Shown here in pieces: positions 1-64,000 of a DNA stretch of 64,000 nucleotides. How positions within the stretch are numbered: position 1 is the stretch's first letter; each line of letters starts with the position of its first letter. This stretch comes from Deinococcales bacterium. GTDB taxonomy: Bacteria > Deinococcota > Deinococci > Deinococcales > JAAFIG01. The stretch spans positions 66,134 through 130,133 of the forward strand of contig JANYHH010000028.1 of assembly GCA_025359505.1 (NCBI GenBank), given 5' to 3'. The notes beneath the pieces were generated by a model. That model was not told where the DNA came from. It ran no database searches and saw only the letters and a list, made by a program, of their open reading frames with translations. The position numbers were made by a program, and so were the translations under genes.

Positions 1-329
1 GCTTCGGCGGCGGGCTGACGTGGCGTTTGGCGACCGCCATGAGCGACCTGCGAGCGGCCGTGCCGTTCTACGGCCCATCGCCAGACATCGCAGCCGTCCC
101 CAACATCAAAGCGGCTGTGCTCGGCATTTACGGCGGGTTGGACGCCCGCATCAACGCGGGCATTCCGATGCTCGAGGAAGCCTTGAAAAAAGCTGGCACG
201 AAATACGCCATTAAAATTTACGACGGCGCGAACCACGCGTTCAACAACGATACGGGCGCGAATTACAAGAAAGACGCGGCAGATGACGCGTGGAAGCTGA
301 CGCTCGAGTGGTTCAAGAGCAACCTGTAA
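1..329 (+). CDS. dienelactone hydrolase family protein, C-terminal fragment (5' end outside window)
   Basis: The reading frame is open to the window edge. The C-terminus ...LGIYGGLDARI...YDGANHAFNND...AADDAWKLTLEWFKSNL is typical of DLH-fold hydrolases. Stop at 327-329, followed by a long hairpin. Confidence 0.7.
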   Translation, partial: FGGGLTWRLATAMSDLRAAVPFYGPSPDIAAVPNIKAAVLGIYGGLDARINAGIPMLEEALKKAGTKYAIKIYDGANHAFNNDTGANYKKDAADDAWKLTLEWFKSNL

Positions 330-334
330 AGGCA

Positions 335-400
335 GGCGAAGGGCAAAGTGCGAAGGGAACGGCTGGTTTTCCTTTCGCACTTTGCCTTTTGCCTTTCGCC
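335..400 (+). terminator. long imperfect hairpin after the hydrolase gene, built from the GGCGAAGGGCAAAG motif
   Basis: The left arm ggcgaagggcaaagtgcgaaggg (335-357) pairs with the right arm cctttcgcactttgccttttgcctttcgcc (371-400). There is no clear T-run, so the terminator role is inferred. Confidence 0.45.
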
Positions 401-422
401 CGCTCGAGGTAAACTGCACCCT

Positions 423-1505
423 ATGACGCTGACGCTCGAGAAACCGTCCCCGCTGCACGCTCGAGGTTTGATTCACCGTTGGCGCGACCGCCTGCCCGTC
501 ACGGACGCCACGCCGATCATCAGTCTGGGCGAAGGGGACACGCCGCTGGTGGAACTGCGCGGGCCGCCCGAGGCGAGGGAGCGCGGCATCAAGGTTTACG
601 CCAAGTACGACGGCGCGAACCCCACGGGCAGCTTCAAGGATCGCGGCATGACGATGGCCGTTTCTAAAGCGCTCGAGGGTGGCGCGACCGCCATTGCCTG
701 CGCCAGCACGGGAAATACCAGCGCGGCGGCCGCCGCCTACGCGTCGAGGGCGGGCGTGGAGTGCATCATCGTCTTGCCCGCTGGGTACGTCGCGGCTGGC
801 AAGATCGCGCAGACGATCCTGATGGGCGCGAAGATTGTTCAGATCGAGGGCAATTTCGACGATGCGCTCAGATTGGTGCGCGAGATGTGCGACTCGAGTC
901 CAGTAGCGCTCGTCAACTCCGTCAATCCATACCGCATCGAGGGTCAGAAAACCATCGCCTTTGAAATCTGCGACGAACTCGGCAGCGCCCCCGAGTACCA
1001 CGCCCTGCCGGTCGGCAACGCGGGCAACATCACCGCGCACTGGCAGGGCTATACGGAACTCTTCAACGACGGCACAACCTCGAGCCGCCCGAAAATCTTG
1101 GGGTTTCAAGCCGCTGGCGCAGCGCCGATCGTGCTCGGTCACGCCGTAGAAAAACCCGAGACGATTGCCACGGCGATTCGCATTGGCAACCCCGCGTCGT
1201 GGTGCTACGCGCTGATCGCAAGGGACGAGAGCAACGGAGTCATAGAGTCCGTGACCGACAATGAAATTCTCACCGCGTACCAATTTTTAGCCCGCGAAGG
1301 CTTGTTCTGCGAACCCGCCAGCGCCGCGAGTTTCGCCGGGGCAAGGCGGATGATCCGCGAGGGCAAGATTCCAGACGGCTCGAGGCTCGTGTGTACGCTG
1401 ACGGGGCACGGCTTGAAAGACCCCGGCACGGCCGGGAAATTGGCCAATCTGCCCGATGCCGTGCCAGCCACGCTCGAGGCGGTGATAAAGGCAGCGGGAA
1501 TCTAA
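423..1505 (+). CDS. thrC: threonine synthase
   Basis: Contains the PLP-lysine motif NPTGSFKDRGMT and a GNAGN loop, with full-length similarity to ThrC. I chose the ATG at 423 (MTLTLEK). The upstream part of ORF 348.. overlaps the preceding hairpin. Confidence 0.93.
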   Translation: MTLTLEKPSPLHARGLIHRWRDRLPVTDATPIISLGEGDTPLVELRGPPEARERGIKVYAKYDGANPTGSFKDRGMTMAVSKALEGGATAIACASTGNTSAAAAAYASRAGVECIIVLPAGYVAAGKIAQTILMGAKIVQIEGNFDDALRLVREMCDSSPVALVNSVNPYRIEGQKTIAFEICDELGSAPEYHALPVGNAGNITAHWQGYTELFNDGTTSSRPKILGFQAAGAAPIVLGHAVEKPETIATAIRIGNPASWCYALIARDESNGVIESVTDNEILTAYQFLAREGLFCEPASAASFAGARRMIREGKIPDGSRLVCTLTGHGLKDPGTAGKLANLPDAVPATLEAVIKAAGI

Positions 1506-1510
1506 AAGTA

Positions 1511-1647
1511 CCCCCCCTGCGAAGTAGGGGGGAAAGCCTCGAGCAAACTCGAGCTAGAGGGTCTTGCGGCGCGAGTACGAAACTGAGCGTCGCACGACCC
1601 CCAGCTGTTCCCGAAGGGAACGTGCTACCCCCTACTTCGCAGGGGGG
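1511..1647. mobile_element. MITE/SNR-like 137-bp structured repeat, copy L
   Basis: The termini are ccccccctgcgaagtagggggg and ccccctacttcgcagggggg (terminal inverted repeats, each itself a hairpin). There is an internal GTTCCCgaagGGAAC hairpin. The reverse complement is about 88-90% identical to copy R at 5761-5897. Confidence 0.8.
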
Positions 1648-1701
1648 TAACTCGGGCAGGCTCGAGGCTCGAGCGGCTTTGGTGCGTCTTGTACTGCATT
1701 C

Positions 1702-4700
1702 ATGGACGCGAACGCTGTTCGGCAGGCTTTACAGCAACTCGCGGACACCTTGGGGACGCGCAATCCGACCGAAGACGACGTTGAAAAAGGCTTCGTGGAT
1801 GTCTACCGCGCTCTGGGATACGCGACGGCGGGGCGAGATTACCGTAATAAATCCAGAGATGTCAGCGGCGTGCCAGATGTGATGTTGCACAATTCGGATC
1901 GTTCAATTCAGGTGATCGTCGAGCTAAAAAAGCCGACTGAGAATTTAGAGCAACACGAGAAGCAACTGGCAGACTACCTACTGTCCTTGCGCGAGGCACG
2001 TTGGGGCTTGTTGTCAAACGGTCACACATGGCGGGCGTATCAGCGTGACGGTAAAAGCGTGGATTTGGTCTGGCAAGCGACGTTAGCGGATTTGCAAAGC
2101 GAGCCGCAGCAGCTCGAAATTTTCGAGCGTCAGGTGATCGAGGTCACCAATTACGAGGAAATCGCCGAACGCTTGAACGAAGCCAACCGCGAGGGGTTGA
2201 CGCCGCAAGGTTTGAACGATCTGGCGACCGATGAGTTTCTGTTCACGTTCAGTTTGAAAGAGGGCAGTCCGTTCGCGGCGCTGGTCGGCGCGACGCAGGA
2301 CTTGCTGATTGCGCTCGAGCAGCAAAGCGATTTCGTGCACGGCGCGTATGACTTTTGGAAGAAAGCCTATGCCCGCGAAATTGATTCGGACGACATCCCG
2401 AAGCTTTGGCTGGGCAGTAAACTCAGCATTGTCGCCAGCAAAGAGGGCTTATACCGCTTCTCGTACAGCTTGGAAACGGCTTACACACTGACCGCGCGGC
2501 TGATTCTCGCCAAAGCGATTCAGGACAAAGACGTAACACACGCCGTCACCAAAACCAACCTAGCTGAGCGCTTGCTAGAACACCTCAAAACCAAACGCAA
2601 CTTACGTAATGTGCTTGAGCCAGAAGCGTATCTCGAGGCGACGAACGACCTGTTCGACGATTACGCCCGCACGCTCTTTACGAGCATCTACGCCAAGGAT
2701 ATTTTTGATTGGTGGCGCGATTACGGCGTGGCTGCCGACCAACCGCGCCGTGCGTTCGCTCGGGCCGTGGCGGATTTGGAGATTGCGCTGCTGCGCTTTG
2801 ATTTCCGCACCTTAGAGGGAGACCTGCTCGGGGAAATGTACCAACGCTACTTTGACGCCGATACCCGCAAAGCGCTCGGCGAGTTTTACACCCCGAAAGC
2901 CGTCGTGGACTTTATTCTGGATGAAGTTGGCTACGACGGTGACGGCACACTGCTTGACCCTGCGACAGGCAGCGGCACGTTCATCGTCAGTGCGTTGCGG
3001 CGTTACTTGAAGAAAAACTCGAGCAAAGACCCCGTGCAGACGCTGCGGGGCATCACCGAGCAGTTCAAGCTCGTGGCGTTTGATGTCAACCCCTTTGCCG
3101 TCATCATGGCGCAGATTGGTTTCGCATCGGAATTGCTACCGCTGTACGGCAAAGCGATTGCCACCGATCAAAACTTCGTGCTGCGCCGCCTACCAATTGT
3201 TCGCACAGATTCGCTGCGTAAGGAGATCGTCGAGGGCGAGCAGCAAGCCGAGGACGGTCAGCTCGGGTTCGCGTTCGAGGAGCGCGAGATCAAAGCCAAG
3301 CTCGAGTTACCCGTGAAAATCGGCACGGAGTTTCTGAGTGTCGAAGTCGTCTTCCCGCGTTTGGAGACCGCCAAGATGGATGGCGTGATCGCCAACGTGC
3401 GGCAGTGGCTGCAAGCCTTGCAAGGCGTCTTTGCGGCCGTGGAAGTGCTGTCGCAAGCTAAGGACAGGGGGCAGAAGTTGCCCAAGATCGCCACGGAGTT
3501 AAAGCACCAATTCGCCGCTCAGCACGCCAGCCCCGAAAAATTAGTCGCGTACCTCGAGCCATATGCGAGCGGTGTGTGGAAGACGCTGCTGGACTTAAAA
3601 GAGAACCACGGTGACGGGCGGTTTCTGAAAACCTTAGAGGATTTGATGCTCGGCTTGGTCTTAAAGCACTACATGCGTTACGACTTCGTGGTCGGCAATC
3701 CGCCTTACGTGCGCGTGCAGAACATCCCAGATTTTCAGCGACGTTACTGGGAAAGTAAATACGCGTGGGTAGAGAAGAACTTCGATATTTTCATTCCGTT
3801 CATCGAACGATCCTTGCACGGCGACACCCGCCAAACGGCTGCGGAATCGTGCTGGCTCGAGGAGGGAGGGCGACTGGGCTTCATCGTGCCAAACCGTTTT
3901 ACGAACGTGGAGTACGCCAGTCGCTTCCGTGGAGGATTGCCGCATACCGCCAAGGTCATCAGCATCACGGATTTCAAAGCGGTGAAATTTAAGCCGGTGA
4001 TCGCCAAACCCGCTGAAAGCATCTTCGCGGAAGCCAGCGTTTACCCCGCGATTCTGATTGCCGAGAACACCACGCCCGAGGCCGCGTACACGTTTCGCGC
4101 CGCACGAATGTACCCAGTGGACGCCAGCATCACCCCGACCGACGCGCTGGCGGCGATCAGAAAAGCCAGTCCGACGGGCGCGAATAGCTCGAGACTGCTA
4201 TCAGGCGGTGCGGAGTACGCCGATGTCTTCTTGCAAGACAGTTCGCACTTGCAGGGCAAAGGCTGGTTTTTGATGCCGAGCGACGAACGCGCCGTGTTCG
4301 ATAAACTCGAGGCGATTGCGGGCAGCCACGACAAGGCGTTGCCGATCAGCACGGATCGCACGCGGCGTTTGGAAAACTACACGACGACCTCGAGCGGCGG
4401 GTTTGCAGGAATTCAAACTTCACTCGATGACGTGATGGTTTTGAAGGAACTCGAGCGCGACGACATCAAAGGATTCATCAACGTCTATCCAAAGGGCGGC
4501 ACATCCAAAGACGCCGTGTGGCTCGAGGCGGCAGCGCTGCGACCGTTCGTATTCGGGCGCGACGTACAGCGTTGGAACGTCGGCTGGGAAAACTGGTGGG
4601 TGATCTTCCCGTATTTCCAGCACGAGGGCGCGGTGCTGCTGATGCCCTGCGCGGATTACTGGGATTTTGAGGTGATGACCGGACGCGGCCCGAACGCTAA

Positions 4701-5727
4701 ACCGCGCCGTGTGTTCAATGCCGAAAAGTACCCCGATCCCAGCCCAATGATGAACGAAATGTACCCAAAGCTCTGGGCGTATTTGAAAAAGAACGAAGTC
4801 GCTCTACGCGTTCGAGAAAGCGGCAAGTTCAAAGTTGGCAAACTCGAGGAATGGAAATGGTACGACCTCGCTTATCCACGCAGTCTTGCCGAAGCAGGCT
4901 CATCGAAAATACTCGGGCAGTTGCTCGCGGAAAAAGCCCAGTTTGCTGTAGAAGACGAAGGCGATATTTACTTTCAAGGTGGCGGCAAAGGCGGCGGCGC
5001 ATACGGAATCGCGCTCATCTCGAAACTCGAGAAACACTTCGTCACTGGCTTGCTCAACAGTTACTCGCTCGATTTTCACTTGCGTCAACTCAGCAGCACC
5101 TACGCGGGCGGATTTTACTCTTACGCCGACGCATTCTTGAAAGACTTACCGATTCCAGACGCCTCCAAAAAAGATCAAAACCGCATTGCTAAACTCTCCC
5201 AAACCCTGACCACGCACACGGCATCGGCTCGAGCGCTCGAGAAAGACATCGCTGGCTTCCCCGAGAGCGTTAACGCTCAACGCCGTGCGGCGGGCAACGT
5301 CCCCGATTTAGACAGCTTAGAAAATTTGCTAAGTGGCAGCGGCGGCTTGACCAGCGAACTGAAGTGGCACAGCAAAACCAGCCTGAGCCAAGATCTGATG
5401 GGCGAATGGGTGCTGAGCATCCCACGCGGCAAAAGCGCCACCACTGAACTCAGAGCGGGCAGTCAAACTCTGCTCGAGCTGACCAAAGCGGCATTACTCG
5501 AGCGTGGCAAGATCGGCAGGAGCGACCTTTTGGCGTTGCGCGTCCCTGAAAAAACGGCCGCGCAACGCCAATACTTAGAAACGCTGCAAAACTGGAAAAC
5601 CACGCTCGAGACCACCCGCGCCCAGATTCGCACGCTCGAGAGTCAACTCAACGACATTGTGTACACCGTGTTCAACCTCACCAAAGCCGACCGCAAAGTG
5701 ATTGAAAGCTTCCTCGAGCGATTCTGA
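1702..5727 (+). CDS. Type IIG/IIL restriction-modification enzyme (fused PD-(D/E)XK nuclease, gamma-class N6-adenine methyltransferase and target-recognition region)
   Basis: N-terminal nuclease motif VPDVML...IQVIVELKKP (PD...ExK). SAM motif I LDPATGSGTF (about 2953-2982). Catalytic motif IV VVGNPPYV (about 3688-3711). The C-terminal ...NDIVYTVFNLTKADRKVIESFLERF helix is typical of the Eco57I/TaqII-like family. No separate R, M or S partner genes are present. Confidence 0.88.
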   Translation: MDANAVRQALQQLADTLGTRNPTEDDVEKGFVDVYRALGYATAGRDYRNKSRDVSGVPDVMLHNSDRSIQVIVELKKPTENLEQHEKQLADYLLSLREARWGLLSNGHTWRAYQRDGKSVDLVWQATLADLQSEPQQLEIFERQVIEVTNYEEIAERLNEANREGLTPQGLNDLATDEFLFTFSLKEGSPFAALVGATQDLLIALEQQSDFVHGAYDFWKKAYAREIDSDDIPKLWLGSKLSIVASKEGLYRFSYSLETAYTLTARLILAKAIQDKDVTHAVTKTNLAERLLEHLKTKRNLRNVLEPEAYLEATNDLFDDYARTLFTSIYAKDIFDWWRDYGVAADQPRRAFARAVADLEIALLRFDFRTLEGDLLGEMYQRYFDADTRKALGEFYTPKAVVDFILDEVGYDGDGTLLDPATGSGTFIVSALRRYLKKNSSKDPVQTLRGITEQFKLVAFDVNPFAVIMAQIGFASELLPLYGKAIATDQNFVLRRLPIVRTDSLRKEIVEGEQQAEDGQLGFAFEEREIKAKLELPVKIGTEFLSVEVVFPRLETAKMDGVIANVRQWLQALQGVFAAVEVLSQAKDRGQKLPKIATELKHQFAAQHASPEKLVAYLEPYASGVWKTLLDLKENHGDGRFLKTLEDLMLGLVLKHYMRYDFVVGNPPYVRVQNIPDFQRRYWESKYAWVEKNFDIFIPFIERSLHGDTRQTAAESCWLEEGGRLGFIVPNRFTNVEYASRFRGGLPHTAKVISITDFKAVKFKPVIAKPAESIFAEASVYPAILIAENTTPEAAYTFRAARMYPVDASITPTDALAAIRKASPTGANSSRLLSGGAEYADVFLQDSSHLQGKGWFLMPSDERAVFDKLEAIAGSHDKALPISTDRTRRLENYTTTSSGGFAGIQTSLDDVMVLKELERDDIKGFINVYPKGGTSKDAVWLEAAALRPFVFGRDVQRWNVGWENWWVIFPYFQHEGAVLLMPCADYWDFEVMTGRGPNAKPRRVFNAEKYPDPSPMMNEMYPKLWAYLKKNEVALRVRESGKFKVGKLEEWKWYDLAYPRSLAEAGSSKILGQLLAEKAQFAVEDEGDIYFQGGGKGGGAYGIALISKLEKHFVTGLLNSYSLDFHLRQLSSTYAGGFYSYADAFLKDLPIPDASKKDQNRIAKLSQTLTTHTASARALEKDIAGFPESVNAQRRAAGNVPDLDSLENLLSGSGGLTSELKWHSKTSLSQDLMGEWVLSIPRGKSATTELRAGSQTLLELTKAALLERGKIGRSDLLALRVPEKTAAQRQYLETLQNWKTTLETTRAQIRTLESQLNDIVYTVFNLTKADRKVIESFLERF

Positions 5728-5760
5728 ACTTGACCTCGCTGCGAAGCAGTGAAAAAGTCA

Positions 5761-5897
5761 CCCCCTGCGAAGTAGGGGGTAGCTCGTTCCCTTCGGGAAC
5801 GGCTGGGGGTCGTGCGACGTTCAGTCTCAAACTCTCGTCGCACGACCCCCCTAGCTCGAGCGAAGCTCGAGGCTTTCCCCCCTACTTCGCAGGGGGG
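5761..5897. mobile_element. MITE/SNR-like 137-bp structured repeat, copy R (inverted relative to copy L)
   Basis: Same terminal hairpins as copy L. It contains a perfect 15-bp internal stem (GGGGGTCGTGCGACG ... CGTCGCACGACCCCC), a GTTCCCttcgGGAAC hairpin and a CTCGAGcgaagCTCGAG pair. It ends 7 nt before the DUF559 ATG. Confidence 0.8.
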
Positions 5898-5904
5898 TAC
5901 ATTG

Positions 5905-6303
5905 ATGGCTATGAAGACGTACACTCGCGCCCTCATTCCTCGAGCGCAGCAGATGCGGCGTGAGATGACCAAAGCTGAGGCGCGGCTTTGGTTTGAGGTG
6001 CTGCGTGATTTTGAGCCTCGAGTACGGCGGCAGCGTCCGATTGGTGGGTTCATCGCAGATTTTTACTGCGCGGCTTGCAAGGTCGTGATTGAGGTAGATG
6101 GCGATTCGCACTTTACGCCAGATGGTCTGCATTACGACGCGCAGCGTACGGCGTTACTCGAGGGGCTGGGGTTGCGGGTACTGCGGTTTTCCAACGCGGA
6201 TGTCTTTGAGAATCTGCACGGTGTGACTGTGCAAATCATTGAGGTTTTGCAAAAAGACCAATCGAGCGTATCCACACTCAATCCTCGAGCAGCCCCGCTG
6301 TGA
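5905..6303 (+). CDS. DUF559 endonuclease-domain protein (Vsr-like fold)
   Basis: MTKAEARLWFEVLRD...RRQRPIGGFIADFYCAACKVVIEVDGDSH...DAQRTALLEGLGLRVLRFSNADV matches the DUF559 signature. I chose the ATG at 5905, because the upstream ORF part (5812-5904) merely translates the MITE. Confidence 0.8.
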   Translation: MAMKTYTRALIPRAQQMRREMTKAEARLWFEVLRDFEPRVRRQRPIGGFIADFYCAACKVVIEVDGDSHFTPDGLHYDAQRTALLEGLGLRVLRFSNADVFENLHGVTVQIIEVLQKDQSSVSTLNPRAAPL

Positions 6304-7891
6304 TGCGCCAGACCAACTCTGGCAACTCCCCGAAACTGTACGGCATGTACGCCCGCTCGAGCCACTGGTGGTAATCGCGTCCCCACGGGCCAAGGTTGAT
6401 GCACGGCAGGTTGGCAGGCGGCGCGGTGATCTGCGCGTTCGGCGCGGGCGTGTTGGCGTTGACCACACCAATCTGGGCTGCATCGCCGCGCCCGAACCAG
6501 CTCATATCACTGATGCCCATGAAGTAGCGGCGCTCAGCGATGCTGCTGGGGGCGGTCTCGAGGACTTCGCGCACGACGCGCATCATCTTCGCGTCGCTGG
6601 GGACGGTTTCATCTAAGATCGTGCTGGGGTAATGCAAGGAGCCAAAGCTCAGCACAACGGCTGGCCCCAGTAAGCCTGCCTTGTCCCACAGCCAGTTGAT
6701 GATGGTCAAGGATTGCGTGGCGAGCGCGGTCTGCGCGTCAATGGTCTCGAGGTGCTGGGCGAAATCAACTTCAAAGCCGGGGGCGCTGTTGGCGCGGGCA
6801 GCCTCAAGCAGTTCTGCGTAATTCAGCACCAATCCTGTAGAGCTGTGAGCGGCGGAGTCAAACCGTCCAAGCGCTTCGGCGCGGGTTCGCAACGTCTCCA
6901 ACGCGGCCTCGAGCGCTGATGTTGCCTCGTGGGTGAAATCTGTCAGCACTGCGCTGGCAGATTTGCCGTGCATCGGCGCGTTGAAGCACGCCCACGCTCG
7001 TGCGGGCGTAGTCACGTCGTAATGGGTTTTCAGATCGGTTTGGCGCAAGTTCGTCGGCGGCGTGCCAATCTCCCCTTTCGACTGGTCGGTCAGCCGTGGA
7101 TTGCCCTCGAAATGGTGCGTGATCGCCGAGGCGATAAAATTGGCGTTGATGCCGTCCAATGCGTAGCCCGCGTGGACATCCGCGCCGACGCAGAACGCGC
7201 AGACCAGCAGCTTGCCGACGCTGCCCAAGTAGACCGCTCGCCCGTCCGTGCCATCGCCGCTGTCGCTGGTCGCGTCCAGATTGATCACGCCGACAATCTC
7301 GAGGTCGTGTTTTGCTGCCCACTTCAGCAGTTCTGGTGCGGCAGCCCGTGCGCCGTGCGATTGGTCTTCCTCGTCGGCGACCGCGACGAACAGGATGTTG
7401 CCAACGCGGGTCTCGAGTGCTGCGAATTTGTACAGCGCGACCAGTCCGGCCGCTAAGCCCGCTTTCATGTCCAGCAAGCCGCGACCGGGCAGGAAATCGC
7501 CGCCCTCGAAGTCAGCCAATGCGCGGCGCTCAGGCTCAGTGCGGGCGTTGACACGCAGATCGGCAATCAGGCGCGGCAGCAATGCTTCAGGGTCGAACGC
7601 GTAGTCTTGGTGCGATCCGTAATTGCCCACGCTGACCACATCGAAATGCCCCGTCAGCACCACGGTTTCGCGCCCAGTCCCTCGAGCCAAGGCGTAAACG
7701 TTACTGCGGCGTTGCGGATCGCCTTTGATTTCCCCGACCCAAACCTGATCGGGGTGCGCCGCAAAGTATGTATTTCTCAAAATAATGTCGTGCAACACGC
7801 TCGGAAAGGCGCGTTCGCCATCGGTATTGGTGACGCTCGAGGCTCGCACCATTTCCACGGTCAGCGCCCTCGCCAGCTCAAAATCGGTCAT
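6278..7891 (-). CDS. M20 family metallopeptidase (ArgE/DapE/RocB-like)
   Basis: 537-aa ORF with VVLTGHFDVV and FVAVADEEDQSHGA metal-ligand regions typical of M20. ATG at 7889-7891. Confidence 0.8.
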   Translation of the reverse strand: MTDFELARALTVEMVRASSVTNTDGERAFPSVLHDIILRNTYFAAHPDQVWVGEIKGDPQRRSNVYALARGTGRETVVLTGHFDVVSVGNYGSHQDYAFDPEALLPRLIADLRVNARTEPERRALADFEGGDFLPGRGLLDMKAGLAAGLVALYKFAALETRVGNILFVAVADEEDQSHGARAAAPELLKWAAKHDLEIVGVINLDATSDSGDGTDGRAVYLGSVGKLLVCAFCVGADVHAGYALDGINANFIASAITHHFEGNPRLTDQSKGEIGTPPTNLRQTDLKTHYDVTTPARAWACFNAPMHGKSASAVLTDFTHEATSALEAALETLRTRAEALGRFDSAAHSSTGLVLNYAELLEAARANSAPGFEVDFAQHLETIDAQTALATQSLTIINWLWDKAGLLGPAVVLSFGSLHYPSTILDETVPSDAKMMRVVREVLETAPSSIAERRYFMGISDMSWFGRGDAAQIGVVNANTPAPNAQITAPPANLPCINLGPWGRDYHQWLERAYMPYSFGELPELVWRITAGLLED

Positions 7892-7948
7892 GCGGGTGAG
7901 TCTAGCTCGAGGGGCGGGATTGTCTCGAGTTCAGTGCAGTGGTGACGC

Positions 7949-8392
7949 TCATCGCGTGCCAGCATCGCGCAGCAGGGCGAGCAGTTCGCCCGGCCGGATC
8001 ACGGGGATCGCAATGCCGCTGGGGTGTTGAAACGCTCTCTGGGTGAGCAAATCGTCATCCAAGGACACCAGTGTGTCGGCGTGACTCGAGATCGCCAACG
8101 CCACCAGAAAATCATCATTCCTGTCTCTTGTTACCGCCATGGGATTCGGCTGCTCAGGGTAAATCTCAGTCGCGTGCGCGAAGGCTGAGATGGCGCGGTG
8201 GGGTTGCGGAAGCGCAAATCGCGCACACAACTTGGGTTTTTGCAAACTCGCCAGCAACTCCTCAAATAGCCCTTGCGAAGCGATCACGTCAATCAACGCT
8301 TACTCGTACCACAGTCGCAGGCACTCGCCAGAACCGCCTTTGGGATTAAGCAAACCCGCCACGAAAACGCTGGTGTCCAGCGCGACCCTCAA
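7949..8392 (-). pseudogene. PIN-domain toxin (VapC/TIGR00305-like) interrupted by an in-frame TAA
   Basis: Reading the minus strand from TTG at 8392-8390 gives LRVALDTSVFVAGLLNPKGGSGECLRLWYE, then TAA (8302-8300), then ALIDVIASQGLFEELL...DRNDDFLVALAISSHADTLVSLDDDL in the same frame. The conserved PIN acidic residue (LDTSV) lies upstream of the stop. Confidence 0.7.
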
Positions 8393-8625
8393 CGCGAGGC
8401 TCGAGCAGAAGCGGTTTCCGGCTGAGGCTTTGCGCGTTCGCGGCGCACAGAGCGCACCGTGACCACCGCCAGCCGATCCGCTTCGTCACCTGTCAACTCG
8501 AGGTGCGAGAACGACGCTTGCAGGTCTTTCAAAGCGTTCAACCCGAGGTATTCGCGCAGCGCGGTTTCGATCAACGATTGATCGGTCATGCCTTGCCGCA
8601 CGGCCGCCAAGCGGTAGGCCCGCAC
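8389..8625 (-). CDS. ribbon-helix-helix (CopG/VapB-like) antitoxin, possibly N-terminally compromised
   Basis: ...YRLAAVRQGMTDQSLIETALREYL is RHH-like. The stop TGA overlaps the toxin TTG (TTGA). The expected RHH beta-strand KVTLNLASDV is encoded in-frame upstream of the first usable start (GTG at 8625). There is no ATG, GTG or TTG between it and the upstream TAA (8688-8686). Confidence 0.6.
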   Translation of the reverse strand: MRAYRLAAVRQGMTDQSLIETALREYLGLNALKDLQASFSHLELTGDEADRLAVVTVRSVRRERAKPQPETASARASR

Positions 8626-8726
8626 GACATCGCTGGCGAGGTTGAGTGTGACTTTTTGTTTTGGTGAAGTAACCGTAAAACCAGTTTACCAGCAAAAATT
8701 GCGAAACTGTCTCGGGAGCAATCGCG

Positions 8727-8969
8727 GTGAAAGCAATGATGTACAGTTTGAAAATGATAAAAACTTACGCCGCACGAATCCACAACGGCTTAGTGGAACT
8801 GCTCGAGCCTACACAACTCACTGAATCCAAACGGGTCTTGGTCACGGTGCTGGATGATGTCGTTTCGCCTCGAGTCCAATCGAAATACGCAGGGGCGTTC
8901 TCGAGCGGTCATTCCGACACGGCTGAGCGTGTGGCTGATGCACTGAACGAACTGGGATTCGCTGAGTGA
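8727..8969 (+). CDS. DUF104-like small antitoxin-family protein (orphan)
   Basis: AARIHNGLVELLEPTQLTESKRVLVTVLDD resembles the DUF104/AF2212-like pattern (IYENGVxxPLExxxLxEGxRVxI). The start is uncertain (8727 or 8754), there is no clear SD, and no toxin follows it. Confidence 0.4.
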   Translation: MKAMMYSLKMIKTYAARIHNGLVELLEPTQLTESKRVLVTVLDDVVSPRVQSKYAGAFSSGHSDTAERVADALNELGFAE

Positions 8970-9027
8970 TGGATTTTTTGACACTGCCCTGTGACCAATT
9001 CGTTTGACGAACCTAGCGAACTCAAAA

Positions 9028-10149
9028 TCATCCTGTCATCACCAGCCGCTCGAGCGCGTCCTTGAGCACGCGAATCGCGCTCAGGTACTCGTCGATCTCC
9101 AATCGTTCGGTCGGCGTGTGATCCAAGGTTGAATCACCGGGCCCATACGCCAGTATCGGGCAGCCCCACAGCGGCGCGACGACGTTCATGTCGGCCGTGC
9201 CGGTCTTCAGCGTCAATTGCGGCGTGATGCCGTGCTGCCGCATGGCCACGCGAAACGCCCTCGTCAGTGGCGTGTCCTTCGCGCCTCGGTACGGCTCTTC
9301 CCTGCCCGTGTAACTGATCCGCAACGCGTTCAGCCCCTGCTCTAAGCGCACGCGCTCGAGTTCGCGCATGGCTTCGTCAGGCCCCAGTCTGGGTGGTAGG
9401 CGTAAGCCGATCACCGCTTCGCAGCCTTGGCGCAGACCATCGTTGCTGCTGCTGATGCCCTGAAGCGCGACTTGCACGCTGTCGAACAGGCGTTGCCCAT
9501 CGTTGAAGCCACTCGCCCAGTTCTGGAGCGCCGCGAAGTAACGAATCATGTCCTCGGGTGCGGTGGTGTCGTTGCCCGCGCTGTGAAAGTTGTCTTTCTC
9601 CAAGCGAGCCTTGACGACCAAGCGCCCTTTGTAGCCGAGCGTGATCGTGTCATAGCCGCTCGGCTCGCCGATCAAGCAGTGGTCGGGGCTGAATTTGCTG
9701 ATCGCGTGATGAGCGCCTTTGGACGACGCGGCTTCCTCTTCGACCGCGCCAACGCAAATGAACCGCGCCCGCTCGAGGATATGATCTGGCAACAAGCTGA
9801 CCGCCGCCAAGAACGTGCAGAACGGGCCCTTGGCGTCCACGCTGCCGCGCCCCCACAGCTCGAGCTTGCCCGCATCGTTTCGCTCAATTCGCACGGGAAT
9901 CTCGCCGGGTACGGTGTCAATATGTCCGAGCAGCACAATCTCTTTTGGCCCAGTGCCGCGCACACCGACCGCACTGCCCGCGCCGTCCATCTCGGCTTTG
10001 AAACCGCGTTTGTGCATCCAGCGCACGAAGAAGCGGCTGACATCGGCTTCCTGCGTGCTCAGGCTCTGGATCTTCACCGCCTCGCGCAGCAACTCAATGA
10101 AATCGCGCTCGGTCGCGCTGTACGGCTCGAGGAGGAGGAGGTCGTTCAT
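9028..10149 (-). CDS. lysK: [LysW]-lysine hydrolase / acetylornithine deacetylase-type M20 enzyme
   Basis: [17 protein letters not shown]...[20 protein letters not shown] matches LysK/ArgE of the Thermus-type AAA lysine pathway. ATG at 10147-10149 ([10 protein letters not shown]). Confidence 0.75.
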
Positions 10150-10221
10150 GCGCTCGAGAATACCCTGAGTGTTCAAAGGGCATGGCATCGCCTTGACGCA
10201 CCACACCGTAAGATTACAGGC

Positions 10222-11382
10222 GTGCAACGCAACATCAGCTTGACGCCCGTCATCACCGCTTCCACGTATCTGGGGATGGTCAGCATCGGCGCGGTGGGCG
10301 GCTCGTATGGCGCGGCGCTCGAGGTGCTGCGGGCAACGTTCGGCGTGGGTGACGCGCAGCTTGGCTTGCTGGGAACGGCGCAGACGGTCGGGGGACTGCT
10401 GGGGAATCTCAGCTCAATACCACTCGAGCGTATCCTCACCGCCGGGCAGCGATTGTGCGTTGGCGGTCTGGTGTTTGCCTTCGGCGCGGTTTGCTTCGCG
10501 CTTTCAGCGAAATTTGAGCTGGCGCTGCTGGCGCTGTTGACGATGGGGCTGGGGATGGGCTTATTTCAGATCAACTTTTCCAGCCTGTACTCCAGAGGCT
10601 TCGGGGTGCGCTCGGGCGCGGTGATGGCGGTGATGAGCAGCGCCTTCGCGGTCGGCAGCATCGCGGGGCCGGTCATGGCGGCGGCGCTCACCACCAATTA
10701 CCGCCTCTTACCGATTGGTTTCGGAGTGCTGAGCGCGGTGCTGGCCGCGATGCTACTCACGGCCCGCGACACCAGCCACGCTGCTCCCTCGAGCCATCCG
10801 CCCGCCAAGCTCGAGGGAGCAGCGTGGCTGTTTGGGCTGATGGTCTTTTTTTACGTGATGGCGGAGCAGGGCGCGTCGTTCTGGGGCGTCGCGCATTTGG
10901 AGAGCCTCGGAGTCAAACACGAGGCGGCGGCACTGGTGATGTCGCTGTTCTGGGCGGGGTTGCTGATCGGGCGCTTCGCGGGCGCGGCGCTGAGCCTGAA
11001 ATACTCCAGCCGCACGATGATGCTGGGTAGTGCGGCGGGCGCGACGCTGTGCTTCGCGGTGTCTCACGTGCCAGCGGTGGCGGGAGCAGCCTACATCGCG
11101 GCTGGTTTGTGCTTCGCTACCGTGTTCCCCACCGGGCTGGTCTGGCTGGCGCGGTTCAACCCGAGCAGCCAAGCGATCACGCTGTACTTCGTCGCGGGTT
11201 CAGTCGGCGCGGCGCTGGGCTTGCCGCTGATCGGGGCGCTGAAAAACCTCTTCGGTGCGAGCGCGATTCCGACCGCGCTGACCGTCTCGAGCGGCTTGTG
11301 TCTACTGACGATCTACGCGATTGGAATGCGTCAGCCGCAAGACGATGCGGCCCGAGCAGCCAGACTAGAATCCGTCGCATGA
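10222..11382 (+). CDS. MFS transporter (12-TMS type)
   Basis: Hydrophobic, multi-TMS translation from [23 protein letters not shown] onward. GTG at 10222 is the first start beyond the antisense overlap with lysK, so the exact start is uncertain. Confidence 0.7.
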
Positions 11383-12137
11383 AGAGATTCCTCGAGATAG
11401 CTGACGTTCCACACGATGCCGTGCTGCTCGATGCGCGGCCCGCCAGCGCCTACAGCGCGGGTCACATCGCTGGCTCGAGGAACGCGGAGTTCACTGATAA
11501 ATTCTTGATTCGTAACCCGGTGCAACTCGAGGTTTTCAATCACGCCGTGCAGAACTTGGCTCGAGGCGCTGGTTTACAACGGGGTCAGCATGTGGTCGTG
11601 TACGACGCGGGGCGTGACTCCAGAGCGGCGCGTTTGGCGTGGGCGCTGGAGTACGCGGGTTTCGAGGTCGCCGTGCTGCGCGACGGCTTGAACAGCTTCA
11701 CGGGAGCGCTGGGGACTGCGCCAACTGAATTTGCCGTGAGCGATTTCACCCTCGAGTCACCGCGCTCTGAAATTCTGGCGACTGCGGACGACGTGCTGAA
11801 CCGCGACGCCAAAACCATCGTGATCGACGCTCGAGCCTCCGATGAGTTCAGTGGCGAAAAAGCCGTCGCGGGCAGCACCAAAGGCGGTCACATTCCGGGC
11901 GCGATCAATCTGGACTGGCAGCGGCTCGCCACCGCGACGGGGATTACGGACGCCGCAACTCTAGAAGCGCAACTGAGCAGCATTCCCAAGGATGCCGATG
12001 TGATCGTTCACTGTCAGAGCGGCGCTCGCAGCAGCGTCGTCTATCACGCGCTGAAAAGCGTGGGTGTGGAGCGGGTGCGAAATTACCTTGGCAGCATGAA
12101 CGAGTGGGTTTCCGACGAGAACCTGCCGCTCGAGTAG
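11379..12137 (+). CDS. two-domain rhodanese (thiosulfate/3-mercaptopyruvate sulfurtransferase-like)
   Basis: [33 protein letters not shown] plus the active-site loop VHCQSGARSS. The ATG overlaps the MFS stop (ATGA at 11379-11382). Confidence 0.8.
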   Translation: MKRFLEIADVPHDAVLLDARPASAYSAGHIAGSRNAEFTDKFLIRNPVQLEVFNHAVQNLARGAGLQRGQHVVVYDAGRDSRAARLAWALEYAGFEVAVLRDGLNSFTGALGTAPTEFAVSDFTLESPRSEILATADDVLNRDAKTIVIDARASDEFSGEKAVAGSTKGGHIPGAINLDWQRLATATGITDAATLEAQLSSIPKDADVIVHCQSGARSSVVYHALKSVGVERVRNYLGSMNEWVSDENLPLE

Positions 12138-12147
12138 AGCAGTTAAA

Positions 12148-12780
12148 TCACCACTGCGCGATCACGAGCGCTAAGCCAGCCTCGAGCGAAACACTGACCG
12201 CACCACGCGCCTCGTTTGAAATCCCGAGGCTCGAGCCGAACTGCAATTTCACGGACTCGAGATCCCACTTCGCGCCTGCGATGCTCAGCCCGTTTGCGTT
12301 CTCGAGCGCCAATACACTGAAGGTCTGCCCTGCCGTCAGCGGCAACTCGAGCGGCTCGGCAGGCGTGAGTATCCAGCCCGATTCTGAACCGCTCTCGAGG
12401 TTGATCGTGAAGCCGTTTCTCGTTTCTCGCGCCGCCATCAACGCGATTCCCAATGAGTGATCAAAGCGCCCACCGAACGCGCCCAGCACGAGCGCCCGCG
12501 TCGCGCCGCGTTGCTTGGCGATCTCCAACGCCAGCTCGAGATCAGTTTTGTCCTTGTCCGTCGGGAAGGTCTGGCGCGGGACGTGCAGATGCGCGAGGTC
12601 GTCGCTCGAGTCGAAATCCCCGACCCACAAGTCAATCGTCACGCCGAGCGGCGCGGCGTGACGCGCCCCGCCATCGGCAGCGATCACCAAATCTGCACCG
12701 CGCACCAACTCGAGCACTCGAGGGGTGACGGTCAGCAACCCGCCTGCGAGCAGCAGCGCGGTGGTTTCACGGGGCTTCAT
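12148..12780 (-). CDS. thiN: thiamine diphosphokinase
   Basis: LVIAADGGARH...LWVGDFDS...DKDKTDLELAL...GAFGGRFDH motifs of TPK. ATG at 12778-12780. Confidence 0.85.
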   Translation of the reverse strand: MKPRETTALLLAGGLLTVTPRVLELVRGADLVIAADGGARHAAPLGVTIDLWVGDFDSSDDLAHLHVPRQTFPTDKDKTDLELALEIAKQRGATRALVLGAFGGRFDHSLGIALMAARETRNGFTINLESGSESGWILTPAEPLELPLTAGQTFSVLALENANGLSIAGAKWDLESVKLQFGSSLGISNEARGAVSVSLEAGLALVIAQW

Positions 12781-12871
12781 CGGTGAAGCGGATACTAGCA
12801 GGTGTCCATGGCGCAGCTTGCGACGATACGGCTTGCAGAAGAGCGCGTTGCTGCGCCGTGAATCTGATGTA

Positions 12872-12894
12872 GGGGTTTGCTCTTCTGCAAACCC
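12872..12894 (-). terminator. hairpin downstream of purH
   Basis: On the minus strand, GGGTTTGC-agaaga-GCAAACCC lies about 20 nt after the purH stop. It is preceded by a copy of the GGCGAAGGCAAAGGG motif (12897-12911). Confidence 0.55.
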
Positions 12895-12911
12895 TGCCCT
12901 TTGCCTTCGCC

Positions 12912-14426
12912 TCAATGCTTGAAATGTCTCGAGCCAGTGAACACCATGCTGATCCCCAGCTCGTCGCATGCGGCGATGGTTTCAGGATCGCGCTTGGAGC
13001 CGCCGGGTTGCAGAATCGCCGTCACGCCGACGCTCGCCGCCAGTCGCACGACATCATCGAACGGTAAGAAGGCTTCGCTCGCCAGCACCGCCCCTCGAGC
13101 GGCTTCCCCCGCGTTCAGCACGGCGCGTTCCGCCGCCCAGATTCTCGAGACCGCGCCCGCGCCGAGTCCGACGGTCGCGCCGTTTTTGGCGATCACGACG
13201 TTGTTGCTGCGGGCGTGCTTCGTGACGAAAAAAGCGAACTCGAGATCCGCCCGTTCCTGCGGTGTGGGTTGGCGTTGCGTGACGACGCTAGGCTGGAGGT
13301 CAGTCCAGACGCGCCCGTCGCGCTGCTGCGCCAGAAACCCGCCGCCAATCTGCTTGTACTCGAGGGTGGAGAAGTGCGGCCTCGCGGCGATCAGTACGCG
13401 CAGGTCGGGTTTCTTGGTTTTGAACCATTCCAGCGCGTCAGCGGCGATCTCAGGGGCGATCAGTACCTCTAAAAACGTGCCGCGCATACTTTGGGCAACC
13501 TCGAGATTGACGGGTCGGTTGATGGCGATCACGCCACCGAAAACACTGAGGGTATCGGCGTCGCGGGCGCGTTCCCACGCCTCGAGCGCCGACTGAGCCA
13601 GCGCCACACCGCATGGGTTGGCGTGCTTGACGGCCACGCAGGCGGGGACGCTGAATTCGCTGACCAACGCCCAAGCGGCGTCGGCATCGCCGTAATTGTT
13701 GAAGCCCATCTCCTTGCCGCTCAGGACTTGCGCGTCCAACACAGCACCGCGCTGATTGCCGAGGCGGTAGAGCGCCGCTGCCTGATGCGGGTTCTCGCCG
13801 TAGCGCAAGCCAGCCACGCGGCTCAACTCGAGCGGCATCTGCACCGCGAGCGTGTCCGTCCCTAAATAGGCCGTAATCGCGGCGTCGTAACTGGCGGTGT
13901 GCGTGAAGGCTTTCAGCGCTAAAGATTTGCGAAAATCAGGGTTTGGATTGGGCAAATGCTCGAGTACAGCGTCATAATCCTCAGGGTCAGTGACGATCAC
14001 GACTCGTGGAAAGTTCTTAGCGCTCGAGCGAATCATCGTCGGGCCGCCGATGTCGATGTTCTCCAGAGCGTCTGTCAGGGTCACGTCTGGTTTGGCGACG
14101 GTTTCGCGGAACGGGTAAAGGTTGACGCAGACCAGATCAATCGCATGAATGCCGTGCGCCGCCAGTTCACCGAGTTGATCCTCGCGGGCGAGGATACCGC
14201 CGTGAACCTTGGGGTGCAGGGTTTTGACGCGACCCTCGAGAATTTCGGGGCTGCCAGTCAGGTCGCTGATGTACGTCACAGGCAAGCCAGCCTTGCTGAG
14301 TGAAGCGTGCGTGCCACCCGTCGAAATCAACTCGAAACCGCGCTCGAGTAACCCTCTGGCGAATGGCTCGAGGTTCGTTTTGTCACTGACGCTGAGAATG
14401 GCTCGTTTCGGGCTGGCTGCGCTCAT
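12912..14426 (-). CDS. purH: bifunctional AICAR formyltransferase / IMP cyclohydrolase
   Basis: Full-length PurH-like 504-aa ORF (ILSVSDKTNL..., STGGT, GGILA, ...SGSRHFKH C-terminus). Confidence 0.95.
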   Translation of the reverse strand: MSAASPKRAILSVSDKTNLEPFARGLLERGFELISTGGTHASLSKAGLPVTYISDLTGSPEILEGRVKTLHPKVHGGILAREDQLGELAAHGIHAIDLVCVNLYPFRETVAKPDVTLTDALENIDIGGPTMIRSSAKNFPRVVIVTDPEDYDAVLEHLPNPNPDFRKSLALKAFTHTASYDAAITAYLGTDTLAVQMPLELSRVAGLRYGENPHQAAALYRLGNQRGAVLDAQVLSGKEMGFNNYGDADAAWALVSEFSVPACVAVKHANPCGVALAQSALEAWERARDADTLSVFGGVIAINRPVNLEVAQSMRGTFLEVLIAPEIAADALEWFKTKKPDLRVLIAARPHFSTLEYKQIGGGFLAQQRDGRVWTDLQPSVVTQRQPTPQERADLEFAFFVTKHARSNNVVIAKNGATVGLGAGAVSRIWAAERAVLNAGEAARGAVLASEAFLPFDDVVRLAASVGVTAILQPGGSKRDPETIAACDELGISMVFTGSRHFKH

Positions 14427-14478
14427 GGTTGCTCCGCACGCGATTCCCTCAAATCACTCGAGTCGCTTTGAGAGATCG

Positions 14479-14612
14479 CCTTGTGACCCAGGCGAGCGGT
14501 CGGCTCACTCGAGGGGTTGCCGCCTCGAGCATCTCGGCTTCCCCACGGATTGCCCGTGTTGAAAAAGCGGTCAGTGTCGGCTGCGTTTCGTTTTCGCCAG
14601 TCACCAAGACGG
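14479..14612 (-). promoter_or_regulatory. probable ZTP (pfl-motif) riboswitch in the purH leader
   Basis: The minus-strand leader reads ...CTTGGTGACTGGCGAAAACGAAACGC...GGCGGCAACC...GACCGCTCGCCTGGGTCACAAGG. It contains the conserved GACUGGCG block and the 3' CGCCUGGG pseudoknot block. It ends about 52 nt before the purH ATG. A -10-like TACACT (14621-14616) lies just upstream. Confidence 0.45.
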
Positions 14613-14627
14613 CGCAGTGTACCGCAT

Positions 14628-14673
14628 CATGACGGGTTCACGTCCCGCACCATGACGGGTTCACGTCCCGCAC
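14628..14673. repeat. perfect 23-bp tandem duplication
   Basis: catgacgggttcacgtcccgcac occurs twice (14628-14650 and 14651-14673), in the purH promoter-proximal region. Confidence 0.9.
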
Positions 14674-14957
14674 CGCTCGAGCCACAGGTTTTTATCGCGC
14701 CTCGAGTCTCATGTCGTTTGGAGCGGGTGTAACGACTCATATGGGCGCAGCGACCCAGCCCGAAGGTGCATGATCTGCGCCTCGAGACAACATGATGTGC
14801 CCTTGCCAATGTGATATTAAAAACGTGATGAGTTTCAAGCTTCAGTTTCGACAGTTTCAAATTCGGATCGCGATGAAAGCCTGCTCGAGCGTCGCAGCGC
14901 TTGGTGAGAGCGGATTGGTGAACGCCGACACTCACTGCTGCCCTGCCCGACTGCCGA

Positions 14958-14989
14958 CTCGAGACTCAGCGTCCTCGAGACTCAGCGTC
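14958..14989. repeat. perfect 16-bp tandem duplication beginning with CTCGAG
   Basis: ctcgagactcagcgtc occurs twice (14958-14973 and 14974-14989). Confidence 0.9.
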
Positions 14990-15124
14990 CTCCTGCGCCA
15001 CTGATTGGAAGCGGTTACGGTCGGGTTTTGAAACCTGTTGGTTGTTACAAATCATGGTTTTTGACTGTTCGTAACCAGTTCAATCGTGAAACTTTTGATT
15101 TGCGACAAAACATGACCGCGCAGC

Positions 15125-15153
15125 TTGACGAATCACAGATCATTCGTTAATGT
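15125..15153 (+). promoter_or_regulatory. sigma-70-like promoter upstream of the LacI-family gene
   Basis: TTGACG (15125-15130), an exact 17-nt spacer, then TAATGT (15148-15153). The spacer contains the inverted repeat ACGAAT...ATTCGT. Confidence 0.5.
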
Positions 15154-15156
15154 CTT

Positions 15157-15170
15157 CGTAACCGATTACA
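15157..15170. promoter_or_regulatory. LacI-family-type operator candidate
   Basis: CGTAACCGATTACA is an imperfect palindrome with a central CG (pattern nGTAAnCGnTTACn), located immediately downstream of the -10 element. Confidence 0.4.
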
Positions 15171-15284
15171 AAAGTGAAGATTCCGTCAGTGACCGTCCAG
15201 CCACTGACCACTCAGTCACTGACCGTTCATCTCCTGAGCGCAAGGCTCAGCGCAGGCCCCAACACGCAGTCTCGAGAGGCATCC

Positions 15285-16286
15285 ATGTCAAAAATCACGA
15301 TTGCGCGGGTGGCCTCGGAAGCCGGTGTCTCCAAAGGCACGGTCTCGAGGGTTTTGAACGCTCGCAGCGGCGTCAACGAGGAAACCCGCGTGCTGGTGCA
15401 GGGCGTTGTGGCTCGCTTGGGTTACGTGCCCGATCCGGGAGCGCGGCAATTGGCGCGGCGCGGGCGGCACGTGATCGGCTTGATGCTGGACGACGACTTG
15501 CGGCGCGGCGGCACGTACTACGGCATTCTGCGCGATGCCTTGGAAGATTGCCTCTCCAGCGAGGGGTATCACACGCGAGTGATCTCGACTGAGCGCGGCG
15601 ATGCGTTTTCAACGCCGCCCGACGGCGCGATTCTGCTCGGCGTGCATCTGGACGATCCGCGGCCCGCGCAACTCGAGGAGCGCGGCGTGCCGTTCGTGAT
15701 GATCGGGCGCAGCTTGCACAACACCGCGTGGGTGGATGTGGACAATCTGGGTGGTCTGCGAGATGCCGTTCGTCACCTCGTCGCCTTGGGTCATCGGCGC
15801 ATCCTGCACATCACGGGAGCGCACACCGGGCAGGCGTCGGTGCAGCGGCTCGAGGGCTATCTGACGGGCTTGCGCGAAGCGGGTTTGCCGGAGGACGCCA
15901 GTCTGATTTTTGACGGTGACTTCACCGCGATTGGTGGCTACCGCGCCGTGCGACGGGTGCTAGGCAGTAAATTAGCCTTCACCGCGATTGCGGCTGCTTC
16001 GGACGAGATGGCGCACGGCGCGGTCTCGGCGTTGGAGGACGCGGGGCTGCGCGTGCCGTGGGATGTCAGCGTCACGGGTTTTGACGACATTCCGCTGGCG
16101 CAGCGCCACGCGCTGACCACGGCCCGCCAACCGATTGCAGAGATCGGCGCAGCGGCCGCTGAACTGCTCTTGGAGCGCATGGCGGGCAAACCAGTCCGCA
16201 GTCGCTTACTGGCAACGACCTTGATGGTCAGATCCTCGAGCGCCGCACTGCTCAGCACCACGTCTTCCACCGTTCACCAGCATTGA
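15285..16286 (+). CDS. LacI family transcriptional regulator
   Basis: N-terminal HTH MSKITIARVASEAGVSKGTVSRVLN plus a periplasmic-binding-fold C-terminus (VTGFDDIP). ATG at 15285, preceded by GAGAGG. Confidence 0.9.
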   Translation: MSKITIARVASEAGVSKGTVSRVLNARSGVNEETRVLVQGVVARLGYVPDPGARQLARRGRHVIGLMLDDDLRRGGTYYGILRDALEDCLSSEGYHTRVISTERGDAFSTPPDGAILLGVHLDDPRPAQLEERGVPFVMIGRSLHNTAWVDVDNLGGLRDAVRHLVALGHRRILHITGAHTGQASVQRLEGYLTGLREAGLPEDASLIFDGDFTAIGGYRAVRRVLGSKLAFTAIAAASDEMAHGAVSALEDAGLRVPWDVSVTGFDDIPLAQRHALTTARQPIAEIGAAAAELLLERMAGKPVRSRLLATTLMVRSSSAALLSTTSSTVHQH

Positions 16287-16375
16287 TCCCTTCCAGCGCG
16301 AGGCTTTTCTCGCTTTTTCTAAGCAGCGGTTCGTCGGCCCTTCACCCTCTCGAGCAGGAATTAAGGAGAACCACC

Positions 16376-17620
16376 ATGAGGAAACTGGTTGCATTTGGCA
16401 TCATTGCCGCAACAGCCGCGCTAGGCGTTGGCGCGAATATCGTGCAGGGACAGGCGAACGTCATCACGATTGGCGGCTACGACGGCGCGACCGACACGGC
16501 GATTGTTGGGGAACTGATCAACAAGTACGTCAAGCCCAAGCTCGATGCCGACGGTATTACCGTCAAATACGTGCCGACGGCCGATTTTGGCAAGTCGATT
16601 GTCAACCAGCTCTCGGCTGGAACTGCGCCAGACCTGTTTTACTTAGAGGACGCCGCCGCTCAAGGGCTGATCGGCACGGGCAAGGTTTTGCCGCTCAACG
16701 GTTTGTTCAACGCCAGCGAATTCGTGCCGAGCCTCAACAAAGTCTTCTCGCAAAGCGGCAAGCAGTACGGCATCGCCAAGGATTTCAACACGTTGACGAT
16801 GTACTACAATAAGGACTTGTTCGATCAGGCCAAGGTCGCCTACCCAGATTCGGACGACACTTGGAACGATTTTGAAACCAAAGTCACCAAAGTCCAAACC
16901 ACGCTCGGCAAGGGCTACTACGGCACGTGCTTCCCAGCCGAATACGCCCGCTTCGGTGCGTTTGCCGCCTCGACGGGCTGGAAGCCAATCCTCGCTGGCG
17001 GCCGCACCATTTTGGACAGCCGCTTTAAGAGCGCCTTCGCGTTTTACACCGGCCTTGTCAAAAAAGGCTTTGCGGTCAAACCCAGCCAAGTCAACGCTGG
17101 TTGGGGCGGCGATTGCATCAAGAGCGGCAAAGTTGCTACCGCATTTGAAGGCGGCTGGGCGCTGGGCTTCCTGCGCGACAACGCCCCGAACCTCAAGTAC
17201 GGCACGGCGTTACTCCCGAAAGACCCCGCGAGCGGCAAGCGTGGCAACTTGATCTACACCGTCGCATGGGCAATCAATGCCGGAACCAAGAACAAAGCGG
17301 CGGCCGTCAAGGTGCTCACCGCACTGACGAGCGTCGAAGCCCAGCAGTTCGTGCTGCGGAGCGGTCTGGCCCTGCCAAGCCGCGTGTCGTTGCAAGCCGA
17401 CCCGTACCTCAAAGGCACGAGCGCTGAGCAAGTCGCCTTTAAGAACGTCTTCACCGGCGCAACCGACGGCAACGCCGTTTCGTTCGCTCCAGACAAATTC
17501 GGTGGCGACTGGTATCGCCCGATCGACGAGGCTTTGAGCGCCGTGATGGACGGTCAGAAAAGCGTTGACCAAGCCATCAAGGACGCCCAGACCGGTTTAG
17601 ATCGCGTGATGAAGAAGTAA
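16376..17620 (+). CDS. sugar ABC transporter substrate-binding protein (CUT1 family)
   Basis: Signal peptide MRKLVAFGIIAATAALGVGA and a family-1 SBP-like body. AAGGAG lies 8 nt upstream of the ATG at 16376. Confidence 0.88.
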   Translation: MRKLVAFGIIAATAALGVGANIVQGQANVITIGGYDGATDTAIVGELINKYVKPKLDADGITVKYVPTADFGKSIVNQLSAGTAPDLFYLEDAAAQGLIGTGKVLPLNGLFNASEFVPSLNKVFSQSGKQYGIAKDFNTLTMYYNKDLFDQAKVAYPDSDDTWNDFETKVTKVQTTLGKGYYGTCFPAEYARFGAFAASTGWKPILAGGRTILDSRFKSAFAFYTGLVKKGFAVKPSQVNAGWGGDCIKSGKVATAFEGGWALGFLRDNAPNLKYGTALLPKDPASGKRGNLIYTVAWAINAGTKNKAAAVKVLTALTSVEAQQFVLRSGLALPSRVSLQADPYLKGTSAEQVAFKNVFTGATDGNAVSFAPDKFGGDWYRPIDEALSAVMDGQKSVDQAIKDAQTGLDRVMKK

Positions 17621-17750
17621 AGCAGTATCTGCGAGTCGAAACTTGGACATCTGAATTGAACAAATCACTAAAGTAAATTGCTGCGGCGCTAAAAACACTC
17701 AGCAAGTCCAAGATTTCGACATGTGTACACGAATGTACTTAACTCTGCAC

Positions 17751-17792
17751 AGCTCGAGCGTTGGCGGGAGGAAGCGGGTTCAACGCTCGAGC
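17751..17792 (+). other. stem-loop in the SBP-permease spacer, with arms built on CTCGAG
   Basis: AGCTCGAGCGTT (17751-17762) pairs with AACGCTCGAGC (17782-17792). It sits inside a 390-bp, partly AT-rich spacer that also carries GTCGAAACTTGGAC (17635-17648) paired with GTCCAAGATTTCGAC (17706-17720). Confidence 0.5.
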
Positions 17793-18012
17793 ATTTCTTG
17801 GGGAGGGTGGGGAGTCGACAGTGATGGTCACTCCCGCTCCCTTAGGCGTTTCGAGTGCCGTCTCGCACAGCTAGACTAACGCTTCGGCTCGAGCGATTGA
17901 ATCCCCTGTGAACGGTTCGAGGGTCGCCGCGTCTACGTTGCTGGGCAACACTGAGCGAAATTTTTATGGGGCACTGCCTCCCGTGAACTCAAGAGAAACT
18001 CGAGGTTACAGC

Positions 18013-19113
18013 ATGAAAACATCTGCCAAGGAATCAATGACGGCATTCTGGTTCTTGCTGCCGTTCCTGATCGCGCTCGTTGTGTTCTTCGCGTTTGCGT
18101 TTGGACGCACGGTCTTTTTTAGTTTCACGAATTACAACTTGTTCAACAAAATGGATTTTGTGGGTCTGGGCAGTTACGTCGATACGGTCAGGGATCCGCT
18201 GTTTATCACCGCGCTGGGCAACACCTTCGTCTTCTCGATTACCGTCACACTGCTGCAAACCATTGGGGCGCTGCTGCTGGCGATCGTACTGAACCAAAAG
18301 CTCAGCGGTTTGGGCTTTTTTCGCACCGCCTATTACTTCCCGAGCATCGCCTCGAGCGCGGTCACAACGCTGATTTTCATCTGGTTGTTTCGTCCGACGG
18401 GACTCATCAGTTACTTCGGCACGGTGCTGGGCAACAGTGCCTCGTGGATCGCGGCCTTCGCGCTGATCCTGATCGCCGTGCAAATTGGTCAGGTTTTATT
18501 GGAGCGCTCGCGCAACCTGCCTGCAAGCTGGTTTGACCCAGCGCTCTTGGTGGTGAGTCTGATCGCCGCGCTGATCGGCGCGAGCTTGCTGAACGCCTTC
18601 GGGGTGATCCGCATCGGCGACGCCGATCCGACGCCACTGACGTGGCTGTCTTCACGGGACAAACTGCTGGGGATCTTGCCGTACCCGCTGGCAGTGATTA
18701 TCGTAATGAACACCTTCACCACCATCCCGACGCTGATGTTGACGTTTTTGGCAGGCTTGCAAGGCATCAGCAACAGCGTCTACGAAGCGGCCAGCATCGA
18801 CGGCGCAAACCCCATTGAGCAGATGCTTTACATCACCGTACCGATGCTGCGCCCAGTGACCTTCTACGTCGTGACGGTCAGCATCATCGGTACACTGCAA
18901 ATGTTCGATCAGGCTGCGATGCTCGATGGCACGGCCCCGCTCGAGGGGACGATCACGTTGGCGTATTTCGTCTACAACGCTATTTTTCGCGGTTCCGGCG
19001 ACGCGATGGTCGGCGTGGCCAGCGCGGCCGCACTGATTCTGGCGCTGCTGACGCTCGGCGTGGTGCAGATTCAGCGCCGCTTTTTCGTCGGCGATGAGGG
19101 GGCAGGCAAATGA
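18013..19113 (+). CDS. sugar ABC transporter permease (MalF/UgpA-like)
   Basis: Multi-TMS protein with an EAA-like region EAASIDGANPIEQMLYITVPMLRP. ATG at 18013. Confidence 0.88.
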   Translation: MKTSAKESMTAFWFLLPFLIALVVFFAFAFGRTVFFSFTNYNLFNKMDFVGLGSYVDTVRDPLFITALGNTFVFSITVTLLQTIGALLLAIVLNQKLSGLGFFRTAYYFPSIASSAVTTLIFIWLFRPTGLISYFGTVLGNSASWIAAFALILIAVQIGQVLLERSRNLPASWFDPALLVVSLIAALIGASLLNAFGVIRIGDADPTPLTWLSSRDKLLGILPYPLAVIIVMNTFTTIPTLMLTFLAGLQGISNSVYEAASIDGANPIEQMLYITVPMLRPVTFYVVTVSIIGTLQMFDQAAMLDGTAPLEGTITLAYFVYNAIFRGSGDAMVGVASAAALILALLTLGVVQIQRRFFVGDEGAGK

Positions 19114-20570
19114 GCGCCATCGTCCGCAACGTTTCCGTCGGCGGCAAGGAAGTCACGCCCGCGTGGGTCATGCGTCGCCGCTGGAGCTACGCTGGGCTGA
19201 TCTACGCGACGTTGATTTTCTTCGCGATTTTCTTTATGGGGCCGTTGCTGATGGCCGCGCTCAGTAGTTTGAAAGTCGATCCGCTCGAGTACCCGCCGCG
19301 CATCAACTTCGAGGAGCTGCGCCCGCGCAACTGGGCAGCCGCATGGTCGCTCGGCACGCAAGGCAGCGGCAACCCGTGGACGGGTGGTTTGGAGCCGGGC
19401 AGGAGCATCAGTTTCACGGCTGATTACCTCGTCCCCGCGATCACTTTAGCGGCAGGGGCAACGCCCGCGCCGCTGTCGGTGATCGTGCCACGCTTGCGCC
19501 CCGGTGCGGGTGCGTTGGCGCTCGGGGATTTCGTTTATGCCGCCGATTACGCAACCGTTACCGATTTGAAGATCGCTAGCGTCACCGCCACGCAAATGTC
19601 AAACGGCGATCCCGCGCAGCGCGTGCGTTACGAGTGGCAGATCGCTTACCCGAAAGACGCCAAAAACATTGATGACGCGACGAAACCCGCGCCACTCGTC
19701 GGCCGCGTGCCAATGACGCTCGAGGCTCCGAGTGGCTATATTTTTGCCGACAGCACCCTCGACCCGTCGCGGCGCGAAATTCCGCAAGCGGCCACGACCG
19801 ACTTCCCGTATCCGTATGCGAAGATTCAGAGCTTCATCAACGTCACGCCGGGCTTTGCCAATTACGTCTTCAGAAACTACTTCAGGATTTTTGAAGAGGC
19901 GCGTTCGCAAACCACCGGGCGGCCGTTCTTCTTACAGTGGATGCTCAACAGTGCGCTACTGGTCATCATCAACACGCTCGGCACGCTGGTGTTTGCGAGC
20001 ATGGCCGGCTACGCGATGGCTCGGCTCGATTACCGCTTCAAAGGAGCGCTATTTTTGCTGGTGTTGTTCGTGATGACCGTCCCAAACCAAGTCTTGTTCA
20101 TCAGCAATTATTTGGTGCTGCGCGACCTAGGACTCTTAAACAACATCATCGGCGTCTGGCTGGTCTTGCCGTTCGTCGCTGCCGGACAAGTCTTTTTCAT
20201 GAAGCAGTTCTTTGAAACGCTCCCGAAGGAACTCGAGGAAGCCGCCAAGATCGACGGCGCGACGCCGTTCCAGACGTTTTACAAGGTGATCCTGCCGCTG
20301 GCCACGCCAGCGCTCGGGGCACTGACGATTCTGACGGCGCAGGGCACGTGGAATCAGTATTTCTGGGCGCTGATCGTGCTGACCAGCCCACAGGACAATT
20401 TCACACTGCCGATTGGGTTGAATAGCTTCAACCGCATTTACGGTCCAGCTGGTGATTACGGCTTGATTCTGGCGGGCGCGATTGTCAGCGCGATTCCGGT
20501 GATCGTGCTGTTCAGCGTCTTCCAGCGCTACTTCGTGGCCAGCGCCGCGACGAGCGGTGGTAAAGAGTAA
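19110..20570 (+). CDS. sugar ABC transporter permease (MalG/UgpE-like) with a ~200-aa extracytoplasmic insertion
   Basis: EAA motif EEAAKIDGATPFQTFYKVILPLATP. At 486 aa it is well above the ~280 aa typical of this family. A long non-hydrophobic loop lies between TM1 and TM2 (about aa 55-265). The start overlaps the previous stop (ATGA). Confidence 0.85.
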   Translation: MSAIVRNVSVGGKEVTPAWVMRRRWSYAGLIYATLIFFAIFFMGPLLMAALSSLKVDPLEYPPRINFEELRPRNWAAAWSLGTQGSGNPWTGGLEPGRSISFTADYLVPAITLAAGATPAPLSVIVPRLRPGAGALALGDFVYAADYATVTDLKIASVTATQMSNGDPAQRVRYEWQIAYPKDAKNIDDATKPAPLVGRVPMTLEAPSGYIFADSTLDPSRREIPQAATTDFPYPYAKIQSFINVTPGFANYVFRNYFRIFEEARSQTTGRPFFLQWMLNSALLVIINTLGTLVFASMAGYAMARLDYRFKGALFLLVLFVMTVPNQVLFISNYLVLRDLGLLNNIIGVWLVLPFVAAGQVFFMKQFFETLPKELEEAAKIDGATPFQTFYKVILPLATPALGALTILTAQGTWNQYFWALIVLTSPQDNFTLPIGLNSFNRIYGPAGDYGLILAGAIVSAIPVIVLFSVFQRYFVASAATSGGKE

Positions 20571-20581
20571 GTAGCTTCCTA

Positions 20582-20614
20582 CCCGTAGGGGCGACCACCC
20601 GCTCGCCCCTACCC
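20582..20614 (+). terminator. REP-like hairpin CCCGTAGGGGCGA-N8-TCGCCCCTACCC after the permease gene
   Basis: A perfect 10-bp stem, GTAGGGGCGA (20585-20594) with TCGCCCCTAC (20603-20612), lies 15 nt after the stop. The same 15-mer CCCGTAGGGGCGACC recurs at 62158-62194. Confidence 0.6.
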
Positions 20615-20785
20615 AGCTCGAGGCAATGCAACCCAAACTAAACTCGAGCTTTCGCACTTGACGGCTCGAGCAACCACACAAACCAAGATTTCATAAACCC
20701 AGATTTATTTTTCCAGCTTCCCAGCATCCCTTTGGTCTCGAGACTCGAGATCAGCCCATCCAATCCATTGAGGAGTCCATTTGCC

Positions 20786-22873
20786 ATGCGTTTGAAAGAG
20801 AACTTGTTGTACCTCGTGGCGGACGAGCGCGGCCAGATCAGCGGCGGCGAAACCGGCCTGTACCTCGGGGACACGCGCTACGTGTCGCATTTGGAGTGGC
20901 GCATTGGCGGCGCTGCGCCGACGGTGCTCAGTACACATTCGGCCGAGCCGTTCAGGTTCTCGCAACATGCCACGGAACCCGGCTTGGGCGTGGCGCAGCG
21001 GCTCGAGGTGCGGCGCAAAGGCTGGCTGTCCGGCGCGGTCTACTGTGAAAGCCTGCGCGTCAGGGTGTTCGATGACCCGACCAAGCCTAGCGTCTGGCAG
21101 CGCAAGGCGATTGATCTTTCCAAATTGGAATTGGTGCTGGACGCGGATTTCTGCGATATGTTCGAGGTCAGGGGCTTGCCGCGCATCGCCAGAGACGTGC
21201 AGCTCACACCGCAAGGGAACGGCTTTTTGTACAGCTACGCCGGGCAGGACGGCGTGCAGCGCAGCGCGTCAGTGACCATCTCACCGATGGGTGCATTCAG
21301 CCAAGTCGTGCTGAAAGACGGCATGAGCGACGCCCCGATGACGTTTGATAATGACAGCAATAATTTGGGCGAGCAGTTAGAAGATATCAGTGCGCCGCGC
21401 AAAGCGCTGTGCTTGACGTGGACGCTACCGACCTCGGGGCAGCTCGAGATCAGCTTGATCGTCACGCCGGGCGCGTCCGACAAGTCCATGCGGGCGCTGA
21501 CCTTCGAGGGTTTGCAGGGCGAGTACGCCGCGTGGCGCACGCGTTCCACGGTGCGGGTCGGTAATCGCCTGATTCAGCGTGTTTTCGACCGCTCGAGCGA
21601 GGATTTGCGCTCGCTCCTGTTTGACACCGCACAGGGCGTCTTTCCGGCGGCTGGGCTGCCGTGGTTCTGCACGCCCTTCGGCAGGGATTCGCTGATCGTG
21701 GCACTGACCACGCTGCCGTGGTATCCAGAGATCGCCAAAGGCACATTGCGGTATCTGGCTGCCAATCAAGGTAAAGCGCTGAATCCCGTCAACTTGGAGG
21801 CTCCCGGCAAGATCCTGCACGAGCAGCGCGATGGCGAGGCCAGTCGCACGGGACGCACACCGTTCCAGACGTATTACGGTTCTGTGGACGCCACGCCGCT
21901 GTGGGTGTGCTTGCTGGGCGATTACTTGGAGTGGACGGGCGATCTGGACACGGTGCGCGACCTCGAGCCGAATTTGAGCGCGGCGCTAGGCTGGATGGAA
22001 TCACTCGACGCCGACCCGGATGGCGACGGCTTCATCGAGTACCTGCCGCACGCGGGCGGCATCACCAATCAGGTCTGGAAAGACTCTGGCGACAGCACGT
22101 TTTTTGAAGATGGCACGAATCCAATCGGCGCGACGGCGGTCGTTGAGGTGCAGGCTTACGCGTACAAAGCTTTGGTCAGTGCTGGTCTGGTCTACCGCGC
22201 TCTGGGCAACGCGGCACGGGTGGCCGAACTCGAGACGACCGCCCGTAATTTCCAGCAGCAGTTCATCAAAGCCTTCTGGCTCGAGGAGCTGGGGACGTTA
22301 GCCCACGCATTGGACGGCGCGAAGCGACCCGCGAAGGTGATCGTCTCCAACCCCGGTCACGCGCTCTGGGCGGGCATCGTTTCGCAGCAGCAGGCGGTAG
22401 AGATCAGTGAAACGCTGTTCGGCGATCAGCTCTGGAGCGGCTGGGGCATTCGCACCTTGGGCGACGCGCAGCCGCGCTTCAATCCAGTGTCGTACCACAA
22501 CGGCTCGGTCTGGCCGCACGACAACGCATTGATCGCGCTGGGACTGGCGCGGTACGGACTGACTGAACACGTCAAGAAACTCGTGCGGGCGCAACTCGAG
22601 GCGGCGGCGCTCGTGCCCGATGCGCGACTCTCGGAGCTGTTCGCGGGCTTCAAACGCGAAAGCACCCTCGGGCTACCCGCCAATCCACCCGTGCCGTACC
22701 CAGCCGCTTGCCACCCGCAAGCGTGGGATGCGGCCGCGCCATACGCGTTTCTGTGGGCGGCGCTGGGGTTCACGTCCACTGAACACGGGACAGGTTTGGG
22801 GCTGCCCGAGGACTGGGGCGACGTGCAGGTCAGCGTGCTGAAAAACGGCGCTCGGCTCGAGGTCAGCCAGTGA
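20786..22873 (+). CDS. amylo-alpha-1,6-glucosidase / glycogen-debranching-enzyme family protein (GDE N-terminal plus GDE_C six-hairpin domain)
   Basis: MRLKENLLYLVADERGQISGGETGLYLGDTRYVS is the typical N-terminal domain. ...FCTPFGRDSLI... and ...YHNGSVWPHDN... are typical of GDE_C. GAGGAG lies upstream of the ATG at 20786. Confidence 0.85.
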   Translation: MRLKENLLYLVADERGQISGGETGLYLGDTRYVSHLEWRIGGAAPTVLSTHSAEPFRFSQHATEPGLGVAQRLEVRRKGWLSGAVYCESLRVRVFDDPTKPSVWQRKAIDLSKLELVLDADFCDMFEVRGLPRIARDVQLTPQGNGFLYSYAGQDGVQRSASVTISPMGAFSQVVLKDGMSDAPMTFDNDSNNLGEQLEDISAPRKALCLTWTLPTSGQLEISLIVTPGASDKSMRALTFEGLQGEYAAWRTRSTVRVGNRLIQRVFDRSSEDLRSLLFDTAQGVFPAAGLPWFCTPFGRDSLIVALTTLPWYPEIAKGTLRYLAANQGKALNPVNLEAPGKILHEQRDGEASRTGRTPFQTYYGSVDATPLWVCLLGDYLEWTGDLDTVRDLEPNLSAALGWMESLDADPDGDGFIEYLPHAGGITNQVWKDSGDSTFFEDGTNPIGATAVVEVQAYAYKALVSAGLVYRALGNAARVAELETTARNFQQQFIKAFWLEELGTLAHALDGAKRPAKVIVSNPGHALWAGIVSQQQAVEISETLFGDQLWSGWGIRTLGDAQPRFNPVSYHNGSVWPHDNALIALGLARYGLTEHVKKLVRAQLEAAALVPDARLSELFAGFKRESTLGLPANPPVPYPAACHPQAWDAAAPYAFLWAALGFTSTEHGTGLGLPEDWGDVQVSVLKNGARLEVSQ

Positions 22874-23089
22874 GGCTCGAGGATGTCACCAATTGATGAA
22901 TACGTGATTCACGAACCGTGGAGGCGAGGCTAGCCTCTACCGGCCGCGCAGCCTTGCGTTGCGAACCTGATCTCGAACCAGTTCTGAAACCGCGCAAGCC
23001 AATCGGTGTGCAGCCCAGTGAACCTCGAGATTCATTTTTTGCTACTATTTCGTAAGCGCTTACAATCATTTCTTCAGGAGCTTCCCAAC

Positions 23090-25036
23090 ATGTCGTCCCA
23101 GCTCACACCCCAACAACTCGAGACCTTACACGCCCTCGAACCAGCCATTCCCAGCGATCTTCCCGAACGGACTGAGTTTCTAGCCCGGCTGGGGCGCTAC
23201 CTGCCAGAACTCGAGGCTGGTTTAGCAGCCGTCTACCCGCAAGCCGATGTTTGGCCGCGCCTGCTGAGGATCATGCTCGGTCATCACACCGAGCGTTCAG
23301 CCGCCTTGCGACAACTCGACTACCAACGCTTGATTGCGCCAGATTGGTTCGAGCGCCCCGAGACGATTGCTTACGTCGCCTACACCGAGCGCTTCGCGGG
23401 TGATTTGAACGGCATTCACGACAAGCTCGAGTACTTACAAAGTCTAGGTGTCACGTACCTGCACCTGATGCCGTTCTTGAAACCGCGCCCCGCACCGCAC
23501 GACGGCGGTTACGCGGTGATGGATTACCGCGCCGTGCGGCCGGACTTGGGCGACATGCGCGATCTCGAGCGGCTCACCAATGCGCTGCACGGGCGGGGGA
23601 TCAGCCTGTGCTGCGACCTCGTGCTCAACCACGTGGCGATGGAGCACGAGTGGGCGGTGAAAGCCAGAGCGGGTAACGCGAAATACCAGCGTTACTTCTA
23701 CATGTACCCCGACCGCGACATGCCAGACCAATTAGAGCGAACACTGCCCGAGGTCTTCCCCGATTTCGCGCCCGGCAATTTTACGTGGGACACGCACAGC
23801 CAGCGCTGGGTTTGGACGACCTTCAACACGTGGCAATGGGATCTAAATTGGTCAAACCCAGACGTGTTCCTCGAGTTTGTCGATATTATTTTGCATCTGG
23901 CCAACAAGGGAATCGACATCTTCAGGTTGGACGCGATTGCGTTTATCTGGAAGCGTTTAGGCACGAATTGCCAGAACCTGCCCGAAGTCCACAGCCTGAC
24001 TCAAATCTTGCGAGCCGCTGCCCGCATCGTCTGCCCAGCCGTGATCTTCAAAGCCGAAGCGATTGTCGCCCCCAACGATTTAATCGCCTATCTGGGACAG
24101 GGTGAGCATTACGGCTTGGTCAGTGACAGCGCATACCACAACAGTTTGATGGTGCAAATCTGGAGCAGCCTCGCCAGCCGCGACACGCGCCTGATGGCGC
24201 ACGCGCTGCGGAGTTTCCCACCCAAGCCCAGCACCACCGCGTGGAACACCTACCTGCGCTGCCACGACGACATCGGCTGGGCGATCAGCGACGATGATGC
24301 TCGAGCTGTAGGCTTAGACGGTGCAGCTCACCGCAAGTTTTTAAGCGATTACTACAGCGGCGATTTCCCCGGCACGCACGCCAGAGGACTGGTTTTCCAA
24401 GAGAACAAACGCACCGCCGACCGCCGGATCAGCGGCAGCGGCGCGAGCCTCGCGGGTCTCGAGGTCGCACTGCACAATGATACTAAAAAGGGTGATGCTC
24501 GAGCAGTTGAGCTGAGCATCAAGCGTTTGCTGCTGGGTCACGCGCTGGTACTGGGGTACGGCGGCATCCCGCTGCTGTACATGGGCGACGAGTTGGCAGC
24601 GCTGAACGATTACGGCTTCATGACAGCACCAGAACACGCGGCTGACAACCGCTGGGTGCATCGCCCAATGATGGACTGGCAGGTCGCCAACGCCGCGATC
24701 GCAGGACGCGCCGCGCCGCACGTGCAGCAGATGTTCGACGGCTTAAAAACCTTGATCGCTGCCCGTCAACGCACGCCGCAACTGCACGCGATGCGCGACA
24801 CGGTGATCCTCGAGTCGCCGAACGCGCAGGTCTTCGCCTATGAGCGCCCCCACCCGCTGGGCAGCTTGCTGTGCCTGTACAACTTCTCAGAAGAGTTGCA
24901 AGTCATCCCAGCGTGGTTTCTGGGGAATCGCGGGTTGGGGCAAGCCACGGACTCCATCACCAACAAGCCGCTCGAGGTGAGGGATGGATTCGTCTGGCTC
25001 GAGGGGTACGCGGCTGTGTGGCTCAGGAGCGTTTAA
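23090..25036 (+). CDS. amylosucrase (GH13 subfamily 4-like alpha-amylase family enzyme)
   Basis: GH13 regions [23 protein letters not shown] and RCHDDIGW. The N-terminal helical domain and overall length match the Deinococcus/Neisseria amylosucrases. Confidence 0.85.
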
Positions 25037-25227
25037 ATTTTTTCGCTCGAGTTGATCCCATCGTGCCCCAAACGCACGTCACGCTCGAGGTCAGCGCCTT
25101 GCTCAGCAGATATTCTGGGCGTGACCTTGAGCGCTTCTGTCCGAGGACGCCGCAAATTCTCGAGCAAGGTATCGGCAGCCAGCGTGTTGACCGTGGAAAT
25201 TTTGCGTCGTGATTTAGGGGATATCAT
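25033..25227 (-). CDS. hypothetical small protein (64 aa)
   Basis: The ATG is preceded by GGAAGGAAG at good spacing. I recognise no family. It converges on and overlaps the amylosucrase stop by 4 nt. Confidence 0.3.
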
Positions 25228-25291
25228 CGCAGCTTCCTTCCGCGATCATTTTTACACTCGAGGCGTCCCAGATGTACTCGAGGCTGTACAC

Positions 25292-25738
25292 TCAGACTTT
25301 CCCGCTTCGCAATTCCTCAATCGCTTTTTCCACCCGCCGCGCTCGAGTCTCAGGGGTTTTCGCGCCTTCAATGCTCAGTGTGTGCCGCCGCTGGTTGCTG
25401 TATGACAGGTCTGCAAAAGACGCCTTAGCCGCCGCGTCCCCGCCCAGCGCCACCACGAAATCCTCGGGCAGCTCGAGGACTCGAGGGGCGGTATCCAGTG
25501 CGAGTTCAACCTCGAGCGTATCGCCGCCCGAGACGCCCGCCGCGCTCCGTATCTCGTGTGATACGGGGATCATGAATCTGCCACCCATCACGGCGACTGT
25601 GCTGCGGTACGTGTAGCCGTTCAATGTGACGCTGACGCTCGGTTTTTTGCTGGGGCCGAGCGCGGCAACGATTTCTGGCGGGACTTCGATGCCAGTCGCG
25701 GTTTTGCCGCTTTGCAGGATAGTCGTGGTGAATTTCAT
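25292..25738 (-). CDS. DUF1905 / YdeI-OmpD-associated family protein
   Basis: MKFTTTILQSGKTATGIEVPPEIVAALG...VTLNGYTYRSTVAVMGGRFMIPV (DUF1905) plus a C-terminal YdeI-like helix region. ATG at 25736-25738. Confidence 0.75.
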   Translation of the reverse strand: MKFTTTILQSGKTATGIEVPPEIVAALGPSKKPSVSVTLNGYTYRSTVAVMGGRFMIPVSHEIRSAAGVSGGDTLEVELALDTAPRVLELPEDFVVALGGDAAAKASFADLSYSNQRRHTLSIEGAKTPETRARRVEKAIEELRSGKV

Positions 25739-25766
25739 GCTGGCAGTCAGTCTATCGCTTCTACAT

Positions 25767-26942
25767 TCACTCGAGGCTGCCGGGGCTGCTGACTTCACTG
25801 TGCAACTCTTCAAACGCTTTGAGAATCGCGTCCGGCGCGTCTTTCTGGCGCGACTCCTGATAAAAGCGCTTGAAAGCTTCAATCGGCTCGAGGGTCGCGG
25901 CATCGGGCGGAGTTTGATCTCGAGTCACCGCGCCTTCGCTCAGTTCAACCTCGACCGCGAGCGCGTTGGGCAAAATCTTTAGCACGCGGTCTTTTAAGCC
26001 GGGCAGCGGATGCTCGAGTTTGACCGTGACTTTCAGCCAGCCATGAAAGCCCCGGTATTCCTCGAGCCGACGCTCCAAGCCGTCCATGTCGACTTTGATG
26101 TTTTTTAACATCTTGCCACTCGAGAGTGGCACACTGGTCAATCGCGCTCGCCGACCCGGTTCAACCTCGAGCAGCACCACGCGCTTTTGCTCGCCCGCCT
26201 CGCCGAAATCCAGTTGGATCGCACTGCCGCTGTAGACGGCGGGCGGCGCGTCGCGCAGTTGCTGCGGCTTGTGCAAGTGTCCCATCGCCACGTACTGGGC
26301 GCTCGAGCTGAAGGCTGCCGGGTCGATGCTGTAACTGTTGCCGACGTGGAACGTGAACTCGGAACCGCTCAGTTCGCCGCCGTCCAAGGTGCTGTGCAGC
26401 ATCAAGACGTTCACGGCGTCCGCGCTGAATCCAGCCTCGAGCCGCGCCATGAAGAACGCCATGCCTTCGCGGAATTTTTGCTTCCACAAGCCCGTGTCCA
26501 GCGTGCTGTCGATCATGTCGGCGGCTTTGACCAGTCGGCGCTCGGACAGGAACGGCAAGCCGCCGACGATCAGCTTGCCAGCGGGCAACTCGAGGGTCAC
26601 AGCTTTGAGACTGGACTTGACCTCGCCGAGCACGGTGACGTTGACGCGCTCTAAGAGTCCCGCCACGCTGTCCAAGCGGCGCGGGCTGTCGTGGTTTCCG
26701 GCGATCACGACGCTGGGAATTTTGGCTTCGCCCAAAGACAGAAAAAACTCGTAGACGGCGTTTTCGGCGTCGGCACTGGGATTAGCGCTGTCGAACAGAT
26801 CGCCAGCGACCAGCACGGCGTCCACAGATTCGGATTTGGCGACGTTCAGGATCTCCCCCAGCGCTTGGCGAATTTCTGGCGTGCGGTCTTGCCCGCGCAG
26901 CACGCGTCCAGCGTGCCAATCGGCGGTGTGGAGGAGTCTCAC
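25767..26942 (-). CDS. sbcD: exonuclease SbcCD, nuclease subunit D (Mre11 family)
   Basis: Calcineurin-like phosphoesterase motifs LLHTADWHAGR, LVAGDLFD, VIAGNHDS and GHLH. GTG start at 26940-26942. Confidence 0.9.
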   Translation of the reverse strand: MRLLHTADWHAGRVLRGQDRTPEIRQALGEILNVAKSESVDAVLVAGDLFDSANPSADAENAVYEFFLSLGEAKIPSVVIAGNHDSPRRLDSVAGLLERVNVTVLGEVKSSLKAVTLELPAGKLIVGGLPFLSERRLVKAADMIDSTLDTGLWKQKFREGMAFFMARLEAGFSADAVNVLMLHSTLDGGELSGSEFTFHVGNSYSIDPAAFSSSAQYVAMGHLHKPQQLRDAPPAVYSGSAIQLDFGEAGEQKRVVLLEVEPGRRARLTSVPLSSGKMLKNIKVDMDGLERRLEEYRGFHGWLKVTVKLEHPLPGLKDRVLKILPNALAVEVELSEGAVTRDQTPPDAATLEPIEAFKRFYQESRQKDAPDAILKAFEELHSEVSSPGSLE

Positions 26943-27139
26943 AGCTTGGGTCTCACTGGCTCGAGTCTACCCTGATTACGCTTGGAGCGAAATTATTCGG
27001 GCAACCACGATCCTCGAGACCGTTTTTAGTTCATTTATAGAAACTACTTCACAAATTGAATCATAACGTGTTGAATAGAGCGCAGAGGCAAGCACTGTCT
27101 CACTGCTCGAGGAGCAAACCTCGAGCCAAAGGAGCGAAT

Positions 27140-28033
27140 ATGGCATTGGTACTGACCTACGGTTCAAGCGGTTCACAGGGCGAACCCGTCGCCCGCAAGT
27201 TACTCGAGGCCGGGCATACGGTCAAAGCCGTCGTGCGTCACGTTGATCGGGCAGCCGCGTTGCAGGCGCGGGGCGCGGAGGTCGTGCGCGGGGATTTGTC
27301 GGATCTCGAGAGCCTGAAAGCCGCAAGCGCGGGTGTTGACGCGGTATTCCTGATGATGCCGTTCAGCGCGGGCGGCAACCCGTTCGCGCTGATGGGCAAC
27401 GCATTGAAGGCTGCCAAAGAGGGCGGCGCGAAGCTGTTGGTCTTCAACACGGGCGGTCATCCGCCGGAGTCACCGACCGGCATTCCGATGCTCGATTTCC
27501 GCCTTCAACTCGAGGATTTCATTGCCAACAGCGGCATCCCGACGATCATTCTGCGTCCCGGCGTGTACATGGAAAATTTCCTCGGCCCGTGGTGCTTACC
27601 GAGCATCAAAGAGCGCAACGCGGTCGCCTACCCGCACCGTGCCAAGATGCGCGTGTCGTGGATCGCCAGCGACGACCTCGGCGCGTTCGCGGTTTCAGCC
27701 CTCGAGCGTCCGCAGTTGGCCGGGCAGCGCTTCACACTCGGCGGCCCAGAGGCGCTCGACGGCGCAGCCATCGCCCACGCCTTCAGCGCGGCATTGGGGC
27801 GCGAGATCACTTACGACGGCATTGCACCCGAAGCCTTCGGCGCGACGATGGCGCAGATCATGGGGCCCGAGGCGGGCGCGGGCATCGGCGTCGCGTATGG
27901 CTACAGCAACGCGCAACCGGACGACGCAATGAGCGTGGACATGAGCGGCATCCTCGAGCAGTTACCCGTCAAACAAACGCGGCTCGAGGATTGGGTGCGC
28001 CAGCACCGCGCCGCGTTCGGGGCCGGCGCGTGA
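27140..28033 (+). CDS. NmrA family NAD(P)-binding protein
   Basis: Rossmann N-terminus LVLTYGSSGSQGEPVARKLLEAGHTVKAVVR. AAAGGAG lies upstream of the ATG at 27140. Confidence 0.8.
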   Translation: MALVLTYGSSGSQGEPVARKLLEAGHTVKAVVRHVDRAAALQARGAEVVRGDLSDLESLKAASAGVDAVFLMMPFSAGGNPFALMGNALKAAKEGGAKLLVFNTGGHPPESPTGIPMLDFRLQLEDFIANSGIPTIILRPGVYMENFLGPWCLPSIKERNAVAYPHRAKMRVSWIASDDLGAFAVSALERPQLAGQRFTLGGPEALDGAAIAHAFSAALGREITYDGIAPEAFGATMAQIMGPEAGAGIGVAYGYSNAQPDDAMSVDMSGILEQLPVKQTRLEDWVRQHRAAFGAGA

Positions 28034-28035
28034 AC

Positions 28036-29250
28036 TCAGGCGAGTTCGCTCAGGGCTGCGGTCAGATCGCGCTCGAGGTCGTCAGCATCTTCGATCCCGA
28101 CCGATAGTCGCAGCAGCCCGTCGGTCACGCCGATCAACGCCCTCGCCTGCGGGGTCAGCGCCCGGTGGCTGGTGCGGGCGGGGTAGGAGATTGTGCTCGA
28201 GACATCGGCGAGACTCGGCGCGAGCGGGATTTTACCGCTGAGCGCTTTGACGAAGCTTGACGCCGCATCAAAACCGCCGTGCAGCTCCAAAGCCATCATC
28301 CCACCCGTGCCGTGCGGGTAGAGCCGCGCCGCGAGGTCATGCTGCGGGTGGGACGCTAGGCTCGGGTGATCCACCCGAGCGATCTTCGGGTGAGCATACA
28401 AGAAGCGGGCGACTTGTAGGGCGTTGCTCGAGTGCGCCCGCATCCGCAGCGGCAGCGTTTTCAAGCCCATCAGCGCCAGCCACGCATCGAAGGCGGCCAT
28501 CGTCCCGCCCAAGCGCAACAGCTTCCCTCGAGCCGCTTCCACCACGTCTCTGGGCCCGATCACCGCCCCGCCCATCACCGCTCCGTGACCGCCGATGTAC
28601 TTGGCTAGGCTGTGGACGACGACATCCGCGCCATGCTGCATTGGGTTCATCAAGGCTGGACTGGCGAAGGTGTTGTCGACACTGACCCGCACGTTGTGCG
28701 CCTTCCCCAACGCGATCAGAACAGGCAGATCCGCGACGCGCAAGGTTGGGTTCGACAGCGACTCGAGGTGCAAGAGCTTGGTGTTGGGCTTAAACGCTGC
28801 CGCGACCGCCGCGTGATCCTGCGCGTCCACCAAGGAGACCTCGATACCCATTTGCGGCAAATCTACTGCGAGCAGCGCGAACGTCCCGCCGTAGACGTTG
28901 GAATCGGCAATCAGGTGATCGCCAGCCCCCAGCAGCGCCATAAACACGCTGCTGATCGCCGCCATGCCGCTCGCGGCGACCGCGCAGCTCGGCGCGTACT
29001 CGAGGGCTGCGAGTGTTTCCTCGAGCACCGCCGCATTCGGATGCCCGTTGCGGTAGTAGACGAAGCCGGGCTGTTCAAAGGTCATTGCTGATTCCAGCGC
29101 CTCGAGCGACGGATAGGTGTAAACGGTGGACTGGTGAATGGCGGGTTGAATCGGCTGCCCCACGCCGATGTTCAGCTCCAGACCAGCGCGGGCGGCAATG
29201 GTTTGCGGACTTTCGGTATTTACAGGCTCTGCACTCATGCGCTCGAGCAT
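28036..29250 (-). CDS. Cys/Met-metabolism PLP-dependent enzyme (cystathionine gamma-synthase / methionine gamma-lyase / OAH sulfhydrylase family)
   Basis: PLP-lysine context VVHSLAKYIGGHG and a C-terminal ...LLRLSVGIEDADDL signature. The start is either 29250 or 29238. Confidence 0.85.
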   Translation of the reverse strand: MLERMSAEPVNTESPQTIAARAGLELNIGVGQPIQPAIHQSTVYTYPSLEALESAMTFEQPGFVYYRNGHPNAAVLEETLAALEYAPSCAVAASGMAAISSVFMALLGAGDHLIADSNVYGGTFALLAVDLPQMGIEVSLVDAQDHAAVAAAFKPNTKLLHLESLSNPTLRVADLPVLIALGKAHNVRVSVDNTFASPALMNPMQHGADVVVHSLAKYIGGHGAVMGGAVIGPRDVVEAARGKLLRLGGTMAAFDAWLALMGLKTLPLRMRAHSSNALQVARFLYAHPKIARVDHPSLASHPQHDLAARLYPHGTGGMMALELHGGFDAASSFVKALSGKIPLAPSLADVSSTISYPARTSHRALTPQARALIGVTDGLLRLSVGIEDADDLERDLTAALSELA

Positions 29251-29320
29251 AAGCGCCGACTGGGGATGTTGTCGCCCTCGAGATACCTCCTACGCCCACG
29301 CTCAACTCGAGCGAGGTCTT

Positions 29321-29334
29321 TGTAATTATTTACA
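29321..29334. promoter_or_regulatory. palindromic operator candidate in a divergent promoter region
   Basis: TGTAAttatTTACA lies in the AT-rich core between the PLP-enzyme gene and the DHA2 MFS gene. Confidence 0.3.
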
Positions 29335-29415
29335 GAATTGCAGTGAGCTGCTACGCTTACAACCGTACGATCTCGCCGATCAACCCATCACTCGAGCGCA
29401 CCCGACAGGAGATTC

Positions 29416-31257
29416 ATGTCCGCACCGTCCACTGCACCGCAAAACGCCACTCCCGTTGTCAGCGACCGCGCCAGAGGGCAGATTCTGCTCGGCGTGATCC
29501 TCGCGCTGCTGCTCGGCGCTCTGGATCAGACCATCGTCAGCACCGCTGGCCCCGCGATTCAGACTGACCTGAAGATCAGCAACTCGCTGTACACGTGGTT
29601 GACCATCGGTTATCTCGTCTCGAGCACCGTCGTCGTGCCGATCTACGGGCGCTTGGGCGATCTATACGGGCGCAAAGTCGTGATTCTGTTTGGCATGGCA
29701 TTGTTCATTGCCGCTTCCTTGCTGTGCGCGATCTCGTGGGACGCGACCACGCTGATTTTGTTCAGGGCCTTGCAAGGTTTGGGCGGCGGGGCGCTGTTCA
29801 CGACCGCCTTCGCCATCGTCGCCGACCTCTACCCGCCCGCCGAGCGCGGGCGGATCAACGGTGCGCTGGGCGGCGTGTTCGGACTCTCGAGCGTGCTGGG
29901 GCCGCTGATCGGCGGTTTCATCACCGATAACTTCTCGTGGCACTGGATTTTTCTGGTCAACCTGCCGCTGGGTTTGATTGCGATGGCGTTCATCTTCAGG
30001 ATGCCGAACCTCAAATCGGCGGCGGCTCGAGGCAAGGTGGATTTCGCGGGCGCGTTCTGGCTGGTGGTCGCGGTCATTCCGCTGCTGCTGGCGCTGAGCT
30101 TGGGCAAATCCGATCCACTGCCGGGCGAGACGGCCTTCGCGTGGACATCGCCGCAAATCTTGGGGGGCTTCGCCTTGTTCGCCATCGGTTTGGTCGCGTT
30201 TATTCTGACCGAATTGCGCTCGAGCGACCCGCTGGTCGACCTGCGCTTTTTTCGCAACCGCACCTTCGCGCTGGCGAACTTAGCGATTTTCTTTCTGGGC
30301 GCGAGTTTTCTGGCGGCGATCATCTTCCTGCCGCTGTTCATGGTCAACGTCGTCGGTTTGAGCGCGACCGGCTCAGGGCTGACGACCACGCCGCTGACGT
30401 TTGGGCTGATCGCCAGCGCAATTATCTCTGGCGTGCTGACGCAGCGCTTCGGGCGCTACAAACCCGTGATGCTCGGGTCGCTGGTGGTGCTGATGATCGC
30501 CTTCGCGGTGATGGGCTTCACATTGACCCCGGAAAGCACGCAGCTCGAGGTGACGATTAAAATGACGCTGTTGGGATTGGGTCTCGGCGCGGTCGTGTCG
30601 CTGTACTCATTGGCGGTGCAGAACGCCTTGCCGCCGGAGAACACCGGCATTGCGACCTCGAGCACCAGTTTCTTTCAGCAGATGGGCGGCACGGTCGGAC
30701 TGGCGATTCTGGGCACGGTCTTCTCGGCGACCGTGCTAAGCAGCACCGCAACGCGCTCCTTGGACGCTGGCCTGCCACCCGCGCAATTCGCCGCACCCGC
30801 TGGCAAGGGCGCACCGCGACAAGCCGGAGCACCGAGGCTCGAGACGATCCAGCGGGGCATCACAGCCGGATTTGCTGTTCAGCGCACGCAACTCGAGGCG
30901 GTCTTCAAATCCGGCGATACCGCGAACGCCAAGGCGCTGCTCGAGAACCCGCAAACGAGTCCGCAACTCAAAGCCGCGCTGAGCGGCGTGGTCAGTGGCA
31001 CGCTGTCCCCCAAGGCCCGAGCGCAGACGCTAGAGGGCGTACTGGCGGGCTTGGCGGTGGCTGAACGCGGCTCACTCGAGGCAGCCAGTAAAAGTGTGAT
31101 GGTTTTCAAAGGCGCGTTCACCGACGGCATCAAGCGCCTCTATCAGATTGGCATTCTAATCGTGCTGATCGGCTTTTTCATCACCGCACTGCTGCCCGAG
31201 ATTCCGCTGCGTAAAGGCAGCGACGATGGGACGCCCGCTTTCGCTGGCGGGGATTGA
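29416..31257 (+). CDS. MFS transporter, DHA2 (EmrB/QacA, 14-TMS) family, with a long hydrophilic insertion near the C-terminus
   Basis: LDQTIVSTAGPAI and GRLGDLYGRK motifs. AGGAG lies 5 nt upstream of the ATG. A ~130-aa soluble Ala-rich segment precedes the last TMS. Confidence 0.88.
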   Translation: MSAPSTAPQNATPVVSDRARGQILLGVILALLLGALDQTIVSTAGPAIQTDLKISNSLYTWLTIGYLVSSTVVVPIYGRLGDLYGRKVVILFGMALFIAASLLCAISWDATTLILFRALQGLGGGALFTTAFAIVADLYPPAERGRINGALGGVFGLSSVLGPLIGGFITDNFSWHWIFLVNLPLGLIAMAFIFRMPNLKSAAARGKVDFAGAFWLVVAVIPLLLALSLGKSDPLPGETAFAWTSPQILGGFALFAIGLVAFILTELRSSDPLVDLRFFRNRTFALANLAIFFLGASFLAAIIFLPLFMVNVVGLSATGSGLTTTPLTFGLIASAIISGVLTQRFGRYKPVMLGSLVVLMIAFAVMGFTLTPESTQLEVTIKMTLLGLGLGAVVSLYSLAVQNALPPENTGIATSSTSFFQQMGGTVGLAILGTVFSATVLSSTATRSLDAGLPPAQFAAPAGKGAPRQAGAPRLETIQRGITAGFAVQRTQLEAVFKSGDTANAKALLENPQTSPQLKAALSGVVSGTLSPKARAQTLEGVLAGLAVAERGSLEAASKSVMVFKGAFTDGIKRLYQIGILIVLIGFFITALLPEIPLRKGSDDGTPAFAGGD

Positions 31258-31292
31258 GCACAACTTCGAGACTCGAGTGCGTGAGTGAGAAC

Positions 31293-31320
31293 GTAGGGGC
31301 TTGCCACTGCAAGCCTTTAC
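31293..31320 (+). terminator. hairpin GTAGGGGCTTGC-cact-GCAAGCCTTTAC after the MFS gene
   Basis: Stem pairing is 10 of 12. It shares the GTAGGGGC head with the REP-like hairpins at 20585 and 62161. Confidence 0.4.
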
Positions 31321-31464
31321 CACCGCGCAGCCTCACGCCAACAGCGTGACGGCTCTCGAGCCAGACCGCAATGTTGGAACATTTTGAATTCGCCCTCGAG
31401 ATAAAAGCCTGACTGAACCGCAGCCTCGAGCCTCGAGTGGTGAGAAAACACTGTAGACTCCCGC

Positions 31465-32280
31465 ATGGAAAAATACCTCGTTCAGCCCGGCAAGAAGCTC
31501 AAACTCGCTAAAATCGCCACGGACGACGCAGGGAAATTCACCTCCGCGATCGGCAAAGCGCAGTCCGAAGCCAAAACGTCCGAGTTGAAGCTCCGATTAG
31601 AGAAACTGCAAGAAAAGCTCTTCGCCAGCAGCGCTCGAGGGCTGCTGATTGTGTTGCAGGCGATGGATGGCAGCGGCAAGGACAGCGCCACCAAGCAGCT
31701 TTTCGCGGGTTGCTCCCCGAACGGCGTGCGCGTCTCGTACTTCAAAGCTCCAAGCGCATTGGAGCTGAGCCACGATTACCTCTGGCGCGTGCATCAGCAG
31801 TGCCCGCCGAAGGGGATCATCGGGATTTTGAACCGCAGCCATTACGAGGACGTGCTGATTACTCGAGTTCACGGTTGGGTCAGCGAGAAAGTCGTGCAGC
31901 AACGCTTCGCGCAGATTCGCTCCTTCGAGCAGATGCTCAGCGAATCCGGCACGACGATCCTCAAGTTTCACCTGCGGATCTCCAAGGAGGAGCAGGCAAT
32001 TCAGTTGCAAGAGCGGGTGGACGACCCAACCAAGCGCTGGAAGTTCAATCCCGGCGATCTCGAGGAGCGCAAACTGTGGGACAAGTACATGAGCGCGTAT
32101 CAGGACGCATTGGAGGCGACCAGCACCGCTACCGCGCCGTGGTACGTGATTCCGAGCGACAAGCGCTGGTATCGCAATTACGTGATGACGAAAATCATCG
32201 TCGCCGCACTGGAGGACATGAAGCTCGAGTACCCAGTCGGCAATCCAGCGGTGGACTGGGCGAATTTGAAGATCGTCTGA
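31465..32280 (+). CDS. ppk2: polyphosphate kinase 2 family protein (polyphosphate:nucleotide phosphotransferase)
   Basis: Walker A-like QAMDGSGKDS, a YLWRVH lid region, and the typical 271-aa single-domain PPK2 length. Confidence 0.88.
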   Translation: MEKYLVQPGKKLKLAKIATDDAGKFTSAIGKAQSEAKTSELKLRLEKLQEKLFASSARGLLIVLQAMDGSGKDSATKQLFAGCSPNGVRVSYFKAPSALELSHDYLWRVHQQCPPKGIIGILNRSHYEDVLITRVHGWVSEKVVQQRFAQIRSFEQMLSESGTTILKFHLRISKEEQAIQLQERVDDPTKRWKFNPGDLEERKLWDKYMSAYQDALEATSTATAPWYVIPSDKRWYRNYVMTKIIVAALEDMKLEYPVGNPAVDWANLKIV

Positions 32281-32288
32281 GTAAAAAA

Positions 32289-32319
32289 AGCCCCTCGAGC
32301 AGTTGTTGCTTGAGGGGCT
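32289..32319 (-). terminator. rho-independent terminator (bidirectional hairpin) between convergent genes
   Basis: AGCCCCTCGAGC-agttgtt-GCTTGAGGGGCT. On the minus strand the stem is followed by TTTTTTT (32282-32288), directly after the coiled-coil gene stop. Confidence 0.8.
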
Positions 32320-32339
32320 ACTGAAATTCGCGTTCAGCT

Positions 32340-35300
32340 TTACGTGGCCCAGCCGACCAGTAGCTCAAAATCCTTTTGCGCTTGGCTGAAAATCCGACTG
32401 TAGACGGCCATGTCTTCCAGTTGCACGACGATGGTGTATTGCGCGATTTCGCCTTCGTTCGGGCGCAAGTACAGCGCCAGCGCCGCGCCGCCCGCGTATT
32501 CGACGGTGTATAAGCGCACGGGTTTGCGTTTGAGTTCGCGGGCGAGTTCTAAATTGTAACGCTCGACCTCGAGCAGCAGCTTGCCGAGTGCAGCCGGATC
32601 GCTAACGTTGCCTTGCTCCAAAGTCCCGTTTTTCATCAGGGCGACGCGTCCAACGCCGCGCTCGCGGCTGAGCGCAGCGATCCACATGTGCAGCGGGTTG
32701 TCGGTATCGGTGGTGATCGGTTCGGCGGGCAGGCTGGCTGGTGCTTGGATCACCTCGAGTGGTGATTTGACTGAGATCTCGGCAGCGGGTGAGACGACCT
32801 TTTTCTGCATTGGCCCCAGCACACCCAGCAGATCGTCGATCTGACCACTGTCTTGCAGCGCGGCCGCTACAGCGCTGGCCGCTTCGTACTCCTGACGGGC
32901 GGTGACGAGCAGACGCTCGGCTTCCTCGAGCGTGCGCGTCAAACGCAGGCGCGTGTCGACCAAGATTCGCCCGGCGGGTTCGGCGCTGAGCACGCTGGCG
33001 AGCTGCCCGAGTTGGCGCGTCGTCTCGCCGCCCAGTGCGCGGTAACTGCCTGCCTCTGCCAGCACCGCTTCAGTGCGGGTGCGCCACTCGGAGCGCAATT
33101 TATCTTCCAACACGCGCAGCCCCTCCAACTTGTCCCACGCGGCGGACAGATTGATCAACTCGCCGCGCTCGTGCTGCATGCGAGCGGTGCTCAGGTTTTC
33201 TAGCAGCGGTCGGGCTTCGGGCAGCGGGGTGTACTCGCGCACCGCGTTCTCCAACTCGCTCAGCTCGCGCTGCTGCGCGTTGAGTCTGGCTTCGCGTTGC
33301 GCCCGCAGGCTGCCCTCTAAGCTATTCAAATCCGGGAAGCTGCCGTGCTCCAAATCTTCGTGGGCGGTGTTGATGTCCTCGATCAGTTCAGAAGCGCTGA
33401 TTTCGCGGGCGCGAATCTCCAAATCATCAAGTTTTGCGGTGAACAGCGTGGCGGCCGAGCCGCGCACCGTCTCGAGCTGCGATTTGAAGCCGTCGATCAG
33501 CTCACTAATGAACTCCCCGCGCTCCAAGCGAGCGCTGGCGGTGCTGAACTGCTCTTCCAAAGCGATCATGGTGCTGTTCAACTCCGGCAGGTCAGGCAGT
33601 GCAGCCAACGTTAAACGCATGGCCCGCATCGCGCCGGACTCGCGGCCCAGTTGCACGCGGCGCTCGTTCTCCAAACGCTCGGCTTCGCGCTGGGCTTCGA
33701 TGCGCTGGCGCTCTTTGTCCAAGCGCTCGGCTTCCAACTTCGCGGCCGCCTCGGCTTGCAGGCGCTTTTCTAACTCTACCCGCGCTTTTTCCTCGAGCGC
33801 CACGCGCTCGCTCTCCAAGCGCTGGGCTTGGAGACGGGCGCGTTCGAGCGCCTCTGCCCGCTCCTGCTCCAAGCGCTCGGCTTCGAGCTGCGCGTCCGCT
33901 TCGGCCTTGCGCTTCAGCGCAGCCTCGGCGCGTTCGCGCTCCAAGCGCTCAGCTTGGAGCTGGGCCTGCTGGGCGGCTTGCATGCGCTCCTGCTCCAAGC
34001 GCTGCGCGGCGGCCGCGGCCGCCGCCCGTGCGTCGGTCTCAGCTTTCAGACGCGCCTCGTCCTCCAAGCGCAAGCGCAGCGCCTCAGCCGCCCGCTGGCG
34101 CTCCACTGCTTCACGTTCGGCGGATAAATGTGCCTCGAGCGCCGCTTCCAAGTGGGTCAACGTCTCGCTCAAGGTTTTGGTCAAGTCGTCGCGCAGGTGA
34201 AACGCGGCCACTTCACGCTCGAGTTCCTCCAAATGATGCTGGAACTCCAGCACTGGTTTACCGAGCACCGTGAAGCTCGGCAGGGCGCTTTTGAACTCGT
34301 TGTACATGCCCTGCTGACGCAGCAAGGCCCGCTCGAGCCGCACCACGTCCTCGGCCGCCACGCGCTCGCGCTCCTCGAATTGCCTGTCCAGCGTCCGCAA
34401 GCTGTCCTCGAGCTTGCCCAGATCCTCGCTGGCCAGTGCGCCGCTCAAAGTTGTTCCCTGCGCGACGCTCAAGTTCAGGCGGGCATCGCCGACATCCAAA
34501 CCCGACTCTCCGAGTAAATCCAGTCGCGGGCCGATCTCGCTCAAACGGCGCTTCTGGCGCTGCAATTCAATCTCGCGCAGCTCCAATAACCCCGATCTAA
34601 AGTTGTGCAGATCGTCTTGCAGGACTTGCCCGCTGCGGTTGCGATTTTGGAGCGCCGCAAATTGCGTGGCCGCGAGTGGGTTAACAATCAGCACACCGCG
34701 ATACTCGGCTTCTAAACTCTCCAGCGCCCGTGTTTCCTCGGAGAGTTCGATCTCTTTAACGCGCTCGGATTGCTCTGGGGTCAGTTCCAGATCTGGGAAT
34801 TCAAATTCGATGTCCAGCATCGAATCTTTGACTGACACATCCTCCAGAAAAACGATGCTCTGCGCGGCATGCGGCGCGAATTCGACCTCCAAGATTTCGC
34901 CCGTGCCCTTGCCGGGTGCGGGTGGGCGCGGCTCTTGAACCGTGATCTCATCGTCCAGTTCCGCCGGCGAGAGGTTGACGACGCTCGATTCGACAAGTTT
35001 ACGCAAGTCGACCACCAATTTACGGGCGCGTTCGACCTCGGCCGGAGCGAGCGTCGCGCTGCCCTGCGCGTCAACGATCTGATCGATCAATGTCTCCAAG
35101 CGCTTGACGCGTGGGCCGCCCATCGTCCGCACGCGGTCAAAGCCGCCCTGCAACTCTGCGATGTCCTGCGCTTGGCGCACCAGCAGATCCTGCAATTTGC
35201 GCTCCAAAGCCTCGAGCTGCGCCCCGGCGTCGCGCTGCAACTCCGGCGCATCGCGCCCGAGGGCTTGCTGCTCGCGCAGCACGCTCAGTTGGCTGCGAAA

Positions 35301-35654
35301 TTTCTGAACCTCTGGCCATTCAAAGTACAAGTTGAAGCGCTTCAACCCATCTTCCAGCACAGGTGACGAGCCAGATTTCGGCGCGACCGCATTGACTGGC
35401 GCGGTCTCAAGCGCCTCGAGACTTTGCAGTGAGTTAATCAGGCTCTGCACCAGATTCTTGGCATTGGCGGGCGGCAGAATCACTTGCAACTGCTTGTAAA
35501 CGCTGGACTTCATGGCTTTCTCTAAATCGCGCACGGTGGCGGTACTCGGGGTTTTGCCCAAGCGACCCAAGCCCTCGAGCAGACTGGCCTGCACGGTCGT
35601 GAGGCTGGGATCAGCCTCGAAAAGTTTCAGGGTGGCTTGATAAACCGCGTTCAC
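32340..35654 (-). CDS. large (~1100 aa) coiled-coil protein with a Roadblock/LC7-like C-terminal domain; function unknown
   Basis: Continuous ORF with heptad-like E/R/A/L/Q-rich sequence and an ERLE-type repeat block. The C-terminal ~110 aa (GVGRVALMKNGTLEQGNV...VRLYTVEYAGGAALALYL...YTIVVQLEDMAVYSRIF) resemble Roadblock/MglB folds. The likely start is GTG at 35654-35652, preceded by GGAGGG. Confidence 0.8.
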   Translation of the reverse strand: MNAVYQATLKLFEADPSLTTVQASLLEGLGRLGKTPSTATVRDLEKAMKSSVYKQLQVILPPANAKNLVQSLINSLQSLEALETAPVNAVAPKSGSSPVLEDGLKRFNLYFEWPEVQKFRSQLSVLREQQALGRDAPELQRDAGAQLEALERKLQDLLVRQAQDIAELQGGFDRVRTMGGPRVKRLETLIDQIVDAQGSATLAPAEVERARKLVVDLRKLVESSVVNLSPAELDDEITVQEPRPPAPGKGTGEILEVEFAPHAAQSIVFLEDVSVKDSMLDIEFEFPDLELTPEQSERVKEIELSEETRALESLEAEYRGVLIVNPLAATQFAALQNRNRSGQVLQDDLHNFRSGLLELREIELQRQKRRLSEIGPRLDLLGESGLDVGDARLNLSVAQGTTLSGALASEDLGKLEDSLRTLDRQFEERERVAAEDVVRLERALLRQQGMYNEFKSALPSFTVLGKPVLEFQHHLEELEREVAAFHLRDDLTKTLSETLTHLEAALEAHLSAEREAVERQRAAEALRLRLEDEARLKAETDARAAAAAAAQRLEQERMQAAQQAQLQAERLERERAEAALKRKAEADAQLEAERLEQERAEALERARLQAQRLESERVALEEKARVELEKRLQAEAAAKLEAERLDKERQRIEAQREAERLENERRVQLGRESGAMRAMRLTLAALPDLPELNSTMIALEEQFSTASARLERGEFISELIDGFKSQLETVRGSAATLFTAKLDDLEIRAREISASELIEDINTAHEDLEHGSFPDLNSLEGSLRAQREARLNAQQRELSELENAVREYTPLPEARPLLENLSTARMQHERGELINLSAAWDKLEGLRVLEDKLRSEWRTRTEAVLAEAGSYRALGGETTRQLGQLASVLSAEPAGRILVDTRLRLTRTLEEAERLLVTARQEYEAASAVAAALQDSGQIDDLLGVLGPMQKKVVSPAAEISVKSPLEVIQAPASLPAEPITTDTDNPLHMWIAALSRERGVGRVALMKNGTLEQGNVSDPAALGKLLLEVERYNLELARELKRKPVRLYTVEYAGGAALALYLRPNEGEIAQYTIVVQLEDMAVYSRIFSQAQKDFELLVGWAT

Positions 35655-35786
35655 GTGCCCTCCGAAGTGCGTCGCATCAGATACCCGGTAGCTTACCGCG
35701 TGAAAACCCTTCGAGAGGCGAAAGTTGCACACGGCCGCGAAAGCCAGCGAAGCTGTCTGGATACCTGTGCCCTGCGAGGCTCGAGG

Positions 35787-36239
35787 TTAACGGACAGACT
35801 TGCCGCTTTGATGCTGGTACTGGCGGATCATCGCGCCGCTCATCGCTTTGAATCCGAGTTTTTCATAAAAGGAAAGCAGGTTGTCATCGCACAGTACGTC
35901 GATCATGTATAACCCCTCGAGCAACACCTTCATACGCGTCATCAACTCGCGCCCCACGCCACGCCCCTGATGGCTGGGCAGCACCTCGAGCAAGGAAATG
36001 TACGCGCTCAGCACACCGTCTGAAATTGCACTGACGAAGCCGCTGACCTGATCTCCCTCGAGCGCCAGCACAATAGAAGCGCTGTTCTCGAGAATCCGTA
36101 AGTGCGTGCCGGGCAATGGCGGGTTCGGCCAACCGACAAAGAACCCCTCGAGCTGCGCCGCGCTGATGCCGTCGAGGTTTGATTGGTAAACAATCACGAC
36201 GCCACTGTACGGTAAAATAAAGTCATGCAACTGAACCAT
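35787..36239 (-). CDS. GNAT family N-acetyltransferase
   Basis: Acetyl-CoA motif LLEVLPSHQGRGVGRELM and C-terminal FYEKLGF. The start is uncertain: ATG at 36239 would overlap the divergent VOC gene start by 15 nt, and downstream GTG alternatives exist. Confidence 0.75.
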   Translation of the reverse strand: MVQLHDFILPYSGVVIVYQSNLDGISAAQLEGFFVGWPNPPLPGTHLRILENSASIVLALEGDQVSGFVSAISDGVLSAYISLLEVLPSHQGRGVGRELMTRMKVLLEGLYMIDVLCDDNLLSFYEKLGFKAMSGAMIRQYQHQSGKSVR

Positions 36240-36605
36240 ATCGCCTTGAGCGTTCACGATGTCGAAGCCGCGATTCGGCAGTTCGCCACGCTGGGCTTTG
36301 TACTCGAGGGTCGCGGCAAGCATTACTCGAATGGAACGCCGACAGCGTTTCTCAGTTCTTTGGGAACGAACGTCTATCTCGAGTTGGTGCAGGCTTCGGG
36401 TCAACCCGCGCCGGGCTTGCTGCATCTGGCTTTTGAGGTCGCTGATCTGCAAGTCAAGTGTGATGAATTAATCAAAGCTGGCTACGAATACGAAGCCGCA
36501 CCGTTCTTCAACGAGCGCAATCAAACGCACATGGCGTTCCTGCGTCACCCAGCCGGATTTATCGCGCAGTTCAATCAGCTTAAAAGCGATGAGGACGCCA
36601 CTTGA
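36225..36605 (+). CDS. VOC (glyoxalase/bleomycin-resistance/dioxygenase) family protein
   Basis: MQLNHIALSVHDVEAAIRQFATLGF...HLAFEV is typical of the VOC/methylmalonyl-CoA-epimerase-like fold. 126 aa. Confidence 0.8.
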   Translation: MQLNHIALSVHDVEAAIRQFATLGFVLEGRGKHYSNGTPTAFLSSLGTNVYLELVQASGQPAPGLLHLAFEVADLQVKCDELIKAGYEYEAAPFFNERNQTHMAFLRHPAGFIAQFNQLKSDEDAT

Positions 36606-36623
36606 ACGCAGGTACTCGAGGCG

Positions 36624-37292
36624 TCAACCGAGCGGTTGGCGCTCAGGGTCGCGCTGCCACTCGCGTTTGGCGAGCAGCGTCAACCAGACGAGGCCAGCGG
36701 TCGATCCAATCGGCAGCGCCAGCAACGCGTACAGTGACAGTTCTGCTGGCAGCACGGTCGCACTCAGTATCACGAGCGCTCCGAGCACCACGAACAACCA
36801 GCCGCCAGCGCGGTTCGCGGCCCACCACGCTTGCTTAGAGGCGAAGGTGTATGGCAGGCGCACGCCCGCGAAACGGTTGGGTGGGATTTTGGGCATGACG
36901 TTGCCAATCACGATCAGAAACACGCCCAGCGCAATCATCACTAAACGAGTATCGAAACGCTGGGTTTGCATGGACTCGGCGGCTGCGAATTGCACAACGA
37001 CGAGCAGCAACGTTGTCGTAACTCGGATCAAATCAAAGACTTTGCTCTGCGCGGCCGCTCGAGCGTCAAAACGCGGTAAGTAAACGAACAGCAGGTTCAG
37101 CAGCAGCGCGACAGCGGGCAGCATCAGCAGTACCGATCCGGCCTCAAGACTCGAGCCGTAGCGGTCTGGCGTACCATCCACCCCGAAATGCACGGCGACT
37201 CGAGACGGCAGGTGCAGCGCGGTATATGCGCCGTAAGCCAAACCCCAGACGATCCCCGCAAGCGTGATGGCGTTAGCAACAGTGCGATTCAT
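36624..37292 (-). CDS. SdpI/YhfL family membrane protein (DUF1648 plus SdpI immunity domain)
   Basis: VAVHFGVDGTPDRYGS (DUF1648) and GNVMPKIPPNRFAGVRLPYTFASKQAWWAANR (SdpI signature). Multi-TMS. ATGA overlap with the sdpR-like gene. Confidence 0.8.
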   Translation of the reverse strand: MNRTVANAITLAGIVWGLAYGAYTALHLPSRVAVHFGVDGTPDRYGSSLEAGSVLLMLPAVALLLNLLFVYLPRFDARAAAQSKVFDLIRVTTTLLLVVVQFAAAESMQTQRFDTRLVMIALGVFLIVIGNVMPKIPPNRFAGVRLPYTFASKQAWWAANRAGGWLFVVLGALVILSATVLPAELSLYALLALPIGSTAGLVWLTLLAKREWQRDPERQPLG

Positions 37293-37639
37293 GCAGACTC
37301 CTTTGGCGCGGCTTGGCTGCTCGAGGTGACTTGGTTGATAGTGACTTGGTTGACGGTGACTTGGCGTGTGGTGATCGGTGCGGCTTGTCCGAATAGGTCA
37401 AAAAGGTGCGCGACGACCTCCTCGAAGACGCCCGTATTCAGGCGGTACGTGACGGTCGTACCGCGCTTGTCCTGCGCGATCAGATCGGCGGCTTTGAGGA
37501 CATTGAAATGTCCAGAGAGCGTGCTTTTGGAGATCACGAACAGCTCCGCCAATTCGCCTGCCGTGTGGTCGCGCTGCCGCAAACTGCGTAGAATCTCGCG
37601 GCGGGTCGGGTCGGACAGCGCTTTGAAGACCTCGTTCAT
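37289..37639 (-). CDS. ArsR/SdpR family autorepressor-type transcriptional regulator
   Basis: FKALSDPTRREILRSL...TAGELAELFVISKSTLSGHFNVLKAADLI winged HTH. The C-terminal tail TRQVTVNQVTINQVTSS is encoded by a 15-bp tandem repeat. Confidence 0.85.
   Translation of the reverse strand: MNEVFKALSDPTRREILRSLRQRDHTAGELAELFVISKSTLSGHFNVLKAADLIAQDKRGTTVTYRLNTGVFEEVVAHLFDLFGQAAPITTRQVTVNQVTINQVTSSSQAAPKESA
37326..37370. repeat. 15-bp (5-codon) tandem repeat inside the sdpR-like tail
   Basis: gtgacttggttgata / gtgacttggttgacg / gtgacttggcgtgtg, encoding (Q)VT(V/I)N repeats on the minus strand. Confidence 0.85.
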
Positions 37640-38580
37640 GGCTGCATGAACGCTGCAATCGCGTCGATCAAACTGGGGGCGACGGGCAGTTTGGGGTCGG
37701 TATACGCGGTTTGCTGCGAGGCTGGCTCGAGCGTCGCTATTTTTAAGACGTGGTTCATCCCCTCGAGCAGTGTGGGGTTGGGCGCGAGCAGCTTGGCTTC
37801 ATTCACGCCAACCTGAATGTCGGTCGTGCCTTGCAACACCGCGACGCGGCACTCGAGCTTTCTGATTTCAGCGCTGGGGTCGTACTTGAACCACGAGATC
37901 AGGTACGGTTGCACGGAGTCGCGGAACAGTACATTAATCAGTGCAGCAGGCAGCTTGATGTCTGCGGCGGGAACGGGGCGTCCAGCCTTCAAGCTACTCA
38001 GCACGCGCTTTGCCTCGAGCAGCATCGCTGGCGTCAACTGCGGCGTCAGTTGCTCTAATAAGATCTGATCGGCGGGGCGTCCGGGCCCCGCGAGGCTGAT
38101 GTAACCCGTGACGCTGACTTGTTGCGCGGCCAGCATCCCCAGCAAGCTGCCTTCACTGTGACCGATGATGTACACGTCACTGAAGCGCGGGTCTTTTTTC
38201 AATAACTCGAGCAGCGCCGCCGCATCATTGGCGAAATCTGTGAAGCGCAATTGACTTTCTGATAACGTGGTCTGACTGCTGCCGATGCCGCGCTTGTCGT
38301 ACCGCAACGTGGCGATCCCCTTCAGGGCGAGGGCTTCGCTGAGCAACTTGTAGCTGTTAGGCTGGATGGCTGACCCGAGACTGTTGCCGTCCTGATCGGT
38401 CGGGCCGCTGCCCGCGATGATCAGCGCGACGGGAACGGCGTAGGGTCTGGGGGGCACGGTCAGCTTGCCTTTGAGGGTCGCGTCTGTCACCTCGAGCGAG
38501 ATTGGCTCGAGCGTGTAGATAACTTCTGCGAGGGCACTGAGGCTGAGCAGCGCGAGGATGGGGAGAAGAATGGTTCGCAT
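37636..38580 (-). CDS. secreted alpha/beta hydrolase (S33-like)
   Basis: Signal peptide MRTILLPILALLSLSALA and nucleophile elbow GHSEGS. ATGA overlap with the sdpR-like gene. Confidence 0.8.
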   Translation of the reverse strand: MRTILLPILALLSLSALAEVIYTLEPISLEVTDATLKGKLTVPPRPYAVPVALIIAGSGPTDQDGNSLGSAIQPNSYKLLSEALALKGIATLRYDKRGIGSSQTTLSESQLRFTDFANDAAALLELLKKDPRFSDVYIIGHSEGSLLGMLAAQQVSVTGYISLAGPGRPADQILLEQLTPQLTPAMLLEAKRVLSSLKAGRPVPAADIKLPAALINVLFRDSVQPYLISWFKYDPSAEIRKLECRVAVLQGTTDIQVGVNEAKLLAPNPTLLEGMNHVLKIATLEPASQQTAYTDPKLPVAPSLIDAIAAFMQP

Positions 38581-38670
38581 GAAACTCCTTAATTTGGTAT
38601 TTCGCTAATAACCAAAATACTAGCCCTCGAGCCTGTCGCCTGTCAACACCAGTTCATCACGCCTCGAGCG

Positions 38671-39375
38671 TTACGGCAACTTCGCCAGCAGGCGCTCCAC
38701 CGACTTCAACTGCTTGCGCTCCAACGCATCCCGAGGCGTCAAATCCGAGGCTGATTCCAGCAACTTGCGAATCTGAGCGCGATTCGCTGTGGCATCCAGC
38801 ACGGTCAGCGCCCGTGCGTACTCGAGCCTGACACCGATCCCTTTCGGGTCGGCCTGCACGGCCCGCTCAAACAGCGGCTTGACCAGAGCGCCATCCGCGC
38901 CAAACATCGCGCCCATACCCCTCGAGACCAACTCCGCGTGCAGCCGTCCCAGCCCGATCAGCGCGATCACCTGACGCGGGTTCAACTCCAAAGCCCGCTC
39001 GAAACTCCCCTTGACCTGAGCGACCACGCCGTTCAGCAGCGCATAAGCCGCGCCGCGCAAGCCGCCCAAACGCCCGAGCGCCACGCCCAATTGCGCGTGC
39101 GCGTCAGCGTTAGATTTGTTGAGTTCCAGCGCTTTACGGGCGTACTGCTCGCACTGCGCGAACAAGCCTTCCTGCTGATCCTTGGGTTGATCGCCCGCGT
39201 GAACCCCCAAGGTATACGCGGCGAACGTCAACCCCGCGCTGCTGCCCAGCGCCGCTGACATTTTAGACGCCTCCAAATACTTGCCGACGGTGAACAAACC
39301 CTGCGCGTCCTCGAGCGATTGGGCGCGGGCGACCATCATCAGGGAGAACAGCGCGATCAACCAGTAAACTCTCAT
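38671..39375 (-). CDS. secreted helical-repeat (TPR-like) protein, function unknown
   Basis: Signal peptide MRVYWLIALFSLMMVARA followed by Ala/Leu-rich helical repeats. ATG at 39373-39375. Confidence 0.65.
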   Translation of the reverse strand: MRVYWLIALFSLMMVARAQSLEDAQGLFTVGKYLEASKMSAALGSSAGLTFAAYTLGVHAGDQPKDQQEGLFAQCEQYARKALELNKSNADAHAQLGVALGRLGGLRGAAYALLNGVVAQVKGSFERALELNPRQVIALIGLGRLHAELVSRGMGAMFGADGALVKPLFERAVQADPKGIGVRLEYARALTVLDATANRAQIRKLLESASDLTPRDALERKQLKSVERLLAKLP

Positions 39376-39410
39376 GACTGCAATTTTACGCACGGCGCGT
39401 CATTAAAGGG

Positions 39411-40232
39411 TCATTCACGCTTACGCAGCGCTGCCCACGCAGCCGTCGGCAGTTCCTTCAGCGTCCCCAGCAGCGGCGCGTACAGCGCCGACCCCGCTGC
39501 GAGAATGCCCCATTGGAGGCGCGGATTCGCGGCGTTGAACGCGATGCTCGAGCCGTCGCGTAGGCTCGCCACACCGCCCGCCGCCACGACCAGTGCGACG
39601 CCCGCGCAGACATCCCACTCGTATCTCGCGTTGGCCGTGAACGTGCCGTCCGCCAGCCCAGCCGCGACCAGCCCCAACTTGTAGGCGATGCTCGAGATCG
39701 GCTGGATCGGCAGGCGCGTTTCCAGCGCGTTCAAGCCCGCCCGCCACTCGCTGGAGGAAACCAGCAGTCGGGCGTCGGCCACGCTCGAGGTTGGCGTGAC
39801 GGTCACGGTCACGCCGTTCAGCGTCACGCCCAGACCAACCGCCCCCGCAATCAGCTCTTTTTTCGCTGGATTGTAAACCACGCCCAGCAGCGCCTCACCG
39901 CGCACCGCCAGCCCGATTGAAACCGCGAAGTTCTCGCGCCCGGCCGCGTAACTGCTCGTGCCATCAATCGGATCGACGATCCACACGCGCTCGAACTTCA
40001 AGCGTTCAAAGTCATCCGTTGTTTCCTCGGACAGCAAGCCATCCAGCGGGAAAGCGATCTGCAAGCCAGCCCGAATCAGCGCGTCAGCCTGCAAATCAGC
40101 CTGCGTCACGGGATCGTCGATTCCCTTGTAACTGATTTCCAAACCCGAGGCTCTGCGCTCCATCAGCAGCGCCCCAGCCTCGAGTGCGAGTTGCGTCGCC
40201 ACGGCCAGTTCTCGCTCGAGCGGCAAAGTCAA
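39411..40232 (-). CDS. inositol monophosphatase family protein
   Basis: [23 protein letters not shown] and the C-terminal WDVCAG motifs. The probable TTG start at 40232-40230 overlaps the upstream stop (TTGA). The longer ORF to 40397 overlaps the AKR gene. Confidence 0.8.
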
Positions 40233-41251
40233 GCCTCGAGTTCCGTGCGCGTCGGCTGCCAACCGCTGGCGGCATCGAGCATCTGCACGTCGTCCAGCGA
40301 TAATGTCACCGACGGAGCGCCGAGCGAATCCTCGAGCTGAGAGACTTTGTTGGCCCCGATGATCGGCGCGGTGATGAACGGCTTTTGCAACTGCCACGCC
40401 AGCGCTGCGCGGGTTGGCGTGGTCTCATTGCGCTTGGCGACAGTGACCAGCGCCTCCAGAATCTGCCAGTTCTGGTCGTTCATCCGCCCGGATTGAATAC
40501 CCTGCGCCCGCACGCTGTCGGGCAACTCCGCGCCGCGCACGTATTTGCCGGTCAGAAAACCGCCCGCTAGTGGACTGTACGGGATCACGCCGACGCCGTA
40601 AGCCAAGCAAACTTTGCTGATTTCGGCTTCAAAGTTCTGGCGGATCGGCGCGACCAGACTGTACTCGGGTTGAATGCTGACGAAGCGCTCAAAGCCGTGC
40701 TTATCAGATGCCCACAGCGCTTGCATCAAGCGCCACGCGCTGAAGTTTGAGCAACCGATGTAACGCACCAACCCGCGCCGCACCAAATCGGTCAGCGCCG
40801 AGAGGGTTTCCTCGATCGGCGTTTCTTGATCCACCCAATGCACTTGCAGCAAATCGATGTAATCGGTCTGCAAGCGCTTTAAGCTGTCCTCGGTGGACTT
40901 GATGACCCAGCGCCGCGATAACCCCTCGCGCTGGTGAATCGTGTCGCGCCCCATTGAAAAGTTCTCGCCCATCGCGCCGCGCAGCTTGGTGGCAATCACC
41001 ATCGAATCGCGGTTGCCACGGGCTGACACCCAGCGCCCGATGATCTCCTCACTGACCCCGCCCGCGTTGCCGTTGCCCGCCCACGCACTGTAGACATCGG
41101 CTGTGTCGATGAAATTCCCGCCCGCCCCGGCGTAAGCGTCCATGATTTCAAAAGCTCGAGCTTCGTCAGCCGACCAACCGAAGTTCATGGTTCCCAACCC
41201 AATTGGAAAAACCCGCAACCCGGAATCGCCCACGCGCCGATACGTCGTCAT
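40229..41251 (-). CDS. aldo/keto reductase
   Basis: [34 protein letters not shown] and IGCSNFSAW motifs. ATG at 41249-41251. Confidence 0.9.
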
Positions 41252-41489
41252 GCCCTCGAGTATAGCTGGCTCGAGGCGAAGACCATCACCTCGAGCGCTG
41301 ACTTTGGGTTGATGCGATTTTCGGCATGTCGCGCTGACGTGCCACCGGAGCACTGGCTCAAATGTAAGAAATTCGACATCTCATTGGTCAAAACCCACAA
41401 ACCCGCCATGGTCGCCGCGATATCCTCTGCCCGAACTCTTCCCAAACGGAAGACTAAACCGAAACTACGGAAGCTAAGGAGTGACACCC

Positions 41490-42788
41490 ATGATCCATCC
41501 CCGCCTGAAAAACGCCATCACCGCAAGCGCTCTGCTGACACTGCTCGCCTGCTCGAGCAATCCACCAGCGGTAAACGCACCCTTCGTCTACGCGCCGAGT
41601 GAAGTTCAGCATTTTGAAAACCTCCGCGACATCACCATCATCTCGAGCGATACGCCAATCAGCATCGCCGCGCAGTACAGCGCGACCGTCATCGGTTGGT
41701 ATCCAGACGCGGGTGCGGCGACGATTGGATTTGCTGGTACGGCTCAAACCATGGGCAGCAAAATCAAAAACTACAAATCGCCAAGCGCCGATGATCCCAA
41801 AGTTTACGGGTTGAACGCGTGGAGCAGCGGCTGGGCAAGTTGGGGCGGCGGTTGGGCCAGTTGGGGTGGAGGCTGGACGGTCTGGGGTGGTGGTAACGGC
41901 GACAGCATGCCGGGACAGAACGCGCAAATCTGGCAAAAAATCAAATTGCCTCAAGCTGCACGCCTCGCTCCAAAAGCCGGACAGGGCGTTGTGATGGCCG
42001 TGATCGACACGGGCATCGACCTCAGTCACCCAGCCTTTCAAGGGGCGTTGACCAGTCCATCGACGTGGTGGGATTGGGTTTCAGCCGATGCGAACCCGCA
42101 GGACGAGGCTGGCGGTTCCTCTTACGGTCACGGAACCTGCGTCGCTGGAATCGCATTGCAAGTCGCGCCGAACATCAAAATCATGCCATTGCGAGTGCTG
42201 GGTTCAGACGGCATGGGCGAAACCGCTAACGTCATCGCCGCGATCGACTGGGCGGTCGCCAAAGGCGCAAGAATTATCAACCTATCCTTGGGAACAACCA
42301 AAGATAAAGCGTTGGAGCAAGCGATCAGCAACGCGACTGCAAACGGGGTCTTCGTGATCGCTTCGGCCGGCAACAGCGGCGATCAAAACGTCACCTACCC
42401 AGCCAGCGACTCTCTGCGCGGTGGCAGCTTCGGGGAACTCTCCATCGGCGTCGGCTCGAGCGGACTGACGGATCGCAAATCGCGTTTCTCAACGTACGGC
42501 GCAAAAAGAATTGAGATGGTGGCGGTCGGTGAGAACGTATCGTCTCCTGCACCGGGCGGAAAGATGGCGGCGTGGAGCGGAACGTCGATGGCCGCCCCGA
42601 TGGTTGCGGGCGGCTTGGCGCTGGCCCTTGGTGAGCGCAGCTTCAGCAGTTTGAAAAACCTCGGCAAGGAACTCTCCAATGACGGCGATGACCTGAGTGG
42701 CAGCGATCCGGCTTTCGGTAAAGACCTCGGCACGCGCCTCAACCTCGAGCGCTTTTTGACGACAGCGCTGAGTGCGAATTTCAAGTAA
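41490..42788 (+). CDS. subtilisin-like S8 serine protease, probable lipoprotein
   Basis: Lipobox LLTLLACSS and the catalytic triad contexts VIDTGIDLSHPAF, HGTCVAGI and GTSMAAPMVAG. AAGGAG lies 8 nt before the ATG at 41490. Confidence 0.88.
   Translation: MIHPRLKNAITASALLTLLACSSNPPAVNAPFVYAPSEVQHFENLRDITIISSDTPISIAAQYSATVIGWYPDAGAATIGFAGTAQTMGSKIKNYKSPSADDPKVYGLNAWSSGWASWGGGWASWGGGWTVWGGGNGDSMPGQNAQIWQKIKLPQAARLAPKAGQGVVMAVIDTGIDLSHPAFQGALTSPSTWWDWVSADANPQDEAGGSSYGHGTCVAGIALQVAPNIKIMPLRVLGSDGMGETANVIAAIDWAVAKGARIINLSLGTTKDKALEQAISNATANGVFVIASAGNSGDQNVTYPASDSLRGGSFGELSIGVGSSGLTDRKSRFSTYGAKRIEMVAVGENVSSPAPGGKMAAWSGTSMAAPMVAGGLALALGERSFSSLKNLGKELSNDGDDLSGSDPAFGKDLGTRLNLERFLTTALSANFK
41829..41891 (+). 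repeat. three 21-bp tandem units encoding GWASWGG/GWASWGG/GWTVWGG
   Basis: ggctgggcaagttggggcggc / ggttgggccagttggggtgga / ggctggacggtctggggtggt, within the pro-region of the S8 protease. Confidence 0.85.
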
Positions 42789-42801
42789 GTTATCTCAAGT
42801 C

Positions 42802-44478
42802 ATGAATCCGTTAGAGCGCGTCAGTCCTCACTCAGCCGTCCCGCCCTCGCAACTCGAGGCGCGGGACTTGGCAACGGCTGCATGGGCGTGCCGCTTTGAA
42901 AACCGCGCTCAGAGTCGTCAATTGGCCTTACAAGCCCTCGAGCTATCCCCCGAGGGACACGCGCTTGGACTGGCATTGCGGGCGCGGGCGTTTTGCGATT
43001 ACATCGACTCGGCCTACGAATCAGCCCTGCAAGGTTTCACGACTGCGCTCGAGATCGCACGCGACGTGCGAGATCAAATTCTCGAGCGCGACTGCCTGAA
43101 TTTCATCGGCGCGGTTTATCAGCGTCTCGGCGATTTTACAGCCGCCATCGAGTACACCCGTCAAGCCTTCGAGGTCAACCTTGAATTGCACGACGAGCCA
43201 GCGATTGTTTACAGCCTGAACAACTTCGCCATGCTGCACCGCGAAATTGGCGAATCCCGCGAATCTGTGCGGTTGTTCGAGGATGCCTTAGAACGTGCGC
43301 GTCAGATGAACGATCCGCCCCGCTTGGTGACATTAATCGCCAATCTCGGTGAAACGCTCAACACTCTGGAGCGCTCCGCCGAAGCCGTCCCACTGCTGCT
43401 CGAGGGTTTGCAAATCGCTCGAGATCACGGTCTGGAGATGCTCAAAGCGCCGACGCTTGTCAACCTCGCCGAAGCGCTGACGCAACTTGGAGAACTCGAG
43501 CAGGCGTTGATCTATTATCAGCAAGCGCTCCAATTGGTGATTCAGCAGGGGCCCCCAGAGGGCGAGATTCACTGTCAATTGGGGATGGCCCGCATCAAAT
43601 TGCGCCAAGGGCAAATCGCCAGCGCGGTAAGCAATTCCCAATCCGCATTGGAGAGCGCTGAGCGCCTAAAATTGCAGCAAACCTCGAGCGAAGCGCACGA
43701 GGTACTGACCAACGCCTACAAAGCGCAAGGTTCTTACCAAAAAGCCCTTCATCACTTCGAGATCTACCACGCGCTGAAACAACAACGTACCGAGGAAATT
43801 GCCGAGCAGCGCTTGCGGGTCGTCAACGCGCAATTTGAAGTCCGTCGCGCCCGCAGCGAAACAGAAGATCAGCGCTCACGCAACCTTGAGCTGAGCAACG
43901 CGCTCTCCCGTTTAGAACAGCTCAATGCTGACAAAAGCGATTTACTACAGCAACTTGAGGTGAAAACCCGCGAACTCGAGCGCTTGGCGTTCATCGACCC
44001 ACTGACTGGGCTGGCCAACCGCCGTCAGCTCGAGGCTGCGCTCAGCAGTGCGTTTGAAGCGGCGCAAAGCGCGAGTCAGCCGCTGGCGTTGGCAATGATG
44101 GACATCGACGATTTCAAAGACATCAACGATCGGTTCACGCATCAAATTGGCGATGAGGTCTTGGTGCAGGTCGCGGGGCTGATCCGCGACTCATTGCGGG
44201 TCACAGATTTGGCCTCGCGTTACGGCGGCGAGGAATTCCTCGTCGTCTTGCCGAACACGACTGACGCGCAGGCGTTTGAAATTTGCGAAGGCTTGCGGGC
44301 ACGGGTCGAGCGCTTTGACTGGTCGATTATCAAGGCTGGTCTGAGCGTCACGCTGAGCATCGGCGCATGCACCAATCGGCTCGTCCACCTGCCCAAGCAA
44401 ATGATTGCCACAGCCGACGCGAACATGTACGCTGCCAAACGCTCGGGGAAAAATGGCGTGGTGATGAACAGCCGCTGA
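42802..44478 (+). CDS. TPR-repeat diguanylate cyclase (GGDEF domain)
   Basis: N-terminal TPR-like repeats, a coiled-coil linker, and a GGDEF domain with an RYGGEEFLVVLP active site. There is no RxxD I-site immediately upstream (SLRVTDLASRYGGEEF). Confidence 0.88.
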   Translation: MNPLERVSPHSAVPPSQLEARDLATAAWACRFENRAQSRQLALQALELSPEGHALGLALRARAFCDYIDSAYESALQGFTTALEIARDVRDQILERDCLNFIGAVYQRLGDFTAAIEYTRQAFEVNLELHDEPAIVYSLNNFAMLHREIGESRESVRLFEDALERARQMNDPPRLVTLIANLGETLNTLERSAEAVPLLLEGLQIARDHGLEMLKAPTLVNLAEALTQLGELEQALIYYQQALQLVIQQGPPEGEIHCQLGMARIKLRQGQIASAVSNSQSALESAERLKLQQTSSEAHEVLTNAYKAQGSYQKALHHFEIYHALKQQRTEEIAEQRLRVVNAQFEVRRARSETEDQRSRNLELSNALSRLEQLNADKSDLLQQLEVKTRELERLAFIDPLTGLANRRQLEAALSSAFEAAQSASQPLALAMMDIDDFKDINDRFTHQIGDEVLVQVAGLIRDSLRVTDLASRYGGEEFLVVLPNTTDAQAFEICEGLRARVERFDWSIIKAGLSVTLSIGACTNRLVHLPKQMIATADANMYAAKRSGKNGVVMNSR

Positions 44479-44547
44479 GCACACGACCTCGAGAAACACG
44501 CTGGCTCCTCGAGGGGCTGCTGCACGCTGCGCGGTAGAGTCGGTACA

Positions 44548-45309
44548 ATGGCCGCTGTGAAACCACTGCTTGCCCTCAACTGGAAACTGCAAAAAGGCCC
44601 CCGCGAAACGTTTGAATGGAGCCGCAAGCTTTTAGAGCAACTGCCCGAGGAACTGAGTGCGGATCTGGCCGTGATCGTCCCCGCCGTCAGTCTGCAAAGT
44701 GCCCAGAACGCACTATCAAGCTCATTGGTCGCGTGGGGTGCTCAGGATGTCAGCGCCCACAGCAAGGGGGCGTTCACTGGCGAAACGGCCGCTGCATGGC
44801 TGGCTGAATTGCGCTGCAAATACGCGGTCATCGGGCACAGTGAACGCCGCGAGTACCACGGTGAGACCGACGCAATCGCCAACCAAAAAGTCAAAGCCGT
44901 GCAAGCCGCGCACATCACACCGATCCTCTGCGTTGGCGAGAAGCTCGAGACGCGAGAAGCAGGTACGCAAGTCGAATACACGCTTCGTCAACTCGAGGTC
45001 GCGCTGGACGGTGTGGAAATTACGGACGAGGGTAGCCTCGTGATTGCCTACGAGCCGATCTGGGCGATTGGCACAGGCAAAACCGCGACGCCAGACGACG
45101 CCGAGCAGATGGGCAACGCGATGCGCGGCTTTCTGACCAAGAAGTACGGTGCGGACTCGAGCGCCAAGGTGCGTTTGCTCTACGGCGGTAGCGTCAAACC
45201 CGACAACATCAAAGCGCTGTGCAGCCGCCAGAATGTGGATGGCGCTTTGGTCGGCGGTGCGGCGCTGGAGATTGATAGCGTACTGGCGATGCTGAACGCA
45301 TTGAACTGA
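44548..45309 (+). CDS. tpiA: triosephosphate isomerase
   Basis: NWKL, GHSERR, AYEPIWAIGTG and GGS motifs. 253 aa. Confidence 0.95.
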   Translation: MAAVKPLLALNWKLQKGPRETFEWSRKLLEQLPEELSADLAVIVPAVSLQSAQNALSSSLVAWGAQDVSAHSKGAFTGETAAAWLAELRCKYAVIGHSERREYHGETDAIANQKVKAVQAAHITPILCVGEKLETREAGTQVEYTLRQLEVALDGVEITDEGSLVIAYEPIWAIGTGKTATPDDAEQMGNAMRGFLTKKYGADSSAKVRLLYGGSVKPDNIKALCSRQNVDGALVGGAALEIDSVLAMLNALN

Positions 45310-45451
45310 GATTCGCATTGAGGCTCGAGCGGTGTTCCAAGCGCTCGAGCTTTTCGCTGCCTCGAGCCTACCGCTGTTAGCCAATGTAAACACAAGGTAT
45401 TGATATTTAGCATAATTTAGCTATACTTAGCCTCGAAAGAGAGGTGTTGCG

Positions 45452-45832
45452 ATGAACGAATGGGGCGGCGATGCGGTCATGACACTCGAGGACGCGGCTA
45501 GATTCTTGAAGGTCTCAGAAACCACGGTTTACCAGCTCCTGCGCGAAGGGCAGCTTAAAGCCCGCAAGGTCGGGCGCGAGTGGCGATTCCTCAAAAGCGA
45601 ATTGGTCGCTTACCTAAAGGAAGGTGCGGACATGAACGACGCGAAAGTCATGCTGGACGACGTGAACGGCGGCGAGTACCGAGTCGAGAACGGTCAGGAA
45701 ACCGTCGCATTGTGGCTGCCGATGTCAAGGGATCAGAAGAAGGCAATGATCCAAGCAGTTCAAAAAGGCGATACCAGCGTTACGCAAATCGTCATGGACG
45801 CGCTGAAAAACTTTACTCGAGACTTCTTTTAA
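45452..45832 (+). CDS. excisionase-type HTH (HTH_17) protein with an RHH-like C-terminal half; probable antitoxin/autoregulator
   Basis: LKVSETTVYQLLREGQLKARKVGREWRFLKSELVAYL (MerR/Xis-type HTH), then VALWLPMSRDQKKAMIQAVQKGDTSVTQIVMDALKNF (strand-helix-helix pattern). GAGAGG SD. An AT-rich upstream region carries three TTAGC direct repeats (45413-45436). Confidence 0.7.
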   Translation: MNEWGGDAVMTLEDAARFLKVSETTVYQLLREGQLKARKVGREWRFLKSELVAYLKEGADMNDAKVMLDDVNGGEYRVENGQETVALWLPMSRDQKKAMIQAVQKGDTSVTQIVMDALKNFTRDFF

Positions 45833-45860
45833 GGGCAATTCGCGTTGCTCGAGATTCGCT

Positions 45861-45985
45861 AGGGCGTTTTGCACAAAGGTTGTCCACAAATTGTTCAGAA
45901 ACAATTTGCTCCCAACGTGTGCAATACGCCCTTTGTTTCTACTCGTGTTACTCGAAAATGGTTGACAAAAGCGGTCAACCATTTT
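45861..45985. repeat. nested palindromes / hairpin cluster between the antitoxin-like gene and the relE remnant
   Basis: Outer inverted repeat AGGGCGTTTTGCACA (45861-45875) with TGTGCAATACGCCCT (45918-45932). Inner repeat CAAATTGTT-caga-AACAATTTG (45887-45908). A separate perfect hairpin AAAATGGTTGAC-aaaagcg-GTCAACCATTTT spans 45955-45985. Confidence 0.8.
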
Positions 45986-45987
45986 GA

Positions 45988-46182
45988 AATCTGCCCTACG
46001 CAGCTTCTGAAGCTGGTGACGTGAAGCCTTTGAAGGGTTTCACTGGCCTGTTTCGTTTGCGAGTCGGCGATTACCGCGTGATCTTCGTGATTGCGAACCG
46101 CAGACCGTTGATTCTCGAGGTGATCGAGGTCGTCAAGCGAGGAGACGCGTACAAGAAAAAATCTCGTCAGCGTCTGCGCTAA
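45988..46182 (+). pseudogene. RelE/ParE-family toxin remnant (C-terminal ~60 codons only)
   Basis: The frame reads ...GDVKPLKGFTGLFRLRVGDYRVIFVIANRRPLILEVIEVVKRGDAY..., the conserved RelE/ParE core. The frame is closed by TGA at 45985-45987 and has no ATG, GTG or TTG start. About 35 N-terminal residues are missing. Confidence 0.7.
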
Positions 46183-46200
46183 AAACCAGCCCCTCGAGCC

Positions 46201-47145
46201 TCACACGATCACGGCTCGGGGCAAGTACGCGCTGACCACCCAATTCGGCTGATCGACAATCTCCGAAATTTTCAGGTCGACCGCGACGCTGCACAAGCAG
46301 TACGCCTCGAGCGGCGTGAGCTTGTACGTGCGCGTGATGTGGTCGATCATCTCCATCGTGGCGTCTCGAGCGGCTTGGAAGAGGTCTGGCCCAATGCCAG
46401 TCGTGCATTCGTAGCCTTTAGAATCGTTGTGGCGCGTGACCGGGCCGGATGTGACGAAACGCGGGAAGCGGAAATTGGCGGCTTTCACGAGGTTGAAGCG
46501 CAACGTGATCTCCATCGGGCTTTCGATGGCCGTGCCGCAGACCTCGCCGTCACCCTGCGCGGCGTGCGTGTCACCGACACTGAAGAGCGCTCCAGCAACC
46601 TCGACGGGCAAGTAGAGTTTCGTACCCGCTGACAAATCGCGCACGTCCAGATTCCCTCCGACGCGGCGCGGCGGCACGACGCTGTGCAACCCAGTTGCAG
46701 CGGGCGCGACGCCGATCACGCCCGTGAACGGCTTGATCGGCACTCGAGCCACGTCCCGTAAAAAATCGGCGGCGCTCGAGTCGTGCTTGGAGACGATCAG
46801 GTGCGGATCGGTGAACTGATCGCTCAATAAGCCAAAGCCGGGGATGTTGGCCGTCCAGCCCCAGCCGGACGTGCGGAACTCCAAGAGTTCAACCTCGAGC
46901 GCATCGCCGGGCTGAGCGCCCTCGATGTAGACGGGCCCAGTCACGGGATTGACTGCGCCGAAGTCCAGCGCAATCAAGTCCTCGAGCGTCGACTGCGGTT
47001 TGATCTGCCCGCCGCTGGCATCGAGGATATTGAACGATAAGGTTTCACCCGCTCGAATCCTATGCGCTGGCTCGAGGGAATTGTCCCAGCCTTGGTGATG
47101 AGTGTGAATCGTTTGCCACGGGTGATCGTGCTGATGGTCTGACAT
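46201..47145 (-). CDS. acetamidase/formamidase family protein
   Basis: FmdA/AmdA-like: NPVTGPVYIEGAQPGDAL, GGNLDVRDL and VGDTHAAQGDGEVCGTAIE. ATG at 47143-47145. Confidence 0.88.
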   Translation of the reverse strand: MSDHQHDHPWQTIHTHHQGWDNSLEPAHRIRAGETLSFNILDASGGQIKPQSTLEDLIALDFGAVNPVTGPVYIEGAQPGDALEVELLEFRTSGWGWTANIPGFGLLSDQFTDPHLIVSKHDSSAADFLRDVARVPIKPFTGVIGVAPAATGLHSVVPPRRVGGNLDVRDLSAGTKLYLPVEVAGALFSVGDTHAAQGDGEVCGTAIESPMEITLRFNLVKAANFRFPRFVTSGPVTRHNDSKGYECTTGIGPDLFQAARDATMEMIDHITRTYKLTPLEAYCLCSVAVDLKISEIVDQPNWVVSAYLPRAVIV

Positions 47146-47298
47146 GAGGACTCCAGTGCAAAAGCAGGCGAAAGGCAAAGGGCGAGGGTGAACAACTGTG
47201 CTCTCGAGCCTCGAGTGCTGAGCCGTTCAGTTCTCAGTTGGCTCGAGCTTTGCTGACCCTGCTTGAAACAACGTTACTTTTGCCCTTCGCCGACTCAC

Positions 47299-48906
47299 TT
47301 ACTTGATGCTCAGACGCTCGAAGGCAATGTTGTGAATCGGATCGATCAGATCAGTCGGAGCGCCAATCAAGCGTGCGCTGTGCATCGTGTAGCGCACCTC
47401 GTTGAACAGCGGAACCCAGACGGCTTGATCCATCAGCGTCTTGTACAGCTTCTTGTACAGCTCGAGCCTCGCCGGGCGCTGCGCGGGCGCGGTCATCTGA
47501 TCGGCTTTGGAAGCCAGCGCGTCCAGATTTTTGTCGCAGGCGAACGACCAGTTCCAACCGCCCTGCACGGCGCTGCGGCAACTGAGGATTGGCCAGTAGA
47601 AATCGCTCGGGTCTGGGTAATCCTGCGTCCACGCCATGCCGCCCGACCAGACCAGCGGCGCGGTTTTCGGCGTGCCCGCCGCGTCAATCACGGTACTCGA
47701 GGCTTGGGATTTCAGCTCGATTTTGATGCCGACGACTGCCAAGTCCTGCTGGATGCTCTGCGCGATGCGCGGGTTTGGGTCAGTGGAATTGGTGTAAAGC
47801 GTGGTCGTGAAACCTTTACTTAAACCAGCGGCGCTCAGCAGCTTCTTGGCTTGTTCCACGTCGTACCCGTAGCCTTGGTAGCTCGAGTCGTACCCGGGCA
47901 TTTTCGGCGGCAGAATCTGCGTGGCGACGAGGCCGCGACCGTTGATGATCTTGAGGATTTTACTTTTGTTGATCGCAAAGTTGAGCGCCTGACGCACGCG
48001 CACATCGGTGAAGGGCTTAACTTGCGTGTTGATGGAGACGTAAGTCGTATTGACCAGCGGCGTGCTGACGATCTGCGCCTTGAGTTTGGCATCGCTTTGC
48101 ACCTGCAAAAAGTTAGCGGGTGGAATGCCGTCGCCCAGTAAATCCACGTCGCCGCGCTGCAAACCTAGATAGGCGACGCTCGGGTCTTGCCCGACTTTGA
48201 TCGTGACCTGATCCAGTTTCGGTACGTTTTTCAAAAAGTAATTGGGGTTTTTGACGAACACCAGTTCCTGCCCGCTCGTCCAGCTTTGCAGCGTAAACGG
48301 CCCACTACCGACGGGTTTGCGCCCCCAGTCCGCTCCGGCTTTGACGACCTCTTCTTTCGGGACGATGAACGCGAAATTCGTGGCCAGCACGTTCAGAAAC
48401 GCCGCGTTCGGCTGCGACAGCGTGACCTTGACGGTGCTCGAGTTGATGACTTTGACGCCCGTCAACTCCTTGGCTTTGCCCGCGCTCCACGCGCTGGATC
48501 CTGCGATGTCGGCGAAGAAGCCCGCGCCGGGCGATTTGGCTTTCGGGTCGAGGACGCGCTCCAAGGTGTACTTGACATCGGCGGCCGTCAATGTGCGACC
48601 GTTTGAAAACTTGATATCCGAGCGGAGCTTAAAGGTGTACGAGCGCCCACCGTCCCCGACCGTCGGCATGGCAGCGGCGATCCGAGGCTCGAGGTCGGTC
48701 GTGCCGGGCTTATAGTCCAGCAGCGCATCGAAAACCATTTTGATCGCCGGCCAGTTCTGCCAGTCGTACCCAACCTGCGGGTCGAGCGTGGCGATGTCGT
48801 CCTTGTACGCGATAACCATGCCTTTCTCAGCGGTTTGCGCTCGAGGGGCGACGGTCAGGGCAGCGATTCCAGCGAGAGCGAGCAATCCGAGCGCGACGCG
48901 TTTCAT
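47299..48906 (-). CDS. ABC transporter substrate-binding protein, family 5 (peptide/nickel/opine type)
   Basis: Signal peptide MKRVALGLLALAGIAALTVA and an SBP_bac_5-like body. Confidence 0.88.
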   Translation of the reverse strand: MKRVALGLLALAGIAALTVAPRAQTAEKGMVIAYKDDIATLDPQVGYDWQNWPAIKMVFDALLDYKPGTTDLEPRIAAAMPTVGDGGRSYTFKLRSDIKFSNGRTLTAADVKYTLERVLDPKAKSPGAGFFADIAGSSAWSAGKAKELTGVKVINSSTVKVTLSQPNAAFLNVLATNFAFIVPKEEVVKAGADWGRKPVGSGPFTLQSWTSGQELVFVKNPNYFLKNVPKLDQVTIKVGQDPSVAYLGLQRGDVDLLGDGIPPANFLQVQSDAKLKAQIVSTPLVNTTYVSINTQVKPFTDVRVRQALNFAINKSKILKIINGRGLVATQILPPKMPGYDSSYQGYGYDVEQAKKLLSAAGLSKGFTTTLYTNSTDPNPRIAQSIQQDLAVVGIKIELKSQASSTVIDAAGTPKTAPLVWSGGMAWTQDYPDPSDFYWPILSCRSAVQGGWNWSFACDKNLDALASKADQMTAPAQRPARLELYKKLYKTLMDQAVWVPLFNEVRYTMHSARLIGAPTDLIDPIHNIAFERLSIK

Positions 48907-49101
48907 GGGTGACCTCCAAAATGGTGTGGGCTTTTGTCAACTCGAGCGGGCGCTGTACGAATTGCCTCCTTCAAAGAAAATGAGAGCCTAAGCGGTTGGA
49001 AGCCTTAAAGATTGCGCTTTTCACTGCGGTTCCTCGAGCGAGTAGACCTCTGACGAAACCGTCTCGAGTGATGATGGTCTTTACTTTCACACGCTTCGGT
49101 T

Positions 49102-50019
49102 CTAGTCATACCGCACCCTCGGGTCAGCCAGCGGGTACGCGAGGTCAGCCAGCAGATTGCCCAGCACGATCATCACCGCGCTCAGTTGCACCACGCCGAG
49201 GATCACCGGAATGTCCACCACGCGAATCGCGTCCCACGTGAGTTTGCCAATGCCGGGCCACCCAAAAACGCTTTCGACAACGACCGCGCCGCCCATGAAC
49301 ACGCCGATGTCCGAGCCGACCATCGCAATCATCGGCAGCAGCGCATTTTTCAGCGCGTGACGCACGATCAGTCCGCCCCGAGACACGCCTTTGGCGGCGG
49401 CGGTGCGAACGTAATCTTGCCCCAGCACCTCGAGCATCTCAGAGCGCACCACCCGGGCGTACCAGCCCGCACCGCCAATGCCGAGCGTCAGTGCGGGCAG
49501 AATCAGGTGGGCAGCCGTGCCGTACCCACCGAGCGGCAGGATGGGATAGATGAACGCGAAGACATACAGCAACCCTAAGCCCAGCACGAACTGGGGCAAG
49601 CTGATGCCCAAAAACGCCAATCCCATCGTCGCACGATCCCACAGGCTGCCCGGTCTGAGCGCTGCGATCACCCCCGCAGGCAGCCCGAGCATTAACTCGC
49701 ACAGCACGCCGCCGAGCATCAACAGCAAGGTCGCGGGCAACCTCGAGATCAGCAGCTCAGCGATGCTGGCGCTCTGCTTGTACGAGCGCCCGAGGTCGCC
49801 GCGCAAGAGCTTCGTCAGGTAGAGCGTGTACTGCTCAAAGAACGGCTTGTCTAAGCCCAACTCGCGGCGGATGCTATTGACCGTCGCCACGCTGGCGCTC
49901 GGGCCCGCCACCATCCGCGCCGGATCGGCGGGCAGCAGCACACCCAATCCAAAGGTCAGAAACGACACGGCCAGCAACACCAATGCGCCCTGCACAACGC
50001 GCCCCAGTAAAAAGCGCAC
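49102..50019 (-). CDS. ABC transporter permease (DppB/OppB-like)
   Basis: The MRFLLGRVVQGALVLLAVSFLTF start is typical of the family. It has an EAA-like region. The GTG start overlaps the upstream TAG by 1 nt. Confidence 0.88.
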   Translation of the reverse strand: MRFLLGRVVQGALVLLAVSFLTFGLGVLLPADPARMVAGPSASVATVNSIRRELGLDKPFFEQYTLYLTKLLRGDLGRSYKQSASIAELLISRLPATLLLMLGGVLCELMLGLPAGVIAALRPGSLWDRATMGLAFLGISLPQFVLGLGLLYVFAFIYPILPLGGYGTAAHLILPALTLGIGGAGWYARVVRSEMLEVLGQDYVRTAAAKGVSRGGLIVRHALKNALLPMIAMVGSDIGVFMGGAVVVESVFGWPGIGKLTWDAIRVVDIPVILGVVQLSAVMIVLGNLLADLAYPLADPRVRYD

Positions 50020-50915
50020 TACAGCCCCACGCGGCTCGAGCGGCTGCTCGGGTCGAGCGCTTCGCGCAAGCCCTCACCGAGCAGGTTGAACGCCAGCGCG
50101 GTCAGCAGAATCGCCAGCCCGGGAAAGACCACCAACCACGGCGCGAGCGTGAAATACGTCTGCGATTCGTTGATGATCCCGCCCCATGAAGCGGTCGGCG
50201 GTTGCACCCCCACGCCTAAAAACGACAGCGTGGCCTCGAGCATCACGCTGGTGCTGATCCCCAGTGTCCCCCAGACGATCATCGTCGGCACTAAGCCCGG
50301 CAAGACGTGGCGCAGCAATACGCGCCCGGAACTCGCGCCGAGGCTGTGCGCGGCTGTGACGTACTCCCGAGTCTTCAACGCCAGCACCTGCGAATTGACG
50401 ACTCGAGCCAGCCCGACCCAGTTGAGCAGCGCGATCACCAATGCGACGATCCACAGGCTCGGTTTGAGGATTGCCGTCAGCGCAATCGCCAGCAGCAACA
50501 CCGGAAAAGCCGTCATCAGATCCGTGAAGCGCATCAGCAGCGCCCCGAGCCAACCGCCGTAAAACCCAGCCAACAACCCGACCAGCACACCAATCAGCAC
50601 GGCTGCACCGTTGGCGACCAGCCCGATGAACAAACTGACCTGCGCCCCCCAGATCACCCTCGAGAGTAAATCTCGTCCCAGCAAATCCGTGCCGAGCGCG
50701 AAGGCTGCGCTCGGCGCGACCGGAGCGCCCGCATCGCTCAGCCCTTCCGCGAAACTGGCGTTCGGGTCTTTGGGGGCGAGCCACGGCGCAGCGACCACGG
50801 CAATCAGCAGACACGCGATCACGATCAGCGCGAAAATCACGCTCGGGTCACGATAAAAACGCTGCCATCGCGGGGCGAGTCGTGCAGCCGTCCGAGGACT
50901 CGAGGAGCGCGTCAT
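50019..50915 (-). CDS. ABC transporter permease (DppC/OppC-like)
   Basis: N-terminal ...FYRDPSVIFALIVIACLLIAVVAAPWLAP is typical of the family. ATG at 50913-50915. Confidence 0.85.
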   Translation of the reverse strand: MTRSSSPRTAARLAPRWQRFYRDPSVIFALIVIACLLIAVVAAPWLAPKDPNASFAEGLSDAGAPVAPSAAFALGTDLLGRDLLSRVIWGAQVSLFIGLVANGAAVLIGVLVGLLAGFYGGWLGALLMRFTDLMTAFPVLLLAIALTAILKPSLWIVALVIALLNWVGLARVVNSQVLALKTREYVTAAHSLGASSGRVLLRHVLPGLVPTMIVWGTLGISTSVMLEATLSFLGVGVQPPTASWGGIINESQTYFTLAPWLVVFPGLAILLTALAFNLLGEGLREALDPSSRSSRVGL

Positions 50916-51120
50916 GGGGGAGTCTACCAACTCGAGCGGGGCGAGTCTGTCTCGAGGGATCGCGACCGCTCGAGCGGTCGCACAGGGCATTGCTGTAAAT
51001 CTCTCCTACAAAAAACCGCGCATTGCTCGAGCAGCGCGGGTGATTGGTCAGCCGTCACCGAAGGTCAACCCATATTTGAAGGCTCGAGATTCACAGCGTT
51101 GCGACTCAGGATAAAACGTC

Positions 51121-51777
51121 TCACTGCGTGTCGTCTAAGCTCGCCAGTCCCTCACGAATTGCGTACAGTGCAGCTTGCGTGCGGTTGTTGAGTTGCAACT
51201 TCGCAAAGATTTCCGACAAGCGATTTCGCACGGTCTTCTCAGAGATATTGAGTTTGAGCGCAATTTCTTGATTGCTCGAGCCTTGCGCCAACAACCGCAG
51301 AATCGCCGCTTCGCGCTCGGTCAGATCGCCGCGTTTCTCGTCGGGCAAGCTTTCTTTCTTGACCCTGAAGTCCTCTAAGACGCTCTGCGCCATTTCTGGG
51401 TCAAGCAGCGTTTCGCCCTCGGTCACGCGGCGGATCGCGTCGATCAGCACGGTCGCATCCACATCTTTTAAGAGATATCCCCTCGCGCCCGCTTTGACGG
51501 CCTCGAAGACGTAACTGTCTTGGCGGTACATCGTCAGGATGATGACATTCGCGGTCGGGTTGATCTCCAAGATGCTCTGCGTGGCTTTCACGCCGTCCAG
51601 TTCCGGCATCTGAATGTCCATAACAATCACGTCTGGCTTGGTGTCAGCCGCGTAGCGCACCGCATCGCGCCCGCTGCTGGCTTCACCGATCACGCGGATG
51701 TCGGGTTCAGACTCCAGCAGGCTTTTCAAGCCCTGCCGGAACATGGCGTGGTCGTCGGCGAGTAAGACGCGAATCAT
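51121..51777 (-). CDS. NarL/LuxR-family response regulator
   Basis: Receiver domain [17 protein letters not shown]...[10 protein letters not shown] plus a Lux[39 protein letters not shown]. No adjacent histidine kinase. Confidence 0.9.
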
Positions 51778-51882
51778 GACGCGATGCTATGTCAGGACAT
51801 CAAACGCCGATAGGGTCAAACGCCTTTTTTAGTCGTGGGTGATGTCAAAATCTCGTAATAAGGCATACCAACTCTTTTCGCG

Positions 51883-52341
51883 TCACTCGAGCGTCGAAGC
51901 CCGCAGCAATCCAGAGATCGACTCAGTTCGGTGCGGCTCGAGCGAAATCTCCCTGCTATTCTCGAGGATCGTGAAGCGCAAGACCGTTACCGCTTCCAAA
52001 TCTGGAATCAACGCCTCGCCCCATTCGATCACCGTCAATCTCGCCGTGTCTATCAGTTCAGAAAGCCCCATGCGCCACAAGGCGCGGGCGTCCTCCAAGC
52101 GGTACGCGTCGATGTGCACGAGTTCGCCGTGCGGCGTCGGGTACTGGTGAATGTAGGTGTAGGTCGGGCTGGTGACTTCGCCCGTGAAATCCAACCCCCT
52201 TGCCAGACCTTTAGTCAGCGTAGTTTTGCCTGCGCCCATCGCGCCGATCAGCACCAGCACCGCACCGATTGGTAACGCTCGAGCCAGCGTCTCCCCGAAC
52301 TGCTCGAGGTCAGCGGATGTGACGAAGGAGTACGTGGTCAT
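51883..52341 (-). CDS. tsaE: tRNA t6A37 biosynthesis ATPase TsaE
   Basis: P-loop LIGAMGAGKTTLTKGLARGL and the SPTYTYIHQY motif. ATGA overlap with the upstream MarR gene. Confidence 0.88.
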   Translation of the reverse strand: MTTYSFVTSADLEQFGETLARALPIGAVLVLIGAMGAGKTTLTKGLARGLDFTGEVTSPTYTYIHQYPTPHGELVHIDAYRLEDARALWRMGLSELIDTARLTVIEWGEALIPDLEAVTVLRFTILENSREISLEPHRTESISGLLRASTLE

Positions 52342-52808
52342 GCTGGCTGCTCGAGCTTAATCAGGGTCTCGAGGGCTTGGCGCAGGGCTGCGAGTTCGGT
52401 GTATCCCAGCGCAGCGGCATACTCGGCTTCAATCTCGAGCTTGATCTGCTGAGCATCGGCTAAAAACTGTTCACCTCGAGCGGTGAATTGCACCAGCAGA
52501 GCGCGGCCATCACTTAGGTCGGGTTGGCGCGTGACGTAACCCGCCATCTCAAGGTCGCTGAGCAGTTGCCCCACCGCTTGCTTGGTCATGTCGGCGCGGG
52601 CAGCCAGCACGGTGGCCCGCGTTCCGCTCGTCTCGAGGTGCGGCAGTAGGGTTAGGTGCATCATACCGAGTTGGTCGTGGCCTCGAGCGCGGAGTTTGGC
52701 GAGAGCGCGAGCGTTGAAGGCCCGTTGGGCTTGCAGCAGGGCGCGTCCGATGTGCTGTTGCCGCGAGCGCTCGAGGTCTGAATTGTTGATGATTGATTTG
52801 GTTTTCAT
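52338..52808 (-). CDS. MarR family transcriptional regulator
   Basis: Winged-helix region ...LAARADMTKQAVGQLLSDLEMAGYVTRQPDLSDGRALLV. The start at 52808 or 52853 is uncertain. Confidence 0.85.
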   Translation of the reverse strand: MKTKSIINNSDLERSRQQHIGRALLQAQRAFNARALAKLRARGHDQLGMMHLTLLPHLETSGTRATVLAARADMTKQAVGQLLSDLEMAGYVTRQPDLSDGRALLVQFTARGEQFLADAQQIKLEIEAEYAAALGYTELAALRQALETLIKLEQPA

Positions 52809-52855
52809 ATTTTGAAGGCTTGACTGATTTAGACAAGTAGGTTTACTATTCACAA

Positions 52856-53233
52856 ATGATCGTCATTCACTCACAGAATACCCGAGCAATCGAAACCCCG
52901 AACGGTAACTCCGGTGCGAGCCTCGCCACACCGTCACTGGGCGCGACCGAAGTCAGCGTTGTACGGCAACGCCAGCAACCGGGCGGCTTTAACCCGCTGC
53001 ATAGCCAAGACCGCGAGGAAGTGATGATCATGTTGCTCGGACACGTGACCGTCTCGAGCGCAGACCAGACCGTGCAGCTCGAGGCGGGCGACACACTGAT
53101 CGTTGAAAAAGGCGTGCAGCACCGCGTGGACAATATGGGCAACGAAGACGCCGAGTGGCTGATCGTCAGCCAAGCTGGTGGGAAATTCTTTCGTGAAACG
53201 GGCGAAGAAGCCCACCCGCAATGGGCGCTCTAA
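52856..53233 (+). CDS. cupin domain protein
   Basis: Cupin_2-like core HSQDREEVMIMLLGHVTV...GDTLIVEKGVQHRVDNMG. Divergent from the MarR gene. Confidence 0.75.
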   Translation: MIVIHSQNTRAIETPNGNSGASLATPSLGATEVSVVRQRQQPGGFNPLHSQDREEVMIMLLGHVTVSSADQTVQLEAGDTLIVEKGVQHRVDNMGNEDAEWLIVSQAGGKFFRETGEEAHPQWAL

Positions 53234-53240
53234 AAATGCG

Positions 53241-54068
53241 TCACAGCTCGCTTCTGACCTGCCACAATTCCGGAAACAACACAATCTCCAATGCGCGGCG
53301 CAGGTACGGCACGCCAGCCGTGCCGCCGCTGCCAACTTTAAAGCCGATGATCCGTTCGACAGTGGTCAAGTGATTGAAGCGCCAGCGGCGGAAGTTATCC
53401 TCGACATCGATCAACTTTTCCGCCAACTCATACAGCTTCCAGTACCGCCCCGTGTCGCGGTAAACCTCGAGCCACGCGAGTTTCACCGCTTCGTTCGCAA
53501 GGTACGGTTGTGAAAAGTCGCGCTCGAGGATGGAAGCCGGAAGCTCGAGTCCAGCGTCGTGCAGTAAGCGCAGCGTCAGGTCGTAAATGCTCGGCGCATT
53601 TATCGCCAGCTCAAGCATGGCGTGATGCTCAGGCGCGTCCTTGTGCGGGCGCATCATGAAGGCGTTTTTGTTGCCGAAGAGAAACTCCACGAGGCGGTAC
53701 TGGTAGCTCTGAAAGCCGCTCGCCTGCCCGAAGGCGTTTCTGAACACGAGGTAATCGGCGGGTGTCATCGTCTTCAAGACCTCCCACGCGTTCGTCATCT
53801 GCTCCTGCGCCCGTGAGACTCGAGCCAACATTTTCAGCGCGGGTGCGGTATCGCCAGTGGCGATGTGCCGCATCGCGTGTTGCAACTCGTGAATCACCAG
53901 TTTCAACCACAGCTCGCTGACCTGATGCACGACGATGAACAGCGGCTCGTCGTGCGCGTCGGTCAGGCTGCGCTGCGCGGTCAGCAATTGCTCCAGCATT
54001 AAATAATCGCCGTAACTGTCGCCGCGTGGAAACTCGGTGTGGGCGGTCTTGAAGCTCGAGTCGTCCAT
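53241..54068 (-). CDS. kynA: tryptophan 2,3-dioxygenase
   Basis: YGDYLMLEQLLTAQ, HDEPLFIVVHQVSELW, SGFQSYQYR and GGTAGVPYLR are TDO signatures. Confidence 0.92.
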   Translation of the reverse strand: MDDSSFKTAHTEFPRGDSYGDYLMLEQLLTAQRSLTDAHDEPLFIVVHQVSELWLKLVIHELQHAMRHIATGDTAPALKMLARVSRAQEQMTNAWEVLKTMTPADYLVFRNAFGQASGFQSYQYRLVEFLFGNKNAFMMRPHKDAPEHHAMLELAINAPSIYDLTLRLLHDAGLELPASILERDFSQPYLANEAVKLAWLEVYRDTGRYWKLYELAEKLIDVEDNFRRWRFNHLTTVERIIGFKVGSGGTAGVPYLRRALEIVLFPELWQVRSEL

Positions 54069-54070
54069 GT

Positions 54071-55300
54071 TCAGGTGACTTTCGATTTCTGAGCGAAACG
54101 CGGCTCGAGGTACGCCCCGCTTTGCATCACCGTCTCGAGCCGCTGCACGGCTGTTGCCACGTCCGCGAAGTTGGTGTACAGCGGCGTGAACCCGAAGCGC
54201 ACGATTTCCGGCGCTCGGAAATCGCCGATGACTTTGGCGTCGATCAGCGCCTGCATCACCGCGTAGCCGTGCGGGTGCGTGTACGACACCTGCGACCCTC
54301 GAGCCGCGTGATCGGTGGGCGTGACCAGCTCAAAGCCGTATTCAGTCTCGAGGGAGTGCATCAGCTCCATGAACAGGTCGGTCAGCGCTAGCGATTTCAC
54401 GCGCAATGCGTGCATGTCCACACCGTCGAAAACCTCGAGCGCCGCCGATAGCGCCGTCATGCCCAGCACGGCGGGCGTCCCCGCCGTCAAGCGCCGCACG
54501 CCCGCGTCGGGTGCGTAGTTTGGGTCAAACGCAAATGGGGCGGCGTGACCCATCCAGCCGCTCAGCACGGGCAGCGCGGCTGATTGATTTCGCTCGGCGA
54601 CCATCAGAAACGCTGGCGAGCCGGGCCCACCATTCAGATATTTATACCCGCATCCGACCGCGAAATCGGCGTTGCAAGCGTTCAGCTCCACGGGAAACGC
54701 GCCCGCGCTGTGCGCCAAATCCCAGATCGTCAGCGCCCCAACCGCGTGCGCTCGCTCAGTCAAGGATTTCATGTCTAAGCGCTCGCCCGTGCGGTAATCG
54801 ACCTCGGTCAGCATCACCACTGCCACGTCATCCGTAATCGCCGCCTCGAGTTGGTCGCGCTTCACAAAGCGCAATTCGTATTTCCCAGACAGCATCGCGT
54901 TGATGCCCTGCGCGATGTACAGGTCAGTCGGGAAGTTGTCGATGTCGCTGACGATCACCGTGCGGTCTGGGCGCAGTTTCAATGCGGCGCTCAGCAGCTT
55001 AAAGAGGTTCACGCTGATGCTGTCGCAGGCGATCACCTCGTTGTCCTGAGCGCCGATCAGTCGCGCTATTTGAGCGCCGACTCGTACAGGTAAATCAATC
55101 CAGTCGTGCGTGTTCCAACTGCGGATCAGGTCTGTGCCCCACTCGAGCGTCATCGCCCGCTGCACGCGCTCTGGCACGTGAACGGGCATCATGCCCAGCG
55201 AATTACCATCCAAGTAAATCAAACCATCTGGGATGTGAAACTTGGCGCGGATCGGCGCAAGCGGGTCTCGAGCATCGAGGGTCGCAGCGGTGGGTGTCAT
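54071..55300 (-). CDS. kynU: kynureninase
   Basis: IYLDGNSLG, TIWDLAHSAG and GCGYKYLNGGPG (PLP lysine) motifs. ATG at 55298-55300. The long upstream ORF extension is unsupported. Confidence 0.9.
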   Translation of the reverse strand: MTPTAATLDARDPLAPIRAKFHIPDGLIYLDGNSLGMMPVHVPERVQRAMTLEWGTDLIRSWNTHDWIDLPVRVGAQIARLIGAQDNEVIACDSISVNLFKLLSAALKLRPDRTVIVSDIDNFPTDLYIAQGINAMLSGKYELRFVKRDQLEAAITDDVAVVMLTEVDYRTGERLDMKSLTERAHAVGALTIWDLAHSAGAFPVELNACNADFAVGCGYKYLNGGPGSPAFLMVAERNQSAALPVLSGWMGHAAPFAFDPNYAPDAGVRRLTAGTPAVLGMTALSAALEVFDGVDMHALRVKSLALTDLFMELMHSLETEYGFELVTPTDHAARGSQVSYTHPHGYAVMQALIDAKVIGDFRAPEIVRFGFTPLYTNFADVATAVQRLETVMQSGAYLEPRFAQKSKVT

Positions 55301-55362
55301 GGACAGGAGTTTAACTCGAGGGTGCGACTGGCGAAAACGGCAGCGCAGGCGGGTTTGATACA

Positions 55363-56190
55363 GTGCCGCGTATGACCTATCAACGCGTGTTATTCCCCTT
55401 ATGGATAGGCGCTGGAGTGAAAACCCACGTCCCTGACGGTGCGAGGGCGTTGCGTGAGGCGCTGGGCGGTAACGCAGTCGAGATTCCACTTCCGGAAGAC
55501 GTGAGCTTAAAGAAAACAGATTTGATTAAAGCCAAACTCGAATTGCTCGAGGCGTTCAAACGCGCTGCGACTCTCCTCGAGCCGCTGGAGCATGTCGCAT
55601 TGCTGGGCGGTGATTGCTCGAGCGATTTCGCACTGGTCGCGCATTCGAATCGCTTACATGGCGGTGATTTAGCGGTTGTCTGGTTGGACACGCACGCCGA
55701 CTTGAACACGCCGCAATCCAGCCCGAGCGGGCATCATCACGGGCAAGTGCTGCGGGCATTGCTCGGGGATTCAGATGCGGACTTCAACGCCTTGCTGCCC
55801 AGAGCGCTCGAGCCTACCCAAGTGTTTCTGGCTGGCGTGCGCGATTTCGACGCGGCGGAACTCGAGTACGTGCAAGCGAATCGAATTCCCGTGTTCGCGC
55901 CTCAGTTCCTGCGTGACGCGCCAGATGCGCTGGCTCGAGCAATTGAGGCTGTCGGATTCACCAAGGTTCACGTTCACCTCGATCTGGATATTTTGGATGC
56001 TCGAGGGTTTCGCAGCACGGGATTTTCCAGTGAGGGCGGCTTGACCGTGGCAGAACTCAAAGCCGTAATCGCAGCGCTCAATTCACACCTCGAGCTGGTC
56101 AGCTTCGCCGTGACCGAATACGCGCCGGCGCAGCAGAACGATGACCTCGAGACCGTGCTGGAGTTGATTGAGACACTCGAGCAGATTTAG
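55363..56190 (+). CDS. arginase/agmatinase/formimidoylglutamase (ureohydrolase) family protein
   Basis: Mn-ligand motifs LGGDCS, VWLDTHADLNTP and HVHLDLDILD. The start is 55363 or 55372. Confidence 0.8.
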   Translation: MPRMTYQRVLFPLWIGAGVKTHVPDGARALREALGGNAVEIPLPEDVSLKKTDLIKAKLELLEAFKRAATLLEPLEHVALLGGDCSSDFALVAHSNRLHGGDLAVVWLDTHADLNTPQSSPSGHHHGQVLRALLGDSDADFNALLPRALEPTQVFLAGVRDFDAAELEYVQANRIPVFAPQFLRDAPDALARAIEAVGFTKVHVHLDLDILDARGFRSTGFSSEGGLTVAELKAVIAALNSHLELVSFAVTEYAPAQQNDDLETVLELIETLEQI

Positions 56191-56221
56191 GTTTACTCGA
56201 GGTCGTGCGTCGCTCCTGTTA

Positions 56222-57058
56222 TCAAAGCTTCGAAATCGGTACTTGAAGCTCAATCAAAAACTCGCTGGGTTCTCTCAACGTTGCAAGAAACGTCTGGCGC
56301 GTTGCTCCAGTAATCCCATAACCGTTGTCTTCGACCCAGCGATACAGCGCCGTGAACGCGTCGGTCATTGCTTCGCCATCGTAGCGCCCCTCAAATTGCA
56401 GGCTCGCCACTGTCGGTAATGCTGGAAGTTCGTACACGCGCACAACGCTCGAGTCGGGAATACCATGCTCGAGATGATGCGTGACCTCGGCTTCAGGCAT
56501 TTGGTTATTCGCGCTCGCGTCGTGCCAGAGATTGATTTGCGGCAAGCGCCAACTCGGGTCATTCGGCTCGAGGTGCATTTTCAAGTGCGCGTTCAGCGCG
56601 TCGTAATAGGCTTCGATGCTGCGCCAGCCCTCAGGCGTTTGGCGCTCGAGGCTTGCGTCTCTGACCGATGCGACCAATTGCGCTGGGACGGATTTTAGTT
56701 CAATCGTATACATAGTGGCTCCTCGCTCGAGTCTTGCGATGCGCTGTTTGACGCGCCTCAAGCGCTCGATCTCATCTTTGATGTGCATCTCGAGCGCCGC
56801 GCTTTTCGCGTGCAGCAGCGCTTGCAAATGCGCTTGACTCGAGTCGGTTCGCAGGAACTCCGAGATTTCATTCAGCGTGCAATTAAGATCGCGCAAACTC
56901 AGAATTTGTTGCAGCAGCGGCAATTGCCGTACCGAATACAAGCGGTAATTCGTTGCATCATCAACTGTTTTCGGCTTCAGAATGCCCAGCTCGTCGTAAT
57001 GGCGAAGCATCGCCACGGACACGCCGCCCAATCTGGCAAATTCTCCAATCCGAATCAT
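56222..57058 (-). CDS. MerR family regulator with a GyrI-like effector-binding domain
   Basis: MIRIGEFARLGGVSVAMLRHYDELGILKP HTH, a coiled-coil linker, and a C-terminal GyrI-like half. ATG at 57056-57058. Confidence 0.85.
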   Translation of the reverse strand: MIRIGEFARLGGVSVAMLRHYDELGILKPKTVDDATNYRLYSVRQLPLLQQILSLRDLNCTLNEISEFLRTDSSQAHLQALLHAKSAALEMHIKDEIERLRRVKQRIARLERGATMYTIELKSVPAQLVASVRDASLERQTPEGWRSIEAYYDALNAHLKMHLEPNDPSWRLPQINLWHDASANNQMPEAEVTHHLEHGIPDSSVVRVYELPALPTVASLQFEGRYDGEAMTDAFTALYRWVEDNGYGITGATRQTFLATLREPSEFLIELQVPISKL

Positions 57059-57158
57059 GATTCTCCCCTCGAGCGCTCTATGAAAGGATGCACCCTCAGT
57101 CAGCCTGAGAGTCAAGTGGTCAGGCGACTCCACCATTGACGCTCGAGAGCAAGCGCCG

Positions 57159-57629
57159 TCAAACAACGTGTGAAGCTCGAGCCAAGGCCACACTCAGCAC
57201 TTGCCGGTCTGCGGCTTTGAGCAACCCCAATCGGCGGTACACGGCTTGCGCTGCGGCGTTGTCGTGTCCGACCTCGACGGTCAACGCACAGACGCCCTGC
57301 TGCACGCAAAACCCGCGCAATGTCTCGAGCAGAGCGCTACTCAAGCCTTTGTTGCGCTGCTCTGGTGCAACGTACAGGTCGTCAATGTGACCGATCATGC
57401 CGCCGTATTCCATGCCAAATCGCAGCGACAGCACGACGTAGCCAACGGCCTCACCGTTGATTTCAACGATCCAGATGTGACAATGGCGTTGCCCAGAAAG
57501 CGCATCGGCAAATGCGAGTCCAGCGAAATCCTGATCGAGCTGATAATGGCTTTCAGCGTAAAACGCGGTCATCAGCGTGACCAGCTTTGCGATGTCTTCA
57601 GTGACGGCTTTTCTGACAGTTGATGACAT
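57159..57629 (-). CDS. GNAT family N-acetyltransferase
   Basis: LYVAPEQRNKGLSSALL and YRRLGL motifs. 156 aa. Confidence 0.85.
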   Translation of the reverse strand: MSSTVRKAVTEDIAKLVTLMTAFYAESHYQLDQDFAGLAFADALSGQRHCHIWIVEINGEAVGYVVLSLRFGMEYGGMIGHIDDLYVAPEQRNKGLSSALLETLRGFCVQQGVCALTVEVGHDNAAAQAVYRRLGLLKAADRQVLSVALARASHVV

Positions 57630-57632
57630 TGT

Positions 57633-59282
57633 TCAGACCCTCTCGGCGCGTTTGCTGACGCCCGGCTCGAGGGGCAATGCTGGCGTGACGATCACGGTTT
57701 TCTGATTGGTGAAGTACACCGCGCCCGCTTTCATGCCTTTTGGTTTCCAGACGAATTTTTTCGGCATGTAATCTACCGCCACCGACGTACTCCCTCGAGC
57801 CTTACTGTGCCACGCCGCAATCGCGGCTGCCTCGATAATATCGCTGTACGGCACTTCGCGGTTCAGGGCGCGTAAGACGACGTGCGAGCCGGGGTAGCCC
57901 TGCACGTGAAACCAGACATCCATGCTCTGCGCCAATCTAAAGGTCAGAAAATCGTTCTCCCTCGAGTTGCGCCCGACCAGCACATCAAAGCCGCTGGACA
58001 TGGTGCGGTACTTGATGCCGACGGGCGGCGGCGCGGTCACGCCGTCGGCATTGTGCTGCATCAGCATCTCGAGCTGCGCGGTGTCGGCAGTCTCGAGGTC
58101 ACGCAGCAGCGTCATGACCTCACGTTGCTGGCGCTCGAGTTCCGGTTGACGCTCCACGAGTCTCAAATGGACTTCCTCGCGGCGTCTGGCGCGGCTGTAC
58201 AAGCGATTGGCGTTTCCAGCCGCGTCCAAATCCGGCTCGAGGGGAATACTCACGCTGCCCTCGCCGTAAAGGTTTGGGAGCGTCACGCTGTTCACGCCAC
58301 TAGGGACTTGCTGACGGAACGCCAGCAGTGCGTCCGCCCACTCGCGCCACTGGATCGCGTCGATCACGGCTGCTTCAGCTCGCGTCAAATCCTCGAGCTG
58401 CTTTTTTAGTAACTTCGCACGTTTCTCTAATGGCTCGCGCAACCCGCGCCGCAACTCTTGCAAGCGCTGATCTTGGGAGCGGGCGCGGGCTTGGTCGGAC
58501 AGCGACGCGGCGCTCGAGAGCGACGGGTTTCGCACCAGATCGCGCAGCGCTATGAGCGGACTCGTCAGTGAGGCGCGGTACTCGAGTTCAGCGCTCAACG
58601 TCGGGCCCAGCCCGTCAATGGACGCGCCCCATTTGCTCGGCGGCAGTGCCAGCACCGCGCTCAACTCGGCATCACTGGCGGCTCGAGGGTCAAGCTTTTG
58701 GTACGGCGGCGGCAAGGTGTACGTGCCACCCGTCCGCAATGTCCGAAAGCGATTGCGGGCAGCGGTCACTTCCCTCGCGGGCGCGGTGATGCGACCCTCG
58801 AACAGTGCCGCGTCCTCGAGACCCGCACCGCTCCCCGCCAACAGCAGCAGATTGGCGTTGCGTCCCGTCAGTTCAAACACCAGTCGCGCCTCAGCCGTGG
58901 ACACGAAGCCCTCGCTGGCGGCAAACTCGAGCATCACTACGCGGTCTAACTTGTATTGCACAGCGCGAATCAGATTGCCTTTGAGGCGCGTCTCTAAGAG
59001 GCGCTGGAACGGGTTGATCGGACTGCCCGACAAGCGATCCGCGTTGACGTACATGGCTGGCGTCGGCGGGCGAATGCTCAGCACGACATTGAAAATATCC
59101 TTCGGGCCCGCCTTACCCTCGAGCAATAGCGAGGCCGTGGTTTCGTTCGGGAAGACCCACCCCAGATTGCGAGCGGGCAGCTTGGTCACAAGCTCCTCGA
59201 GAATTTTAGCGATGAACAGACCTTCCACGGGGGCAGCTCCTAGCTGTTCGCTCTTAGCCATTAGCTCAGCGCTAAAGTCCAA
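57633..59282 (-). CDS. rqcH: NFACT-family ribosome quality control protein (RqcH / FbpA-like)
   Basis: N-terminal NFACT-N, a central coiled coil, and a C-terminal NFACT-R/DUF814 (VLVGRNSRENDFLTF...DVWFHVQGYPGSHVVL). TTG start, exact position uncertain. Confidence 0.85.
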   Translation of the reverse strand: MDFSAELMAKSEQLGAAPVEGLFIAKILEELVTKLPARNLGWVFPNETTASLLLEGKAGPKDIFNVVLSIRPPTPAMYVNADRLSGSPINPFQRLLETRLKGNLIRAVQYKLDRVVMLEFAASEGFVSTAEARLVFELTGRNANLLLLAGSGAGLEDAALFEGRITAPAREVTAARNRFRTLRTGGTYTLPPPYQKLDPRAASDAELSAVLALPPSKWGASIDGLGPTLSAELEYRASLTSPLIALRDLVRNPSLSSAASLSDQARARSQDQRLQELRRGLREPLEKRAKLLKKQLEDLTRAEAAVIDAIQWREWADALLAFRQQVPSGVNSVTLPNLYGEGSVSIPLEPDLDAAGNANRLYSRARRREEVHLRLVERQPELERQQREVMTLLRDLETADTAQLEMLMQHNADGVTAPPPVGIKYRTMSSGFDVLVGRNSRENDFLTFRLAQSMDVWFHVQGYPGSHVVLRALNREVPYSDIIEAAAIAAWHSKARGSTSVAVDYMPKKFVWKPKGMKAGAVYFTNQKTVIVTPALPLEPGVSKRAERV

Positions 59283-59351
59283 AGCATCACATCCAAATTA
59301 TACGTGCTACTCGAGATACATAGCTCGAGGGTTGAAGCTTCTAGCTAGCAG

Positions 59352-59681
59352 CTAAACTTTAAAAAATTCTTCGACCCCGACCACGAACGCGACCGCGCCG
59401 CCGACCGGGACTTCCATCGGCTGCGCCAGCATCGGCTCGGGTTGCTCGGCGACGGGCACGGTCGGCGTGACGAAGCGCTTGCGGCTGCGGCACTTTTCAC
59501 TGATGATTTCTTTGACCCTAGCCACGTTGTCCTCGGTCACACCGATCAAGAGCGTGGTGTTGCCCTCACGCAAAAAGCCGCCGGTGCTGGCGAGTTTCGT
59601 GACCTCGATGCGTTCCGCTCCGAGCGCCCGGATGAGGCCGTTGGCGTCGGCATCCTGAACAATGGCGATGACGAGTTTCAT
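59352..59681 (-). CDS. darA: PII-like cyclic-di-AMP receptor protein (DarA/PstA, DUF970)
   Basis: [48 protein letters not shown] matches PstA/DarA. ATG at 59679-59681. Confidence 0.85.
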
Positions 59682-59893
59682 GAGGAAAAGTGTAGCAGAC
59701 GCAAGTGTTAAGTGGATGCGAAGTCTGGTTCGAGCCAAACCAAGAGCAATCTGGTGCAGTATCGCCAAAAAAATGGGTGAGTATTTTGCGAGCGTTGTGC
59801 GCCTCTGTCATGTTCGCATGGGCGAAACGCACACATGGGTGTGACGCGAGTACCGATGCGTGAAGCGTCGCGGTGTCTGAGCGCTCGAGGAAC

Positions 59894-59947
59894 GAAGCGA
59901 TCCTGCCCGTGAGGTGCATGGGTTGGATCAAGAAGCGATCCTGCCCG
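59894..59947. repeat. 16-bp direct repeat pair in the 360-bp spacer upstream of darA
   Basis: gaagcgatcctgcccg occurs at 59894-59909 and 59932-59947. A second pair, aaggtgctg, lies at about 59966 and 59989. Confidence 0.8.
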
Positions 59948-60040
59948 CTAGCGCCGCAAACCCGTAAGGTGCTGGTATCAGCGGCAAGAAGGTGCTGTTG
60001 TCAGGGTCAGGACAAGCTGAAAGATTTGAGCGACGCTTCA

Positions 60041-61618
60041 CTAGCGTTTGACGTATTGCGCGATGCAGACGGTGAAATCGCCGCTCAGCACCGCCTGCAC
60101 GGACACCCCGTAGCGCCTCGAGCCGTCGAGGTTGGAGAAGAAGCGCCAATAACTCCGGTAAAGGTCGTAGTCGCGCCCCATGTACTCCCAGTACGGGGTG
60201 ATCCACGAGCGCCCGTATGCCTCGAGCACTGCTTCCAAGCGCTGCTCTGGTGATCGGTACTGATCGTCGGCACGCGGCGCGGGCAGCGTATAGCCGTAGG
60301 TCTGCTCACGTTTGAAGCCGCTGCCGTTCAAGCGGGCCTCAATCAGCGGTTCCGCGCCGCAACGCTCGGCATTGCCCGCGCCAAGCTGGGCTGCGATCGC
60401 CAAGGCTTTGACGACCGCACCGGGGTCTAACCCGGCGACCGCGCCCGGCGAACCCGCTCTGGGCGCAAGCAATGGGAACGTCAACTGTCGGTACTGGCTG
60501 GGCATGGCATCCGCGAAGCCTTGTAATTGATCGAAGAATTCCTCTGCCCTTGTATTGCTGGAGTCAAGGCGCAGCACCTCGAGCAGTCGGGTGTACCACG
60601 GTTCGACCTCTAAACTCTCGCGGGAACTGCCGATCTGATCGTTGTTCTCGAGCATCGCCATGTGCACGTCGGCTTCGGCTTGGCGCGGAGATTGCGCCGT
60701 TTTAGCAAGCTTGAGCGCCTGCGCGAATGCGCGGTCGCGGGCGGCGGACAATGCGGATTCACCGAATTTTCCAGCGCTGACCTCGTGCAGCGCCACCCCG
60801 AGCCGCGTCCACGCGTCGTAAACGTTCGGCTCGAGTTTGACGCGTTGCTTGGCGAGCCACACCGCTCGCCATTTGCTTGGCGCGACCACGGTCAGGCTGA
60901 AATTGTCTTTGCTGGTCGGCTCGAGGTTCTGCCAGCGCCAGCGAAATTCGTTGCCGCGCTGCCCAGCGCCGGGCGTGGTGTTGAGGTACTCCAGATATTT
61001 ACTGGCGTTCACGAGCGCGTCACCATCGCTTGGGTACGGCATGGTGACGATGATCTCGGCTGAGCCAATCGTCCCATTCCAACCGCGCCCAGTTTCCAAG
61101 ATGTAGCCAAAATGCTCGAGATTGGCGTAAGTGGTGGACTCGAGGCTGTACGCGACGCTGATTCGCACGTTCTTGCCGGGTGCGAAACTGACTGGAAAGC
61201 CCGCCCACAACACCGGCTCGAGGGTGGCATCCACGGGGTTCGGCGTGTGCACAATGGTCGTCCCCAGCGCTTTGCCGTCGACCTGAACCTTGAAATCCAC
61301 GATTCGTCCGCTCGAGTACCCGCCATACGTGTCAGAAACTGGGAAGCGCACCTGCATGGTTTCCGCCGCCCGCCCGAGGTTCTGCATCGTGAAGACCGCA
61401 CTGACCTTCGCCTCGAGTTCCGTGTCTTCGCTCGTCCAATTGGGTTGCAACGCCAGCCTCACGGTTTCCGCCACCATCCGCACCTGCGTTTTCGTGCCAC
61501 TTGGCAAAATGCCGCTGCCGGGCACGGCTTCTTGCGGCGCGGCGTCCGCAAGAACGCGAGCGGCGACCAGTGCCAACGCACTGATGAGGATCAACGCTAA
61601 CGGTTTCATCGCCGTCAT
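60041..61618 (-). CDS. secreted protein of unknown function (beta-rich N-terminal domain plus helical C-terminal domain)
   Basis: Signal peptide MKPLALILISALALVAARVLA and a 525-aa uninterrupted ORF. I recognise no family confidently. Confidence 0.7.
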   Translation of the reverse strand: MTAMKPLALILISALALVAARVLADAAPQEAVPGSGILPSGTKTQVRMVAETVRLALQPNWTSEDTELEAKVSAVFTMQNLGRAAETMQVRFPVSDTYGGYSSGRIVDFKVQVDGKALGTTIVHTPNPVDATLEPVLWAGFPVSFAPGKNVRISVAYSLESTTYANLEHFGYILETGRGWNGTIGSAEIIVTMPYPSDGDALVNASKYLEYLNTTPGAGQRGNEFRWRWQNLEPTSKDNFSLTVVAPSKWRAVWLAKQRVKLEPNVYDAWTRLGVALHEVSAGKFGESALSAARDRAFAQALKLAKTAQSPRQAEADVHMAMLENNDQIGSSRESLEVEPWYTRLLEVLRLDSSNTRAEEFFDQLQGFADAMPSQYRQLTFPLLAPRAGSPGAVAGLDPGAVVKALAIAAQLGAGNAERCGAEPLIEARLNGSGFKREQTYGYTLPAPRADDQYRSPEQRLEAVLEAYGRSWITPYWEYMGRDYDLYRSYWRFFSNLDGSRRYGVSVQAVLSGDFTVCIAQYVKR

Positions 61619-61639
61619 CTTACAAGCCCAAAACGCCGT

Positions 61640-63997
61640 TCAACCCTCGAGCCGCGCCTTGACGAGCGCCTGCACGAGCTGCGGATTGCCCGCGCCTTTG
61701 GTTTGTTTCATCACCTCACCGACAAAAAACCCGAGCAGCCCGATTCGCCCAGCGCGGTACGCCTCGAGCTTGTCCGGGTTCGCAGCGATCACGGCTTCAA
61801 CCAGCGGCTCGAGGCTGCCCGCGTCGGAAACTTGCTTCAGCCCGTCGCGTTCGACAATCTCGAGCGGGTCTGTGTTTGTCGCCAGCGCTTGCTCCAAAAC
61901 GTCCTTGACCATGTTGCGCGACAAACTTCCAGATTGCAGTAACTCGAGCAGGGCGCGAAGTTGAACAGGGGTGACGCTGCTGGATTCACGCAGCCCAAAC
62001 TGAATCACGTAACTCGAGGCTGCATTGTCTCCGACAGCATCAAAGTACGAGCGCATTTCGGCATCTCGAGCCAATACGAGGCTGTCCGCGTCGTTGACGC
62101 CACGGGCTTTCAGAGTCTCGAGGGTTGCTTGCTCATCGGGGGTTAGCTCGAGCGTCGGCTGTAGGGGCGACCGGATTGCGGTCGCCCCTACGGGTTGGGC
62201 GGCGGGCTTGCTCGAGACGGTGGCGCTTGCAGAACCCGTGTTTGCTTCTTGCGTGATACTCGAGCTTGCCGTGACCGTCCAGTTATCCTTCAAACCAATA
62301 ATCCGGTTGAACACCAGCGCCTCGGGTCTCGAGTCGATCTGATCCTGCCAGAAATACCCGCCGCGCTCGAATTGGTAGCGCGTGTCGGGTGGATCGTTCA
62401 GCACGCTCGGTTCGATCACGCCGCTCACAATCTCGAGGCTGTCTGGGTTGATGAAATCCAAAAAATCTTTTTCTTCGCCGTCCTCGTCTTCATCCCCCTC
62501 GAGCTTGGCTTCGGCTTCTGGGTTTGGAACGCTGAACAGGCGGTCGTAGAGCCGTGCGGTGAACGGTACGCCGTCAGCGGCGCTGACCCAGTGAATCACA
62601 CCGCCCGCTTTCTCGGTATCGGCAAGCAATTCGCAGATCAAACCCGTGATCTCGCCCGCGTCGTCGCGCAGCACCTCGAGACATTGCATCACGCCTGCAC
62701 CGCGCAACCGCACGCGCCCACCGAGCGTCAAGCGCTTGTAGCCCGCTGGCGGCTCGAGAGAGAAGTCCTCGCGCTCAATGAAAATATCTCTGGTCAGTTT
62801 CACGTCTCGAGTGGCTTGCTCACCTACGACGCGCTCGCCGCTTGGCAGTGGCACAGTGCCGTCGCTCGAGGCTTTGACGACATCCTGCGGGTAGTACGGC
62901 ATCGTCACCGTGCGGCTGGTCTCGAGATTCGTCAGCGTCACGCGCAATGGGCGCAGCACCGCCATGACTCGAGGGGCGCGGGCGTTGAGGTCATCGCGGA
63001 TCGCGTGTTCAAAGGCGCTCAGGTCAACCGTGCGGTTCGTGCGGGTCACGCCGATTCCAGCGGCGAAGGTTTGAATCGCTTCGGGGGTCACGCCGCGCCT
63101 GCGCTGCGCGGCGATGGTCGGCATTCTTGGGTCATCCCAACCGCTGACCAGCCCCGCCTCGATCAGTTTTTTCAACTTGCGCTTGCTGACGACCGTGTAT
63201 TCCAAACTGCGCCGTCCGAACTCGTACTGATGCGGGCGCGACTTTAAGGCGGGATGCTCCAAATTGTCCAGCAGCCAGTCGTAAATGGCGCGATTGTCGA
63301 CGAACTCGAGGCTGCACAGGCTGTGCGTAACAAAGTTGGTCGCGTCGTTGATGCTTTGCGCGAAATCGTACAGCGGGTAGATGCACCACGCATCCCGCTG
63401 TCGGTAATGCGTGGCGTGGAGGATGCGGTACAGCCCCGGATCGCGCAGTTTCATGTTCGGATTTGCCAGATCAATCTTCGCCCGAAGCAGATGAGCGCCG
63501 TCGGGGTACGCGCCCGCTCGCATCGCACTGAACAGCTCGAGGTTATCGGCAACGCTCCTCGAGCGGTACGGACTGGGCGTTCCAGCTTGCGTGGCCGTGC
63601 CGCGCAGCCGAGCCATTTCGTCGCTCGAGACGCTATCGACGTAGGCCAGCCCTTTTCCAATCAGTTGCACCGCGCACTCGTACATCACCTGAAAATCGTC
63701 CGACGCGAACCGCACCTGCGGCGCTACCCAGCCCATCCACTCGAGATCTGCGCGAATCGCGTCCACGAACTCTTGGCGCTCGGTCAGCGGATTGGTGTCG
63801 TCCATCCGCAGCACGAACGAACCGCCGTACTGCGCCGCCAGATTGAAGTTCAAGTTGCAGGCGAAGGTATGCCCGAGGTGCGGATAGCCGTTCGGCTCGG
63901 GCGGGAAGCGCGTGACGACGCGCTGCACGCGCCCAGAGGTGAGATCAGCTTCAATGGTTTCGGTGATGAAATTGGGTTGCACGACGCGCACGGACAT
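61640..63997 (-). CDS. glnS: glutaminyl-tRNA synthetase with a C-terminal YqeY/GatB-like appended domain
   Basis: Class I HIGH (PEPNGYPHLGH) and a KMSKS-like VVSKRKL. After a low-complexity linker, the C-terminal ~150 aa (...QLRALLELLQSGSLSRNMVKDVLEQ...IAANPDKLEAYRAGRIGLLGFFVGEVMKQTKGAGNPQLVQALVKARL) form a GatB_Yqey domain, as described for D. radiodurans GlnRS. Confidence 0.93.
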   Translation of the reverse strand: MSVRVVQPNFITETIEADLTSGRVQRVVTRFPPEPNGYPHLGHTFACNLNFNLAAQYGGSFVLRMDDTNPLTERQEFVDAIRADLEWMGWVAPQVRFASDDFQVMYECAVQLIGKGLAYVDSVSSDEMARLRGTATQAGTPSPYRSRSVADNLELFSAMRAGAYPDGAHLLRAKIDLANPNMKLRDPGLYRILHATHYRQRDAWCIYPLYDFAQSINDATNFVTHSLCSLEFVDNRAIYDWLLDNLEHPALKSRPHQYEFGRRSLEYTVVSKRKLKKLIEAGLVSGWDDPRMPTIAAQRRRGVTPEAIQTFAAGIGVTRTNRTVDLSAFEHAIRDDLNARAPRVMAVLRPLRVTLTNLETSRTVTMPYYPQDVVKASSDGTVPLPSGERVVGEQATRDVKLTRDIFIEREDFSLEPPAGYKRLTLGGRVRLRGAGVMQCLEVLRDDAGEITGLICELLADTEKAGGVIHWVSAADGVPFTARLYDRLFSVPNPEAEAKLEGDEDEDGEEKDFLDFINPDSLEIVSGVIEPSVLNDPPDTRYQFERGGYFWQDQIDSRPEALVFNRIIGLKDNWTVTASSSITQEANTGSASATVSSKPAAQPVGATAIRSPLQPTLELTPDEQATLETLKARGVNDADSLVLARDAEMRSYFDAVGDNAASSYVIQFGLRESSSVTPVQLRALLELLQSGSLSRNMVKDVLEQALATNTDPLEIVERDGLKQVSDAGSLEPLVEAVIAANPDKLEAYRAGRIGLLGFFVGEVMKQTKGAGNPQLVQALVKARLEG
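62158..62194. repeat. REP-like hairpin GTAGGGGCGACC-N7-GGTCGCCCCTAC embedded in-frame in the glnS linker
   Basis: A perfect 12-bp stem (62161-62172 with 62180-62191). The minus strand reads CCCGTAGGGGCGACC..., translated as PVGATAIRSPLQ. The same 15-mer occurs in the intergenic copy at 20582-20596. Confidence 0.8.
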
Positions 63998-64000
63998 AAG

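Follow-up and report, generated by a model that had tools for sequence, protein, structure and literature searches.

The question raised by this locus is why one short palindrome, CTCGAG, recurs all along the window, by which we mean the whole 64,000-base stretch of DNA that was analyzed. An exact count gave 419 copies (6.5/kb), a dispersed array of exact, strandless palindromes that runs over positions 1 to 64000 with a mean spacing of 152 bp and occupies genes, in all three frames, as well as every intergenic class. In 100 dinucleotide-preserving shuffles, the mean was 26.0 copies (sd, 5.0) and the maximum was 39. The hyper-abundance claimed in the original prediction is therefore real, and its size had been underestimated there. 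Its local counts of 14 sites in 1-1700, 8 in 30001-31100 and 10 in 50001-51100 were exact, its figure of about 21 for the 4-kb RM gene had to be corrected to 20, and its coordinates for paired sites were right to within 1 to 3 bases. CTCGAG also ranked first among the hexamers of the window, by more than 2-fold; the next two, TCGAGC (195) and GCTCGA (183), are both overlaps of it.

Markov models predicted 20.7 (M0), 26.9 (M1) and 35.1 (M2) copies, and 19.8 (M0), 11.4 (M2) and 10.9 (M3) when the motif was masked in the background. The observed-to-expected ratio (O/E) was 16 with the dinucleotide shuffles, 20 with M0 and 38 with the motif-masked M3. HIP-class palindromes are defined by an O/E above about 16 and a frequency above 0.2/kb (Xu et al. 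2018), and CTCGAG has the abundance of this class. The maximal-order Markov expectation was 343 (O/E, 1.22), which falls within the 2-fold limit named beforehand as grounds for abandoning the excess. However, this figure is circular because the motif itself supplies 419 of the 470 CTCGA, 419 of the 460 TCGAG and 419 of the 630 TCGA. We therefore did not take it as a refutation, and the excess stands.

Outside the motif, TCGA occurred at expectation, and non-synonymous one-off codon pairs were mostly at expectation as well. One-off variants in non-coding DNA numbered 20 versus 32 expected, and decayed copies thus form no halo around the exact word. The flanks had been predicted to be mostly G/C; this is weakly true (67 to 72% versus a background of 60%) but almost uninformative, at 0.04 to 0.07 bits. 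The gaps between sites matched random placement in the window (CV, 0.97), the only periodicity found within 150 bp was the 3-base one, with neither a helical nor a longer period, and the close pairs that were compared had no sequence in common between their sites. These data show that the repeated unit is the bare 6-bp CTCGAG and not part of a larger repeat. Dispersed repeats of the REP/MITE type were rejected on the same grounds, the flanks being unconserved, the inter-site sequence unshared and about 82% of the copies intragenic.

Hairpins are not the rule for CTCGAG pairs. Two had been proposed with the palindrome in their arms. The terminator-like hairpin 3' of a solute-binding-protein gene (17752..17792, plus strand) indeed has a perfect 12-bp stem, GCTCGAGCGTTG/CAACGCTCGAGC, with CTCGAG in both arms, but the hairpin between convergent genes (32289..32319, strandless) has CTCGAG in one arm only, the other holding the one-off CTTGAG. 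Stems of at least 9 bp were found in 11 of the 150 close pairs, which is about chance level by a rough, uncomputed estimate, and terminator pairing of the uptake type was rejected on this count. Furthermore, the extended palindrome CCTCGAGG is specifically excluded from the window: with C at position -1 of 112 sites and G at position +1 of 121, about 32 copies were expected, and a single match was found (44507..44514, strandless; Poisson P = 3e-13).

Confident genes contained 319 sites versus 63 ± 7 under synonymous shuffling. Their use of the three frames was 217/41/61 versus 56.4/1.6/5.4 in the synonymous-codon shuffles, which places frames 2 and 3 at 26-fold and 11-fold above expectation. 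Non-coding DNA (6.3 kb) harbored 76 sites, or 12/kb, versus 1.85 expected (O/E, 41), and coding DNA about 6/kb, half of that density. By intergenic class, the densities were 13.2 (tandem), 9.7 (divergent) and 12.9 (convergent) sites/kb. The presence in three frames and between genes is in good agreement with the original prediction, and the excess survives the control for Leu-Glu and codon usage in frames 2 and 3 and in intergenic DNA. It is explained neither by codon usage nor by amino acid sequence.

The motif also leaves its trace in proteins. Leu-Glu was found 337 times versus 127 expected (2.7-fold), the highest O/E among dipeptides, and the count of Glu-Leu was normal (130). CTCGAG encoded 64% of the Leu-Glu pairs versus 17% expected; outside the motif, Leu was encoded by CTC in 18% of cases and Glu by GAG in 54%. 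This shows that a DNA-level force pushes proteins towards Leu-Glu. The densest long gene, a GlnRS-YqeY fusion (61640..63997, minus strand), has 25 sites, of which 15 are read in frame as Leu-Glu. The longest motif-free gap (16355..17752, strandless; 1404 bp between site starts) lies in a solute-binding-protein gene, where Leu-Glu occurs only twice. CTCGAG was generally sparsest in genes for membrane and transport proteins.

The word is lineage-wide, and it is weak or absent in neighboring lineages. Six related metagenomic genomes, from independent assemblies with a GC content of 0.45 to 0.63, had 4.0 to 7.7 sites/kb (O/E, 15 to 26), and the O/E of Leu-Glu was 2.3 to 2.7 in the five relatives tested. 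In the relative with 45% GC, 67% of Leu-Glu was CTCGAG versus the 5% predicted by codon usage. Thermales and Deinobacterium had 2 to 3 CTCGAG/kb (O/E, 6.6 to 9.7); in Thermales loci the O/E was 6.6 to 7.5, and CTCGAG was the top hexamer on two plasmids. Two Deinococcus samples avoided it (O/E, 0.2 to 0.3), and the median O/E in unrelated bacteria was 0.66. The pattern recurred in assemblies from NCBI, ENA, JGI and Logan. The affiliation to Deinococcus first proposed for the window organism did not hold: it belongs to the phylum Deinococcota but not to this genus, its GlnRS being only 55 to 58% identical to named Meiothermus and Deinococcus proteins.

The same excess was seen in a Meiothermus phage and in some viral contigs. 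The temperate Meiothermus phage MMP17 had 2.6 CTCGAG/kb and L212, a viral contig with tail genes, 5.2/kb. Similarly, a plasmid of Meiothermus (Allomeiothermus) silvanus had 2.3/kb. Deinobacterium, Thermus and the Meiothermus phage favor CCTCGAGG, and the lineage of the window uses the bare CTCGAG.

A codon alignment of GlnRS-YqeY orthologs from ten Deinococcota genomes revealed single sites common to up to 7 of the 10 (columns 568 and 794). At columns 481, 749 and 809, lineage-specific Leu-Glu stood in place of Gln-Glu, Val-Ala, Val-Thr and others, and in the GlnRS of Deinococcus maricopensis the same Leu-Glu is encoded by CTGGAG. An NFACT-family gene with 15 sites (57633..59282, minus strand) served as the second long ortholog block. 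At orthologous positions, 36 to 79% of the CTCGAG sites were kept versus 9 to 46% of all hexamers. Where Leu-Glu was conserved, CTCGAG was kept in 68 to 100% of cases, and other conserved dipeptides kept identical codon pairs in 13 to 56%; the sites were thus kept 2 to 7 times better than comparable codon pairs. Leu-Glu at motif sites was also more conserved than other dipeptides. In these alignments, site conservation exceeds background, as in the HIP class, and the force is strong enough to fix synonymous positions at CTCGAG. Together, the surplus of sites in intergenic DNA and in frames 2 and 3, the codon control, the lineage spread and the site conservation bear out a DNA-level driver, and not protein selection, as proposed at the outset.

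Of 36 gains or losses relative to the closest relative, 29 differed by 2 to 4 of the 6 bases with flanks about 80% identical (binomial P = 4e-6), which suggests patch-like events. The same pair, CCCTCG/CGAGGG versus CTCGAG, came up four times. The reading as a HIP1-type iterated palindrome held in every test run: these results show that CTCGAG is here a HIP-type highly iterated palindrome, multiplied by a DNA-level force to about one site per 150 bp.

Type II m6A CTCGAG methyltransferases without a partner endonuclease have been described in three Thermales (Blow et al. 2016, PMC4752239, supplementary table). These enzymes, M.Mru1279II, M.Mch9957IV and M.Mhy14884I, go with modification of 99.5% of the sites in Meiothermus ruber, 94.1% in M. 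chliarophilus and 94.6% in Marinithermus hydrothermalis (PMC4752239). The main text of that study gives CTCGAG for Nocardia only, where an orphan methylase is tied to origin-proximal site clusters and a replication role is proposed, and leaves Meiothermus, Thermus and Deinococcus unmentioned (PMC4752239). In M. silvanus, the owner of the enriched plasmid, no CTCGAG methylation was detected (PMC4752239); detectable methylation is therefore not needed for the enrichment to persist.

No CTCGAG methylase was found in the 64-kb window or in roughly 200 kb of related DNA. The sole methylase domain in the window belongs to a Type IIG fusion RM gene (1702-5727) with 20 CTCGAG sites (5.0/kb), whose homologs are patchily distributed and include no protein from Thermales among the best 120 matches listed. 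This gene is apparently mobile, and its CTCGAG density is at the host level. A DUF559 gene (5905-6303), put forward earlier as a possible link to very-short-patch-type repair, is real (Pfam E = 1e-27), but nothing ties it to CTCGAG. The transition variants that such repair would be expected to deplete (CTTGAG, CTCAAG, TTCGAG and CTCGAA) had an O/E of 0.7 to 1.5 in the window. Other palindromes are nearly erased (GCGCGC, 0; CCWGG, 1 versus 206; GGWCC, 1 versus 206), so CTCGAG does not behave as a restriction target. Restriction-site avoidance, which holds for many other palindromes in the window, has the opposite sign for CTCGAG and was rejected. GATC was 1.7-fold over expectation.

We hypothesize that this HIP-type palindrome is most likely the target of a solitary N6-adenine methyltransferase and that its sites are selected as the mark, with a probability of about 0.5. 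The all-or-none specificity for the hexamer is what would be expected from a Type II-style recognition protein, and the best candidate would be a solitary N6-adenine methyltransferase for CTCGAG such as is active in the three related Thermales species. Each site would be methylated on both strands and hemimethylated after replication. The density of GATC in Dam-positive enterobacteria is similar to that of CTCGAG here, and this density could allow a genome-wide strand or "self" mark, which replication, repair or nucleoid proteins may read; we know of no MutH- or SeqA-like reader in Deinococcota. With a small benefit per site, selection or an equivalent fixation bias would accumulate sites, gaining and keeping them wherever the encoded protein tolerates them. 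The random spacing and the phage excess are explained equally well by a function-free bias, and the multi-base changes in 29 of 36 turnovers are not predicted by simple one-step selection.

Such a function-free molecular drive, in which a repair or gene-conversion bias, possibly coupled to methylation, makes CTCGAG from near-matches or short patches, is possible but rather unlikely in our judgment. Protein selection would then merely slow the drive, and the sites would have no cellular role. The doubling of density where protein constraint is absent, the random spacing, the turnovers of at least 2 bases between well-kept flanks and the mild depletion of non-coding one-off variants, as a sink would give, all speak for it, as does the finding that MMP17, L212, plasmids and the apparently mobile RM gene match the host level. 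However, a repair system that writes a 6-bp palindrome is not known. Across the whole window, the transition variants on which very-short-patch repair would act show no depletion, and most non-synonymous one-off codon pairs occur about as often as expected. Additionally, the same word is kept from 45% to 68% GC and down to about 57% GlnRS identity, so that the enzyme behind a drive would have to be conserved to the same extent. Fixation bias and weak selection are inseparable in these data because they have the same sequence footprint.

It is doubtful that some unknown sequence-specific conversion process installs CTCGAG in multi-base patches on chromosome, plasmids and phages alike. The points in its favor are the 2- to 4-base turnovers, the CCCTCG/CGAGGG recurrence, the depletion of one-off variants in non-coding DNA and the mirroring of the host level by phage DNA. 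If it were true, the motif would record a novel form of molecular drive and would not be a selected signal.

We consider it quite improbable that CTCGAG is a natural-transformation signal, for uptake or preferential own-species recombination, spread by self-reinforcing bias or acting as reported for HIP1 in Synechococcus. It resembles uptake sequences in its use of all frames, its influence on peptides, its conservation and its higher density outside genes, and both Thermus and Deinococcus are naturally competent. However, uptake sequences are non-palindromic, 9 to 12 bp long, present at about 1/kb and often paired in terminators, and DNA uptake in Thermus is reported to be sequence-independent. 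CTCGAG, in contrast, is a 6-bp palindrome at 6.5/kb with hairpin pairing at about chance; moreover, competent Deinococcus avoids it, and phages also carry it. According to a 2024 preprint (10.1101/2024.09.10.611283), HIP1 improves transformation, an effect that depends on homology and methylation.

The chances are just as slim for a dense binding site of a non-methylase protein, nucleoid-associated or chromosome-organizing, selected for occupancy. The genome-wide spread, intergenic DNA included, fits such a role. However, nucleoid proteins usually tolerate mismatches and the near-matches of CTCGAG gain nothing, neither helical nor longer periodicity exists within 150 bp, and no candidate protein is known. 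For HIP1, a function in the chromosome or nucleoid has been argued (Xu et al. 2018, PMC5861425).

Finally, a compositional by-product (codon usage, a Leu-Glu-rich proteome, word-space squeeze, repeat copies or an assembly artifact) is refuted and has a negligible probability: both CTC and GAG are frequent codons, the maximal-order O/E is low and the window genome bars many other GC-rich words, but the excess outlasts synonymous shuffling and peaks in non-coding DNA, codon shares outside the motif do not account for it, Glu-Leu is unenriched, the maximal-order estimate is circular, neither the flanks nor the stretches between sites are related to one another, and the pattern recurs across assemblies.

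CTCGAG in Deinococcota is a second, independent case of a HIP1-like highly iterated palindrome. Three decades of work on HIP1, all within a single phylum, have left its function under debate. A palindrome with another word, phylum and methylase type allows the first real comparison, and the explanations offered for HIP1 (repair strand marking, nucleoid structure, transformation, drive) should also fit CTCGAG. The cultivable M. ruber, with a milder form and a mapped solitary CTCGAG methylase (Mrub_2385), opens the question to gene deletion. The cost is borne in protein sequence, one dipeptide being inflated 2.7-fold across the proteome. XhoI-based cloning, k-mer binning and codon models are expected to behave oddly with these genomes, and CTCGAG is a simple marker for placing contigs and phages in this lineage.

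Full-text literature searches found no described CTCGAG equivalent of an iterated palindrome, and several known systems bear comparison. Very-short-patch repair (E. coli, CCWGG/CTWGG) is alike in that a repair bias at a methylated palindrome shifts word frequencies. Its effect is less than 2-fold and depletes specific transition neighbors, whereas the CTCGAG effect is 20- to 40-fold with these neighbors undepleted, and the likely m6A at CTCGAG would not deaminate to a mismatch. The USS of Pasteurellaceae and DUS of Neisseriaceae are likewise over-represented in all frames, influence peptides and may spread in a self-reinforcing manner, but they are non-palindromic and longer, with a frequency of about 1/kb, numerous imperfect copies and terminator pairs, none of which was seen for CTCGAG; the uptake class was rejected for a palindromic 6-mer with flanks of at most 0.07 bits and unenriched one-off variants.

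Dam/GATC of gamma-proteobacteria shares with the proposed system a solitary m6A methylase and a palindrome every 150 to 250 bp, hemimethylated after replication. However, GATC is a 4-mer near chance frequency, and CTCGAG is a 6-mer amplified about 20-fold to that density. The solitary Thermales methyltransferases recognize the same word, and Thermales DNA shows a 6- to 8-fold excess of it. In Nocardia, CTCGAG sites are clustered at the origin, and here they are spread throughout.

HIP1 proper (GCGATCGC), or a derivative containing CGATCG, was rejected, since CGATCG occurred 9 times versus 21 expected in the window and the iterated word is CTCGAG. HIP1 is an 8-bp word of cyanobacteria and CTCGAG a 6-bp word of Deinococcota. 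CTCGAG is 2 to 20 times denser (4 to 8/kb versus 0.3 to 2.7/kb, quoted by Elhai, PMC4390886), has a lower fold excess (about 20 to 40 versus 55 to 228) and, unlike HIP1, measurably distorts one dipeptide, by 2.7-fold. Its candidate enzyme is a single m6A methylase versus a GATC plus CGATCG pair. Within the 64 kb of the window, a span too short for the 10- to 90-kb periodicity reported for HIP1, its gaps are random (CV, 0.97). Nevertheless, HIP1 and its variants are, like CTCGAG, short, exact, lineage-wide and hyper-abundant palindromes of genic and intergenic DNA. In both, orthologous sites are conserved beyond background (for HIP1, Xu et al. 2018, PMC5861425), lineage-specific extensions or variants exist (bare CTCGAG versus CCTCGAGG in Deinococcota), and the word is tied to methyltransferases without a partner endonuclease (for HIP1, Elhai 2015, PMC4390886), those for CTCGAG coming from Thermales.

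The 64,000-base window contains 419 copies of CTCGAG (6.5 per kb). In 100 dinucleotide-preserving shuffles the count averaged 26.0 (standard deviation, 5.0) and never exceeded 39, and zero-, first- and second-order Markov models predicted 20.7, 26.9 and 35.1 copies, respectively. The hyper-abundance claimed in the original prediction is thus confirmed. Its local counts (14 in the first 1.7 kb, 8 in 30001-31100 and 10 in 50001-51100) were exact, and its figure of about 21 sites for the restriction-modification gene was off by one (20). CTCGAG ranked first among all hexamers by more than 2-fold, the next-ranked words being its own overlaps. The maximal-order Markov model does come within 2-fold of the count (343 expected), the margin at which the original prediction proposed to give up the claim, but this model is circular here because it is built from the sub-words of CTCGAG itself. 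Indeed, the motif accounts for 419 of 470 CTCGA, 419 of 460 TCGAG and 419 of 630 TCGA. We therefore rejected the maximal order as a null model; after masking the motif from the background, 11.4 (order 2) or 10.9 (order 3) copies were expected.

The recognized unit is the bare hexamer. Flanking positions from -8 to +8 carried at most 0.07 bits each, and the 211 copies of TCGA outside CTCGAG were at expectation. The 18 one-off variants had observed/expected (O/E) ratios of 0.07 to 1.5 over the whole window, in-frame non-synonymous one-off codon pairs were mostly at expectation, and noncoding DNA contained 20 one-off variants in total versus 32 expected; there, the enrichment of the motif over that of the one-off variants corresponded to a log ratio of about 4.2. 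The motif thus has no halo of degenerate copies around it, and its recognition appears all-or-none. The closely spaced pairs listed in the original prediction (1537/1549, 1661/1669, 5855/5866, 20738/20746, 31427/31434 and 47206/47213) were found to within 1 to 3 bases, and its two hairpins (17751-17792 and 32289-32319) are both real. Close pairs in the window shared no sequence, the stretches between sites being unrelated; the only periodicity was of 3 bases, and gap lengths had a coefficient of variation of 0.97, as expected of randomly placed sites. A mobile repeat is thereby ruled out, and the window gave no sign of a larger repeated unit, of helical periodicity or of evenly spaced sites. 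A stem of at least 9 bp was formed by 11 of 150 close pairs, which by a rough estimate is about the chance level. A 22-bp perfect inverted repeat with CTCGAG in both arms (CAGCCACGCTGCTCCCTCGAGC, a 14-base loop, GCTCGAGGGAGCAGCGTGGCTG) lies at 10772-10831, within the coding sequence of an MFS transporter gene. An Rfam scan of the window gave no match.

We then analyzed open reading frames confirmed by Pfam, shuffling synonymous codons in a way that changed neither the encoded proteins nor the overall codon usage. CTCGAG was present 217, 41 and 61 times in frames 1, 2 and 3, compared to 56.4, 1.6 and 5.4 after shuffling. This null is conservative, since the codon pool already holds the motif's own codons; outside Leu-Glu contexts, Leu is encoded by CTC in only 18% of cases and Glu by GAG in 54%. 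Noncoding DNA harbored 76 sites in 6.3 kb (12 per kb, O/E of 41 on its own composition), which is twice the coding density. With all three frames and noncoding DNA in excess, neither codon usage nor protein composition is the source, as originally proposed. Whether the neighboring genes ran in tandem, diverged or converged, intergenic density was similar, so neither promoters nor terminators are specifically marked by the sites; with hairpins at about chance, we rejected such an association.

CTCGAG has reshaped the proteins of the window. Leu-Glu was the most overrepresented dipeptide (337 versus 127 expected), with the reverse Glu-Leu normal at 130, and 64% of Leu-Glu pairs were encoded as CTCGAG compared to 17% expected. 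The genes with low site density were considered as recent imports, and this was rejected: they encode membrane and transport proteins with few Leu-Glu, and protein constraint accounts for their low density. A 1,130-amino-acid protein without a Pfam match (32340-35732, minus strand), which may be a coiled-coil or surface protein, contains 48 Leu-Glu (42 per 1,000 residues), but its gene has only 12 CTCGAG sites. Proteins close to it in size (1,135 and 1,107 amino acids), also with no Pfam match on record, adjoin pilin-like genes in two related loci (L086 and L219).

Many other palindromes have been nearly erased from the window. CCWGG and GGWCC were each found once (206 expected for each), CCGCGG twice (46 expected) and GGCC 170 times (515 expected). 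GGYRCC (129 expected), GCGCGC (46 expected by order 0 and 118 by order 3), TGCGCA, CTGCAG and GAGCTC (21 expected for each) were absent, as was GAGCCC/GGGCTC. The sets of avoided words varied among relatives, GCGCGC for instance being enriched in two of them (L084 and L085), while the CTCGAG excess was constant. GAGCTC, the reverse palindrome, which encodes Glu-Leu, occurred 0 or 1 time in all seven loci of the lineage. Given this strong restriction-type avoidance of other words alongside an excess of CTCGAG, the latter is not treated as a restriction target in the lineage. Among Leu-Glu pairs other than CTCGAG in the genes of the window and of relatives L082 to L086, CTG-GAR was 2- to 2.4-fold depleted relative to codon usage and TTG-GAG about 2-fold enriched (range for TTG-GAG and TTA-GAG, 2- to 3.5-fold), a skew seen in the lineage and not in Thermales. 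It may result partly from the near-total ban on CCWGG, because a C-ending codon followed by CTG and then G would spell CCTGG.

To determine how far the trait extends, we took advantage of the glutaminyl-tRNA synthetase (GlnRS) gene at 61640-63997. Its best named relatives, from Meiothermus, Calidithermus and Deinococcus, were 55 to 58% identical, and metagenomic proteins without a species name reached 62 to 88%. The gene carries a C-terminal GatB/YqeY domain, a fusion found only in Deinococcota among named database matches, which places the window in this phylum despite the lack of a close named relative. The source is an uncultured Deinococcota lineage and not the genus Deinococcus. For each relative, we recovered about 22 kb surrounding this gene from independent NCBI, ENA and JGI assemblies, with ORF-based gene calls. 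CTCGAG was in strong excess in all of them: 7.7 per kb in L082 (GlnRS 84% identical to that of the window, GC 0.59, order-0 O/E of 24), 4.7 in L083 (69%, GC 0.59, O/E of 15), 6.0 in L084 (70%, GC 0.63, O/E of 18), 7.7 in L085 (63%, GC 0.63, O/E of 23), 5.1 in L086 (62%, GC 0.45, O/E of 26) and 4.1 in L219 (66% over 78% of the query, GC 0.46, O/E of 19.5). In L082 to L086, Leu-Glu was 2.3- to 2.7-fold over expectation, 53 to 78% of these pairs were CTCGAG, and noncoding density exceeded coding density. In the 45% GC genome, CTCGAG made up 67% of Leu-Glu pairs versus 5% predicted by codon usage.

Across other Deinococcota the excess is graded. The motif was the top hexamer in Deinobacterium chartae (3.3 per kb, order-0 O/E of 9.7) and on the plasmids pOCEPR01 of Oceanithermus profundus (2.6 per kb, O/E of 7.5) and pMESIL01 of Allomeiothermus silvanus (2.3 per kb, O/E of 6.6), and a chromosomal contig of Meiothermus taiwanensis was similar (2.3 per kb, O/E of 6.8); the Thermales evidence thus comes partly from plasmids. 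It was avoided in Deinococcus maricopensis (0.09 per kb, O/E of 0.3) and Deinococcus radiodurans MP1 (0.06 per kb, O/E of 0.2). In a background set of 73 bacterial loci from unrelated phyla, obtained with a ThrC search whose matches were only 53 to 63% identical, the order-0 O/E had a median of 0.66 and a maximum of 3.3.

Individual sites are maintained. In blastn-aligned blocks, 36 to 79% of the window's sites were also CTCGAG in the relative, compared to 9 to 46% identity for all hexamers. Where an in-frame site faced Leu-Glu, the codon pair was CTCGAG in 95, 70, 68, 95 and 100% of cases in the five relatives, versus identical codon pairs for 56, 33, 36, 36 and 13% of other conserved dipeptides. 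Leu-Glu itself was better conserved at motif sites than other dipeptides (e.g., 98% versus 79% and 71% versus 52%). A GlnRS codon alignment of ten genomes revealed single sites common to up to seven of them, Meiothermus and Deinobacterium included, and several Leu-Glu pairs that, in particular lineages, have taken the place of Gln-Glu, Val-Ala, Val-Thr or other pairs; the same conserved Leu-Glu was written CTGGAG in D. maricopensis. Comparison of the window with its closest relative (L082, 85% identical DNA) gave 36 sites present in one genome only. At 29 of these the other genome differed at 2 to 4 of the 6 positions, the ±18-base flanks averaging 80% identity, whereas only 42% of all non-identical hexamers had two or more differences (binomial P = 4e-6). 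At four (53824, 55447, 58777 and 62973), CTCGAG stood opposite CCCTCG/CGAGGG, which might be seen as a two-base shift of a CTCG core. Sites may appear at places where neither of two codons is constrained, or turnover may proceed by patch-like mutational events.

The octamer CCTCGAGG is excluded in the window's lineage, which uses the bare hexamer: only 1 of 419 sites (44507-44514) had this form versus about 32 expected from independent flank frequencies (P = 3e-13), and the five relatives had 15 versus about 53. In the comparison loci (L220, L089, L092, L093 and L217), CCTCGAGG was the preferred form in D. chartae (33 of 74 sites) and the top 8-mer on the plasmids of A. silvanus and O. profundus as well as in the Meiothermus phage MMP17; it was not avoided in viral contigs. 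On Thermus thermophilus HB8 pTT27 (positions 1-50000), 39 of 45 CTCGAG were CCTCGAGG and 45 of 49 TCGA lay inside CTCGAG. There, CTCGAG was below the synonymous-shuffle expectation (40 versus 84) and the octamer at expectation (34 versus 28), so that TCGA seems to be avoided except within the octamer context.

Mobile DNA shares the trait. The isolated temperate phage MMP17 carried 2.6 sites per kb (O/E of 7.8), the level of its host genus, and the lytic Thermus phage P23-45 had 0.2 per kb. At 26062-27388 of MMP17, a very-short-patch-repair endonuclease adjoins a D12-class N6-adenine methyltransferase. Scanning IMG/VR for three CTCGAG within 80 bases gave at least 120 stretches; among the matches listed, at least 20 viral or proviral contigs (L212 and 19 within L095 to L214) had 3.2 to 5.9 sites per kb. 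One of them, L212 (GC 0.57), has 73 sites in 14 kb and genes for a tail protein, a head-tail adaptor and a tape measure. The motif could serve to assign such contigs to Deinococcota hosts.

With regard to methylation, Blow et al. 2016 (PMC4752239) report in their supplementary tables Type II m6A CTCGAG methyltransferases without a partner endonuclease: M.Mru1279II of Meiothermus ruber (99.5% of CTCGAG modified), M.Mch9957IV of M. chliarophilus (94.1%) and M.Mhy14884I of Marinithermus hydrothermalis (94.6%). In the same study CTCGAG methylation was not detected in M. silvanus, although its plasmid has kept the excess. The main text mentions CTCGAG only for Nocardia, where an orphan methylase is tied to origin-proximal site clusters, and not for Meiothermus, Thermus or Deinococcus. 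A 2026 hot-spring methylome preprint includes CTCGAG among shared methylated motifs and, in its accessible part, does not tie the group to Deinococcota. Full-text searches of the literature returned no description of a CTCGAG iterated palindrome. No CTCGAG methylase was found in the window or in the sampled loci of relatives, and tblastn with the methylase domain of the window's Type IIG enzyme against the clade and later loci (L081 onward, set apart from the ThrC background loci) found only Type I HsdM.

This Type IIG fusion (1,341 amino acids; HSDR_N/MmeI_N-like, N6_Mtase, Eco57I and TaqI_C domains) belongs to what looks like a small defense islet at 1702-8625. The islet also contains genes for a DUF559 (Vsr-fold) protein and for a PIN-domain toxin, the latter preceded by a small ORF, and, between these two genes, one for an M20/M28 peptidase (6278-7891). 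Homologs of the fusion occur in unnamed relatives (61 to 72%), Deinococcus spp. (47 to 50%), haloarchaea and Terriglobia. This patchiness suggests mobility, and the gene itself contains 5.0 CTCGAG per kb. As the homologs are patchy and no Thermales were among the best 120 matches, we rejected the enzyme as a conserved CTCGAG methylase.

Overall, these data show that a DNA-level, hexamer-exact force, acting lineage-wide and on individual sites, increases the number of CTCGAG sites, keeps them in place and prevails over some preferences at the protein and synonymous-site level. The reader of the motif would be a Type II-style recognition protein, most likely, by analogy with related species, a solitary m6A methylase like those of the Thermales. 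Selection and biased fixation are both compatible with the present data. The main rival is a conversion bias at CTCGAG without any function. It accounts equally well for the greater density outside genes, for phage DNA at the level of its host, for sites spaced at random and for turnover involving several bases at once. Less likely are a signal for uptake or transformation and a binding site for a protein other than a methylase. Composition, repeats or an artifact are excluded as the source of the excess.

A methylated CTCGAG would have a counterpart in Dam-positive bacteria, where GATC reaches a similar density; hemimethylated sites this close together could act as a mark for replication, repair or the nucleoid. 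The HIP1-like reading of the original prediction holds at the level of the class: CTCGAG has the defining features of highly iterated palindromes and lacks those of HIP1, the cyanobacterial type case, itself. The variation in CCTCGAGG across Deinococcota is reminiscent of HIP1, for which extensions and derivatives particular to single lineages have been described (Elhai, PMC4390886).

Follow-up and report, generated by a model that had tools for sequence, protein, structure and literature searches.

A structured inverted-repeat family beside a Type IIG restriction-modification gene in Deinococcales and its probable companionship with DUF559 nuclease genes

The variable island between thrC and an M20 peptidase gene

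The window, a 64-kb stretch of DNA (64,000 nucleotides) from an uncultured Deinococcales lineage, harbors between the genes for threonine synthase (thrC) and an M20 peptidase an island in which two inverted repeat units, L and R, bracket a Type IIG restriction-modification (RM) gene and a small DUF559 gene follows the second unit. The initial annotation had called ThrC, the Type IIG RM protein and DUF559, all of which are confirmed by Pfam or PADLOC, and had invoked D. radiodurans, which is not the host; the best cultured matches of the host ThrC lie in Marinithermus (72%) and Thermus (69%), and the DNA has a GC content of 60% and an unusual oligonucleotide signature. The features are as follows:

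423-1505, plus strand: thrC (threonine synthase), left border gene; Pfam PALP, E = 3e-74; homologues of 360 amino acids
1506-6277, no strand: strain-variable island (L, RM gene, R, DUF559), 4,772 bp, wedged between two convergent stop codons
1509-1649, minus strand (inverted): repeat unit L; covariance model R1, 89.8 bits, E = 6e-17; P1 arms 1512-1531 and 1628-1647, P4' ca. 1535-1555, P3' ca. 1557-1601 (degenerate stem), P2' ca. 1602-1626
1702-5727, plus strand: Type IIG RM gene, 1341 amino acids, island cargo (putative); Pfam Eco57I and N6_Mtase; PADLOC REase_MTase_IIG, E = 2e-32
5758-5900, plus strand: repeat unit R; covariance model R1, 98.8 bits, E = 8e-19; P1 arms 5761-5779 and 5878-5896, P2 5781-5804, P3 5805-5850 (perfect 15-bp stem), P4 5853-5874
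5905-6303, plus strand: gene for a putative DUF559 (Vsr / I-Bth0305I-like PD-(D/E)XK) endonuclease; Pfam DUF559, E = 5e-28
6278-7891, minus strand: M20 peptidase gene, right border gene; Pfam Peptidase_M20; orthologue at 9084-10697 of locus L125

In a close relative, whose ThrC is 95% identical, the thrC stop codon directly abuts that of the peptidase gene (L125), with window positions 1-1504 and 6280-7941 aligning to the adjoining stretches 7579-9082 and 9086-10747 of this empty site (L125/L126). The whole block of L, RM gene, R and DUF559 gene is therefore a variable island with its right edge beyond R. An insertion running from L to R had been proposed; the absence of the segment from a close relative agrees with this, but the indel ends at 6277, 380 bp past R, and takes in the DUF559 gene. 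Among other relatives, loci L127-129 have the remnant of a hairpin and unrelated filler sequence behind thrC, some have no unit at thrC, and a more distant one (L130) has thrC, unit and DUF559 gene without the RM gene, collinear with R and the DUF559 gene behind it at 76% identity over 5806-6204. The GC content of the island is 56.4%, against 60–62% in the flanks, and the island bears the host oligonucleotide signature (CTCGAG at 6 per kb; CCWGG absent against 13 expected); a literature search for CTCGAG together with "highly iterated" found nothing.

Judged by its domain matches, the RM protein has the predicted Type IIG layout, in which an N6-adenine methyltransferase stands between a nuclease domain at the N terminus and a specificity domain at the C terminus; the outer two match Pfam weakly (HSDR_N_2, MmeI_N and TaqI_C). 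Its orthologues, 61–72% identical, occur in four other contexts (L122/L123, L124, L216 and L217), all of which are devoid of units.

The DUF559 product is a putative Vsr-like PD-(D/E)XK nuclease on the combined grounds of profile, fold and acidic plus histidine residues. It matches PDB 3hrl (E = 3e-16), its AlphaFold2 model (pLDDT 86.5) matches 3hrl, 3r3p (I-Bth0305I, TM 0.83) and 1cw0 (Vsr), and 36 homologues all share E61, D63 and H67. The ATG had been placed at 5905 and is indeed located there, although the alignment of homologues suggests that the conserved start is probably the second ATG at 5911 (MKTYT...); at the other end, homology is lost over the final ca. 17 codons, which share 26 nt with the 3' end of the peptidase gene. 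To our knowledge, DUF559 is among the commonest unexplained small nuclease families of bacteria, and includes E. coli YcjD and the solved structure 3hrl without assigned function. The DUF559-type fold is a nuclease fold, shared by a known homing endonuclease (PMC3424549).

Sequence and predicted fold of the repeat units

Both units are intergenic, in the gaps 1506-1701 and 5728-5904, and six-frame ORFs spanning them have no homologue support. The spacing originally described is exact, with 5 nt between the thrC stop (1505) and L, and 7 nt between the end of R (5897) and the ATG at 5905; R starts 33 nt past the RM stop. L and R had been taken for inverted copies of ca. 88–90% identity, and the programs return 89–91%: 89% over 137 nt by BLAST and 91% column identity by MAFFT between L and the reverse complement of R. 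A repeat search of the window resolves this into arms of 88 nt that are 90% complementary (1559-1646 and 5761-5848) and a perfectly complementary core of 33 nt (1512-1544 and 5865-5897). The units, 137–143 bp in length, have identical, perfect terminal inverted repeats of 19–22 nt; the 19-mer CCCCCTACTTCGCAGGGGG has four exact occurrences in the window, one at either end of each unit, where chance would give 0.01. A scan with the covariance model likewise returns L and R as the only two units in the window. No direct repeats of the kind left by target duplication were found at the locus around L, R or the L-RM-R block, and a permissive Rfam search of 1300-6400 gave chance miRNA-like matches only.

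L and R, neither of which contains a gene, belong to a widespread family of structured palindromic repeats of 85–240 bp. Matches to the terminus and to the covariance model in other genomes substantiate their description as MITE-like, hairpin-rich, multi-copy repeats. The family ranges over Deinococcales, Verrucomicrobiaceae, Dyella, Burkholderiales, Spongiibacteraceae and Desulfuromonadales. GTDB genomes contain a 17-mer of the terminus in over 120 stretches, clustered by genome, with matches on at least 15 contigs of one Deinococcales metagenome-assembled genome (MAG), at least 25 of one Dyella MAG and at least 14 of one Verrucomicrobiaceae MAG. Units are kept at orthologous sites between related genomes, so turnover must be slow; among the compared loci neither presence/absence polymorphism nor an empty site of a single unit was found, and every orthologous pair keeps its unit. 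Most Deinococcales copies sit between A-runs (AAAA|GTCA...GTAC|AAAA). A plasmid collection searched with R gave no match, and a scan of viral contigs gave three, which we judge to be at chance level for the collection, leaving a phage vector unsupported. Full-text literature searches with the terminus sequence, and with DUF559 together with repeats, found nothing relevant.

The architecture of the unit is identical across phyla. Two termini, usually 85–240 nt apart, consist of the invariant CCCCCTGCGAAGTAGGGGG and its complement (17–22 bp, identical across phyla), and pairing between them (P1) is predicted in every unit. An invariant GTAG lies inside the terminal hairpin of CCCCCTGCGAAGTAGGGGG, straddling loop and stem. 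P1 encloses three internal hairpins, namely P2, P3 with a conserved GGGGTC/GACCCC base, and P4. Compensatory changes affect 14 of 36 pairs in RNAalifold, and in P2 and P4 all nine pairs covary, with 95.6% of cells paired compared with 88% after shuffling and no more than 62% after sliding of the partners. Compensatory substitution preserves the three internal hairpins, so that each unit is predicted to fold as a four-way junction, and in most hairpin loci the covariance model finds complete units. The perfect 15-bp stem seen at first in R (5805-5819 with 5836-5850) and degenerate in L is present as described, as is the GTTCCC..GGGAAC hairpin on inspection of the sequence.

Terminal inverted repeats had been reported with each terminus folding on itself; the repeats stand, but the fold of lowest energy joins the two termini to one another in P1, a stem of 19–20 bp that closes the four-way junction, and the self-hairpins are weak alternatives of ca. 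-7 kcal/mol. As RNA, R with its 3' flank (5757-5935, including the first ca. 35 nt downstream) is predicted to fold at -110 kcal/mol (z = -10.5), while the R unit alone as DNA reaches -63 kcal/mol (z = -14); z for L is -7 as RNA and -11 as DNA. The SD-like G-run ahead of the DUF559 gene, supposed to be gated by a hairpin, is indeed buried in the very stable predicted P1 stem. Termination on the coding strand, also suggested, finds no backing, as no plus-strand T-run follows the structure for thrC or the RM gene; terminator-like hairpins with a T-run lie on the minus strand only (1533-1511 and 5781-5759), at the left ends of both units.

Linkage of the repeats to DUF559 genes

The initial annotation tied the repeats to the RM gene and missed the strongest link, which is to DUF559. 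Homologues 49–76% identical adjoin the same hairpins in L130, L017, L004, L070 and L133, bringing the linkage of unit and DUF559 to six lineages, and weaker matches to the covariance model adjoin DUF559 genes that lack the exact hairpin. On clustering of ORFs, DUF559 is the sole genuine gene family to recur beside the hairpins across loci and phyla, the larger clusters being translations of the repeat DNA itself. Repeats flank 45 of 59 metagenome DUF559 homologues (34 inverted, 11 direct) and four of 103 displaced controls. Many close homologues lie on contigs shorter than 2 kb, as expected for genes flanked by repeats. In agreement with this linkage, DUF559 genes are 14-fold enriched among genes touched by inverted repeats (Milman et al., PMC9881135). 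Within the sampled Deinococcales loci, the unit stands next to DUF559 only in the window and in L130, the rest being gene-less. No recognised transposase was found to share the unit termini, the DUF559 nuclease being the sole recurrent partner.

The placement of the unit varies by lineage, upstream, downstream or around the DUF559 gene and in either orientation. In many lineages the DUF559 stop codon overlaps the first hairpin, an arrangement that recalls omega-RNA and TnpB. DUF559 proteins beside the same hairpin are mostly mutual best matches, which is suggestive only. Co-variation of protein and hairpin is weakened by L132, with 60% identity and a different loop, and L070, with 49% and the same loop. 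The idea that the self-hairpin of a terminus, with its G.T wobble (GTAGG over CCTGC), serves as a Vsr substrate is not relied on, and was dropped because next to other DUF559 genes the flanking hairpins are perfect or otherwise mismatched. The E. coli ycjD locus, complete in 3346 of 5426 genomes, was likewise dropped as a test of mobility, O157:H7 (the one genome examined of the remainder) having other genes after fabI on the match-oriented strand and no clean excision.

Our favored account, which we hold to be probable though well short of secure, is that L and R are companion repeats of a clade of DUF559 nucleases, that R and the DUF559 gene form one module, and that the RM gene arrived later. 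The module would have been in place first, at the 3' end of thrC; the RM gene, together with or followed by the second unit L, would have landed later between thrC and R to give the 4.8-kb variable island. The L/R pair would then not act as a composite element that carries the RM gene about; from the contexts of this gene we infer that it arrived as cargo next to a repeat-nuclease module and is not a self-contained transposon. The DUF559 nuclease may recognise and cut the units and so drive their spread, by analogy with REP/REPIN elements and RAYT, or with a homing endonuclease and its site, while the unit, once transcribed, may bury the ribosome-binding G-run of the DUF559 gene and keep the nuclease level low. 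A PD-(D/E)XK nuclease alone performs no strand transfer, which counts against spread driven by the nuclease.

More tentatively, and in our judgement with odds clearly against it, the DUF559 clade and its four-way-junction repeats could constitute an undescribed class of selfish element, in which the PD-(D/E)XK nuclease, in place of an HUH or DDE transposase, maintains and spreads gene-less repeats across five or more phyla (Deinococcota, Pseudomonadota, Verrucomicrobiota, Desulfobacterota and Cyanobacteriota), possibly extending to gut Bacillota and E. coli ycjD. In the extreme variant of this proposal, argued by analogy, the structured unit may be an RNA or DNA cofactor of the nuclease.

Alternative explanations and known systems

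The alternative that survives best, although we consider it unlikely, is that L and R are ordinary REPINs, GTAG-type REP doublets moved by a RAYT encoded elsewhere, with DUF559 a mere neighbour or cargo. REP and REPIN elements are reportedly accompanied by a RAYT (TnpA-REP) transposase, as Nunvar in 2010 and Bertels and Rainey in 2011 are said to have described. The likeness is considerable: two inverted, GC-rich GTAG hairpins ca. 100 nt apart form one larger, long hairpin-like fold, many gene-less intergenic copies per genome, as counted in other genomes, persist at orthologous sites in the manner of vertically persistent REPINs, and a small nuclease gene is flanked by the same repeats. GTAG-tagged REPs, moreover, form superfamilies in Proteobacteria, Cyanobacteria, Chloroflexi and the PVC group (Di Nocera, 2013; PMC3733652). 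However, tblastn with E. coli RayT, the single query used, found no match better than E = 3 in 1.19 Mb (217 sampled 8-kb loci plus the window) and thus no RayT-like ORF there, and no RAYT-like cluster occurs beside the hairpins, whereas DUF559 recurs and its genes are generally repeat-flanked. The flanked gene here encodes a predicted Vsr-like PD-(D/E)XK protein rather than an HUH tyrosine transposase, each unit is predicted to be a four-way junction with three covarying internal hairpins instead of a simple doublet, GTAG lies inside the hairpin and not as a 5' tag, and the same 17–22 nt terminus is found across phyla, while REP sequences are usually lineage- and RAYT-specific.

Less probable again is a primary benefit to the host, whereby the units are RNA or DNA structures acting as stabilisers of 3' ends, terminators or insulators, or as a 5' leader of DUF559, and their spread is secondary. 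This would suit the very stable folds (z = -7 to -14), the compensatory changes in P2 and P4, the position of L 5 nt past the thrC stop and of R 33 nt past the RM stop, the minus-strand hairpin and T-run at the left ends of both units, the sequestration of the DUF559 G-run in P1 and the position of the unit before DUF559 kept in L130. Yet thrC and the RM gene have no coding-strand T-run, Rfam returns no match, relatives manage without a unit at thrC, and covariation is equally expected from single-stranded DNA intermediates; the variable position and orientation of the unit around DUF559 among lineages, furthermore, makes a single cis-regulatory role a poor fit.

A composite, transposon-like RM unit, with L and R as its terminal inverted repeats and the L-RM-R segment moving whole after mobilisation in trans, is very improbable. 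The proposal that the repeats act as arms mobilising the RM gene arose from the ca. 90% inverted copies bracketing a defence gene, and the absence of the region from a close relative favours it, but it is largely refuted: the indel ends at 6277 and not at the outer end of R (5897-5900), so that DUF559 is included, the block has no flanking direct repeat, the repeats are a multi-copy family not unique to the unit, R and DUF559 stand at thrC without the RM gene in L130, and the four contexts of RM orthologues are free of units. The unit ends facing the RM gene are, in addition, those that face away from DUF559 in the R-DUF559 and L130 modules. RM units that resemble transposons and lie between long inverted repeats have been described, with repeats unique to the unit, an 8-bp target duplication and an empty site matching the repeat ends (Furuta, Abe and Kobayashi, 2010; PMC2853133). 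The present locus resembles these, Type IIG examples included, in having an RM gene within imperfect inverted repeats that is absent from a related genome, but shows none of those three features.

Least credible of all is an inversion switch, in which L and R would recombine so as to reverse the RM gene with respect to an external promoter (thrC read-through) and make restriction phase-variable: the 137-bp inverted repeats of 90% identity with a 33-bp perfect core, the lack of a detectable sigma-70-like promoter between L and the RM start, the 16-fold enrichment of Eco57I-type genes among predicted programmed-inversion targets (PMC9881135) and an independent 4.3-kb Logan contig breaking exactly at the repeats would fit it, but the island encodes neither an invertase nor a recombinase, the inversions known in Type IIG systems exchange specificity domains via intragenic repeats instead of flipping whole genes, k-mers shared by the family at k = 31 and the exact repeat of 33 nt account for the contig breaks, and window and contig display one orientation only.

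Several other systems invite comparison. Bacterial MITEs, such as Correia/NEMIS of Neisseria and the small non-coding repeats (SNRs) of D. radiodurans, are alike in being small, non-coding, structured and multi-copy, as the present units are in related genomes, with terminal inverted repeats and positions near gene ends; here, in contrast, no target-site duplication is demonstrable and no DDE transposase shares the termini. The SNRs were reportedly described by Makarova et al. in 2001, and the likeness is one of description. IS200/IS605 elements and PATEs, their derivatives without genes, also have subterminal hairpins, not flat inverted repeats, and no evident target duplication, and in relatives a second mini-repeat is nested exactly 3' of the tetranucleotide GTAG; unlike them, however, the units have symmetrical ends and no associated TnpA (Y1) or TnpB gene. 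Vsr-like homing and repair nucleases, namely the EDxHD homing endonucleases (I-Bth0305I, Taylor, 2011, PMC3239194; Dassa, 2009, PMC2677866) and the repair nuclease VsrA of Caulobacter (PMC12907096), share the DUF559/Vsr fold (TM 0.83 to 3r3p) and are small selfish or repair enzymes. The homing enzymes reside in introns or inteins whereas this gene lies between dispersed hairpin repeats, and Vsr-type enzymes partner cytosine methyltransferases whereas the neighbouring RM gene is of the N6-adenine type.

For annotators, the repeat pair should not count as a sign of RM mobility. The function of DUF559 becomes directly testable through repeat-bracketed genes in excess of chance, gene-less copies in several phyla, and invariant termini enclosing compensating hairpins. 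If the nuclease does cut and mobilise the unit, this would be a second nuclease-repeat symbiosis beside RAYT and REPIN, built on a different catalytic fold.

The repeat pair and its family across phyla

The Type IIG restriction-modification (RM) gene lies between two inverted repeat units, L and R, within an island (1506-6277) bounded by thrC and an M20 peptidase gene. The genes and units concerned are as follows, the initial calls of thrC, the RM gene and the DUF559 gene having held.

423-1505, thrC, left of the island
1509-1649, minus strand, repeat unit L
1702-5727, Type IIG RM gene, 1341 aa
5758-5900, repeat unit R
5905/5911-6303, DUF559 gene
6278-7891, M20 peptidase gene, convergent

The inverted pair around the RM gene is real. 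A repeat search of the window recovers arms of 88 nt at 90% (1559-1646 against 5761-5848) and 33 nt at 100% (1512-1544 against 5865-5897); L and the reverse-complemented R align with 91% column identity. Exact copies of the 19-mer terminus number four in the 64 kb, one at each end of the two units, against 0.01 expected by chance. A covariance model of the repeat family, trained on 16 units, detects no units in the window besides L (minus strand, 89.8 bits) and R (98.8 bits). On folding, the termini of each unit, A and B, pair together in a 19-20 bp stem (P1) enclosing three internal hairpins (P2, P3 and P4). R with its 3' flank folds as RNA at -110 kcal/mol (z = -10.5), the R unit by itself, folded as DNA, at -63 kcal/mol (z = -14), while the z-scores of L are -7 (RNA) and -11 (DNA). 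The initial annotation had described inverted termini that are themselves hairpins; the inversion stands, but the self-hairpin of each terminus is a weak alternative to the mutual stem.

L and R are members of a repeat family. The 17-mer CCCCTACTTCGCAGGGG, scanned against one genome per GTDB species, matched at least 120 stretches, with approximately 70 chance matches estimated for 596 Gb; the matches concentrate in particular genomes and, among those listed, usually form forward/reverse pairs 85-240 nt apart, bearing out the expectation of copies beyond this locus. The covariance model recovers a full unit from the majority of the 120 listed loci, many with just one exact terminus, and Rfam holds no family matching the repeat region. 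Units are kept at orthologous positions in two pairs of related genomes (loci L043/L096 and L057/L092), so turnover is slow.

Alignment of units from Deinococcales, Verrucomicrobiaceae, Spongiibacteraceae and Burkholderiales demonstrates one common plan: terminus A, the short hairpin P2, then P3, which always starts with GGGG(G)TC and ends with GACCCC, then P4 and terminus B. RNAalifold predicts a four-way junction with compensatory changes in 14 of 36 pairs, and all nine P2 and P4 pairs of the trimmed alignment show two-sided changes. Paired cells amount to 95.6%; shuffling the columns lowers this to 88% and sliding the partners to 62% or less. The covariation score falls from 0.254 to 0.121 on shuffling; the predicted structure is thereby supported by covariation. 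P1 and the P3 base are neutral on structure because they never vary across units, an invariance that represents a strong cross-phylum sequence constraint.

Two smaller arrangements were observed within the family. In the unclassified metagenome-assembled genome (MAG) Meg19_1012_Bin_198 (L003:7620-7790 and L060:829-1310), the terminus hairpin stands in tandem arrays with a period of 32 nt (hairpin plus GTACTACAAGAT) and in arrays with a period of about 150 nt, which are BIME-like arrangements. A further, very small repeat some 35-40 nt long (CG, short stem, GCCCGYCAGGTGC, complementary stem, CAAGA(A)G), absent from the window, is nested in relatives (L073:68-104; L048:1592-1680; L117, reverse complement, ~4130-4170; L127:9115-9190; also L023, L005, L087 and L114). 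In four cases it splits terminus A precisely at the GTAG/GGGG boundary, and elsewhere it follows CGAG or GAAG; it is in tandem in L127 and is confined to Deinococcales loci apart from one match in L217, an RM-orthologue locus, which looks like chance. Its insertion at a specific site, 3' of ..AG, is reminiscent of how IS200/IS605-type elements choose their targets.

The island, the RM gene and the host lineage

Comparison of thrC neighbourhoods reveals several states of the locus. L125 and L126 (ThrC 95% identical) lack the whole of 1506-6277, the stop codons of thrC and the peptidase gene lying immediately next to each other. In L127-L129 (94%), the initial half of terminus A, ending in GTAG, comes after the thrC stop, and about 280 nt of unrelated small repeats separate it from the peptidase gene. 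L130 (88%) carries a complete unit 6 nt after the thrC stop and a DUF559 gene (76% identical) 15 nt beyond, without an RM gene at thrC, and its genes further on differ. Relatives at 85% and 82% have different neighbours and no unit. The window and L130 are collinear over R and the DUF559 gene, with 76% nucleotide identity across 5806-6204; the unit-DUF559 module at the thrC end therefore appears to predate the RM insertion. As L and R are 90% identical, while R and its L130 counterpart share only 72% over the aligned stretch, L is either a more recent copy or one that underwent homogenisation with R.

The RM gene is the cargo of a variable island. Its orthologues (72, 72, 71 and 61% identical) occupy four other genomic settings, namely a gap between short-chain dehydrogenase and diacylglycerol kinase genes and positions beside Fic, beside an HTH gene pair and beside HicB-PIN; at these four loci a unit would not fit into the intergenic gaps, and the covariance model finds no match. 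Judged from these sequences, the RM gene seems to move between loci as defence genes do, but without these repeats. An RM gene bracketed by repeats is an already known kind of pattern, Furuta et al. having described transposon-like RM units that carry flanking repeats found nowhere else, are bounded by a short target duplication and have a matching empty site (PMC2853133). Bracketing of the RM gene is the only one of these features found here, whereas the repeats are non-unique, target duplication is lacking and the empty site does not fall at the repeat ends. Together with the unit-free orthologues, this speaks against mobilisation of the RM cassette as a composite element, as first proposed; of the proposed insertion of the RM block, the absence of 1506-6277 from L125/L126 stands, but not an insertion bounded by the repeats. 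The best reading is that the bracket is coincidental to an island formed beside a repeat module. An independent assembly of the RM gene, Logan contig SRR20627842_683349 (L121), is 100% identical to 1512-5781, running from the outermost base of L's terminus to 21 nt inside R. Its ends at the repeats are accounted for by the 33-nt perfect inverted core and the k-mers that the family has in common, and the contig is uninformative on the orientation of the RM segment.

A second block missing from L125, 7942-9032, lies between the two M20 peptidase genes and is probably a toxin-antitoxin insertion. Its open reading frames (ORFs) are listed below.

7949-8296, minus strand, PIN-domain ORF
8389-8625, minus strand, small antitoxin-like ORF
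8727-8969, plus strand, small antitoxin-like ORF

At 33661-34031, imperfect direct repeats (CGCTC..CTCCAAGCGCTCGGCTTCGAGCTG..) spaced by multiples of 6 nt (48-96 nt) probably belong to minus-strand sequence coding for a repetitive coiled coil.

The host is not D. radiodurans, whose small repeats were initially invoked: the closest ThrC proteins (95, 94 and 88% identical) are all from metagenome bins of uncultured bacteria, cultured organisms match at best at 72% (Marinithermus) and 69% (Thermus), and loci with the full-length element carry the label of Deinococcales MAGs. The XhoI site, CTCGAG, is present 419 times in the 64-kb window against 21-26 expected, or once per 153 bp, and is 6 to 140 times commoner there than any one-base variant. 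It is found at 4-10 per kb in all Deinococcales MAG loci examined (L005, L008, L020, L023, L039, L048, L054, L122-L131 and L213-L217, plus the whole window) and in no other phylum's loci. It is a lineage-wide, HIP1-like, highly iterated palindrome, and a literature search returned no paper on iterated CTCGAG. Other palindromes are avoided to an extreme degree in the window (observed/expected: GCGCGC and GGCGCC 0/46; CTGCAG, GAGCTC, GACGTC and AGGCCT 0/21; CCWGG and GGWCC 1/206). This avoidance is strain-specific, since the near relative L125 has 36 CCWGG in 17 kb, L130 has 41 GCGCGC, and L122 and L124 avoid GATC instead; the pattern suggests that many restriction systems were turned over rapidly in the lineage. 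The island, with a GC content of 56.4%, lower than its flanks, shares the oligonucleotide signature of the host (among others, CCWGG 0 against 13 expected), so it would be either long resident or acquired from a similar donor.

The DUF559 gene and its repeats

R and the DUF559 gene form a conserved module. When the window's DUF559 protein was searched by tblastn against the hairpin loci, homologues of 49-76% identity were found, all directly beside hairpins.

Deinococcales (L130): DUF559 homologue directly beside the hairpin
Desulfuromonadales (L017): DUF559 gene between 58-nt direct repeats containing the terminus
Comamonadaceae (L004): DUF559 stop codon is the TAG of GTAG within terminus A
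Burkholderiales (L070): DUF559 gene between A-P2-GAGGGGT and CCCCTCC-P4-B, the P3-loop position of gene-less units

Clustering of ORFs within 250 nt of a hairpin leaves DUF559 as the sole genuine family recurring across loci and phyla, the larger clusters being translated repeat DNA. A tblastn search with E. coli RayT found no homologue over the 1.19 Mb of sampled loci plus the window.

Metagenome contigs scanned with an alignment of DUF559 proteins yielded 80 loci, only one of which (L133) has a terminus identical to the window's. When 300 nt upstream was compared with 300 nt downstream, 45 of the 59 genes with enough flank had a significant repeat (34 inverted, 11 direct), against only 4 of 103 equal-sized windows displaced within those loci. 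The flanks carry C-run/G-run hairpins of the form CCCCC T...A GGGGG, the first of which often includes the DUF559 stop codon, and the covariance model gives weak matches directly beside DUF559 in a dozen loci. Consistently, DUF559 genes were 14-fold enriched among inverted-repeat-touched genes (Milman et al., PMC9881135). Close homologues number 425 proteins at E <= 1e-10, many on contigs shorter than 2 kb; a DUF559 protein 85% identical to that of the window is encoded on the closed chromosome OZ252252.1. The protein model (pLDDT 86.5) matches 3hrl, Vsr and the homing endonuclease I-Bth0305I (TM 0.83); E61, D63 and H67 are invariant, and the protein is not among the defence components reported by PADLOC.

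In many other lineages a second unit stands at the native 3' flank of the module, a flank that the window has apparently lost at the edge of the island. The final ~17 DUF559 codons (6250-6303) are without counterpart in homologues and overlap the convergent peptidase 3' end by 26 nt. In E. coli K-12 (NC_000913; L212 11200-11470), the DUF559 gene ycjD (37% identical) ends inside a C/G-run hairpin that recurs inverted 154 nt downstream, and its 3' end has a 39-nt, 90% copy 106 nt downstream. Parts of the ycjD flank are found at a median of four places per genome, and of 5426 E. coli genomes only 3346 carry the whole fabI-ycjD-sapF stretch.

Proposed working of units and nuclease

The units had been considered as terminators of thrC and the RM gene, a role that the plus strand does not favour: neither L nor R is followed by a U-run there, and hairpins with a T-run are confined to the minus strand, so the units are not canonical terminators for either gene. 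REP-like protection of 3' ends is possible. As for hairpin gating of DUF559 translation, the burial of the G-run, the only Shine-Dalgarno-like sequence before the ATG at 5905, stands, this run being locked in P1 in the predicted RNA fold including R, but regulated opening is not indicated. Such occlusion in R-containing mRNA would keep the nuclease level low.

We propose that the invariant termini, or the unit in its folded form, serve as the recognition target of the DUF559 nuclease, and that this enzyme may drive the persistence and spread of gene-less copies. Such a pairing would parallel that of RAYT with REPINs and of a homing endonuclease with its site. Searches of the accessible literature turned up no description of a partnership of DUF559 genes with a cross-phylum four-way-junction repeat family; the DUF559-repeat system is rated a variation on the REP/RAYT and MITE theme, with a real but unproven chance that it constitutes a distinct class of element.
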